Shown here: positions 1 to 20,000 of the stretch, piece by piece
How positions within the stretch are numbered: position 1 is the stretch's first letter
Layout: each line of letters begins with the position of its first letter
IMG/VR virus record: IMGVR_UViG_3300009060_000024
Source of the DNA: an uncultured virus (IMG/VR IMGVR_UViG_3300009060_000024)
Lineage: Duplodnaviria > Heunggongvirae > Uroviricota > Caudoviricetes
DNA length: 20,000 nt
Strand: one strand, 5' to 3'
The notes under the pieces: model-generated
What the model was told of the DNA's origin: nothing
What the model saw: the letters and a program-made list of their open reading frames with translations, nothing else
Databases searched by the model: none
Program-made: the position numbers and the translations under genes

Positions 1-4
1 GTAA

Positions 5-451
5 ATGGCTGCAGACAGTCATAAAATAAGGCCGCATCAGGTAGATGAAACTCCGACAAGATCAAAACTAACGAACCTGTTACTTCTGTTCAAAAAGCAT
101 GATGACCTAGAGATAGACGACATAATACAGGCTGAGTATGGAGAGGATCATTTCGGGGGTCATGTGTACGGAGACGGAAACGGAGAACACGACCCATCAT
201 CAATGGACAACAACGACGACTTACAACATAACAACGACCAAGCAAGGCCAGAATACTGGTACGACAAGATAGAGGACACAGTAGAGGAAAATGAGGAGAG
301 ATCAGTAAACAATTCTAATGTTATACGGCGTTTGCAGTTTAAACTAGATACAGTTGACTACAGAACGGTATGGGTTATGAGAATACTTACAGGCGTACTC
401 TTTGCGATCATAGCTGATATGATCATAAAAACGTTTCCCAGCGTTCTATAG
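5..451 (+). CDS. Hypothetical acidic protein with C-terminal transmembrane helix
   Basis: 148-aa ORF, D/E/N-rich, hydrophobic tail (VWVMRILTGVLFAIIADMII); the only credible + strand gene. Confidence 0.7.
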   Translation: MAADSHKIRPHQVDETPTRSKLTNLLLLFKKHDDLEIDDIIQAEYGEDHFGGHVYGDGNGEHDPSSMDNNDDLQHNNDQARPEYWYDKIEDTVEENEERSVNNSNVIRRLQFKLDTVDYRTVWVMRILTGVLFAIIADMIIKTFPSVL

Positions 452-590
452 TACCGCTACAGACGGCACAGACGGGTAGTATAGGCCCCGAGACGCCCGT
501 TTTCTTACGTCTCAAGCCTTCTACACGCCCCGTCCACACGACCCTATGCTTTCGTGCCATAACATAGGCATGTAAACCAATCTCTATTAC

Positions 591-872
591 TCACCGTATA
601 TCTCTTACTATATCATCAATAGAATTAGAAACATCAACCATATCAACATCTCCTAAGAACCCTGTTTGATTTTCTTTCCATGACATTGTAAATTTGCTCA
701 CATAACAATCGTCGTTTTCACATTCCCATTTAGAATCTGATAACTGAGTTCCAACACACGCACATTTCGGACATGCCTTATCTACACCTGGACTTTTCTC
801 TACATGTCTGCTAGATTCATTGTTTTGTATGCTGCTGCTTGTTCCGTCGTCTATTAGGTCTTTTATCGTCAT
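591..872 (-). CDS. Small Zn-finger protein
   Basis: CPKC...WECENDDC; starts MTIKDLIDD; resembles the adjacent ORF. Confidence 0.75.
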   Translation of the reverse strand: MTIKDLIDDGTSSSIQNNESSRHVEKSPGVDKACPKCACVGTQLSDSKWECENDDCYVSKFTMSWKENQTGFLGDVDMVDVSNSIDDIVRDIR

Positions 873-1081
873 GTTGTATCATTTGTTGGTGATAGAGTAA
901 AAGTGGTAGCATCGCAATCTTCATTGAGGCAAGAATAATAGTAATGTCTCTCCTCTGTGTTTCTCATTCTACACTGTGGACACATTACATTACCACTGTA
1001 ACATGTTTTTGGCTTATCGAGCCAAGACGATGCATCCTCTTTTTCTGAAGATGCGTCATCTACTAAGTCTTTAACTCCCAT
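869..1081 (-). CDS. Small Zn-finger protein (start moved to MGVKDLVDD)
   Basis: CPQC...YSCLNEDC; the longer ORF start lies inside tRNA-Gln; ATGA overlap with the next gene. Confidence 0.75.
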   Translation of the reverse strand: MGVKDLVDDASSEKEDASSWLDKPKTCYSGNVMCPQCRMRNTEERHYYYSCLNEDCDATTFTLSPTNDTT

Positions 1082-1090
1082 AATTACATA

Positions 1091-1163
1091 TAGTCCCGTA
1101 GAGATTCGAACTCTAGTCCTCGGCTCCAAAGGCCGATGTGATTGGCCGCTACACCACGGGACT
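1091..1163 (-). tRNA. tRNA-Gln(TTG)
   Basis: AGTCCCG/CGGGACT acceptor with archaeal-type A1-U72; anticodon arm TCGGC-CTTTGGA-GCCGA; T-loop TTCGAAT. Confidence 0.95.
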
Positions 1164-1167
1164 CAGA

Positions 1168-1256
1168 CGGCAGGACTGGGATTTGAACCCAGAGTGGAGT
1201 CATTACCTCCGGCTGGTTCTCAAGACCAGTGCATTGCCAGATTCTGCCATCCTGCC
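1168..1256 (-). tRNA. tRNA-Ser(TGA)
   Basis: GGCAGGA/TCCTGCC acceptor, G73, arm CTGGT-CTTGAGA-ACCAG, long variable arm. Confidence 0.95.
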
Positions 1257-1322
1257 ACATATTATTTTAACTCTTTGTTAGCATCTCTATATACACGACC
1301 ACACTAATAAATTTTGTGCGTG

Positions 1323-1595
1323 TTATGCGTCATTGTGTTGGTCTACCATTGGTATGCTCCTTTCTTCATCCTTTGGTATTGGGTTTCCGTCTTGGTCGAG
1401 CATTATTGTGTCATCTGGGACGTTAGTGCGTTTATACACTGTACGTCTCCCGCATTCAAAGCACTTCATGACAGGAACGTCATCGTACTTTTTGTTTATC
1501 CATATTACCCGCATACAATCATTATGCATGCAGTAGTATGGGATCTCTTCTTGTTGCGTCTTTACAGATCTGCTGTATGTATCGTTATGTCTCAT
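1323..1595 (-). CDS. Small Cys-rich putative Zn-binding protein
   Basis: CMHNDC...CFECG; likely start MRHND overlapping the upstream stop (ATGA). Confidence 0.65.
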   Translation of the reverse strand: MRHNDTYSRSVKTQQEEIPYYCMHNDCMRVIWINKKYDDVPVMKCFECGRRTVYKRTNVPDDTIMLDQDGNPIPKDEERSIPMVDQHNDA

Positions 1596-1729
1596 TCGTA
1601 CCCCCAATTATCATCTTCTGGCTCTTCCTCCGACCATCCACATTGCACACATATTTGTTTGTCCAATAATGCACTTCGGTTAAAATGGCCGCAATTAGGA
1701 CACGTCCAGCGGTTGTATGTTTCAACCAT
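1592..1729 (-). CDS. 45-aa Zn-ribbon microprotein (not in ORF track)
   Basis: MVETYNRWTCPNCGHFNRSALLDKQICVQCGWSEEEPEDDNWGYE, preceded by GGAGGTGA Shine-Dalgarno. Confidence 0.8.
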   Translation of the reverse strand: MVETYNRWTCPNCGHFNRSALLDKQICVQCGWSEEEPEDDNWGYE

Positions 1730-1743
1730 TTAATCACCTCCAA

Positions 1744-1816
1744 AGCTACCAGAGGGATTTGAACCCCCGACAACATCCTTACAAGGGACGCGCTCTACCA
1801 ACTGAGCCATGGTAGC
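1744..1816 (-). tRNA. tRNA-Thr(TGT)
   Basis: GCTACCA/TGGTAGC acceptor; loop CTTGTAA; T-loop TTCAAAT. Confidence 0.95.
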
Positions 1817-1821
1817 ACTCA

Positions 1822-1894
1822 CGGACATGACGAGACTCGAACTCGCGATCTAGAGGTTAGGAACCTCTCGCCTTGTCCACTAGGCCACATGTCC
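1822..1894 (-). tRNA. tRNA-Arg(CCT)
   Basis: GGACATG/CATGTCC acceptor; arm AGAGG-TTCCTAA-CCTCT. Confidence 0.95.
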
Positions 1895-2030
1895 AAATGG
1901 CTGCTTAGGGCAGCCAATCCGACTACGGGTGCGTATTGTGACGATCATATCTCAACCCTCACTGACCAGGCAAGGGTGCATCTGTTCCTTGCTCTCCCCT
2001 CTATTTAATATTGCGCCGAGGAGGCGCAAG
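1895..2030 (-). ncRNA. Candidate structured RNA filling the tRNA-Asn/tRNA-Arg spacer
   Basis: No ORF; several hairpins, a possible 5' pseudoknot, and a 3' CCUAA hairpin that recurs at 19953-19977. Confidence 0.45.
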
Positions 2031-2104
2031 CGCCTGCCCGAGGAATCGAACCTCGAACCTTCTGGGTAACAGCCAGATGCTCTACCAGGTTGAGCTAGGC
2101 AGGC
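2031..2104 (-). tRNA. tRNA-Asn(GTT)
   Basis: GCCTGCC/GGCAGGC acceptor, G73; arm TCTGG-CTGTTAC-CCAGA. Confidence 0.95.
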
Positions 2105-2346
2105 TTATAGGGGATTTTATGCCTCCCCCACAGAGCATCGGCACTCCAACACGCCACCATTACACAATTTGTGAATCCTGATGTTAAGTTCAGGCTTCAC
2201 CATCCCACGTGTCAATTGTCCCGACGAATCAACCTATCGAATGAGGTCTACGTTGTTGTGTACTCTATCTTCCGTGATATGATACGAGTTATGGTAGCAG
2301 GTAAGCTCTCGCTCGCGTGTCAATGTGGCATGTTTTACATGCCGAG

Positions 2347-2419
2347 TGGACCACCTCGGATTTGAACCGAGATCTGCACGTCCCAAACGTGCAATGATAC
2401 CAAGGTACACCAGTGGTCC
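2347..2419 (-). tRNA. tRNA-Pro(TGG)
   Basis: GGACCAC/GTGGTCC acceptor; arm GCACG-TTTGGGA-CGTGC. Confidence 0.95.
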
Positions 2420-2422
2420 AAA

Positions 2423-2535
2423 TGGGAGTGGGAGGGATCGAACCCCCGTCACAGATGTCATGATTGAGTTAGCGACATATGGCAATTTTGTTTGATGCTC
2501 ACCATTACTGTGACATTCCATTAAATTACACTCCC
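2423..2535 (-). ncRNA. tRNA-like RNA with the anticodon arm replaced by a branched domain
   Basis: Perfect acceptor GGGAGTG/CACTCCC+A; T-arm GGGGG-TTCGATC-CCTCC; 7-bp GTCACAG/CTGTGAC helix enclosing two hairpins. Confidence 0.7.
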
Positions 2536-2687
2536 TCGTTTATCGCTTCTATTAACGTTTTTTCAAACGACGATTTAGTTACTCCGGGGCATTGTGGACA
2601 GATGATTACATCTTGATCACGAGGATATACGACCCTGTAGAAGTCGTCGCTTATGTAACCTCCACAGTTCTCGCACTCGTGTGACAC
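2526..2687 (-). CDS. 53-aa CPxCG-related haloarchaeal-type Zn-finger protein (not in ORF track)
   Basis: GTG start; MSHECENCGGYISDDFYRVVYPRDQDVIICPQCPG...EGV; last codons overlap the tRNA-like RNA. Confidence 0.7.
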   Translation of the reverse strand: MSHECENCGGYISDDFYRVVYPRDQDVIICPQCPGVTKSSFEKTLIEAINEGV

Positions 2688-2688
2688 A

Positions 2689-3546
2689 CTATGACTTTAG
2701 GGAACGTGGTTTTATAATTCTTTCGGGTAGTGTTATACGATTCTCATCGTTCGGGAATCGTGGAGGTATCATCCAACTTTGTTTTATGCCACATTCCCAG
2801 TTAGATGTTATCTTCATTGGGTAATGGTTATCTAAATATATGTTAACAGTATCTGTGTTAACGATGGTCGAGTCTAGATAACCCATAGACATTATACAGT
2901 CTGTTATATGCTCCTCAGACTCATCATGCGGAGAGCCTTCATAATGGTCAACGTTACTCCAGTCTATATCATAGTCATCAAAATCTTCCCAATGAATACG
3001 CTCTGCCATTTCAGAGTCATCCGAGTCTGTCCACATATAGAACAACCCATCTCTTGCACTTAGATACATGTATCCATTCTTCTTATCCCCCATCCCCTTA
3101 TCATAGTCGTTAATAAAATCGCTTATGAAGGAGAAATCGTTGGTAATTTTAACAGATGTGTCTAGATCAGGAACTTGATCTGGGACACCTGATACTTGGT
3201 CAGGATCTGTCATTGGGAACTTATATTCCCTGTTGTCTGCATCAAGCTGAAGTTTATATAATTTCCCGGCAGATTGTACTATCTCGAACGTAACAGTATC
3301 ATCGTTCACACTCGAAACGTAATCTATGATTCTGCTAACGTCTATGCCAATACGTGGAAACTCTCCAACTTCCCACACCTCCATCGACTCGGATGGTATA
3401 AACGCTGCTTGAAGTGCAGTGTTTGACATTTCATTAACTCTTATAACCATCCCTTTTTCACTCATGTTTATGAGTAACTCATCTCTGTACTCATTGAGTG
3501 AATTGAATACATCATACAGCCTGTCCGCTTGTATCTCCATTTTCAT
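2689..3546 (-). CDS. pcn: DNA sliding clamp (PCNA-like)
   Basis: PCNA-type N-terminus (MEIQADRLYDVFNSLNEYRDELLINMSEKGMVIR), IGIDV, HYPMKIT, and WMIPPR matching the xxAPR C-terminal motif. Confidence 0.85.
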   Translation of the reverse strand: MKMEIQADRLYDVFNSLNEYRDELLINMSEKGMVIRVNEMSNTALQAAFIPSESMEVWEVGEFPRIGIDVSRIIDYVSSVNDDTVTFEIVQSAGKLYKLQLDADNREYKFPMTDPDQVSGVPDQVPDLDTSVKITNDFSFISDFINDYDKGMGDKKNGYMYLSARDGLFYMWTDSDDSEMAERIHWEDFDDYDIDWSNVDHYEGSPHDESEEHITDCIMSMGYLDSTIVNTDTVNIYLDNHYPMKITSNWECGIKQSWMIPPRFPNDENRITLPERIIKPRSLKS

Positions 3547-3821
3547 TTATGATCTAGCCAATTGTCTGCTGTTACGTTTGTCTTTCCGTTACTACCGTTT
3601 GAACTCTTCTCAAGGTCTATGTCAGTCTCTTCTATAACATAGTCTGCCATGAGTGTTTCCAACACCTTTATTCTCCTCTCTATATTTTCCATTCTCTTAT
3701 CATACTCTACTACAAGTTTATACATCCTCTTAAGCCTTTCGTCATCTGTCTGTGCTTCGTCAACGTCATCTGGAGTAGTTTCGTCTTTATCTCCAGTGTC
3801 AACTATATCATCTAGTCCCAT
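3543..3821 (-). CDS. Hypothetical acidic coiled-coil protein
   Basis: Heptad-like YDKRMENIERRIKVLETLM; overlaps both neighbours. Confidence 0.7.
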   Translation of the reverse strand: MGLDDIVDTGDKDETTPDDVDEAQTDDERLKRMYKLVVEYDKRMENIERRIKVLETLMADYVIEETDIDLEKSSNGSNGKTNVTADNWLDHK

Positions 3822-4249
3822 TTATTACTCGTGGGCTGTTTATTGTTGTTCCATTCTCTGCCACTGTTAACAAGCGACGAAACTGCGTCGTCAACCGATG
3901 TTGTAATGGCATCAGAATGATACTCTAAGAACACGGGTATGTCATCCTTGCTCGATTCATCTGTAAGAAGCACTGATGGTATCCCAAGGGAATAAGCTAC
4001 ATGATTCTCGTAGTACGTTCCACATGTATTGAATGGTTCTATAACCCGCATCAGTATTCCGTCACTGTCCTTAACAGCGTTTTTACATACTTCTGGGATT
4101 GATTTTCGGTCTTCGTGTTTGCACAGATTTATTGGGTTGATCCAATCAATACTTGGGTACCTGTCTATTATGTCCTCTCTCCATTCGTTAGCGTATTCTA
4201 TGCTTTCAACCGCGTCAACTGGGCCTGCAAGGTAGTACATTTTATCCAT
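3812..4249 (-). CDS. Nucleoside 2-deoxyribosyltransferase-like / nucleotide N-hydrolase family protein
   Basis: YLAGP, WR...INP, SDGIL, GTYYE, AYSLGIP motifs. Confidence 0.85.
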   Translation of the reverse strand: MDKMYYLAGPVDAVESIEYANEWREDIIDRYPSIDWINPINLCKHEDRKSIPEVCKNAVKDSDGILMRVIEPFNTCGTYYENHVAYSLGIPSVLLTDESSKDDIPVFLEYHSDAITTSVDDAVSSLVNSGREWNNNKQPTSNKWD

Positions 4250-4251
4250 TG

Positions 4252-4422
4252 TTATTTGTTGTTCAGCTTAGTGTATCTGTCGCTTGTGATGTATTGACCT
4301 GGCTCCTCATCATGCACGACATAATACAGCTCGCATTTGATGCATTTCCACCTTCGTTTGTACCTCTTTGTATTAAGCTCCTTACAGAAGGAACCACACA
4401 CATCACATCTCTTTGACGGCAT
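4252..4422 (-). CDS. 56-aa Zn-ribbon microprotein (not in ORF track)
   Basis: MPSKRCDVCGSFCKELNTKRYKRRWKCIKCELYY...; fills the gap between genes. Confidence 0.65.
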   Translation of the reverse strand: MPSKRCDVCGSFCKELNTKRYKRRWKCIKCELYYVVHDEEPGQYITSDRYTKLNNK

Positions 4423-4429
4423 TGGAGTT

Positions 4430-4624
4430 CTATTTATCCCTTATTATGTTTGCCACCAAGCCATTTGCACAATCTTTACAGAGATCATACGAAATATCTG
4501 TCTTACTGTTTGGATATGTATGCATTGTAGATGTGAATTTGGCCTTTGACCACACCGCAGGGTAGTTGACATTCTCTTGTTGTTTGCCACATTTATCGCA
4601 CCTGTGCAGTCTTGTTGTTGTCAT
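4430..4624 (-). CDS. Small Zn-finger protein
   Basis: CDKCG...DLCKDC; GAGGTGA Shine-Dalgarno. Confidence 0.75.
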   Translation of the reverse strand: MTTTRLHRCDKCGKQQENVNYPAVWSKAKFTSTMHTYPNSKTDISYDLCKDCANGLVANIIRDK

Positions 4625-4635
4625 ACTTCACCTCA

Positions 4636-4674
4636 AGCACACTGGAGGAATCGAACCTCCACAAACCATTGTGC
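4636..4674 (-). ncRNA. tRNA minihelix-like element (acceptor + T-arm only)
   Basis: GCACAAT-GGTTTGT-GGAGG-TTCGATT-CCTCC-AGTGTGC-T. Confidence 0.6.
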
Positions 4675-4693
4675 GTGGAACAGATTGGTTAAC

Positions 4694-5488
4694 TTAGTCT
4701 ATTAACGCCTTAACACCTCCAAGTTTGCCGTTCTTTACCGGACAGTAATCGGAATGCGAACAGTATTGGCACTCCTTCTCATAAGCCGGCACCTGCTTCT
4801 TATCAAAGTACTGCATCTTCTCTTTCCAGAACCTTGTGTCCATCCCATCAAGCTGCTCGTTAGTATATCTGTTGCCAGTCCTGTATCCAAAGTCCTTAAG
4901 GGCGTTATGGATACTGTGTGCCTTGCTCTTAACCACCTCCCAATTATCTTCACTCATCGTGCCAGGCATCACGGTTATATCATTAACTAAGTCTCTGGAC
5001 TTACTGTTAATCATTATAAGACCGTATGTGTCAGCATCATACATATGAGCGTATGTATTTGCCTGACTCATGTATTTGTACAACCTTCCGTGACCACTCG
5101 ATGGAGGGATGGACGAATACTTTATGTCGAATATTGTTGTCTCCCCGTCCTTTGTGCAGATTATGTCACACTTACCTGTGATCGACACTTCATCGTCTAT
5201 CTGGCACTGTGACGGCACTTCATATGAGGTGTCTACTGGGTGATAGCCAGCCCTGTTAAGGGCGTCTGTCATCAACCCAGTCTCTTGGAGGTAGTAATGG
5301 ACAGCGCTTCCCTGAAACAGCCAGCAATTAAGAACTGTCTCATCATCCGTCATCCAGTCGAGGAACACCTTTAGAGGACATCCTGTAATCTGTGACGGAT
5401 GGTATTCTCCTAGAACATGTTTGCCATACGAGACGTTGTTCTCGTATAGAACATCTCCAAGAGACTCCTCAATAAGAGTGTCGTTCAT
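4694..5488 (-). CDS. Cas4-like PD-(D/E)XK exonuclease with Fe-S cysteines
   Basis: HPSQITGC, GSAVH, GKCD...DIK, QxxxY, CQYCSHSDYC. Confidence 0.88.
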   Translation of the reverse strand: MNDTLIEESLGDVLYENNVSYGKHVLGEYHPSQITGCPLKVFLDWMTDDETVLNCWLFQGSAVHYYLQETGLMTDALNRAGYHPVDTSYEVPSQCQIDDEVSITGKCDIICTKDGETTIFDIKYSSIPPSSGHGRLYKYMSQANTYAHMYDADTYGLIMINSKSRDLVNDITVMPGTMSEDNWEVVKSKAHSIHNALKDFGYRTGNRYTNEQLDGMDTRFWKEKMQYFDKKQVPAYEKECQYCSHSDYCPVKNGKLGGVKALID

Positions 5489-5661
5489 TCTACATCACCC
5501 AAGCCAATGACGTTATAAGCCTTAGCCTCTGAGTGAGTGGACATTTTCTCAGCCTTCGACATGGCTTCGTCAACACTGTCAGCATCAACCTTCAATCCGC
5601 TATCGTCATACTCCACATCATCAGGACTAAAAAACTGGGTGAACAAGTGTTTAATCTTCAT
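5485..5661 (-). CDS. 58-aa hypothetical protein (not in ORF track)
   Basis: MKIKHLFTQFFSPDD...VIGLGDVE; ATGA overlaps on both sides. Confidence 0.7.
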   Translation of the reverse strand: MKIKHLFTQFFSPDDVEYDDSGLKVDADSVDEAMSKAEKMSTHSEAKAYNVIGLGDVE

Positions 5662-6344
5662 TCTAACACAGAATCTTTACTAACTTCTTCAGCGGATACA
5701 CTTCCTCCTCCAACGAGGTCACTGATGGCACGGTTCTTGGCACGAGTCTCTGCAGTTGCCATTATGTCGTGTTCGTTAACCTCCTTGGTGGACTTGAGAC
5801 GCCTCCAGCTCCCGTCAACCTTGAACACGTTTTCATCATCAACATCATACACCTTGTGCTGCTCAACGTCCTTCATGTTTCCACCTATGTACTCCATGTG
5901 GTTGGATTCATTTGAAGCGCATGTGGCCCAGCTCGACGCCTTCTTTCCGTTAGGTGCCTCTGCAGTTGCTTCAACTCTCCATGTAAGGACTCCATCATCG
6001 ACAGACTTCTCCTTGTCGCTAACGTAGAACGAAACGTTAAACGCTGTCGCAATCTTTCGCCATCCGCTCTTTGTTACGAACGTCTGTTTACGTTTACCAG
6101 ATCCAATTGTCTGCTTATCAGAATCTGTCAGAAGCTTGTTCTTGATGTCCTCGAATTGGTCGTATACACCTACAACCTCCTCGATGTTGTCAACAGGTCT
6201 TACAAGGGACGATTCACCAGCATCTCTTGCACCGACGTTATCGTATGCAACTGTTGAATCAGATGACGGTTCAACATCGATGACATCAACATCATCGCTG
6301 TCACTAACGTCTGAAAGGAAATCTTCTCCTGACATATCACTCAC
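5658..6344 (-). CDS. Putative single-strand annealing protein (Rad52/Sak-like superfamily)
   Basis: KSGWRKIA...VEATAEAPNGK...ATAETRAKNRAISDLVG; next to an exonuclease. Confidence 0.65.
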   Translation of the reverse strand: MSDMSGEDFLSDVSDSDDVDVIDVEPSSDSTVAYDNVGARDAGESSLVRPVDNIEEVVGVYDQFEDIKNKLLTDSDKQTIGSGKRKQTFVTKSGWRKIATAFNVSFYVSDKEKSVDDGVLTWRVEATAEAPNGKKASSWATCASNESNHMEYIGGNMKDVEQHKVYDVDDENVFKVDGSWRRLKSTKEVNEHDIMATAETRAKNRAISDLVGGGSVSAEEVSKDSVLE

Positions 6345-6492
6345 CGTTTTCGTCTAGCATCTCTGCCAATTCAACAATGCGTCTTTGAACATCGTTACAC
6401 TTTCCATTGAACTCGCCAGTATCCAAAGATGCATACTCCTGCACCGTTTGTATCTGGTTTACTAATTCAGTAATCTCTATGGAGGGTATCAT
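6337..6492 (-). CDS. 51-aa hypothetical protein (not in ORF track)
   Basis: MIPSIEITELVNQ...LDENGE; fills the gap between genes. Confidence 0.6.
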   Translation of the reverse strand: MIPSIEITELVNQIQTVQEYASLDTGEFNGKCNDVQRRIVELAEMLDENGE

Positions 6493-6495
6493 ACT

Positions 6496-7437
6496 CTAGT
6501 CGAACAGACCGTCTGTAAGTTCATCCTCATCGTCCTCGCTCTGGTTGTTATGCTCCTCGATAACATCAACGATAACATCAACTATCGCATCGTCATTGTC
6601 AATGTCGAGTTTGTTTGATACCACCATAACGAGCTTGTCCATGCGATCATCGTCGCGTGAAACCTCCCACACAGAAGGCTCACCCTCTCCAAGCTGTTCG
6701 ACTAGGTTGGCAATGTCGTCATACGGCACCGGATCAGACTCGTTATCCTCAACATCGTCATCTGATTCATCGGCGTCTAACCATCCACCATTGCTGGCGT
6801 CTTCGACCTCTGAACCATCGTCACCGTCACTAGAGTCCTCTTCTTCAGTACTGTCGGTGTCCTCCACAACCTCCTCGTCCTCTTCCGGCTCGGCGAATTG
6901 CTCTTCGCCATCGTCTTCATCTGATTCGTCTGCTGCAAACCCATCATCTGACATGGCCTTAGCAGCATACTCCTTAACCTCCTCAAGAGTGGCTATTCCA
7001 CGAACAGGATACACACTCTCGATAATCTCCCCGTTGTCCTTCTCATACTCGTCTATCTCGCCAATGACGATAACGTCGTCGCCCGAGTCGATCTTCTTAA
7101 GATCGTTCTTGTCGGGGAACGTGCATCTCATCCAGTCACCAATATAGTCTAACGGAAGAGATGCTGCGCCCTCCCACGGTTCGTCAAGGTACTCCCACAC
7201 AGTTCCATTCTCAAGGGACGGAACACTCATCAGCAGTACCGTATGCGTGATGTTGTTATCCGTAGTATACTGGAACTGTGGTTCCCCCTCGGCAAACTTA
7301 TTCTCGTTCACAGCAGTAGCGCAAATCTTCGCCATCTGCTCTTCCGTGATCTTATTGCGTTCTTGCCGCCTCTCGGCAGTCTTCTGACGCACAGCCTTTG
7401 CAACATCCTCTCCAAATACTTCGCTAAGGTCGGTCAT
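6496..7437 (-). CDS. Highly acidic protein, possible OB-fold ssDNA-binding protein
   Basis: IDSGDDVIVIGEIDEYE resembles OB-fold strands; long D/E linker; located in the recombination module. Confidence 0.55.
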   Translation of the reverse strand: MTDLSEVFGEDVAKAVRQKTAERRQERNKITEEQMAKICATAVNENKFAEGEPQFQYTTDNNITHTVLLMSVPSLENGTVWEYLDEPWEGAASLPLDYIGDWMRCTFPDKNDLKKIDSGDDVIVIGEIDEYEKDNGEIIESVYPVRGIATLEEVKEYAAKAMSDDGFAADESDEDDGEEQFAEPEEDEEVVEDTDSTEEEDSSDGDDGSEVEDASNGGWLDADESDDDVEDNESDPVPYDDIANLVEQLGEGEPSVWEVSRDDDRMDKLVMVVSNKLDIDNDDAIVDVIVDVIEEHNNQSEDDEDELTDGLFD

Positions 7438-7580
7438 TATTCGTTGTTGTTGTATTCGTCAACTCGATTCTTGATGAAGCTGATAAGCGGCTCATCTAAA
7501 TTGATGTTTCTAGGAACAGTATTTCTATACTCCTCCCAGAGAGTCTTATCGACTTCCAGAGGGTATGTTTTGGTTGGCAT
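7437..7580 (-). CDS. 47-aa ribbon-helix-helix-like DNA-binding protein (not in ORF track)
   Basis: MPTKTYPLEVDKTLWEEYRNTVPRNINLDEPLISFIKNRVDEY: beta strand plus two helices; first gene after a promoter. Confidence 0.7.
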   Translation of the reverse strand: MPTKTYPLEVDKTLWEEYRNTVPRNINLDEPLISFIKNRVDEYNNNE

Positions 7581-7610
7581 ACGTTGCGTTTGCACACACG
7601 TACCGGGGGT

Positions 7611-7621
7611 ACATAACCTTT
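7611..7621 (-). promoter_or_regulatory. Putative archaeal BRE/TATA promoter (AAAGGTTATGT)
   Basis: About 30 nt upstream of the RHH ATG; similar motif at 12631, 16205 and 18263. Confidence 0.55.
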
Positions 7622-7650
7622 ACTAACCTAAGGTTATGCAAAGTCACTCG

Positions 7651-8805
7651 TCATCGAACGTCGCTGTACCGTGCCTCGTACCGGCACCCGTGGAGTGCGT
7701 CAAAATACGCCTGCCCGGCCAGCTCGTCCGGTTTTTCTATCATCCCGTGGGATATACCGTATCCGACCAAAACGCGCCACGGGACCGCGTGCGTGCCCAC
7801 AAAGCCTTTGTCAACAGCCGTACACCAAGCACGGTAGTGTAGAGTATCATCTCTGTCCCATTTGCGTCTAACGTCATCACATGATCTTCCAGTAGCCTCT
7901 ACTGCTAAGAACTGTTGCGCGTTTAGACCACATCCTTGCGAACTCCCATAATCATGCCTCCAACATGTAAACGTGTCTCCATCTGAGTTCTTCATGAAGT
8001 TCGATCCGGTTTCACTTCCATGAACAGGATGTGCTATCCTCTTGCCCGGAGAAAGCCATGGCAACACATCATCAGCGTCCAACTTATAGAAATCGTATCT
8101 TGTGTCTTTATTTGACGTTGATGAGTATGTCTTTGACGGATGGTAATCTGGTCTTGTTGGCTTTATGTATTCTTGAAGAGCCTCCATCATATCATCCTTA
8201 GATATTGATGTGATCGAATCACCTCTAAGAGGTCCATATCTGTTGCCACTAGGATGAACAGACCCCGGACCAACTACATACCCGTGAGGATCACATTTGA
8301 CCTCGCCTAAGTGCGACCACTCATATTGCTTAACACATTCTCCATCACTATCAATCCAGCATTGATAATCGTCATCACTACACTCATGAGGTTTTTCTTT
8401 ATAGTGCAGTATCTGTCTCACATTCATTCCCTCGCATTTATAGAATAGATGGACACCATCTCTTGATCCTGTCACTTGGTAGAGTGTGTCTGGCAATTTA
8501 GACGTTATGTCATCAACATAGCTCTTGTCATCTATATCAATAACTGCTAGGTCATTTGCGCATGCTATCCCGTAACCATATCCAGCGTCGAAGTACGCAT
8601 TAAGAATCTCGCTATCTGCTGCATACCTATTATCCTCAAACCCATGAGCATAATTCCATCCTTTATTTTTGAATGGTATAGGGAAAAACACCTCGCCTAA
8701 GCACCACAGGTCGTGAGGTATCTTATCCTGCCAATTTGGACGCCACCATTGATGTTTTCTTTTGTGTGCCCAATCTGGCTCATGGCCGTCGCACTTCTGA
8801 CTCAT
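7651..8805 (-). CDS. Bifunctional primase-polymerase (prim-pol) with C-terminal His/Cys domain
   Basis: GYGI...VIDIDD, TGSRDGVHLFY, GYVVGPGSVHPSG; C-terminal HPVH...FTCWRH. Confidence 0.88.
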   Translation of the reverse strand: MSQKCDGHEPDWAHKRKHQWWRPNWQDKIPHDLWCLGEVFFPIPFKNKGWNYAHGFEDNRYAADSEILNAYFDAGYGYGIACANDLAVIDIDDKSYVDDITSKLPDTLYQVTGSRDGVHLFYKCEGMNVRQILHYKEKPHECSDDDYQCWIDSDGECVKQYEWSHLGEVKCDPHGYVVGPGSVHPSGNRYGPLRGDSITSISKDDMMEALQEYIKPTRPDYHPSKTYSSTSNKDTRYDFYKLDADDVLPWLSPGKRIAHPVHGSETGSNFMKNSDGDTFTCWRHDYGSSQGCGLNAQQFLAVEATGRSCDDVRRKWDRDDTLHYRAWCTAVDKGFVGTHAVPWRVLVGYGISHGMIEKPDELAGQAYFDALHGCRYEARYSDVR

Positions 8806-9149
8806 TTAGCGTCACTCACTACCTTTTTACCTTCCTCACTCTTTAGTTTATTCTTAAACACCCCGCTAGGGTAACACGTCGGTACGTACAGGTCCTGATT
8901 AAGGGATTCGTATGGGTATATATCCCCATTCTCCTGCTCTCTTATTCCAACGGGTATCTCACAGTTGTTCTTTATGTGTATTTGCGACATCTCTTTGTCG
9001 CCGTGGTACACAACATCAGGATCTGCTACAGCAAGCAGTATCTGTGTTGCAGCTTCCTCCCTGAGGTAGTAATCAGACGTTTTATCAGGTTCCTGCAACA
9101 CCCTCTCTATGTATTTGTCCACGGCATGACTGTCTATGTTTACTATCAT
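8802..9149 (-). CDS. Hypothetical protein, possibly RelE-like ribonuclease fold
   Basis: N-terminal IDSHAVDKYIERV motif. Confidence 0.55.
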   Translation of the reverse strand: MIVNIDSHAVDKYIERVLQEPDKTSDYYLREEAATQILLAVADPDVVYHGDKEMSQIHIKNNCEIPVGIREQENGDIYPYESLNQDLYVPTCYPSGVFKNKLKSEEGKKVVSDAK

Positions 9150-10318
9150 ATATCACTGAGGAATCCATCATCTTCATCGTCTTCATCGCTGTTGAAGTTT
9201 ATGCTATTTTCCCCACTCCTCACTACCCACTTCGTTGTTTCAGCATCTGTTCCAGCCCTTTTAGCATCTATGCGTTGAAGTATCTTATATATTTCGACCG
9301 TTGTAAGGCCAGTCCTAGATTGTATCTCATCATATGACAGAGGATTATCGAATAACATGTCTAATACACGCTCGTCCATATCAAGAGATGCTATCTTCCT
9401 GCTTTGTTTTAGATGTTGTATATACGACTCCATTACATTAGGATCTGTCTTAAGACCCCACCAATTACGAGCAGCCATATACGATTGAACGTCCCTGCTT
9501 TCACGAGGTGTTAGTTTGTACTTCTTATACAGAGGTGCAGGCGGTTTGAAATTTGTAGACACCTCTATATCCTGTTTGAGCATGCGTCTGACAGTATTGA
9601 CCTCTTCCTCTGTTATCATGCTTTCAACAGATGGAGCTGTGTCCATTGCGTGTGTTATTTCACCAGTCAATGGCTCAGCGGGTGTTATAATGTTGAACCT
9701 AGATTTAAGCGCATACTCATCTAAAAGCGACGGGTCATGAGTAGCTCCCCAAAACACGAAGTTTGTATGCAAATCAAATTCATTCTCGGATTTGAACTTG
9801 ATGGCTTCGCCGTATTTCTCTTGTATGTTGGACTTCTCGGATTCTGAAAGCTGTGCGATCTTGTTGAGGGAAACATTTGTGTGTCCCTCTTCTAGAAGAT
9901 TAAGGAAAGTATGTAGCAGTTCATCCTCGAAGTTTGTCTGACCAAATTCGGTGCTAATTAGTATGGGTGTGCGTAGTGGTTTTGGAGGTGAAAACCTACC
10001 TCCCTCAACCGAACCTCTGATAACAGCTTCAGTTACCTTGCCGCATGTAGATACCATATCATCACCCAGTACTTTCTTGAGTTTCATAAGTATGGTTGTC
10101 TTCACCCATCCAGGCTCCCATGTGAGCATCACATGGTTCCTAAATCTGTATGGTGGATCTGAGTGCTTTTGTATATTCCAAGAAGCAGCACTCAACAAAC
10201 ATTCTCTAGCAACCTGAGCGCCTAGGAAACTATACTTTTCCGTGAACGCATCTCTGATCGTCTCATATATTTCTCTTCGTTGCTTCGCAACTTGATCATC
10301 CATTTGTTGTTTAGGCAT
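9146..10318 (-). CDS. Divergent MCM-like AAA+ ATPase with C-terminal winged helix
   Basis: HVMLTWEPGWVKT (Walker A-like), ISTEF (Walker B-like), LLEEG, ALKSRF arginine finger, TPRE sensor 2. Confidence 0.75.
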   Translation of the reverse strand: MPKQQMDDQVAKQRREIYETIRDAFTEKYSFLGAQVARECLLSAASWNIQKHSDPPYRFRNHVMLTWEPGWVKTTILMKLKKVLGDDMVSTCGKVTEAVIRGSVEGGRFSPPKPLRTPILISTEFGQTNFEDELLHTFLNLLEEGHTNVSLNKIAQLSESEKSNIQEKYGEAIKFKSENEFDLHTNFVFWGATHDPSLLDEYALKSRFNIITPAEPLTGEITHAMDTAPSVESMITEEEVNTVRRMLKQDIEVSTNFKPPAPLYKKYKLTPRESRDVQSYMAARNWWGLKTDPNVMESYIQHLKQSRKIASLDMDERVLDMLFDNPLSYDEIQSRTGLTTVEIYKILQRIDAKRAGTDAETTKWVVRSGENSINFNSDEDDEDDGFLSDI

Positions 10319-10340
10319 TAGTAAAGAACCTCTTTTTCAA

Positions 10341-11297
10341 TCAATTCCCCATTTCCATTTCTTCTATAACGTCTGAGAGGAACCCGTCGTCATCGGTGTT
10401 TTTATCTCCCCAACTCGATAGACCAGTCTGATCCTCATTTGACCATTTTCGCACCTCTTCAGGATCGTAATTTGTTATAAGTGTTTCTACCGTTTCCTTT
10501 CCTTCACCTTTGACACCACTATTTATAAAGTTGGTGGACTTCTCTCGCGAGATATAATAATCCTCCAACCTGTCGGGGATTTCATCGTATGAAACCATCC
10601 ATTTTCCTTCTATGCTCTCAAGGTTGTCACAGAACTTATCATGACTGAAGTCTGATTCAAGGTAATATGATTCTGTTCCAATGTATGGAGGATCAAAATA
10701 GAAGAACGTGTCTTCGCTGTCATAGTAATCTATCAACTTCTCATATGACACGTTCTCTATTGTAACGGAGTCAAAACATCCGACGAACTCCTTTAGCCTC
10801 TTCTTTGCATTTGAAAATGTGGCAGCTCCATTCTGGACCTTGCTTCTTCCAAAACCGGATTTACTCTGGTATTTTGCACCAAACTGCATATATCTTAAAC
10901 AAAAGAATATGCCAGCTCTCTGTATGTGGCCATGGGATATATCATCCGATGACACCATTGAAGACTCTAGAACCGGGGCGGGCGGTTCATAATCAGAATC
11001 CTCCTCGTCCCAATGGTAAAACGCCATACCAAACTCTTGGTATGTCTCATACGAGTAAGGCACGCCGTGTAACCATTCAATCAGCCTGTCTGGAGCTTCT
11101 CTGTACACTGTGAAGAAATGAACCAGGTCACTATCTAAATCATTGTACACGTCCACATCTGCAGGCTCCTTATTAAGAAGAACAGCACCAGATCCTCCGA
11201 ACCCTTCGACGTAGCATTTATGTTGAGGCATCATAGATTGTATTCTCTTGAACATTCTTGACTTACCACCAGGCCACTGGAACAATGTATCTGCCAT
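10341..11297 (-). CDS. DNA N6-adenine methyltransferase, Dam/D12 class
   Basis: WPGGKSR, YVEGFGGSGAV, YNDLD, YFDPPY, WMVSYD, ETLITNY. Confidence 0.95.
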   Translation of the reverse strand: MADTLFQWPGGKSRMFKRIQSMMPQHKCYVEGFGGSGAVLLNKEPADVDVYNDLDSDLVHFFTVYREAPDRLIEWLHGVPYSYETYQEFGMAFYHWDEEDSDYEPPAPVLESSMVSSDDISHGHIQRAGIFFCLRYMQFGAKYQSKSGFGRSKVQNGAATFSNAKKRLKEFVGCFDSVTIENVSYEKLIDYYDSEDTFFYFDPPYIGTESYYLESDFSHDKFCDNLESIEGKWMVSYDEIPDRLEDYYISREKSTNFINSGVKGEGKETVETLITNYDPEEVRKWSNEDQTGLSSWGDKNTDDDGFLSDVIEEMEMGN

Positions 11298-11319
11298 ATA
11301 TACTAATTATGCAATGTTG

Positions 11320-11616
11320 CTACAGCCTATATCTTTCTGGATGGTCCTCAGCTCTCTTTATTCCCTGGTTTACCCAATGATTATATTTATACATTGGTTT
11401 GAGGTTAACTACATTAATATGTACAAGAGATACAACGTCCTTATAATGCACATCTAGCTCATTTGCAATTGCTTTGAACGCAAGATGCCTTCTGTAATCA
11501 AGCTTCTCCTTTCTTCCCATCATTCTAAAATCACAGTTAATCTTGCTTTCATACATTGGTATGCGTTTATCTGCTGTGTTCCACATTTCAATAAGTTTTT
11601 CTCTCTTAGATGTCAT
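11320..11616 (-). CDS. Hypothetical protein
   Basis: 98-aa ORF tiling the operon. Confidence 0.65.
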   Translation of the reverse strand: MTSKREKLIEMWNTADKRIPMYESKINCDFRMMGRKEKLDYRRHLAFKAIANELDVHYKDVVSLVHINVVNLKPMYKYNHWVNQGIKRAEDHPERYRL

Positions 11617-12088
11617 CCAACAAAGCTTTCACACCTTTTCCACCAGAATCGTCTTCTGGTTCATTATCCTGCTCATCTTCGTCTGACATGAGTTTGTTCA
11701 ACAGTTCCGATCCTTCGTCATTTGAACTGGATTGTTTGTCTTGTTTACTTATATATCTTATAGACTCAGGATAATCGTCTTCGTGATCTCTGAAGTCATG
11801 TATGCCATGATCGTGTATTTGGCTTACTGCTGTGTTTGGGAGTGTCATTGTATGCCCACATATATCAGATATGACCTCTTTTATATGTTTGTCATTGTCA
11901 TAGAATCTGTTCCACTCATTCTTCCAGAAATCCTTCCCGTGGTTGATCCTGAACACATTAAGATCAGACTCTTCCTCTATTCTCCTAAGCCTGTCATAAT
12001 CGTCTTCCTCCTCTTCTTTTGTTGGCCTTCCGCCTTTGTTGTCTGGATACTTTTCTTGGCTGGTTCCCTCTAAGTCAAACAGTCCCAT
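11606..12088 (-). CDS. Hypothetical acidic protein
   Basis: 160-aa ORF; starts MGLFDL and ends GVKALLDDI. Confidence 0.75.
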   Translation of the reverse strand: MGLFDLEGTSQEKYPDNKGGRPTKEEEEDDYDRLRRIEEESDLNVFRINHGKDFWKNEWNRFYDNDKHIKEVISDICGHTMTLPNTAVSQIHDHGIHDFRDHEDDYPESIRYISKQDKQSSSNDEGSELLNKLMSDEDEQDNEPEDDSGGKGVKALLDDI

Positions 12089-12089
12089 T

Positions 12090-12317
12090 TTATCCTAGCA
12101 CCCATGCAATCTTACAAATGGTAGGGTATGAGAACGGACTGTTCTTGATCACCCGAGCCTGAATATATAAACACGCACAAAACGCAAAGATGAATAATGA
12201 CTTTACTAGCGATCCTAGAGGAAACAAAGCCATAGCCAAAAGACCGACGGATGATATTCCAAATCTCCATCGTATGACGAAACTCTCCCACTTACCGATT
12301 TCTCTTGTGTCAGTCAT
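12090..12317 (-). CDS. Small membrane protein (start MTDTREI)
   Basis: Two hydrophobic segments; the upstream in-frame extension overlaps another gene and a promoter. Confidence 0.6.
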   Translation of the reverse strand: MTDTREIGKWESFVIRWRFGISSVGLLAMALFPLGSLVKSLFIFAFCACLYIQARVIKNSPFSYPTICKIAWVLG

Positions 12318-12393
12318 GTGTTGTTGTTGGCACTCAAATGAGGCGGTGAGTTTCTTCGCCCCGGTGCCGTACCGAAAAACCGCATGCAACCCC

Positions 12394-12404
12394 CTTAAAA
12401 TTAA
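12394..12404 (-). promoter_or_regulatory. Putative TATA box (TTAATTTTAAG)
   Basis: About 26 nt upstream of a GC-rich leader hairpin. Confidence 0.45.
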
Positions 12405-12426
12405 CGGCTCCCTGTTGGGAGTGTGG

Positions 12427-12591
12427 TTATCTGCAGTCGGCCAGATCAACAACGTCCTCGTCAGGAGAGTACGCAATCCATTCGCATGGGTTGTACTCGT
12501 TGTATGAGTACACGAGTCCGTTACCCCATTCCTGAGTGGCGTACTCTTCATCATCTGACGTTGTTGGGCCGTTCCATTCTTTTACCGACAT
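12427..12591 (-). CDS. Small acidic haloarchaeal-type hypothetical protein (start MSVKEW)
   Basis: GLVYSYNEYNPCEWI...VVDLADCR; promoter upstream. Confidence 0.6.
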   Translation of the reverse strand: MSVKEWNGPTTSDDEEYATQEWGNGLVYSYNEYNPCEWIAYSPDEDVVDLADCR

Positions 12592-12630
12592 TGTTTTGCC
12601 TCTTACGTTTTCTGTTACACGTAGTGAGCA

Positions 12631-12640
12631 TATAAACCTT
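12631..12640 (-). promoter_or_regulatory. Putative BRE/TATA promoter (AAGGTTTATA)
   Basis: Typical haloarchaeal promoter pattern just after the UvrD stop. Confidence 0.6.
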
Positions 12641-12644
12641 GCTA

Positions 12645-14522
12645 CTATTGGTTGTCCCAATTCCCATTCATCGTTCGTTGTCCAGACTGCCACTTAGACG
12701 CCTTGTACTCGTCTCCAAGCAAGTTTGATAGTTCTATCGCGGAAGACGGGTCTATAACACCCTGTGCCAACACAAGCTTTTCTGAAGCCCGTGTCATGCC
12801 CACATAATACACGCGCCTCTCCTCATCTGTAAGTGGCACCTGAGATATTGGAGTGTTAATCTGCTCACGTCTATCGACATTTTCATTGAACTCCTCCCTC
12901 ATGTTCGTCATTATTGTCTTTGTTGTGTCCGTTGCCAATAGCACAGTTTCAGCCTCCTTACCTTTGGAGCTGTGTATGGTTCCTATACGGACCCGGTCAG
13001 GGTCCATATCATCGTTACCATTTACAATATTGCCCCTTATGGCAGACTTCTCGTACCAATTCAGCTCTTCTGTTTTGTCTAAGTACATTATGGCAGCACT
13101 TCTGTACTCAGTTTCGTTACGCATAAATGGGAATATCTCATTTAGCCTGTCTTTACTTATGCCTCCAAAGTGAGACATGACCTTTTCAGATTCAGACACG
13201 TCACTCCTGTCATTATACATGTCATCCTCTGCATATTCTATTAGCTGGTCTAACTCATCACCATTTATCTTTCCTTTACCGTTGTGTATTTTAGCGAGGC
13301 CATCTCTAAGAGTGGTTATATCATCACTCCACGTATCATATGTACTCATGTTCCGGTATGGTATGCCTTCATCATGAAGAGTGTCCCTGAACTCATCTAT
13401 ATGATACCTCGCACGGAAAAGTATCATGCACTCGCCATCCTCTATATGCTCCAACACCTGTCTTGTAGAAGGTGCCCTCATGGGAATGAACTCTCCACCA
13501 TCTCCATTTGGAACAACATCTTTCTCTTGTCTGTGGTCTACTTGATGTATAACGCCATCACACACCTCCCAAATCTCTCTTGGGATTCTGTACGTTGTTT
13601 CAAGTACCTCAAAGTCACCTTCTTCGTTAAGCATAAATTCTGGATCTGCACCACTCCATCCATATATGCTTTGGTCATCATCACCTCCAAGATACACCTT
13701 CTCACACACGAGCTTTTGAAGCAAATACCACTCCCATTGAAGAGCTGTTAAGTCCTGCACCTCGTCAACGTACAGTACCTTTGTATCAATGAAAGCTCCT
13801 ATACCACGTATAATGTCTGGATCAAGCTGAGGGTCATTACACGCTTCAAGGAACATCTCCCTTGTAGTTGTGTTTTCATCTGCGAATAATACTCCCCAAC
13901 CAAGATTTTCTAGCTGTTTGTATCCAAGCTCGACGACATCCTCTATCATATCACCGAACCCTACCCACCCTCTGTCGTCCTTCCACATCTCCCATTGGCT
14001 CATTAGCCATTCTGGGTCTTCTGGGAATCCCCAATCAGCTGGACACTTCTCCCAGTCCTCTATATCAAGGCGGTTAGACTGGAGCCAACTGTATATTCGG
14101 AATAGCGCGTTTCCTTCTTGTTGGTCAGCTCCCATTATGTCATCTTGATCGTCGTCCCAGCCGAAGTTGAGATCATGTGCATCGCAGAACTTCTTTTTCT
14201 TCCAATGGTCTACAGTATCTTCACGCTTAAGACCAAGAGTGCTAAAGCATCTGCTGTGAATAGTTGTAACTCTGTCGTCTATCTTGTAACGAGGAGCATC
14301 TGTCATACGCTCAAGCCTGTCAGCCGCCTCGTCAACACCCGCATTGGTGTATGTTACAAGCATCTGTTCGTTAAGAGAATACTTATCAGAGTTCTCCAAG
14401 AACAGTCCGTCAAGGTCTAGATCTGGATTTCCAACAACGCGGGTGGTTTTTCCAGTTCCAGGAGCTCCAATCACCTTATAGACTTCCGGCCCTGGTGAAT
14501 CGTCCATGTTGTCCCTACTCAT
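12645..14522 (-). CDS. UvrD/Rep-family SF1 helicase
   Basis: GAPGTGKT, TYTNA, TIHS, VDEVQD, GDDDQSIYGWSGA, TYR, TIHSSKGKE, EERRVYYVGMTRA; start moved to MSRDNM. Confidence 0.95.
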   Translation of the reverse strand: MSRDNMDDSPGPEVYKVIGAPGTGKTTRVVGNPDLDLDGLFLENSDKYSLNEQMLVTYTNAGVDEAADRLERMTDAPRYKIDDRVTTIHSRCFSTLGLKREDTVDHWKKKKFCDAHDLNFGWDDDQDDIMGADQQEGNALFRIYSWLQSNRLDIEDWEKCPADWGFPEDPEWLMSQWEMWKDDRGWVGFGDMIEDVVELGYKQLENLGWGVLFADENTTTREMFLEACNDPQLDPDIIRGIGAFIDTKVLYVDEVQDLTALQWEWYLLQKLVCEKVYLGGDDDQSIYGWSGADPEFMLNEEGDFEVLETTYRIPREIWEVCDGVIHQVDHRQEKDVVPNGDGGEFIPMRAPSTRQVLEHIEDGECMILFRARYHIDEFRDTLHDEGIPYRNMSTYDTWSDDITTLRDGLAKIHNGKGKINGDELDQLIEYAEDDMYNDRSDVSESEKVMSHFGGISKDRLNEIFPFMRNETEYRSAAIMYLDKTEELNWYEKSAIRGNIVNGNDDMDPDRVRIGTIHSSKGKEAETVLLATDTTKTIMTNMREEFNENVDRREQINTPISQVPLTDEERRVYYVGMTRASEKLVLAQGVIDPSSAIELSNLLGDEYKASKWQSGQRTMNGNWDNQ

Positions 14523-15039
14523 CTTCCATAACCATGTTGTGTATTGAATTGTGAGGTTGGTTTCTACCAGTTGGTTCTTCATCTACTTCTGCTTCTTCTA
14601 CCTTAATCGTCCTGTTCCTCGTGTCATTGGTACTTCTCCAATGGTCATCATCTGTCCATTTTACCCACTTGCGTTCATATACAGATTTTACTTCTCTAAC
14701 GTAAACCTGCTTTAAATGAACAGATTTTGAAACCGACTTTTTCAAGTTAGATAACGGTATGCAGTCAATATAATTAGTGTTGTATCTGCTCTCATCGGTC
14801 GGCCCTCTGAACAATAGATGCTCACCATCAAGAATGGGCCACAAGGATTTGATCCAAACGTAACCCTCTTTTAGATCGACTCTGAATCTCTTTGGGTGAC
14901 ATCTGTATTGGGTATGTTCCTCTTCTCTCCATTCTAAATCTACGGGGGTCATTCTTTTTTCATCCTTTGTTTTGTCATTATATGAATCTTCTTGTTGAGT
15001 TTCGTGTCGGAGTTTTAATATTGATGGAACGTCAAACAT
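14515..15039 (-). CDS. Hypothetical protein
   Basis: 174-aa ORF tiling the operon. Confidence 0.65.
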   Translation of the reverse strand: MFDVPSILKLRHETQQEDSYNDKTKDEKRMTPVDLEWREEEHTQYRCHPKRFRVDLKEGYVWIKSLWPILDGEHLLFRGPTDESRYNTNYIDCIPLSNLKKSVSKSVHLKQVYVREVKSVYERKWVKWTDDDHWRSTNDTRNRTIKVEEAEVDEEPTGRNQPHNSIHNMVMEDE

Positions 15040-15045
15040 CTAATA

Positions 15046-15447
15046 TCACCCCCAGTTAAAATCTGCAAATGTTCTAAGCTTAATATTTGATGGCATCGTA
15101 AACATTACATACGACAACACCCATGCCACATTTCCAACGTCATATCGTATAACAGCTCCGAGATCCTCCATTTTATTGAGGTAATATGTAGCTGTTGATA
15201 TGTGCATGTTTGTATACTCAGCTATTTGTCCCGTACTCATTACATCATTGCCATGTTCAAAGGCGTTAAGTATTGCATGGTATGGGTTGTATTTGTTTCT
15301 GTTCTCCTCAAAGAACTTTTTTGTTCGTTTTGTATCAGTTGTCATTTGTGTCACGTCAATGTTTGTGTGGCTCCACACAATCTGGCCTGCGAGAACATCT
15401 GTCTCTAATACCTCTTTGCCCTTTTCGTTTGTGTCCGTATTGAACAC
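15046..15447 (-). CDS. Winged-helix DNA-binding protein
   Basis: MSTGQIAEYTNMHISTATYYLNKMEDLGAVIRYDVG. Confidence 0.75.
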   Translation of the reverse strand: MFNTDTNEKGKEVLETDVLAGQIVWSHTNIDVTQMTTDTKRTKKFFEENRNKYNPYHAILNAFEHGNDVMSTGQIAEYTNMHISTATYYLNKMEDLGAVIRYDVGNVAWVLSYVMFTMPSNIKLRTFADFNWG

Positions 15448-15516
15448 CAGATGGGCCTATTGTTATTCTGCATCCGCATTCACTACAATAAGTCTCGACC
15501 ACTCCATTCTTCTCTC

Positions 15517-15708
15517 CTACTGTAAGTGATCCTTTATTTCCAAAACCCATTTTAATGTATCGAGGTGGTGCTTTTTTCTTTCGTACTCGATCTTTGCATC
15601 CTGTATATCCTTGGTTGAACTCATGAAGTCTCCTTTGTACTTTCTTAACTCGATCATTTCACTCCTTAAATCTGATATTTTAGATTCTATATCCTCACGA
15701 CTCCTCAT
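15517..15708 (-). CDS. Small coiled-coil hypothetical protein
   Basis: MRSREDIESKI...LDTLKWVL pattern; ATGA overlap. Confidence 0.65.
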   Translation of the reverse strand: MRSREDIESKISDLRSEMIELRKYKGDFMSSTKDIQDAKIEYERKKHHLDTLKWVLEIKDHLQ

Positions 15709-15902
15709 TCGTGGTTAAGCGACCACCATTTGTCGAACAGTGATCTTGCAGTCTGTTCAGATATGTCGCTTAGTTCGTCCTCCCCAACTCTCTTGTGCCA
15801 TCCCTTGACGAATGATTCTTTTGCTATCTCCTTTACGTCTTCTTTCGTGTATTGATATTCGATGTTCATATCTCCGGTTGCCGATCTCTTATGTTGTTCC
15901 AT
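15705..15902 (-). CDS. Hypothetical protein
   Basis: 65-aa ORF directly after tRNA-Leu. Confidence 0.65.
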   Translation of the reverse strand: MEQHKRSATGDMNIEYQYTKEDVKEIAKESFVKGWHKRVGEDELSDISEQTARSLFDKWWSLNHE

Positions 15903-15911
15903 TACGCTAAG

Positions 15912-15993
15912 TGGTGCTGGCCGGATTTGAACCGACGAATGACTAACAACTCGGTCTTAAGCCGAGCGCCTTTGGCCGCTTGGCTACAGCACC
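15912..15993 (-). tRNA. tRNA-Leu(TAA)
   Basis: GGTGCTG/CAGCACC acceptor, A73; arm CTCGG-CTTAAGA-CCGAG; extended variable region. Confidence 0.93.
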
Positions 15994-15997
15994 ACAA

Positions 15998-16068
15998 TGC
16001 GCCATCGAGGAATCGAACCTCGAACTCTACCTTGTAAGGGTAGCGTCATACCGTTTGACCAACGGCGC
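15998..16068 (-). tRNA. tRNA-Val(TAC)
   Basis: GCGCCGT/ATGGCGC acceptor; arm CTACC-CTTACAA-GGTAG. Confidence 0.95.
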
Positions 16069-16069
16069 T

Positions 16070-16200
16070 ATATATACTCTTTAGAGATGTATACTCTATT
16101 TACTACTATACAAACAGGCGGCGCGAAGCGCCGCCTAAGCTGTATACTCTAACAGCTTAATAGAGTAATACAGCTCATATTACTACTAGTTGGTACTAGA
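16070..16200. repeat. AT-rich non-coding region with TATACTCT x3, TACTACTA x2 and two adjacent inverted repeats (origin candidate)
   Basis: AGGCGGCGC-GAA-GCGCCGCCT at 16116-16136; TAAGCTGT-N8-ACAGCTTA at 16136-16159. Confidence 0.55.
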
Positions 16201-16204
16201 CTAC

Positions 16205-16243
16205 TATAACCTTTATGGTTCATAGTTGATAGTAAGGTTTAAG
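16205..16243. promoter_or_regulatory. Back-to-back promoter-like motifs: AAAGGTTATA (-) and AAGGTTTAAG (+)
   Basis: 16205-16214 on the minus strand and 16234-16243 on the plus strand. Confidence 0.5.
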
Positions 16244-16300
16244 TGGGGTGTGTTCTATATGGGTATAGAGAAAGAGATCTGTATGTTATTCAAAACAGTT

Positions 16301-16819
16301 TCACTCGTCGTACTTTACTGTATTATTACAGTCTGGGTAACGAGTGCATCCATAGAACTTCCCATATTCACCCTCTCTGATAACCATAACAGATCCGCAT
16401 TCATCACAAACCTTGAGGCCTCCACTACCCTTCTCCATCACGTTGTCAATCTTGTTCGAGAGATTCTTTCTCCAAGTAGCTATACGAAGAGTTTTTGTAT
16501 CTCCGATAAGCTTCTTCATGTTAGGCCTGTAGAAGGCAACGAGCCGTATCGCATCAGCCCCCTTCGATCTAGCCTTATCAGTTCGAGTGTCAATAGTAGT
16601 GAAGCAAGTGAGTGTGACATCACTGTTTCCAGGTACAAAATCTCTGGTAGAGAAAACATATTCCATGGACGGTTTGATCTCACTGTCTATATACCATTCT
16701 TCAGGTCTTTCTCTGAAGAATTTGTCGAAGTCGTCAAAAACTGGTTGGACGTAGTTGCTCGTGTTTTGTTCGATTCTTTGCTCGGCAAGGTCGTCCTCGG
16801 TGAGGTCTTTAAGTCCCAT
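16301..16819 (-). CDS. Protein with C-terminal topoisomerase-type C4 zinc ribbon
   Basis: CDECGSVMVIREGEYGKFYGCTRYPDC. Confidence 0.85.
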   Translation of the reverse strand: MGLKDLTEDDLAEQRIEQNTSNYVQPVFDDFDKFFRERPEEWYIDSEIKPSMEYVFSTRDFVPGNSDVTLTCFTTIDTRTDKARSKGADAIRLVAFYRPNMKKLIGDTKTLRIATWRKNLSNKIDNVMEKGSGGLKVCDECGSVMVIREGEYGKFYGCTRYPDCNNTVKYDE

Positions 16820-16821
16820 AT

Positions 16822-17085
16822 TTATGGGTTTAGATATTGGTCAGCCTCTTCATCTGTCATTATACTACATTCTACCATTGTATTAACTATACGCTCTTGG
16901 GCATTAAGTATTTCTTCATTCTCAGGAGGTACAGTTACCAAAGTGCCACAGTTGACACACATTGACGCCATTTGCCATGTGCCGGAATCGGTACTGTCTG
17001 TTATAACAACAGATGGAACCATTCCAACTGTAGCATGTTTGGTGTCATCCACACAGTATTGACAGTGGTGGGTTTTTGTTCTCAT
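16822..17085 (-). CDS. Small Zn-finger protein
   Basis: HCQYC...CVNCG. Confidence 0.7.
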   Translation of the reverse strand: MRTKTHHCQYCVDDTKHATVGMVPSVVITDSTDSGTWQMASMCVNCGTLVTVPPENEEILNAQERIVNTMVECSIMTDEEADQYLNP

Positions 17086-17189
17086 TAATCGTGGTGCGTC
17101 TTCATGTGCTGCTCGTACTCCTCATGTGTATCACCTGAGAAGCCGCACAGTACACATTCTGTTGGGTAAAAGTGATCTATGCTATCCAT
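17085..17189 (-). CDS. 34-aa C2H2 zinc-finger microprotein (not in ORF track)
   Basis: MDSIDHFYPTECVLCGFSGDTHEEYEQHMKTHHD; TAATG overlap with the next gene. Confidence 0.7.
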   Translation of the reverse strand: MDSIDHFYPTECVLCGFSGDTHEEYEQHMKTHHD

Positions 17190-17230
17190 TGTTGCAGAGT
17201 ATGTGTTTTATGTGGGTACTCAGCCACTAA

Positions 17231-17304
17231 CGGGCCAGGAGGGATTTGAACCCCCGATTATCTGATTAAAAGTCAGTCCCTTTGCCGGGCTAAGGTACTG
17301 GCCC
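17231..17304 (-). tRNA. tRNA-Lys(TTT)
   Basis: GGGCCAG/CTGGCCC acceptor, G73; loop CTTTTAA. Confidence 0.92.
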
Positions 17305-17310
17305 AAAAAA

Positions 17311-17742
17311 TTATGAGTCCAGCTCTTTCCTTATCTGTGCCGCCGTATGGTGGACACAGAAGTCTTCTCCTTCTATTTCTACACCAGACGAGGTGCAGTC
17401 TTTACCGCATATGTAACAAGTTGTCTTTGGTCTGAACCCATCATCTAGTGAATCTGGGTTTGTGGTAGCGGCTTGATGAACTATCTTGTACCGCTTGTGT
17501 GCAGGGAGATTACTCGTAACCTCTCCAACAGTATATCTTGTGTGATCAATGATAAACTGTTTTACCTGCTCCCACATTTCCTCATCGAAGTATTTGACCT
17601 TATCGTTTGGGCCAGTTACCTTCTTGTAGTAATCAGGTTCTGAGTTCTTGTTACTGGTGCGTTTTCTGCCAGAAGAACTTTTGGATTTTGATCTGGACTT
17701 GTCTTTATCTACTCCTTCAGGGAGTAATTCGTCAAGTCCCAT
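17311..17742 (-). CDS. Hypothetical protein with C-terminal Cys/His motif
   Basis: CYICG...FCVHH; basic Ser-rich N-terminal region. Confidence 0.75.
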   Translation of the reverse strand: MGLDELLPEGVDKDKSRSKSKSSSGRKRTSNKNSEPDYYKKVTGPNDKVKYFDEEMWEQVKQFIIDHTRYTVGEVTSNLPAHKRYKIVHQAATTNPDSLDDGFRPKTTCYICGKDCTSSGVEIEGEDFCVHHTAAQIRKELDS

Positions 17743-17778
17743 TAGCTATTCCTCCAATGAAGGAGGGCCTGAAACGTT

Positions 17779-18068
17779 TTACTCGTCGTCGGGGCCGAGG
17801 GTGTTGAAGAGATCGCGGAGCGGCTCGTAGTTGTTCCGCTTCTCTGCCTCCACAACCGCGTGGAGGAACTTACCGACCGGGACGTTGATGTTCTGACCGA
17901 GCATGTTACGAAGTTCCTGCGCCGAATCGTAGAACTCCTGCTCGTGGCGGTGTTCCGTACCATCAGGGATCTCGTCTGCCGCATTACGCGGATTCCAGAA
18001 CTTGATGTGGGTACTCTTACCGCCGCTAGACGACTCCTCGGACTCTGGGGTGAGGTCTCCAATTCCCA
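17779..18068 (-). CDS. Hypothetical acidic protein (start MGIGDLTPES), visibly more GC-rich codons
   Basis: ATG follows a structured leader; the longer ORF start lies in the structured RNA. Confidence 0.7.
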
Positions 18069-18084
18069 TGGTTAATACACTCCA

Positions 18085-18242
18085 TTTGTAAGGCGATGAG
18101 TACTCGCCCCCCGTGTTTCCCCACTGGAACATCCCTCGTACCAGTCAGGCTCGCAGCCGATCAGGGTCCGGCTGAGTTCCAACACTGGGATCGAACCAGA
18201 TTTCGTCCTATTGGAAACCGCATGTCTACGTCCCCTCACAAA
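18085..18242 (-). ncRNA. Candidate promoter-driven structured RNA or leader containing a tRNA minihelix-like module
   Basis: Terminal helix TTTGTGAGG/CCTTACAAA; internal TTCCAAT/GTTGGAA stem with a TTCGATC T-loop arm; CAGCCGG/TCGGCTG and ACTGG/CCAGT hairpins. Confidence 0.55.
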
Positions 18243-18262
18243 CGTTAGTACGCACGGGGTTA

Positions 18263-18273
18263 CTATAAACCTT
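18263..18273 (-). promoter_or_regulatory. Putative BRE/TATA promoter (AAGGTTTATAG)
   Basis: Predicted start site near 18240, coinciding with the 5' strand of the terminal helix. Confidence 0.6.
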
Positions 18274-18349
18274 CCGTTTTACGTCCGCCTTTGTGAAAAC
18301 GCACTTTTCACGTAAGCGGGAGGTGGGCCATAACGAATATACGATGTGG

Positions 18350-18580
18350 CTACCTAACCTCTACCCCTTCGAGATGCTTGATTCGGTCCTTGAACACCCT
18401 CATTGGATTGCCCTTATATTTTGCCTTGTTCTTTGTTGACTCTACATATTTACGTACTGTGCTTTCAGATACTCCTACATTAGATGCAATGCTTCTTTTA
18501 CTTAGACCAACAGCGTGGAGTGCTACTATTTCAGCTACCTTTTGATCTGATATACTCTTAAAGTTACCATTATAAGTCAT
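18350..18580 (-). CDS. Helix-turn-helix DNA-binding protein (start MTYNGN)
   Basis: LHAVGLSKRSIASNVGVSESTVRKYV. Confidence 0.8.
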   Translation of the reverse strand: MTYNGNFKSISDQKVAEIVALHAVGLSKRSIASNVGVSESTVRKYVESTKNKAKYKGNPMRVFKDRIKHLEGVEVR

Positions 18581-19064
18581 GGTTGCCCTCCAACCATGAC
18601 CAATCAATTGGCGACGGTGACTCATCCCCCTCGTCAGCATATTGGTCAACATGCCTCTCAGCACGCTCTTTGGCATTCCCAACTCTCATATCAATATCAT
18701 CAAACATGGACATGCACTCATTGTACATCTCAATATTCTTTCCATACTGCTTACCTCTGAAGAACGCATACCCTTCATCATCTGGTATTTCATCATTTCT
18801 TATTGCAGATTTGCACATGTCCTCAGCTCTGTCATCTGGAGGGTAGCACATCATTCCATGAAAAGCTGTTGAGTAGCATAGCCAATCAATAAACTCAGAT
18901 GGGGACATAGACGCATCTTTAAGAACGTTGCATCTTATACCATCTAAACTGTTCCATTGACGTGCTATGTCTAGAGATCTCTGTATCTCTTCATCCCCCT
19001 CGATTTCTTCGTTTGAATCGAGACAATCTAATTTTATTTCTATCGTGAGTATATTATGCGTCAT
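18570..19064 (-). CDS. Hypothetical acidic protein
   Basis: 164-aa ORF with an upstream GGTGA element. Confidence 0.7.
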   Translation of the reverse strand: MTHNILTIEIKLDCLDSNEEIEGDEEIQRSLDIARQWNSLDGIRCNVLKDASMSPSEFIDWLCYSTAFHGMMCYPPDDRAEDMCKSAIRNDEIPDDEGYAFFRGKQYGKNIEMYNECMSMFDDIDMRVGNAKERAERHVDQYADEGDESPSPIDWSWLEGNHDL

Positions 19065-19085
19065 ATGTTCACCATCTTTACCTAA

Positions 19086-19158
19086 CGCTCACACAGGGAC
19101 TCGAACCCTGAATCATCTGCTTAGAAGGCAGACGCCTTATCCATTTGGCCATGTGAGC
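19086..19158 (-). tRNA. tRNA-Arg(TCT)
   Basis: GCTCACA/TGTGAGC acceptor; arm TCTGC-CTTCTAA-GCAGA. Confidence 0.95.
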
Positions 19159-19178
19159 AACCATAGATCAGTTATTGT

Positions 19179-19454
19179 TTATGCGTGCCATTGGTCTATC
19201 TCATCTTCTATCCCAATTTTAAGTATCTGAGATTTTGATAAGCTCTTTAGCACGCATCTACTGCACCAATCGTAATATCCAACAGGGAATACGCTTATAT
19301 CTTTTTCTATTTGTCTCCTAGCACATGTGTCGGAACTACATTTTATATCTCCAGAATCTGATTCAATGTGCATAACACTTCGAGATGGGTTTGCTGTTAT
19401 CTTAACCTTGCTAACCCCGAGGGTGTCGCGCATTTGATTCGTGTCTTTGATCAT
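19179..19454 (-). CDS. Hypothetical protein with His/Cys motif
   Basis: H...KC...WCSRC. Confidence 0.65.
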   Translation of the reverse strand: MIKDTNQMRDTLGVSKVKITANPSRSVMHIESDSGDIKCSSDTCARRQIEKDISVFPVGYYDWCSRCVLKSLSKSQILKIGIEDEIDQWHA

Positions 19455-19455
19455 G

Positions 19456-19686
19456 TTAAAACAACTTTTGTTCTATTACAGATCCAATTATATATGCAGT
19501 TAATAAGAACGCCATTGCTATTAAAGCATAAATGAAAAATGTTAACATGTGTGTGATTGCCATATATAAAACTAGCAAAAACAAAGACGAGATGCCAATA
19601 ACAATAAAACCAGCGAGAAACCTGATTATTATTGCATCTGTTCTTAACGCCCCATGACTCCGTTTGTCAGGTATCCATTTCACCAT
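19456..19686 (-). CDS. Small two-TM membrane protein (start MVKWIP)
   Basis: Two long hydrophobic helices; the longer ORF start lies in tRNA-Ala. Confidence 0.65.
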   Translation of the reverse strand: MVKWIPDKRSHGALRTDAIIIRFLAGFIVIGISSLFLLVLYMAITHMLTFFIYALIAMAFLLTAYIIGSVIEQKLF

Positions 19687-19693
19687 TCTTAAG

Positions 19694-19765
19694 TGGACTC
19701 GGTGGGGCTTGAACCCACAGCCTCTTGCTTGCAAAGCAAGCGATCTGCCATTGATCTACGAGCCC
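19694..19765 (-). tRNA. tRNA-Ala(TGC)
   Basis: GGGCTCG/CGAGTCC acceptor with G3:U70, A73; loop TTTGCAA. Confidence 0.96.
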
Positions 19766-19879
19766 TCTGGCACACATTCAGCACGTCTATGAATAACCGT
19801 TTGCAGAGGGAGTGCCACGCCCCCTGGGCCTATTAGACCCTGATCTTGACCATTGGTTTTCCAGATGCAATGGCCCTAA
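19766..19879 (-). ncRNA. Candidate structured RNA filling the tRNA-Gly/tRNA-Ala spacer
   Basis: Four consecutive hairpins and a TGGCAC/GTGCCA pseudoknot pairing; no credible ORF. Confidence 0.45.
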
Positions 19880-19950
19880 TGCACCAGCAGAGATTCGAAC
19901 TCTGGAAGCGAGCTTGGAAGGCTCGAATGATACCACTTCATCACTGGTGC
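19880..19950 (-). tRNA. tRNA-Gly(TCC)
   Basis: GCACCAG/CTGGTGC acceptor, A73; arm CGAGC-CTTCCAA-GCTCG. Confidence 0.95.
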
Positions 19951-20000
19951 TTAATGGTGGGTTAGGCCCACCAATCCTGTGACACTCAACCACGTCTGTA

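Follow-up and report, generated by a model that had tools for sequence, protein, structure and literature searches.

Does a tailed virus of a halophilic archaeon use its tRNA genes as places at which long transcripts are cut into messengers? The question is raised by a window of 20,000 nucleotides, the whole stretch of DNA analysed here, which represents the replication/early module of such a virus, uncultured and from a salt lake. By analogy with known systems and from the features described below, host tRNA-trimming enzymes probably cut long viral transcripts at the tRNAs and at elements that resemble them.

tRNA genes and their neighbours

Twelve canonical tRNA genes were identified with ARAGORN, all of them on the minus strand, which is also the coding strand, and all 12 are supported by the Rfam family RF00005 at 50.9-70.8 bits (Table 1). 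The single-strand arrangement given in the original prediction is therefore upheld. The three tRNA mimics that it had placed among the tRNAs are also real by the Rfam and descriptor scans; they lie between genes on the same strand, and the 15 elements are interspersed with small ORFs. Allowing up to one mismatch, the window contains 14 copies of the T-loop motif GGTTCRANTCC where 1.84 are expected, and none of 200 shuffles has as many.

The tRNAs and mimics lie 6-20 nt from the neighbouring ORFs, so that RNase P and tRNase Z, cutting there, would divide the mRNAs into segments. In L030, TTGGAGGTG is found immediately 3' of tRNA-Arg(TCT), as in the tRNA-to-ATG leaders of the window. A T-run (T5-6) separates the ORF stop from tRNA-Lys and is kept in L026, the closest relative of the window; it could terminate transcription just before this tRNA, which counts against the proposed cutting of multi-gene transcripts.

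Table 1. Positions of the tRNA genes, tRNA mimics, border hairpins and spacers in the window
Feature	Position	Strand	Evidence	Gap to next ATG (nt)	Remarks
tRNA-Gly(TCC)	19880..19950	(-)	ARAGORN; Rfam 61.9 bits
tRNA-Ala(TGC)	19693..19765	(-)	ARAGORN; Rfam	6	membrane-protein ORF downstream, ATG at 19686
tRNA-Arg(TCT)	19085..19159	(-)	ARAGORN; Rfam	~20	between two ORFs; upstream stop at ~19 nt
tRNA-Lys(TTT)	17230..17305	(-)	ARAGORN; Rfam		ORF stop 5-6 nt before
tRNA-Val(TAC)	15998..16068	(-)	ARAGORN; Rfam
tRNA-Leu(TAA)	15911..15993	(-)	ARAGORN; Rfam	8	next ORF downstream
tRNA-Pro(TGG)	2346..2419	(-)	ARAGORN; Rfam
tRNA-Asn(GTT)	2030..2104	(-)	ARAGORN; Rfam
tRNA-Arg(CCT)	1821..1895	(-)	ARAGORN; Rfam
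tRNA-Thr(TGT)	1744..1816	(-)	ARAGORN; Rfam	14	leader TTGGAGGTGATTAA runs into ATG of a 46-aa zinc-ribbon ORF
tRNA-Ser(TGA)	1166..1257	(-)	ARAGORN; Rfam
tRNA-Gln(TTG)	1091..1163	(-)	ARAGORN; Rfam	9	next ORF downstream
Mimic 1, aberrant tRNA-like element	2423..2535	(-)	RF00005 30.4 bits (gathering score 29)
Mimic 2, minihelix	4638..4675	(-)	descriptor scan; model R1 49.5 bits	~13
Mimic 3, minihelix	18177..18216	(-)	descriptor scan		in gap 18133-18349
Leader hairpin of tRNA-Gly	19955..19973	(-)			4 nt before tRNA; 7-bp stem, CCTAA loop
Leader hairpin of tRNA-Arg(CCT)	1898..1916	(-)			3 nt before tRNA; 7-bp stem, CCTAA loop
Leader hairpin of tRNA-Asn	2106..2132	(-)			ends 1 nt before tRNA
Trailer hairpin of tRNA-Asn	2011..2029	(-)			immediately 3' of tRNA; then ATATTAAATAGAG
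Trailer hairpin of tRNA-Pro	2327..2343	(-)			2 nt after tRNA
Trailer hairpin of tRNA-Gly	19848..19875	(-)			4 nt after tRNA
Pro>Asn spacer	2105..2345	(-)	z = -3.95 (0/200 shuffles)		241 nt; no credible ORF
Asn>Arg(CCT) spacer	1896..2029	(-)	z = -1.60		134 nt
ORF>Val spacer	16069..16300	(-)	z = -5.48 (0/200 shuffles)		232 nt; 84% identity to L026

Minihelices and other tRNA-like elements

The strongest result of the sequence comparison is mimic 2, which combines full covariation of a stem with membership in a family enriched in viruses. It belongs to a class of acceptor-stem/T-arm minihelices with a AAUGGUUU linker. Its acceptor-like stem has 5 bp and its T stem 6 bp, the linker between them is AATGGTTTG, and the loop is TTCGATT. 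The element is situated between an ORF for a PD-(D/E)XK nuclease (stop 4694) and the next ORF (ATG 4624), and GAGGTGA precedes this ATG within the gap. A descriptor scan for acceptor/T-arm minihelices matched the window three times, once within tRNA-Asn, with 0.10 expected per window and a maximum of one in the 200 Markov-1 simulations that served as the null.

The acceptor stem of mimic 2 is CGCAC/GTGTG in the window, CGTGC/GCACG in L026 and L027, and CTGAG/CTCAG in L106, a viral contig unrelated to the window; the linker and T arm are unchanged across all of these while the stem covaries fully. The RNAs of the family are about 45 nt long. At a score of at least 40 bits, model R1 recognises 44 of the 72 pattern hits from viral contigs and 5 of the 100 from cell genomes; a script criterion retains 9 of 120 in cell genomes. 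The acceptor helix had been left out of the search pattern that gathered the family sequences. Paired cells make up 80.1% in the ungapped alignment A4 of 41 sequences, against 53.8% in shuffles, and cells changed on both sides number 163 against 63.9 (0 of 500 shuffles in both cases); slid controls give 41-53% pairing. The family elements are intergenic and co-directional with their neighbours, often with the upstream stop codon abutting, and the genes next to them are unrelated among themselves.

Mimic 1 retains the acceptor, D and T arms, and its anticodon arm is replaced by 63 nt (fold z = -2.54). ARAGORN reports it at a lowered threshold only, with a 46-nt insert in a non-canonical place, and it may represent a tRNA-Val(GAC) that has decayed or has an odd interruption. 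Its start overlaps the stop codon of the ORF 2526-2687. L026 is without mimic 1, and the ORF stop adjoins tRNA-Pro there; the region also has 13 gapped positions in a contig of run X2 and so varies within the population. Both its absence and its variability count against a scheme of cuts at such elements.

An alternative that we judge unlikely holds that the look-alikes are decaying tRNA genes without a role, and that the hairpins and AT-rich boxes of the window are ordinary terminators, promoters and operators. It draws on the dispensability of mimic 1 in L026, and on HGTV-1, which has the same general tRNA/ORF interleaving along with annotated tRNA pseudogenes (NC_021328; PMC13532342). However, a stem that covaries in three lineages beside an invariant T arm is unlike a decaying gene, the family of mimic 2 is about 12 times commoner among viral than among cellular pattern hits, and the chance expectation for minihelices is as low as given above.

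In mimic 3 the acceptor-like stem has 8 bp and the T stem 4 bp; the linker is the 9-nt GGACGAAAT, the loop is TTCGATC, and a hairpin comes after the element. Model R1 gives no match to this element. A minihelix in L031 (1441-1479) occupies the equivalent position, upstream of a homologous ORF. Weighing against mimic 3 as a cut site, its T stem is just 4 bp long, and the L026 locus begins immediately downstream, so that it covers no counterpart.

Border hairpins and spacers

Flanks of 36 nt were folded and ranked against 3721 background windows. Stems had been claimed at seven tRNA ends, and strong hairpins are present at six of these: before Gly (percentile 1.6), after Gly (7.3), after Pro (4.5), before Asn (0.9), after Asn (2.1) and before Arg(CCT) (0.4). 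The seventh, after Lys, falls at the 47.6th percentile and is not confirmed. The 5th percentile or lower is reached by five of the 18 window flanks that do not face another tRNA, where about 0.9 would be expected, and by 4 of 14 flanks in L026. G-U pairs render the border hairpins strand-specific.

The leader hairpins of Arg(CCT) and Gly have common flanking sequence and different stems, both of them complementary, and L026 has a different hairpin at the Arg(CCT) leader position. In L031 the tRNA-Pro leader carries a homologue of the Asn leader hairpin, with one compensatory change of G-C to A-U, and a homologue of the Asn trailer hairpin follows tRNA-Pro in L026, with one compensatory pair and two pairs lost; this covariation is between pairs of sequences only (window versus L026 or L031).

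The spacers had been described as structured and free of ORFs. The Pro>Asn and ORF>Val spacers fold better than shuffles and than seven coding segments used as controls (z -0.10 to -1.63), and the other spacers tested do not: Asn>Arg(CCT) is inside the coding range, and Gly>Ala (+0.46), pre-Gly (-0.66) and ORF>Ser (+0.63) are at shuffle level. ORFs in Pro>Asn, Asn>Arg(CCT), ORF>Val and the gap around mimic 3 are just short, basic and with non-ATG starts, in agreement with the description, which does not hold for the Lys>ORF spacer, encoding a 34-aa C2H2-like ORF (17085-17189), or for the gap 7438-7650, where there is an ORF of 47 aa that is also kept in L031 and L028.

Direct repeats of the TAGTAGT type are present in the ORF>Val spacer, which also has a GC hairpin (16117-16135) with TGTTTG after it and, ahead of tRNA-Val, a stretch rich in AT; in comparison with L026 the stem of this hairpin is invariant and the loop different. 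To judge by these signals it is probably a DNA-level control region, be it a terminator, promoter or operator. The order of hairpin, TGTTTG, repeated boxes and AT-rich stretch speaks for ordinary signals, as do TAAATAGAG-like boxes 3' of the Asn trailer hairpin and 5' of Val. Against an extension of this explanation to the leader hairpins, these are without U-runs and are positioned downstream of any promoter. AT-rich boxes are found upstream of the Ser and Val tRNAs, and some tRNAs seem to have such boxes of their own; one long transcript for everything is therefore not required.

It is improbable, in our estimate, that the ORF-free spacers constitute a repertoire of functional small RNAs acting in trans, with 5' ends made by tRNase Z, 3' ends made by RNase P and terminal hairpins that would stabilise the released RNAs. 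The spacers of tRNA-only clusters are indeed bounded by hairpins 1-4 nt from the tRNA ends. The Pro>Asn spacer, besides its stable fold, has ends similar to those of the Met>Pro spacer of L031, between different tRNAs; the whole spacer has no homologue in L026. The Asn>Arg(CCT) spacer is 80% identical to the Pro>Arg(CCT) spacer of L026, with conserved blocks including CAAGGAACAG and CCGTAGTCG. Promoters or processing signals could however explain this conservation equally well, the best-folding spacer, ORF>Val, looks like a control region, and the folds of Gly>Ala, pre-Gly, ORF>Ser and Asn>Arg(CCT) are as ordinary as given above. No Rfam match and no trans target were found for the spacers, and the leader-hairpin motifs were not found beside tRNAs in a search of IMG/VR. 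The single pairing proposed, of 7 nt between the loop CTCAATC and GGTTGAG, is at chance level: GGTTGAG occurs 4 times in the window against 2.54 expected (48 of 200 shuffles reach 4) and CTCAATC once against 4.18, and the CTCAATC loop partner is absent from L026.

Proposed processing of the transcripts

That RNase P and tRNase Z segment the viral mRNAs by cutting at the tRNAs and minihelices has, in our estimate, a probability of about one half. The structures, their strand and positions, the covariation and the viral enrichment are directly supported; co-transcription, cleavage and the fate of released spacer RNAs are what we infer. Multi-gene RNAs would be transcribed from the module, and at each tRNA the host RNase P would cut on the 5' side and tRNase Z on the 3' side. 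Mimics 2 and 3 resemble the top half and elbow of a tRNA and are candidate sites for the same enzymes, possibly serving as t-elements at junctions without a tRNA. Each cut would part an upstream mRNA from a downstream mRNA beginning 6-20 nt before its ATG, the new 5' end sometimes being the Shine-Dalgarno-like GGAGGTGA. The GC-rich hairpins at tRNA ends in the tRNA-only clusters would most likely prevent mispairing of leaders and trailers with the tRNA, or shield the cut ends.

These steps have precedents. RNase P and tRNase Z cut Haloferax t-elements in vivo (PMC4326828), and in plant mitochondria the ends of mRNAs are marked by t-elements that carry the same T-arm motif (PMC1920247). The tRNA elbow is recognised by both enzymes (PMC4810234), and RNase P accepts minihelices as substrates in vitro (PMC11221534).

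We give very little credence to the minihelices as decoys or handles built on the tRNA top half rather than mainly cut sites, either as 3'-terminal, CCA-receiving tRNA-like caps that protect mRNAs or as sponges for defence nucleases or for host enzymes that act on tRNA. The L106 element does end a transcription unit opposite a convergent gene, the L031 minihelix is placed at a 3' end because a hairpin and then a TTTATAAAAA box come after it, two copies lie within 1.5 kb of each other in some viral contigs, and viral tRNA-like structures that mimic the elbow recruit host tRNA enzymes (PMC4810234). Against this, no CCA or conserved discriminator was found 3' of the element in the family alignment, an element without an anticodon arm offers nothing to anticodon nucleases, and mimic 2 lies between two closely spaced cistrons, where a processing site fits better.

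Comparison with known systems

In animal mitochondria the tRNAs punctuate the transcripts, as they adjoin the coding regions and their excision yields the mRNAs. The tRNAs of the window are likewise directly beside coding regions; almost all genes are flanked by tRNAs in animal mitochondria, whereas in the window this applies to some junctions only and separate promoters are probably present. Murine gammaherpesvirus 68 has tRNA-miRNA units and the tRNA cluster of phage T4 contains two stable RNAs. In both cases RNAs other than tRNAs share a transcript with viral tRNAs or tRNA-like units, from which tRNA-processing enzymes free them. The released RNAs have been observed in these viruses, whereas the spacer RNAs of the window are predicted from sequence.

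In plant mitochondria, RNase P and RNase Z generate mRNA ends that match the ends of t-elements (Forner et al. 2007, PMC1920247), and simple stem-loops resembling an acceptor have been put forward there as further signals. The elements of the window resemble them in being tRNA-like, with a GGTTCRANYCC T arm, and in lying on the sense strand beside or between protein genes. The t-elements of plants belong to organelles and form cloverleaf-like folds of about 74 nt whose transcript ends have been mapped, whereas the minihelices of the window are viral and known from sequence alone; in about 40 nt they comprise an acceptor stem, a T arm and, between the two, a 9-nt linker containing GG.

In Haloferax volcanii a t-element, which is a tRNA-like structure, lies upstream of the 5S rRNA and has been engineered for the release of crRNAs (Maier et al. 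2015, PMC4326828). It shares the haloarchaeal type of host with the window, and RNase P and tRNase Z free the flanking RNA in vivo there; it is cellular and part of an rRNA operon, whereas the elements of the window are viral. A literature search found no published example of tRNA-like elements of archaeal viruses tied to RNase P.

HGTV-1 (NC_021328; PMC13532342) is a tRNA-rich haloarchaeal myovirus. It and the window share no nucleotide similarity; the resemblance lies in tRNAs that alternate with small ORFs along a single strand of the replication module. In addition to its pseudogenes it has an intron-bearing tRNA. Against the proposed processing, its first 50 kb contain no free-standing minihelix, and strong hairpins are present at 3 of 22 tRNA flanks.

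tRNA genes and their packing against ORFs

The window encodes 12 canonical tRNAs, all of them on the coding strand as had been predicted from the sequence, and ARAGORN and Rfam agree on this set. All 12 genes match the cloverleaf model RF00005 with scores of 50.9-70.8 bits and each of them is called by ARAGORN. They are arranged in groups (Table), and the closest relative, L026, has nearly the same set of tRNAs in a slightly different order.

Six of these genes (Ala, Arg(TCT), Lys, Leu, Thr and Gln) are separated from the neighbouring ORF by gaps of 5-20 nt, which are too short for a promoter. The next ATG is situated 6 nt from tRNA-Ala, 8 nt from tRNA-Leu, 9 nt from tRNA-Gln, 14 nt from tRNA-Thr and about 20 nt from tRNA-Arg(TCT), while tRNA-Lys begins 5-6 nt past the stop codon of an ORF. 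We infer from this proximity that tRNA and ORF must share a transcript, so that maturation of the tRNA would cut the message. The general layout is not new, since the tRNAs of the cultured halovirus HGTV-1 are likewise interleaved with small ORFs.

AT-rich boxes precede tRNA-Ser and tRNA-Val, and these sequences hint at extra promoters. No usable promoter motif has been found in the window among the words tested: WAARTAGAG occurs twice (0.84 expected), AARTAGWRG five times (1.51 expected; five is reached in 1 of 200 shuffles, and three of the five are inside ORFs) and TTWAARTAG, with one mismatch, 18 times (16.4 expected). A run of five to six T residues lies exactly between the ORF stop and tRNA-Lys in the window as well as in L026. 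It is a possible terminator signal, oddly placed directly before a tRNA.

Table: Coordinates of features in the window and, where indicated, in other records
Feature	Position	Strand	Remarks
tRNA group Pro, Asn, Arg(CCT), Thr, Ser, Gln	1.09-2.42 kb	-	ARAGORN and Rfam
tRNA group Lys, Val, Leu	15.9-17.3 kb	-	ARAGORN and Rfam
tRNA group Gly, Ala, Arg(TCT)	19.1-19.95 kb	-	ARAGORN and Rfam
Mimic 1	2423-2535	-	aberrant tRNA-like element
Mimic 2	4638-4675	-	minihelix
R1 match at mimic 2	4632-4679		covariance model of this analysis
Mimic 3	18177-18216	-	minihelix
Spacer Asn>Arg	1896-2029	-	between tRNAs
Spacer Pro>Asn	2105-2345	-	between tRNAs
Spacer ORF>Val	16069-16300	-	upstream of tRNA-Val
TAGTAGTCTAGTA-type box repeats	16140-16230	-	also L026 2530-2640
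T5-6 run before tRNA-Lys	17306-17311		also L026 856-861
47-aa ORF (MPTKTYPLEV...)	7439-7580	-	within 7438-7650
PD-(D/E)XK nuclease	4694-5488	-	Pfam; replication module
Prim-pol	7651-8805	-	Pfam; replication module
Dam-type methylase	10341-11297	-	Pfam; replication module
UvrD-type helicase	12645-14582	-	Pfam; replication module
MG-motif ORF starts	1081, 3821, 12088, 16819, 17742, ~18069	-	also L031 1550 and 16980
Small zinc-finger/ribbon ORFs	1589-1729, 17085-17189, 2526-2687, 16822-17085, others	-	
Plus-strand ORF	5-451	+	single
Hairpin-bearing gap	452-590		
tRNA-Arg(TCT) with intron	L031 16762-16955		relative
Second, weaker R1 matches	L114 249-296; L125 1353-1399; L153 1815-1864		viral loci
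Unannotated gap, Streptococcus phage YMC-2011	L179 22852-23202		350 nt

Minihelices built like the top half of a tRNA

Three tRNA look-alikes were predicted on the coding strand and all three are present; two of them, mimics 2 and 3, are acceptor/T-arm minihelices. In both, an acceptor-like stem stacks directly on a T arm that has the canonical loop TTCGAT(T/C), of the GGTTCRANYCC type known from t-elements, the tRNA-like processing signals cut by RNase P and tRNase Z, and a 9-nt linker containing GG connects the strands on the 5' side. Both sit in intergenic gaps on the coding strand, the location expected of candidate t-elements. A descriptor scan of the window finds outside the real tRNAs only these two, both on the coding strand, where 0.10 per window is expected by chance (200 simulated sequences). 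These structures of the window are real.

A covariance model built for the family of mimic 2 (R1; full length comprising a 7-bp acceptor stem, the 9-nt linker, a 6-bp T stem and a 7-nt loop) gives at this site a full-length match to the AAUGGUUU-linker family (49.5 bits, E = 9e-10). As the sequence is part of the seed alignment, this score is partly by construction, and the independent support is the covariation of the stem. The relatives L026 and L027 have the same linker, AATGGTTT(A/G), and the same T arm, while three of the five pairs of their acceptor-like stem are changed with respect to the window and complementarity is kept. An exact-pattern scan of IMG/VR identified L106, an unrelated contig having no protein similarity to the window, with an identical linker and T arm and a third, again complementary, stem sequence.

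A looser pattern, in which the linker and the T-loop alone are fixed, retrieved 72 viral loci, 38 of which were aligned without gaps together with the window, L026 and L106 (n = 41). The stem outside the search pattern is paired in 73.5% of the cells, a figure that includes several rows one base out of register. Taken over the complete structure, pairing reaches 80.1% of the cells compared to 53.8% in shuffles, and 163 cells are altered on both sides compared to 63.9, neither value being reached in 500 shuffles; slid controls pair in 41-53% of the cells. R1 scores at least 40 bits at 44 of the 72 viral loci, and at 5 of 100 prokaryote-genome loci with the same pattern among the matches listed; 9 of 120 prokaryote-genome loci, likewise among the matches listed, were accepted by the script. 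Comparative sequence analysis thus strongly supports the structure of mimic 2 and places it in a virus-wide minihelix family. The aligned elements are not called as tRNAs by ARAGORN, and Rfam has no match at the mimic 2 site of the window.

The viral copies are intergenic, run in the same direction as their neighbours and often touch the upstream stop codon. The genes upstream are mutually unrelated and include those for DUF1340 (6 loci), an exonuclease, HU, a sigma factor, capsid and connector proteins and a homing-endonuclease motif. One group of the loci belongs to Streptococcus phages. In the record of Streptococcus phage YMC-2011 an unannotated gap, located between DUF1340-like and DUF1492 genes, was matched in blastn by a minihelix-bearing IMG/VR query (L142). 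A search with R1 of the window and of 99 loci from prim-pol relatives gave no second copy. In three other viral loci R1 matches again, more weakly, no further than about 1.3 kb from the first minihelix (Table).

Mimic 3 has the same architecture and is not matched by R1 because its linker, GGACGAAAT, differs. The more distant relative L031 has at the equivalent position a minihelix with this architecture, upstream of a homologous ORF starting MG(I/L)G, and a second one 650 nt further upstream.

A candidate processing signal

During maturation of the tRNAs, RNase P and tRNase Z would cut the co-transcribed message, and the minihelices may offer the same two recognition features, an acceptor/T stack and a T-loop able to dock on GG, at junctions where there is no tRNA. 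The junctions following tRNA-Thr, the tRNA-Arg(TCT) of the relative L030 and mimic 2 are alike, comprising TTG(G)AGGTG, then 4-5 nt and ATG, and this likeness suggests that a mimic can stand in for a tRNA, and a tRNA for a mimic, in the cutting role. Shaping of transcripts by tRNA-trimming enzymes in this way has so far been documented in organelles, in the rRNA operon of Haloferax and for a few animal RNAs.

In Haloferax, both enzymes are reported to cleave t-elements in vivo, and a crRNA has been released by means of such elements (PMC4326828). Those of plant mitochondria, which were found with the same T-arm motif, are described as coinciding with mapped mRNA ends (PMC1920247). The tRNA elbow is reported to be read by both RNase P and tRNase Z (PMC4810234), and minihelices are described as standard in vitro substrates of RNase P (PMC11221534). 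Our literature search gave nothing on elements of this type in viruses of archaea and nothing on minihelices in phages. Structured RNAs of viruses were surveyed in 2023 in a paper that refers to tRNA-like candidates only in general terms and whose supplements may list the family (PMC10690425).

Mimics 2 and 3 are a putative viral, here archaeal-viral, variant of the t-element signal and not a demonstrated non-coding RNA system, as the original prediction of a tRNA-punctuated system releasing such RNAs would have it. If the minihelices are cut sites, an archaeal virus and many bacteriophages borrow the tRNA-trimming enzymes of their hosts by means of a tRNA stub of about 40 nt and shape their own mRNAs with them, which would explain why viral tRNA genes are placed tight against ORFs. 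They would also be a new feature for annotators, the gap matched in Streptococcus phage YMC-2011 being unannotated, and a compact natural processing tag for haloarchaeal expression work.

Spacers and alternative readings

The spacers between the tRNAs had been predicted to be structured. Against dinucleotide shuffles this holds for two of them only: Pro>Asn, 241 nt long with z = -3.95, and ORF>Val, 232 nt long with z = -5.48. It fails for Asn>Arg, whose z of -1.60 falls within the spread of the coding controls (-0.10 to -1.63; n = 7), and for Gly>Ala, pre-Gly and ORF>Ser, which fold unremarkably.

ORF>Val is 84% identical to its counterpart in L026, above much of the coding sequence. It comprises a GC hairpin with a stem invariant and a loop different between the two, followed by TGTTTG, then TAGTAGT-type boxes in several copies, whose duplication differs in L026, and, ahead of tRNA-Val, a stretch rich in AT. 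These features are more like those of DNA bearing a terminator together with an operator or promoter than those of an RNA gene. The TAGTAGTCTAGTA-type boxes, which differ in copy number between the window and L026, could be operators or origin iterons beside the replication genes.

The absence of ORFs, also predicted, stands for four of the spacers examined, which contain only short ORFs that are basic, unlike the acidic proteome. The spacer Lys>ORF is coding and holds a 34-aa C2H2-like ORF. So is 7438-7650, whose 47-aa ORF is below the usual size cut-off and is conserved in L031 and L028 though not recognisable in L026; the region was dropped as an RNA candidate in spite of its z of -3.97. 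Also dropped was the region 12089-12426, which has a z of 0.01 and is probably an ORF for a small membrane protein. The proposed 7-nt pairing between GGTTGAG and CTCAATC is rejected, because neither word exceeds its frequency in shuffles and because in L026 the stretch matching GGTTGAG reads CGTTGAG and the element supplying the loop is absent.

A further reading is that the virus makes two kinds of stable small RNA, excised mimics of the tRNA top half and hairpin-capped spacer RNAs. The mimics would be abundant CCA-tailed RNAs of about 40-45 nt; in many phages and in this archaeal virus, host enzymes that bind tRNA, or defences directed at tRNA, would meet them as decoys or handles. The spacer RNAs would be about 134 and 241 nt long, be released between tRNAs and act in trans. 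Viral tRNA arrays would then double as small-RNA factories. Any such later life of the spacer RNAs is conjectural, and we consider this joint reading improbable. For the minihelix itself, an attP or integration site has been rejected since the 5' strand covaries and Pfam identifies no integrase in the window, and an intrinsic terminator since no U-run follows the element.

Hairpins at tRNA borders

The 36-nt flanks on each side of every tRNA were folded and their energies ranked against other 36-nt windows of the same strand. Stems had been predicted at seven named tRNA ends and are strong at six of them; the one after tRNA-Lys is ordinary (47.6th percentile). By our counts, 5 of the 18 flanks not facing another tRNA are at or below the 5th percentile in the window and 4 of 14 in L026, and strong hairpins are found in 3 of 22 flanks of HGTV-1. 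Such hairpins concentrate in the stretches consisting of tRNAs only.

The hairpins with a CCUAA loop before tRNA-Arg(CCT) and tRNA-Gly have common flanks and loop and stems that are different yet complementary; a third version is found before tRNA-Asn of L026, which has another hairpin before its Arg(CCT). The hairpin before tRNA-Asn is homologous to that before tRNA-Pro of L031, the two being distinguished by a single exchange of G-C to A-U and a single change of G-U to G-C, and the trailer hairpin after tRNA-Asn recurs after tRNA-Pro of L026 with one compensatory pair and two pairs lost. The terminal hairpins have one compensatory pair each in two-sequence comparisons. With two to three sequences per comparison, the covariation is suggestive rather than conclusive. 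Several of these stems contain G-U pairs, which fits RNA of coding-strand sense. With the motifs tested in IMG/VR the leader hairpins were not found beyond this virus group: GGGAGGCRTAAAATCCC occurs at 3 loci, none near a tRNA, and ATTGGN4CCTAAN4CCATT at 61; the N4 arms are complementary in four of these, and no tRNA is close to any of the four.

Mimic 1

Mimic 1 scores 30.4 bits against RF00005 (threshold 29). It fits the acceptor, D and T arms, a 63-nt stretch substitutes for the anticodon arm, and the element has a fold z of -2.54 against shuffles. ARAGORN calls it, in intron mode and at a lowered threshold only, as Val(GAC) with a 46-nt insert at the unusual position 29/30; the intron-bearing tRNA-Arg(TCT) of L031, used as positive control, is called at default. 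Inspection by eye revealed no bulge-helix-bulge splice motif in mimic 1. The element has no counterpart in L026, where the upstream ORF stop abuts tRNA-Pro, and a low-coverage contig from another run has 13 gapped positions over it. In our reading it is a tRNA that is aberrant or in decay and that may still be a site of processing.

Genome content, relatives and host

The window has a G+C content of 43% and its credible genes are all on the minus strand. The replication module (Table) also includes several HTH and zinc-ribbon proteins in Pfam. The three proteins for which pI was computed are acidic (4.4-5.6).

Relatives of the prim-pol are abundant in metagenomes (127 proteins, mostly about 50% identical). 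L026 is syntenic with the window, its prim-pol protein being 73% identical and its DNA 68-82%; L027-L029 are fragments, and L031 and L030 are 52% and 46% identical. INPHARED phages gave no DNA-level match to the whole window in megablast, single-protein searches of IMG/VR found no close relatives, and the exact 5' 20-mer of tRNA-Arg(CCT) has no match in IMG/VR. The tRNA-Arg(TCT) of L031 has an intron of about 120 nt (119-121 nt) with ends that pair in a long stem, and the contig name of one relative contains "brine". Features of this kind make a halophilic archaeon the most likely host.

At least six small acidic ORFs share the N-terminal motif MG(L/V/I)xDL or MGLDE/MGLFDL, which is also seen as a direct repeat of the DNA at three of the ORF starts. 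Small zinc-finger or zinc-ribbon ORFs (CxxC...CxxC or C2H2-like) are unusually numerous and several of them directly adjoin tRNAs. The gap between the single plus-strand ORF and the minus-strand genes contains very stable hairpins (z = -3.07), which probably constitute a bidirectional terminator.

Follow-up and report, generated by a model that had tools for sequence, protein, structure and literature searches.

What is the function of a short hairpin that stands twice in the window, each time directly in front of a tRNA gene? The window, that is, the whole analysed stretch (20 kb from a genome of roughly 80 kb), represents a halovirus-like module of replication and tRNA genes, with all 13 tRNAs, the long ORFs and both hairpins on the minus strand. 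Copy 1 (1920..1896, 25 nt, 41.1 bits) is GGAT-TGGCTGC-CCTAA-GCAGCCA-TT, with the arms 1916-1910 and 1904-1898 and the loop 1909-1905. Copy 2 (19977..19953, 25 nt, 41.7 bits) is GGAT-TGGTGGG-CCTAA-CCCACCA-TT, with the arms 19973-19967 and 19961-19955 and the loop 19966-19962. Thus both consist of a GGAU flank, a 7-bp stem, a CCUAA loop and a UU flank, and both are found on the minus strand exactly where the first-pass annotation, made from the letters alone, had placed them. Directly 3' of copy 1 is tRNA-Arg(CCT), predicted on the minus strand at 1895..1821 by ARAGORN or at 1894..1822 by Rfam; the last paired base is 2 or 3 nt, respectively, from the tRNA 5' end. Copy 2 is followed at a distance of 4 nt from its last paired base by tRNA-Gly(TCC) (19950..19880, minus strand, the same boundaries in both tools). 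The two tRNAs are unrelated in sequence. A search of the window with the pattern GGATTGG-N4-CCTAA-N4-CCATT, proposed in the same annotation, yields only these two sites even with up to three mismatches (0.04 expected), and none of 200 shuffles gave two matches.

The six differences between the copies all fall in the stem and form three double compensatory changes; four of the seven pairs are invariant, three are changed on both sides and none is broken. At that, none of the 11 unpaired loop and flank positions differs, against 6 of the 14 stem positions. The chance that all six differences land in the stem is 3003/177100, and in a simulation 1112 of 400000 random sets of six substitutions in the 14 stem bases retained all seven pairs, the joint probability being about 5e-5. 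The shuffle control of the covariation tool gave 68/500, a test with little power for an alignment of two rows. As there are two full copies and one half copy, the covariation rests on three pairs, and as all stem pairs are Watson–Crick, a hairpin in RNA or in single-stranded DNA, on either strand, would account for it equally well. If a stable hairpin were all that mattered, the unpaired positions would drift at a rate close to that of the stem (6/14), hence the pattern suggests sequence-specific reading of the loop and flanks. The earlier description of three compensatory pairs around an invariant loop and flanks is therefore accurate (7/7 pairs retained, 0/11 unpaired positions changed), and so is its reading as selection on both structure and loop/flank sequence. 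Our tentative interpretation, held at somewhat less than even confidence, is that the hairpins are a paralogous, lineage-specific cis-acting site that may act at the RNA level in the control or processing of two tRNA-led transcripts.

Each 25-mer folded alone forms exactly this hairpin, with the predicted energy of -12.0 kcal/mol, and the hairpin persists in joint folds of the leader and the tRNA. In copy 2 it is independent of tRNA-Gly, and the minimum-energy joint fold of copy 1 prolongs the stem into the first bases of tRNA-Arg. Hairpins are also seen in other spacers of the window, e.g. 5' of tRNA-Asn, tRNA-Lys and tRNA-Val. This raises the possibility of a plain structural element acting without any partner, either as an insulator against mispairing between the leader and the tRNA or as a 3' cap that would shield the leader, once freed by RNase P, from 3'-to-5' exonucleases. 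Such a role would agree with a stable stem immediately before the predicted cleavage site, with the autonomy of the copy 2 hairpin and with the hairpins before the other three tRNAs. However, a pure insulator should not constrain the loop and flanks, which are identical at 11 of 11 positions while 6 of 14 stem positions changed, and in copy 1 the minimum-energy fold carries the stem on into the tRNA. We consider this explanation unlikely.

The similarity of the copies extends upstream of the hairpin through two colinear boxes on the minus strand, GGTTGAG (1957..1951 and 19991..19985) and GTCACA (1942..1937 and 19983..19978), already listed in the first-pass annotation at these positions. The boxes are separated by 8 nt in copy 1 and by 1 nt in copy 2, and GTCACA is 16 and 0 nt, respectively, from the hairpin. 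A colinear 7-mer plus 6-mer match was obtained in 89 of 20000 shuffles of the 23 upstream bases visible for copy 2, so the colinearity exceeds chance and, as had been proposed, the copies are paralogous, with homology running upstream of the hairpin via two boxes separated by indels.

About 80 nt 5' of copy 1 is the TATA-like sequence TAAATAGAG. This 9-mer has two exact matches in the window, both preceding tRNA clusters, and a copy with one mismatch precedes tRNA-Ser. The TATA-like copies before tRNA-Val and tRNA-Ser stand 34–37 nt ahead of the 5' ends of these tRNAs. In halovirus HF2, the TATA box starts at -26 from the measured start site (PMC8707807), and since the spacing before the tRNAs fits this value, we predict, by motif comparison and this spacing rule, that TATTAAATAGAG (2010..1999, minus strand) is the promoter of a leader preceding tRNA-Arg. 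Because the motif is about 80 nt 5' of copy 1, the hairpin can be read as the 3' end of a transcribed leader; from the motif and folding, this putative RNA would start near 1981 and comprise about 85 nt (1981..1896, minus strand). No ORF longer than 22 codons overlaps this region. Any promoter of copy 2 would lie past base 20000, outside the window. An upstream ORF reaching in from outside the window might have its last codons within copy 2, as the reading frame that stops at TAA (19953..19951) stays open as far as the end of the window.

The leader might itself be the product, namely, a small stable viral RNA of about 50–85 nt with the 3' end made by RNase P and acting in trans, the main idea of the first-pass annotation. 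The paralogy reaching past the hairpin, a terminal hairpin of the RNA-stabilising kind at the 3' end and a predicted dedicated promoter for copy 1 are all consistent with it. On the other hand, the copies have little in common 5' of the hairpin, where they differ by indels of 7 and 16 nt, and by our reading a second predicted hairpin pairs the GTCACA box in one register in copy 1 and in another in copy 2. The folding z-score of the whole spacer is only -1.6. Nor is there an evident target: UUAGG, the complement of the loop found 3' of tRNA-Gly in the window, is not kept in the close relative L085. Hence a stable trans-acting RNA seems improbable to us.

A possible third, diverged copy is situated at 2519..2484 (minus strand) within the tRNA-like gene 2535..2423. 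It consists of a GTCACAG box and a 7-bp hairpin with a 13-nt loop, and is 71% identical over 35 nt (repeat match D11). The 5' half of copy 2 (GTCACAG and the hairpin start) matches the inside of this gene at 18 of 24 positions, a level equalled by 19 of 2000 shuffled 24-mers, and a search with model R1 did not detect the 2519..2484 site. With relaxed settings, ARAGORN takes this stretch for an intron of 46 nt within a tRNA-Val(GAC). T-arm-like fragments are scattered elsewhere in the window. The hairpins might also be leftovers or insertions of a small intron-derived or mobile element that accompanies tRNA genes; the hairpin would then be the structural core of this element rather than a regulatory device. 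The match to the tRNA-like gene, its intron-like appearance and the scattered T-arm-like fragments would fit this origin, as would the variable tRNA content in close relatives (Val-Leu in the window virus, Val-Ser-Leu in L085) and the breaks of homology or contigs at both hairpins. But the stem is a perfect 7-bp helix lacking the bulge-helix-bulge geometry, no terminal repeats or target duplications are seen, and there are only two or three copies, with none in relatives at 53–57% helicase identity or in the other collections searched. Moreover, compensatory change around an invariant loop points to continuing selection, not expected of a decaying remnant. Overall, we give this origin little credence.

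A Pfam scan of the ORFs shows that the copies bracket an 18-kb replication module (PrimPol, UvrD-like helicase, methylase, nuclease). The best named homologues of the helicase are haloarchaeal or nanohaloarchaeal, in line with the initial guess of a halovirus. The 3' half of copy 2 is conserved in one close relative, L085, whose helicase is 81% identical and whose genes are about 73% identical at the nucleotide level: 16 of 16 bases (19966-19951 in the window, 1-16 in L085) are the same, next to tRNA-Gly. This contig ends at the first base of the hairpin loop, and only that half is visible. The adjacent tRNA-Gly has four changes, and the spacer following it does not align. In another related contig (run X1), similarity at the 80% threshold is lost exactly at 1897; judging by this alignment, hairpin 1 may be absent or different there. 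Relatives with 53–57% helicase identity have tRNAs and lack the hairpin; it is absent from L086, L087 and L091, and in L086, tRNA-Arg(CCT) directly follows an ORF with no hairpin between them. The element is thus dispensable for tRNA expression.

These boundaries could also be understood at the level of DNA, with a cruciform or single-strand hairpin that marks a module boundary or a place of recombination, gives a signal for replication or priming, or serves as an operator. Two direct copies flanking the 18-kb module, the L085 contig ending precisely at the first loop base, the divergence at 1897 and the purely Watson–Crick stems, equally able to form in DNA, would fit such a role. Yet contig ends and loss of similarity are expected anyway at the edge of a conserved tRNA, and a role in DNA would hardly account for hairpins that lie 3–4 nt ahead of the 5' ends of two tRNAs and are oriented with transcription. 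Further, a dimeric DNA-binding protein would not tolerate altered arms, and 7 bp is short for cruciform extrusion. This makes a DNA-level element very unlikely in our opinion.

How far does the element extend beyond this virus? No related copies were found in 185,579 species genomes, the GenBank phages contain no close relative of the window virus, and IMG/VR yielded no related copies but three look-alikes of the form GGGATTGG-TTRC-CCTAA-GTAA-CCATTT (G001, G002, G003). The latter share with the hairpins the flanks, the loop, the stem length and the first three stem pairs, and their variable positions are paired; the relationship is unproven, since the shared part was imposed by the search pattern. 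They occur in one copy per record, no tRNA was found within 300 nt of the matches or anywhere in the 87-kb G001 record, and the genes around them are typical of bacterial phages, coding either for MORN-repeat proteins and pyrophosphatase or for scaffold and capsid. In G001 the hairpin is followed by T6, as in an intrinsic terminator. The wider family of non-coding RNAs suggested in the first-pass annotation is therefore not supported, the searched collections containing no copies or homologues with paired stems outside the lineage, and by these sequence comparisons the element is specific to the lineage of the window virus.

The hairpin does not correspond to a known motif, as had been suspected. 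In the gathering-threshold Rfam scan the entire window gave tRNAs only; scans by E-value of 1700-2700 and 19760-20000, with limits of 5 and 10, gave no match over the hairpins or over the spacer, Rfam 15 including ribozymes, C/D and H/ACA sRNAs and tRNA-like models. We also considered a possible likeness to a virus-borne solitary CRISPR repeat of the RNA anti-CRISPR type, which would resemble the CRISPR repeat of the host in sequence and structure; the Rfam CRISPR-DR models have no match over the hairpin regions. The archaeal bulge-helix-bulge, with two 3-nt bulges and a 4-bp helix, is rejected given the uninterrupted 7-bp helix in both copies. An intrinsic terminator is rejected as well, the hairpins being followed by UUU-G (copy 1) or UUAA-G (copy 2) and then directly by the tRNA.

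In mini-tRNAs, an acceptor-like stem stacks on a T arm that carries a loop of the UUCRANY type, and the t-elements of haloarchaea, described by Hoelzle et al., are reportedly processing signals of this kind. Like them, the hairpin would be a small structured element of haloarchaeal or haloviral transcripts for which an involvement of host tRNA-processing enzymes is predicted. Unlike them, it has neither the T-loop sequence nor the acceptor/T-arm stack and is not a tRNA mimic; with its 5-nt CCUAA loop, and with the Rfam tRNA model not reaching over it, this identity is rejected. The species 1 and 2 RNAs of T4 and the tRNA-miRNA units of MHV68 are small RNAs cut out by tRNA-processing enzymes and detected experimentally. 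Here, too, a structured non-tRNA RNA is predicted to adjoin a virus tRNA directly, and one end of this RNA would thus be set by host RNase P or tRNase Z. The T4 and MHV68 RNAs have no sequence relation to the hairpin, and the RNA proposed here is predicted from sequence alone.

The nut sites of lambdoid phages, which are bacterial, comprise boxA and the boxB hairpin bound by N. Both occur as two copies in a genome, each near the beginning of a long transcription unit (here a predicted one), and both place variably spaced conserved boxes ahead of a short hairpin whose pentaloop is invariant and whose stem need only pair. The differences are the loop, CCUAA here and of the GAAAA type in nut, and the contact with a tRNA. 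The linear box and conserved-loop hairpin are present in both copies, and promoter proximity is predicted for copy 1 only. No RNA-binding antiterminator or other candidate binding protein was identified among the Pfam-scanned ORFs, and we know of no N-like protein or antitermination in archaeal viruses. The parallel is a functional analogy only.

The closest halovirus comparison is with the class I and II intergenic repeats of HF2 and other haloferacalesviruses (Russ, Pfeiffer and Dyall-Smith 2021, PMC8707807). Like the hairpins, these are short, dispersed and intergenic, and lie in a tailed halovirus among early/middle replication-type genes; their positions are kept in relatives. Of the hairpins, the visible 3' half of copy 2 keeps its place next to tRNA-Gly in L085, and L086, L087 and L091 lack the element. 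The HF2 repeats are tied to the starts of very long (18 kb) transcripts and, as the authors propose, serve as binding sites for sequence-specific factors encoded by the virus. A 9-bp inverted repeat occurs there just twice, within IR4.5, replacing the gamma motif, and 15 bp downstream of IR1c (PMC8707807). However, the HF2 repeats are conserved in sequence and are themselves promoters, with an AT-rich TATA motif and a start site (PMC8707807), whereas the hairpin is rich in GC, lacks a TATA-like motif, carries compensatory changes in its stem and directly adjoins tRNA genes. The two are not similar in sequence. The 25-nt repeat having no AT-rich motif, and the TATA-like motif being about 80 nt 5' of copy 1, an HF2 class I/II promoter repeat is rejected.

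Returning to the cis-acting site, we infer transcription from the TATA-like motif, release by RNase P and the existence of a binding partner, and the site would work as follows. In each case, a leader ending in the hairpin would be transcribed in front of a virus tRNA, the first unit comprising tRNA-Arg(CCU) and then tRNA-Thr, and the second, tRNA-Gly(UCC) and then tRNA-Ala with the replication genes. The grammar of the site would be linear boxes followed by a loop-specific hairpin: pairing alone would be required of the stem, while a partner with sequence specificity, most probably a protein of the virus or the host, would recognise the CCUAA loop and the GGAU and UU flanks. A cut by host RNase P 3–4 nt 3' of the hairpin would then part the hairpin-capped leader from the tRNA. 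By analogy, one may imagine an archaeal-virus counterpart of nut, in which boxes and an invariant-pentaloop hairpin stand at the start of two long operons that begin with tRNAs, the 18-kb replication module among them, and a virus-encoded factor loads onto the transcription or processing machinery, timing middle-gene and tRNA expression until RNase P release at the tRNA ends its action; this we regard as a long shot.

The timing of gene expression in haloviruses is little known; the main case studied experimentally is that of the HF2 promoter repeats (PMC8707807). If the element is merely a lineage-specific leader structure, it would have value for annotation, marking the starts of two tRNA-led units. 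If the proposed role is true, a loop-specific leader hairpin flush against virus tRNAs would open a way into the post-initiation control or RNA processing of a virus of archaea, and the hairpin would be a small, well-defined target for pull-down.

The two hairpins lie on the minus strand, copy 1 (GGAT-TGGCTGC-CCTAA-GCAGCCA-TT) at 1920..1896 and copy 2 (GGAT-TGGTGGG-CCTAA-CCCACCA-TT) at 19977..19953. The predicted fold of each 25-mer is a hairpin with a stem of 7 bp and a loop of 5 nt, and its folding energy is -12.0 kcal/mol. They precede, on the same strand, tRNA-Arg(CCT) at 1895/1894..1821 and tRNA-Gly(TCC) at 19950..19880, whose sequences are unrelated to each other; given these placements, made by both ARAGORN and Rfam, the gap from the last paired base to the tRNA 5' end is 3 nt in copy 1 and 4 nt in copy 2. 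A degenerate pattern allowing up to three mismatches finds only these two sites in the window (0.04 expected), and two sites were reached in none of 200 shuffles. The repeat before two tRNAs described in the first-pass annotation is confirmed in full.

Comparison of the seven stem pairs yields four that are invariant, three that are altered on both sides (C-G to U-A, U-A to G-C, and C-G to G-C) and none that is broken. All pairs were retained in 1112 of 400000 simulated sets of six stem substitutions, and the chance of six differences all missing the 11 loop and flank positions is 3003/177100, with a joint probability of about 5e-5. The pair-shuffle control on the two-row alignment gave 68/500 and is weak with two rows; the covariation is based on two full copies and one half copy, with the window covering 20 kb of a genome of about 80 kb. 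No variants inside either hairpin were seen among the rows listed when three DNA sequencing runs were compared. By comparison of the copies, the compensated stem changes show that pairing matters, within a single strand, and the identity of 11/11 unpaired positions, as against 6/14 stem positions changed, shows that some sequence-specific partner reads the loop and flanks. Hence the compensatory stem with invariant loop and flanks stands as first proposed, and so does the suggested selection on structure and loop sequence: on comparative grounds, this is a real element under selection. Since the loop is invariant, it is unlikely that the hairpin serves as a plain insulator or exonuclease cap.

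The boxes GGTTGAG (1951-1957 and 19985-19991) and GTCACA (1937-1942 and 19978-19983) are present upstream of the hairpins where the first-pass annotation had placed them, and a colinear 7-mer plus 6-mer match as good as this one arises in 89 of 20000 shuffles. The boxes being colinear, the repeat is at least about 50 nt long, although only 23 bases upstream of copy 2 fall within the window. The upstream parts of the two copies differ by indels of 7 and 16 nt. This poor conservation of the upstream part, together with a spacer folding z-score of -1.6, makes it doubtful that the leader acts in trans as a stable RNA.

The spacer between tRNA-Asn and tRNA-Arg is 134 nt long and contains no ORF of more than 22 codons. 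A coding explanation of the repeat was rejected, as the copy 1 sequence is ORF-free and five of the six differences would hit first or second codon positions. The spacer carries a promoter-like motif, TAAATAGAG, at 2007..1999 on the minus strand. The window has one further exact copy of this 9-mer, 34 nt before tRNA-Val, and a one-mismatch version is located 36–37 nt before tRNA-Ser. The general form T[AT][AT]ATAGAG is thus found on the minus strand before tRNA-Val (16094-16102), tRNA-Ser (1285-1293) and tRNA-Arg(CCT) (1999-2007), at distances of 34–37 nt from the first two and 113 nt from the third. A related stretch is kept ahead of tRNA-Val in L085, a metagenome contig related by its helicase. 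These motifs are probably the TATA boxes of the tRNA units. In the tailed halovirus HF2 the TATA box begins at -26 from the mapped start sites, according to PMC8707807, and by this rule the predicted leaders would be about 10 nt for tRNA-Val and tRNA-Ser and about 85 nt for the tRNA-Arg unit, with a start near 1981 and the hairpin at the end.

Two further features were noted around the copy 1 spacer. A 7-bp hairpin (UUGCGCC-UCCUC-GGCGCAA, 2011-2029, minus strand) immediately follows the 3' end of tRNA-Asn and sits shortly upstream of the TATA-like motif. A 9-codon ORF (MHPCLVSEG, 1955-1981, minus strand) starts at the predicted start of the first leader transcript and ends in the TGA of GGTTGAG; the TGA of the copy 2 box likewise closes a frame that stays open as far as the window edge. 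A leader-peptide attenuator was rejected, as the codons of the short ORF bear no relation to the downstream tRNAs.

Several other readings were set aside. The CCUAA loop coincides with the CCU anticodon of the downstream tRNA-Arg plus AA. Mimicry of the anticodon arm was rejected: copy 2 has this loop as well but stands before tRNA-Gly, and the register misfits a 7-nt anticodon loop. Pairing of the loop with a trailer was dismissed, as the UUAGG after tRNA-Gly is not kept in L085, and the ATGACGCATAA motif is not enriched (10 matches against 6.7 expected). A likeness to CRISPR repeats was considered, and no Rfam CRISPR-DR model matched the hairpin region.

An origin from an intron or a mobile element tied to tRNA genes has some features in its favour. 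The 5' half of copy 2 matches the inside of the tRNA-like gene 2535..2423 at 18 of 24 positions, a match equalled in 19 of 2000 shuffles, and relaxed ARAGORN calls a 46-nt intron in this gene; we give such an origin a low probability. The tRNA-like gene (2423-2535, minus strand) lies 3 nt upstream of tRNA-Pro and scores 30.4 bits with the Rfam tRNA model, which its acceptor, D and T arms fit. It has a 63-nt three-way junction in place of the anticodon arm; in the relaxed ARAGORN call, it is a tRNA-Val(GAC) with the intron at a non-canonical position. T-arm-like sequences are also seen outside tRNA genes, at 4630-4690 (minus strand) and at about 18190. One of them, GGAGGTTCGATTCCTCC, which lies just upstream of the ORF 4624..4430, has an acceptor-like stem of 5 bp on its flanks. 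These sequences may be remnants of tRNAs, or else processing signals of the mini-tRNA (t-element-like) kind.

The 13 tRNA-type genes of the window are all on the minus strand, as are the long ORFs. Pfam matches include a UvrD-type helicase, PrimPol, a D12 methyltransferase, a PD-(D/E)XK nuclease and a Zn-ribbon protein, and the GC content is 44%. The helicase sits on a contig of 79,751 bp. Its best named relatives are from a Halorarum plasmid (47%), Nanosalina (33%) and Halalkalicoccus (29–30%); as these are haloarchaeal or nanohaloarchaeal, the earlier guess of a halovirus is a reasonable one. No close relatives of the virus were found in GenBank phages, nor by protein in IMG/VR (best identity 28%). 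A number of helicase relatives (P0019, P0039, P0041, P0044 and others) are about 950–1020 aa long and contain the Hint/intein Pfam domains PF01079 and PF14890, the long relatives being intein-containing versions of the 620-aa helicase of the window.

The metagenome scan with the helicase alignment produced 70 loci. The closest is L085, with helicase identity of 81%, colinear with window 2980-19966; nucleotide identity is about 72–82%, rising to 95–97% over the tRNAs. In the tRNA cluster at 15911-16068, the order is Val-Leu in the window and Val-Ser(GCT)-Leu in L085 (4060-4308). This 43-kb contig starts precisely at the base that opens the copy 2 loop, so that it covers only a half of copy 2; at the other side, the part compared with the window stops about 1 kb before the region of hairpin 1. 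The first 16 bases of the contig, CCTAACCCACCATTAA, match window 19966..19951 without a difference and are followed by tRNA-Gly, which has four differences from that of the window, and by a spacer that cannot be aligned. Judged by these differences, the constraint on the visible half of copy 2 is at least equal to that on the tRNA.

A related contig in DNA sequencing run X1, a run that may stem from the source sample, matches window 1743-1897 and 2753-3111, the 855 nt between them being replaced by 423 other letters. The likeness stops at 1897, the edge of hairpin 1, and this strain may lack hairpin 1 or have a diverged form of it. That both the L085 contig end and this homology break fall at the hairpins could point to a site acting at the DNA level. 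However, at the borders of a conserved tRNA such breaks are to be expected, and we consider a DNA-level site quite improbable.

In more distant helicase relatives (L086, L087 and L091, 53–57% identity), which do have tRNAs, the CCTAA-loop hairpin is absent, and no hairpin abuts any tRNA; the tRNA-Arg(CCT) of L086 is directly behind an ORF. R1, a covariance model of the element, was run with filters off on 95,681 bases, made up of the window plus six relatives, and scores just the two copies. The next best match (14.9 bits, E 0.13, in L086) is an unrelated hairpin after an ORF and was discarded.

No Rfam family, which the first-pass annotation had asked about, covers either hairpin or the spacers. 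Neither spacer had a blastn match among phages; the test is a weak one here, since no conserved run exceeds 7 nt. The pattern search suggested at the same time recovered the two sites in the window and no accepted family member in IMG/VR or in 185,579 species genomes. In the latter, the strict pattern GGATTGG-N4-CCTAA-N4-CCATT has nine loci, none with a fully paired stem and none near a tRNA; by this search, the element does not derive from any host genome among them. In IMG/VR it has four loci, one (L001) with an unpaired stem and three paired and nearly identical, two of these being the same sequence. The paired hairpins occur once per record, in gene content of the bacterial-phage type, with no tRNA within 300 nt and none across the 87-kb record G001, and because of this context they were treated as look-alikes rather than family members. 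One of them is followed by T6, as in a terminator. The 27-nt look-alike at 43100-43124 of G001 is identical at 26 of 27 positions to that in G002 and G003, in two otherwise different bacterial-type phage contexts, one ahead of a pyrophosphatase gene, the other between the genes for scaffold and capsid, and has flanks and loop in common with the hairpins of the window. The relaxed pattern has at least 120 loci in IMG/VR; among the matches listed, 5/120 are fully paired, near the random binomial, and three of these five are the same three strict-pattern records. Within the reach of these data, the element occurs in this virus lineage alone.

Lambdoid nut sites combine linear boxes, variable spacing and a hairpin with an invariant pentaloop, in two copies heading long units. 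The box-plus-hairpin grammar of the element is alike, by analogy only. Its genomic role resembles that of the regulatory intergenic repeats of HF2, for which PMC8707807 reports an 18-kb transcript from one intergenic repeat and proposes virus-encoded factors binding the repeats. HF2 has been assayed with the bgaH reporter in Haloferax volcanii.

The position on the transcribed strand, 3–4 nt before two unrelated tRNAs, points to an RNA-level element separated from the tRNA by RNase P. Taken with the single-strand pairing and the reading of loop and flanks, this leads us to propose, tentatively, that each hairpin acts in cis as a recognition site closing a tRNA leader at its 3' end: a sequence-specific factor would recognise the loop and flanks, and RNase P would part the hairpin-bearing leader from the tRNA. 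On present comparisons, the element is confined to a single halovirus lineage, and relatives further away can dispense with it. It falls under the known kind of virus intergenic or leader repeat, with a predicted function.

Follow-up and report, generated by a model that had tools for sequence, protein, structure and literature searches.

At the head of a tRNA cluster in the genome of an uncultured virus lies a 113-nt gene that has the top half of a tRNA and, where the anticodon arm belongs, something else. The locus raises the question of what such a gene can be: a tRNA interrupted by an intron, a small RNA that uses the tRNA shape for another task, a signal for cutting the transcript in which it lies, or a tRNA that has lost its decoding arm. 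The window analyzed here is a stretch of 20,000 nt from a virus of the Caudoviricetes (IMG/VR record IMGVR_UViG_3300009060_000024). The gene, referred to below as the element, occupies positions 2423 to 2535 on the minus strand, and element position p corresponds to window position 2536 − p.

The Rfam tRNA model (RF00005) matches 2423 to 2535 end to end with 30.4 bits, a marginal score against the gathering score of 29 and well apart from the 50.9 to 70.8 bits of the 12 true tRNAs in the window. Its alignment covers model positions 1 to 71 and leaves out 63 nt at the anticodon arm as well as three D-loop positions. An earlier note on this DNA had listed a perfect 7-bp acceptor stem with A73, a canonical T arm, and a reduced D region containing GG, and all three can be read in the sequence. 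The acceptor strands, GGGAGTG (2529 to 2535, within the final codons of a Zn-finger open reading frame) and CACTCCC (with the discriminator A at 2423 to 2430, then TTT), form seven of seven Watson-Crick pairs, and the 3′ end has no encoded CCA. The T arm, GGGGG-TTCGATC-CCTCC (2431 to 2447), is aligned with posterior probabilities of "*" and consists of a 5-bp stem with one G.T pair and a 7-nt loop that fits UUCRAnY. U8, A9, and the shrunken D arm occupy 2515 to 2528. This D region reads TAATTTAATGGAAT; the TA that follows the acceptor strand is succeeded by a short D arm, ATTTAATGGAAT, whose 12 nt can be drawn either as an AUUU/GAAU stem with a 4-nt AAUG loop or as 3 bp with a 6-nt UAAUGG loop, with GG present; a canonical D arm has a 4-bp stem and a loop of 7 to 11 nt bearing G18 and G19.

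At the place of the anticodon stem stands a helix of seven Watson-Crick pairs, formed by GTCACAG (2508 to 2514) and CTGTGAC (2448 to 2454); it had been described earlier in the same terms, and the reading of the sequence agrees. The 3′ strand adjoins the T stem, and if the helix forms, the variable loop is reduced to 0 to 1 nt, compared with 4 to 5 nt or a long arm in a canonical tRNA. The two strands enclose an A-rich interior of 53 nt (2455 to 2507; A20 C11 G8 T14) with a G+C content of 36% (19/53), the element as a whole having 45% and the 12 true tRNAs 52 to 60%. Inspection of the element found no 7-nt anticodon loop with U33 and R37 on a matching stem, and ARAGORN never called the element, whether in default mode, with introns allowed, with thresholds lowered to 90%, or in tmRNA mode. 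The absence of a 7-nt U33 anticodon loop, which the earlier note had also asserted, is borne out, and it falls where Rfam leaves out its 63 nt: the element is a tRNA-shaped gene that cannot decode. Nor is it a tmRNA, as had been recognized, given the negative ARAGORN -m result, a pair 3:70 that is G-C and not the G:U of the tRNA-Ala-like domain of tmRNA, a length of 113 nt against some 300 to 400 nt, and no Rfam tmRNA match. Archaea are not known to have tmRNA.

The fold of minimum free energy (−35.2 kcal/mol) equals the drawing in the earlier note. Its z score was −2.54, with 2 of 200 shuffles reaching the same energy, and −2.77 in another shuffle test; six neighboring tRNAs gave z scores of −2.1 to −3.2. 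The strength of the fold is unevenly distributed. Shuffling the 67-nt domain (element positions 22 to 88) 200,000 times gave a 7-bp Watson-Crick closing helix in only 215 cases, and this domain as a whole had a z score of −1.5 to −1.6. The interior (element positions 29 to 81) folds at −7.2 kcal/mol with a z score of −0.41, a value equaled by 30% of 1,000 shuffles. Of the two hairpins drawn within it, ATGGTGA/TTGCCAT contains two G.T pairs and ATGTCG/TGACAT one, and their separate z scores were −0.42 and −1.15. The signal above chance thus lies in the top half of the tRNA and in the 7-bp helix, and not in the two inner hairpins. The "branched two-hairpin domain" of the earlier note can be drawn and is the computed optimum, but its inner hairpins are at the level of chance; likewise, the argument that intact helices speak against decay fails for this inner pair and holds only for the 7-bp helix and the two tRNA parts, acceptor stem and T arm. 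The anatomy supported by these predictions is a tRNA top half with a 7-bp stem that is itself capped by about 53 weakly structured, A-rich nucleotides, with no defined two-hairpin fork.

One outcome that the earlier note had named in advance as fatal to its own reading was a bulge-helix-bulge (BHB) intron whose excision yields an ordinary tRNA, and the result came out against such an intron. A scan that detects the perfect BHB of a control tRNA in L002, a locus of a distantly related metagenomic virus, found no perfect motif in the element, and ARAGORN at its default threshold called none of 2,725 variants with a single segment removed. Four variants were called at -ps97. At -ps90, 415 of the 2,725 "passed," and because these passes bear many different labels the setting is uninformative. 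Removal of two segments produced 205 ARAGORN passes among 264,232 variants, and their spread over 27 anticodon labels marks them as a chance pattern. Two specific candidates were rejected. One was a canonical intron: permitted to include introns, ARAGORN returned only tRNA-Pro, both by default and when its thresholds were lowered. The other was a Met(CAU) identity through the loop AUCAUGA, which accounts for only 12 of the 205 double-removal passes and needs two excisions and a mismatched stem. The element is not an ordinary intron-bearing tRNA.

A decoding tRNA with one or more noncanonical introns is a different matter, and one that we consider quite improbable. Its best candidate is a relaxed BHB in which the bulges UGG and AUC flank a central helix, GUAA/UGAC, with one A.G mismatch, and the inner helix has 3 bp. 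Removal of element positions 34 to 81 at this motif would take an endonuclease of relaxed specificity and would leave the loop GUAAUGC with the anticodon AAU. The motif has canonical geometry and adjoins the 7-bp helix, and the virus lineage does have a tRNA intron: the tRNA-Arg(UCU) at L002:7487-7680 (Rfam, 48.6 bits) carries 121 nt at 37/38 with a perfect BHB, made of a 4-bp helix CUUC/GAAG, a 5′ bulge UAA, a 3′ bulge ACA, and a 12-bp inner helix. A relaxed BHB of equal quality, however, was reached in 407 of 5,000 shuffles of the element's interior, and in the product G32 and C38 could pair, the anticodon would start with A34, the variable loop would be 1 nt long, and the D arm would be short. 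The rejection of every single-removal product at the default threshold and the scatter of the two-intron solutions weigh in the same direction. So does enzyme specificity as described in PMC7714728: archaeal splicing endonucleases recognize a 4-bp helix between two bulges of 3 nt each, and it is for the (alpha-beta)2 enzymes of TACK archaea that relaxed motifs are typical. The window's own tRNA-Arg(UCU), at 19085 to 19159, has no intron, unlike its counterpart in L002.

The genes around the element all lie on the minus strand and form a replication module with a UvrD-like helicase, a primase-polymerase, a D12 methyltransferase, a PD-(D/E)XK nuclease, and an acidic protein of 285 amino acids (2689 to 3546, minus strand). 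The last has no Pfam or PHROG hit. By tblastn it has a weak match (E value of 2e-4, 21% identity, 92% coverage) to a gene from a Caudoviricetes virus of Methanomicrobiales that carries the annotation "pcn: DNA polymerase sliding clamp," and on this similarity it is probably the sliding clamp of the virus. The predicted proteins of the window are acidic (median pI of 4.5 over 21 open reading frames), and its G+C content is 44%. Acidic proteins and the BHB intron in L002 support a virus of a halophilic archaeon, and with the PCNA-like gene upstream of the element, the archaeal, halophilic setting assumed in the earlier note is plausible. The 12 viral tRNAs lie at 1091 to 2419 and 15911 to 19950, and 10 of them have U34 (Gln UUG, Ser UGA, Thr UGU, Pro UGG, Leu UAA, Val UAC, Lys UUU, Arg UCU, Ala UGC, and Gly UCC), a set that fits a virus of 44% G+C supplying readers of A-ending codons.

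Immediately upstream, and partly within the element, is a minus-strand open reading frame for a Zn-finger protein of 53 amino acids with the pattern CxxC...CPxC (2526 to 2687), which has weak PHROG hits and is conserved in two related loci, L001 and L002. A TATA-like box, TTATAAAA, at 2710 to 2717 on the minus strand precedes its GTG start at 2687 by 22 nt, and in L001 a TATA-like TTATTAAA also stands 22 nt before the Zn-finger start. The geometry of archaeal promoters is the basis for reading the box as a promoter. Downstream, a TTT spacer separates the element from tRNA-Pro(UGG) (2346 to 2419, minus strand; called by ARAGORN, 50.9 bits with Rfam). Both adjacencies had been given correctly in the earlier note, namely, the 3 nt to tRNA-Pro and the 10-nt overlap with the Zn-finger gene, which ends inside the element with its stop codon 7 nt past the element's 5′ end. 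In the related loci the stop codon is followed by an ordinary tRNA, after 0 nt in L001 and 2 nt in L002. A cut by RNase P would remove the stop codon only in the window. From the position of the box, we infer a single transcript that would begin at the TATA-like box and comprise the Zn-finger mRNA, without a leader, the element, and tRNA-Pro.

Relatives were sought through the 285-aa protein, which gave 10 homologs besides itself, those designated P0003 to P0011 being 35 to 45% identical to it, and three related loci (L001 to L003) were compared; the comparison of the element itself rests on these three loci and on contigs from two sequencing runs. In L001, where the 285-aa gene is 68% identical, the Zn-finger stop codon runs directly into tRNA-Pro and the element is absent. 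In L002 and L003 (29 to 32% identical), tRNA-Arg(CCU) and tRNA-Met(CAU), respectively, stand in its place. A permissive Rfam scan of the three loci returned 16 matches, comprising 14 tRNAs (one of them intron bearing) and two antisense artifacts, and none was element-like. In run X1, a contig whose 285-aa gene is about 80% identical spans the points equivalent to window positions 1897 and 2753 with 423 letters, where the window has 855 and L001 has 426. The deficit of 432 equals the sum of the element with its spacer (116), tRNA-Asn (75), and the spacer between tRNA-Pro and tRNA-Asn (241). By this count the contig appears to represent a closer relative that has no room for the element, in what is probably the very run that yielded the window. 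From a second public run, X2, a contig of 151 letters at depth 2 covers 2377 to 2540, that is, the element and the start of tRNA-Pro, with one different letter and 13 gaps, and its neighbors on either side (151 and 181 letters) match the window without a difference. This gap of 13 letters, which falls in or beside the element, points to possible variability at the strain level.

Wider searches gave no second example. Neither the element nor its interior had a match in the viral_contigs collection (three exact-word scans) or in phage records (blastn), window positions 1000 to 5000 had none in phage records by megablast, and no relative of the 285-aa protein turned up in the viral_contigs or genome_contigs searches. 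A lack of conserved homologs, which the earlier note had named as another outcome that would refute its reading, is thus what the three related loci, viral_contigs, and phage records show. A pattern built from the acceptor strands and the T loop did find at least 120 loci in genome_contigs, and the loci labeled from such pattern searches were of mixed tRNA identity, including Tyr, Lys, Met, Phe, Ile, Val, and Leu; because none of the matches listed came from a genome with a haloarchaeon in its title, no ancestor can be named. Among IMG/VR contigs, a group of loci share the acceptor strands and the T loop by design of the search pattern, namely, 13 within L126 to L155 (116 nt each), L131 (119 nt), and L133 (110 nt). 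These 110- to 119-nt loci have no ARAGORN tRNA calls, their interiors are unrelated to that of the element, and 13 large contigs share a nearly identical 116-nt form.

Several smaller features of the region were noted in the same comparison. The order of tRNAs is Pro-Asn-Arg-Thr-Ser-Gln in the window and Pro-Arg-Thr-Ser-Asn-Gln in L001. The Zn-finger open reading frame ends in ...NEGV* in the window (2526 to 2535) and in ...NNME* in L001 (7004 to 7015), with the same aligned length. The L001 end, TGGAATG, could pair with five of the seven bases of the element's 3′ acceptor strand, a match with a chance probability of about 7%, and the D arm of the element repeats the word ATGGAATG; the pairing and the recurrence may bear on the origin of the element or may be due to chance. 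A 16-nt motif, GGAGGCRTAAAATCCC, is identical at window positions 2111 to 2126 (minus strand) and at L002:7385-7400, two loci whose PCNA-like proteins are only 32% identical. It closes a long spacer, stopping about 7 nt short of a tRNA gene (tRNA-Asn in the window and tRNA-Pro in L002), and forms a small hairpin; 0.01 matches would be expected by chance in the window, and the apparent conservation extends to about 35 nt around it. The motif may act in processing or, on one strand or the other, as a promoter.

The suggestion that the loops of the element act as guides was examined through exact complements in the 20-kb window. The longest runs complementary to the interior were 10 and 12 nt, lengths that 239 and 30 of 500 shuffles, respectively, also reached, and the guide idea thus finds no complementarity above chance there. 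No second copy of the 67-nt insert is present in the window or in 157 loci, and the interior shows no repeat above chance. On inspection, the two drawn loops are nearly free of G and have no mutual complementarity, and a kissing-loop interaction was set aside on the latter ground. In a box C/D guide, as found in haloarchaeal tRNA introns, a C box (RUGAUGA) and a D box (CUGA) are combined with a 12-nt guide spacing. The element offers only the C-like words AUGGUGA and AUCAUGA, each with one mismatch, and inspection found neither a D nor a D′ box spaced as required; this class was rejected, and no snoRNA model reached its Rfam threshold on the element.

The reading that we favor, with moderate confidence, is that the element is a lineage-specific gene derived from a tRNA, the decoding arm of which has been lost. 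It follows from a top half that is real and a decoding arm that is absent, as expressed in a score of 30.4 bits obtained by skipping 63 nt and in the silence of ARAGORN; from an interior that is not selected for structure (z score of −0.41, 36% G+C); and from the lack of an intron, of conservation, and of a sequence-specific target in the window. The possible strain variability seen in the X2 gap and the cotranscription setting are in keeping with it, and because the nearest relatives are without the element, a disabled tRNA copy is likelier than a new working RNA. The transcript would start at the TATA-like box, run through the leaderless Zn-finger open reading frame, enter the element about 150 nt in, and continue into tRNA-Pro. 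The minihelix of acceptor stem and T arm, with the elbow, would present the features recognized by RNase P, tRNase Z, and the CCA-adding enzyme. Because this minihelix is intact, the element RNA is probably excised as its neighbors are, by RNase P and tRNase Z, from the common transcript of the Zn-finger mRNA and the tRNA; the maturation by RNase P, RNase Z, and CCA enzyme that the earlier note had envisaged is a reasonable inference. The excised RNA would be some 113 nt long before the addition of CCA. The 5′ cut would take the stop codon off the Zn-finger mRNA, and the product would be unable to read codons, its interior presumably having no sequence-specific role. The gene would persist as a disabled tRNA and at most as a passive processing unit resembling a t-element; according to PMC4326828, RNase P and tRNase Z cut the tRNA-like t-elements of Haloferax, which lends the scheme support.

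One observation weighs against the loss of a decoding arm as the whole story, namely, that no mismatch occurs in the acceptor stem, T arm, or 7-bp helix, all of which a long neutral decay should have struck as well. This leaves very recent damage or selection on these parts as explanations. Positions 26:44 and 32:38, moreover, do not form Watson-Crick pairs in normal tRNAs; both are G-C in the element, and the 7-bp helix is therefore not simply the old anticodon stem. The absence of the element from relatives is equally compatible with junk and with a useful RNA that was gained recently.

The flawless helices keep three other readings in play, namely, the noncanonically spliced tRNA considered above, a selected processing signal, and a working small RNA of tRNA shape; the last we entertain tentatively, as an unlikely reading. 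In such an RNA the top half would be a handle for maturation, stability, and CCA addition, and the 7-bp stem would present a 53-nt loop, mostly unpaired and rich in A and C, that binds a host or viral factor, as a decoy, a sponge, or a guide. Besides the intact acceptor stem, T arm, and 7-bp helix, it can draw on the 3-nt spacing to tRNA-Pro, which resembles that of the window's true tandem tRNA pairs, and on loop sequences that are poor in G and predicted to be unpaired. It would sit better with homologs in the three related loci, viral_contigs, or phage records, none of which was found; the nearest relatives are without the element, the structure of the interior and its complementarity in the 20-kb window do not rise above chance, and a nearly identical strain has a 13-letter gap. 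A broader version of the same thought, which we judge rather unlikely, is that the element functions as part of a wider, uncatalogued viral habit of keeping anticodon-less, tRNA-shaped RNAs in tRNA clusters. The top half would then recruit the host's machinery for maturation, CCA addition, and elbow binding, and the 7-bp rod with its approximately 53 unpaired, A/C-rich nucleotides would serve as a decoy, a sponge, or a scaffold during infection of a haloarchaeon.

The position of the stop codon, 7 nt inside the element, suggests another selected role, that of a processing signal amounting to a viral t-element. A 5′ cut by RNase P would detach the Zn-finger mRNA, remove its stop codon, and so limit expression of the Zn-finger protein, with translation and processing mutually exclusive on any one transcript. 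The layout of an open reading frame beside a tRNA is kept in L001 and L002 and speaks for such a coupling, but there an ordinary tRNA already supplies the cut and leaves the stop codon intact, so that an extra element is not needed; the 7-bp helix and the 53-nt interior would also go unexplained. We regard this role as decidedly unlikely. Very improbable, in our estimate, is a one-step replacement of the anticodon arm by a small foreign insert, with GTCACAG...CTGTGAC as the termini of a miniature mobile element or as a recombination scar. A perfect 7-bp inverted repeat does surround AT-rich sequence of a composition foreign to tRNAs, and the difference in tRNA order between the window and L001 indicates that the region rearranges. 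No second copy of the insert is present in the window or the 157 loci, however, no target-site duplication is visible, and viral_contigs and phage records gave no match.

What the element means depends on which of these readings applies. If it is only a disabled tRNA, the consequence is a small point of annotation: Rfam calls a tRNA where ARAGORN does not, and the gene should be excluded from the decoding set of the virus. Its case also documents the speed at which tRNA clusters are reshuffled in archaeal viruses, given that the order differs from that of a relative at 68% identity. If the element is processed, it would be a natural viral counterpart of the t-elements of Haloferax and an odd case in which the maturation of one RNA strips the stop codon from the gene upstream. 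If its interior is functional, it would add an example from an archaeal virus to the scattered viral RNAs that have a tRNA shape and do not decode.

Set beside a canonical tRNA (RF00005), the element shares the acceptor stem, the T arm, the GG of the D loop, a position in the cluster, and a spacing like that of its neighbors; it departs in having no anticodon loop, a variable loop of 0 to 1 nt, a short D arm, and a score of 30.4 bits. Degenerate or pseudo-tRNA genes have been reported in viral tRNA clusters. With archaeal tRNAs that carry BHB introns, and with the tRNA-Arg(UCU) of L002 from the same virus lineage in particular, it has in common a long, helix-closed insert at the anticodon arm. 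The L002 gene splices to a normal loop, whereas the element has no perfect BHB and yields no single-removal product that passes as a tRNA. The tRNA-like domain of tmRNA, YrlA (RF02553), and mascRNA (RF01684) are tRNA-like RNAs that use factors for tRNA processing or binding and do not decode, and the element resembles them in this respect; the corresponding models did not match it at E values up to 10. A further comparison is with the t-elements of Haloferax volcanii, which are described in PMC4326828, citing Holzle et al. 2008 and 2012, as tRNA-like structures first seen upstream of 5S rRNA and cut by tRNase Z and RNase P. Set against that description, the element differs in being viral, in keeping a full 7-bp acceptor stem and a T arm, and in adding a 67-nt domain. 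Like the t-elements as described there, it is a nondecoding, tRNA-like fold inside what would be a longer transcript of a halophilic archaeal system. By this analogy it would be a substrate for the same enzymes, and their cuts would define the ends of the neighboring RNAs.

Follow-up and report, generated by a model that had tools for sequence, protein, structure and literature searches.

What is a tRNA-like acceptor stem and T arm doing between a promoter and the start codon of a small viral gene? The locus lies in a 20,000-nt stretch of DNA from an uncultured virus, here called the window, in which all long ORFs and all tRNA genes are on the minus strand. A family scan that took in 20 minus-strand ORFs, from 43 ORFs of at least 90 aa, found a UvrD-type helicase, a primase-polymerase, a Dam methylase, a Cas4-like nuclease, and several small zinc-ribbon and HTH proteins. 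The window reads as the replication module of an uncultured, tRNA-rich virus. Its tRNA genes, 13 according to Rfam and 12 according to ARAGORN, are located between the ORFs on the same strand and lack an encoded CCA. The proteome is acidic (median pI 4.9, with a pI below 5 in 10 of 20 proteins), and judging from composition and promoter type, the host is probably a salt-adapted archaeon. As listed, the HTH ORF (18682-18350) and a 164-aa ORF (19064-18570), which together cover 18350-19064 on the minus strand, overlap by 113 nt; the HTH protein probably starts at a later codon.

The only homologous DNA that we found is a stretch of a 43-kb metagenome contig, L001, the one confirmed case among 77 stretches that matched the search pattern. 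L001 carries tRNAs and genes in the same order as the window, with tRNA-Gly, Ala, Arg-tct, Lys, Val, and Leu around the element. It also has (1-4308) an extra tRNA-Ser(gct) between Val and Leu, and the genes upstream of the promoter are different ones. Cultured phage and virus records contain no close record: the 1-kb region had no DNA match and the 96-aa product of the downstream gene no tblastn match there, the helicase was at most 26.6% identical to its matches, which belong to bacterial phages, and the core of the leader gave only three matches of 24-32 nt, each at the chance level of E = 4. Among viral contigs, no relative was found using the 96-aa protein, an alignment of that protein, the helicase, or an alignment of a 143-aa neighbour, and none matched exact DNA patterns from the leader core. 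Genome contigs, one genome each for 185,579 prokaryote species, held no relative of the 96-aa protein. A search of sequencing runs for the stretch listed one DNA run and no RNA run. The DNA run carries the window's own sequence and one L001-like variant, and adds nothing independent.

Read directly from the sequence, the motifs of the region all lie on the minus strand, and every sequence element listed by the original prediction, which had pictured a promoter-driven closed RNA domain of ~160 nt, is present at its coordinates. The archaeal-type promoter AAGGTTTATAG (18273-18263) contains a TATA box, TTTATA, at 18269-18264. L001 keeps both the promoter core AAGGTTTATA and a TGTG located 30 nt downstream from the TATA box, which supports the view that the region sits below a conserved promoter of archaeal type. 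From the spacing alone, transcription is predicted to start near G18239. An untranslated leader of ~170 nt (18242-18070) lies between the promoter and the ATG at 18069, and GGAG at 18083-18080 is 11 nt before this codon. The gene that follows (17779-18069) encodes a 96-aa acidic protein with at least 31 metagenomic homologues. An invariant block resembling SGGKSTHIKFWNPRNA is shared by the family, which corresponds to no Pfam or PHROG family. The AlphaFold model of the protein is poor (pLDDT 56.8); its input alignment consisted of 28 of the 31 homologues, with P0001, P0005, and P0017 left out. From the promoter to the gene, no terminator-like site was detected, and for this reason we regard the region as a leader rather than a separate ncRNA gene; the original prediction had allowed for either, and only the leader holds. 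The sequence AAGGTTTATA occurs again at ~12640 on the minus strand, upstream of a 154-aa ORF starting at 12554, and once in L001 at ~3888 on the opposite strand, which suggests a shared viral promoter consensus.

A 117-aa ORF, 18132-17779, extends the downstream gene into the region. In the alignment of homologues, however, the family start MG[LI]GDLTP corresponds to Met 18069, from which the starts of 29 of the 31 proteins are at most one residue away. The other two, P0001 and P0017, have N-terminal extensions that are unrelated. The N-terminal extension that the original prediction had named among its refuting conditions is thus not supported, and its non-coding leader stands. A different frame of 55 codons (18239-18072) has a GTG start at the predicted transcript start and a stop 2 nt before the ATG. 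It is open in both the window and L001 and its stop adjoins the start of the 96-aa gene, yet a small protein made from it is very improbable. Against L001, its three codon positions carry 12, 12, and 10 differences; 18 of the changed codons are non-synonymous and 1 is synonymous, with no third-position bias. The 96-aa gene gives 3/1/25 instead, with 22 synonymous and 3 non-synonymous codons. An indel relative to L001 shifts the frame in its C-terminal part, and the predicted pI of 9.4 contrasts with the proteome median of 4.9. No proteins similar to this 55-aa minus-strand ORF or to a 50-aa plus-strand ORF were found among 5.8 billion. Another bait frame over the RNA had one match, an unrelated 686-aa tandem-repeat protein. 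Because the differences are even over codon positions, without codon periodicity, the leader stretch is non-coding.

The tRNA-like part of this leader, hereafter the mimic, is a 41-nt top half of a tRNA at 18176-18216, ~23 nt into the predicted transcript. The acceptor 5' strand TTCCAAT (18216-18210) is followed by the linker AGGACGAAA (18209-18201), which contains GG, and by the T stem-loop TCTGG-TTCGATC-CCAGT (18200-18184) with its loop TTCGATC. Directly after the T arm come the acceptor 3' strand GTTGGAA (18183-18177), which pairs with the 5' strand at 7 of 7 positions, and a discriminator C at 18176. The D arm and the anticodon arm are absent, leaving just 9 nt to separate the T arm from the acceptor 5' strand. 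U-A forms the first acceptor pair, and the T stem has 4 of 5 pairs in the window (U-U at the first) and 5 of 5 in L001 (A-U at the first). With this one T-stem mismatch in the window, the mimic has the 7-bp acceptor stem on a 5-bp T stem with a GTTCRANNC loop that marks a tRNA. It is not a full tRNA: ARAGORN does not call it, and the Rfam tRNA model (RF00005) does not match it even at E up to 10. Its acceptor stem recurs in none of the window's tRNAs.

Such an arrangement is not expected by chance. The T-loop pattern GGTTCRANNCC is found 12 times in the window compared with 0.22 expected; ten are in tRNA genes, and the only ones outside are in the mimic and in an element at 4636-4674. A looser scan for an acceptor strand, linker, T arm, and second acceptor strand returned 7 matches in the window against 1.15 per shuffle. 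Three are inside real tRNAs and two weak ones are in coding sequence; 7 of 7 acceptor pairs occur in the mimic only. Folded alone, the minihelix has a z-score of -2.15 in the window (6/200 shuffles as good) and -1.35 in L001 (20/200). The energy model nevertheless prefers to the T arm a rival hairpin in which GGACGAA of the linker pairs with UUCGAUCC, at -13.0 versus -7.2 kcal/mol in the window and -12.7 versus -12.3 in L001. The differences between the two sequences in this segment slightly favour the T arm, as one of them repairs the T stem and the T-loop change, at a variable loop position, breaks a rival pair. An exact 14-nt repeat of GTGTTGGAACTCAG, which comprises the acceptor 3' strand and what follows it, is present at 744-757 on the minus strand, inside a zinc-ribbon ORF, and is probably due to chance. 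Other known RNA types were considered by eye and dropped. Against a permuted or split tRNA, the downstream UUCCAGU shows no co-variation in L001 with the acceptor 3' strand; the motifs of a C/D-box or H/ACA sRNA, and those of a K-loop in the third hairpin of the leader, do not fit; and ARAGORN finds no tmRNA.

Comparison with L001 shows which parts of the leader are kept. At the four-fold degenerate sites of the 96-aa gene, 15 of 42 are changed. The core of the leader, 18216-18107, is identical at 91 of 110 columns (binomial P 4e-5 versus the four-fold sites), and its sequence is under selection. Identity amounts to 34/41 in the mimic, 16/17 in hairpin 2, and 28/31 in hairpin 3, and an invariant block of 30 nt extends from 18145 to 18116. 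The GG-containing linker is unchanged at 9/9 columns and the acceptor and T arm are conserved, in support of the original view of this minihelix as a tRNA mimic. The first 29 nt of the leader are identical at 10/29 columns and the last 45 columns before the ATG at 18/45. The variable 5' leader, 18217-18242, which includes TTTGTGAGG at 18242-18234, is poorly kept in L001.

Downstream of the mimic the core contains two further hairpins. Hairpin 2, CAGCCGG-ACCCUGA-UCGGCUG, is located at 18154-18174. Its inner 5 bp (18172-18168 with 18160-18156) are kept in L001, where a single change converts G-U to A-U; the outer two pairs are not kept. Hairpin 3 at 18119-18149 consists of CCU-G-ACUGG, the 13-nt loop UACGAGGGAUGUU, and CCAGU-G-GGG, and holds the 30-nt invariant block. 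Its stem includes the ACTGG at 18145-18141 and the CCAGT at 18127-18123, and two changes in the outer stem, C-G to U-G and U-G to C-G, both keep the pair. The hairpin 2 loop may also be tied to the sequence CGGGG at 18109-18113 by a pseudoknot. This candidate helix with CCCUG (18166-18162) has 5/5 pairs in both sequences with one compatible change in L001, U-G to U-A, and the minimum-energy folds of the core of both the window and L001 use it. CUGG and CCAGUG each occur twice in the region, making alternative pairings possible.

The core differs from L001 at 19 positions. Nine are in paired columns and none of these breaks a pair; the other ten affect a T-loop position, the discriminator, spacers, or a bulge. 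In the acceptor stem, pairs 1 and 2 are changed on both sides, from U-A to G-C and from U-A to G-U, and all four base changes keep pairing. A hand-written tRNA-like structure pairs at 49/50 cells, or 59/60 with the CCCUG/CRGGG helix, although it was partly chosen on the same two-sequence alignment that was used to score it. In a shuffle control for covariation, the observed score was reached in 130/500 shuffles, or 115/500 with the pseudoknot helix, and is not significant. Covariation in these two sequences is therefore suggestive only.

These patterns bear on whether the mimic is merely the remnant of a tRNA gene that has lost its D and anticodon arms by deletion and has no function. The 12-13 tRNA genes scattered between the ORFs offer a source for such remnants, a canonical T loop is combined with an imperfect T stem and a U as first base, and the element at 4636-4674 may itself be a degenerate tRNA. 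On the other hand, the mimic is identical at 34/41 columns where 15/42 neutral sites have changed, the four acceptor changes keep their pairs, and the one in the T stem turns a mismatch into a pair. Conservation also covers the adjacent 70 nt, and the acceptor stem is unlike that of every tRNA in the window. We consider a functionless remnant unlikely.

The larger architecture that had been proposed is less well supported. The original prediction enclosed the region in a helix between its ends, the TTTGTGAGG/CCTTACAAA region. This closing helix has 11 bp in the window, a length reached by 38/2000 shuffles. The longest helix between the 5' and 3' ends of L001, the sole relative, has 6 bp, and 1568/2000 shuffles do as well, so the ~160-nt closed domain is not kept there. 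A 3' hairpin thought to compete with the closing helix, GGCGA-GUACUCA-UCGCC at 18108-18092, is indeed present in the window. It belongs to the variable 3' part of the leader, 18085-18108, and overlaps CCTTACAAA (18093-18085). L001 has an unrelated 8-bp hairpin at this place, and neither helix of the supposed competition is kept. As far as can be told, the closed domain and the competition between helices are features of the window sequence alone. In this single homologue, pairing is thus retained in the minihelix, the GCCGR-ACCCUGA-UCGGC hairpin, and the ACUGG/CCAGU hairpin, but not in the closing helix or in the sequence of the 3' hairpin. Folding energies of the whole region are no better than those of shuffles: z-scores were -1.54 for 158 nt of the window (12/200 shuffles as good), -1.38 for 180 nt of the window (17/200), and +0.17 for 179 nt of L001 (109/200). 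The 111-nt core gave -0.02 in the window (91/200) and +0.22 in L001 (103/200). A search of Rfam 15 yielded no family match, the best being freshwater-1 at 16 bits against a gathering score of 72, with none for L001 at E up to 1, in line with the suggestion that the RNA is an undescribed one.

What, then, does the mimic do? The reading we prefer, by analogy and at a probability of roughly 0.45, is that it acts as a t-element-like signal read by RNase P and tRNase Z, with a structured, conserved leader after it. The mRNA would be made from its own TATA promoter. Within it, the 7-bp acceptor stem, the T arm with its canonical GGUUCGAUCC loop, and the discriminator base would present the two enzymes with a substrate. 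Host RNase P would cut on the mimic's 5' side, separating 18217 from 18216, and tRNase Z would cut after the discriminator, between 18176 and 18175, the same cuts as for the real tRNAs between genes of the virus. With the variable 5' end removed, the mRNA would begin with two conserved hairpins, possibly tied by the pseudoknot, and these could then set the stability or translation of the message, whether by protecting or by regulating it. The start site, the two cuts, and what the hairpins do are all inferred. Because real tRNAs without an encoded CCA sit between ORFs on the same strand, these transcripts must already be cut by host enzymes. The mimic lies between a conserved promoter and a gene, with no terminator-like site between them, in a predicted transcript. 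It has the partial tRNA-like fold with acceptor stem and T arm that is typical of t-elements, a fold to which the energy model prefers the rival hairpin in the window.

Precedents for such cutting are described in archaea and organelles. In Haloferax, a t-element upstream of 5S rRNA is described as being cut by tRNase Z, and t-elements artificially placed beside a crRNA as being cut in vivo by RNase P and tRNase Z (PMC4326828). RNase Z enzymes of methanogens are reported to process pre-tRNAs lacking the D or anticodon arm, needing the acceptor stem and a mature 5' end (PMC7479834). In plant mitochondria, t-elements with a conserved T arm are said to mark mRNA ends (PMC1920247). The parts of our leader that are best conserved, namely the linker of 9 nt and the 70 nt that follow the mimic, speak against the mimic being a cutting mark and nothing more. 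A second point against it is that, in work by Hoelzle from 2012 in Biochimie, most of the tRNA-like elements predicted by computation in Haloferax were reportedly not cut in vitro. We describe the mimic as functionally most like the t-elements by analogy, with membership resting on cleavage.

The conservation beyond the mimic raises the possibility, which we regard as real though not likely, that the leader is never cut. The mimic, with its GG linker as a stand-in for the D loop and hence an elbow, would then form one structured regulatory RNA with hairpins 2 and 3 and the pseudoknot. Such an RNA would bind a protein or a tRNA-recognising factor and thereby control translation or stability of the message for the 96-aa protein. 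The 9/9 linker, the invariant hairpin loops, and the 30-nt invariant block exceed what a cutting mark needs; the CCCUG/CRGGG helix is possible and contains a compatible change; and the repeated CUGG and CCAGUG allow alternative pairings. Most haloarchaeal mRNAs are leaderless, and a leader of ~170 nt would be unusual, which we count in favour of this possibility. Weighing against it, no cis-regulatory family in Rfam matches, the folding energy is no better than that of shuffles, and the two supposedly competing helices are not conserved. Neither a ligand nor a partner can be named, and the fold of the 96-aa protein is poorly predicted (pLDDT 56.8). In its strongest form, the leader would represent a new class of viral regulatory RNA, combining an elbow mimic, two invariant hairpins, and a pseudoknot, through which the gene depends on or competes for the machinery that recognises tRNAs; this we find rather doubtful. 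Candidates for such machinery are RNase P, tRNase Z, the CCA-adding enzyme, or a tRNA-targeting defence.

Two further explanations give the mimic a role of its own. After its release from the transcript, the 41-nt minihelix could receive a CCA and serve as a decoy or competitor for tRNA-handling enzymes, for example, those of a host defence that attacks tRNAs. The top half of tRNA is described as being recognised by RNase P, tRNase Z, the CCA-adding enzyme, and several synthetases (PMC4033280), and in phage T4 the tRNA region is described as giving rise to two small RNAs whose role is unknown (PMC3014915). However, nothing points to accumulation of the minihelix, and its acceptor sequence differs between the window and L001, so that no single identity set is kept. 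A decoy also leaves the conserved downstream hairpins unexplained, and we consider it quite unlikely. Alternatively, the mimic could be an attP-type copy of the 3' end of a host tRNA used for integration, since truncated tRNA-like genes, interpreted as attP sites, are described in HF2 and its relatives (PMC8707807). This is highly improbable here. An exact match to the 21-base T-arm/acceptor pattern CTGGTTCGANCCCAGTGTTGG is absent from a set of 185,579 prokaryote genomes, one per species, the 20 scanned ORFs of the window include no integrase family, and the complementary 5' strand, which is not needed for integration, co-varies nonetheless.

Several known RNAs resemble the mimic in part. The mascRNA at the 3' end of MALAT1 is a tRNA mimic in a long transcript that is cut out by RNase P and RNase Z, as we propose for the leader; it differs in being eukaryotic, at the 3' end, and a near-complete cloverleaf. 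The tRNA-like domain of tmRNA has, like the mimic, an acceptor stem and a T arm without an anticodon arm, but its two acceptor strands are hundreds of nucleotides apart. The t-element of Haloferax volcanii, as described, is a tRNA-like fold within a longer transcript of a salt-loving archaeal system, and its recognition by RNase P and tRNase Z gives the neighbouring RNA its end (PMC4326828). The mimic, in contrast, is viral, sits in an mRNA leader, has only the acceptor and T arm, and is followed by conserved hairpins, and its cleavage is a proposal. In plant mitochondria, mRNA leaders and trailers likewise contain t-elements, described as partial tRNA-like structures in which the pseudouridine (T) arm is conserved and thought to direct the RNase P and Z cuts that make mRNA ends (PMC1920247). 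These elements are organellar, unrelated in sequence, and mostly fuller, cloverleaf-like structures of ~74 nt.

Among viral RNAs, RNA C and RNA D of phage T4 are described as small, without a known role, and derived from a tRNA region of the virus (PMC3014915). They belong to a bacterial phage and are separate stable species. HrrHF2_450 (attP), a tRNA-like gene of HF2, is also a truncated tRNA-like sequence in a halovirus, described as matching the last 57 nt of host tRNA genes and lying beside an integrase (PMC8707807). Unlike it, the mimic matches no genome searched, and no integrase is seen in the window. Published work on HGTV-1 concerns tRNA genes (PMC13532342). The portions of the literature that our search returned contain no description of tRNA top-half mimics in archaeal viruses, the nearest being the HF2 attP-type gene and counts of tRNA genes.

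If host tRNA enzymes do cut here, archaeal viruses would shape their messages with stripped-down copies of tRNAs in addition to real tRNA genes. The punctuation of transcripts by tRNAs, known from mitochondria and from the 5S rRNA precursor of Haloferax, would then extend to viruses, and the tRNA genes scattered between the ORFs of such viruses would be partly explained. In that case the strongly conserved downstream hairpins would count as a candidate for a new motif of leaders. The element, which is short and conserved, could be tested directly with the genetics of Haloferax, in which t-elements already serve as tools.

The second tRNA-like element, at 4636-4674 on the minus strand, has the T arm GGAGG-TTCGATT-CCTCC and 6 of 7 acceptor pairs. 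It is positioned 12 nt before the ATG at 4623 of a small zinc-ribbon ORF, just after the gene for the Cas4-like nuclease, and its folding z-score is -2.09. The original prediction had paired it with the mimic as a minihelix of the same kind. Its T-loop pattern does exceed chance; another reading makes it the 3' part of a degenerate long-arm tRNA (4637-4728). This reading is weak (tRNA-Sec model, 17 bits, E 0.49), and over 4636-4728 it overlaps the last codons of the Cas4-like nuclease gene. Elsewhere in the window, a 113-nt tRNA at 2423-2535 on the minus strand is detected by Rfam only, at 30.4 bits against a gathering score of 29, and is missed by ARAGORN. Its acceptor, D, and T arms are normal, with 63 nt in place of the model's 18-nt anticodon-arm stretch, and it may be an intron-containing or otherwise interrupted viral tRNA.
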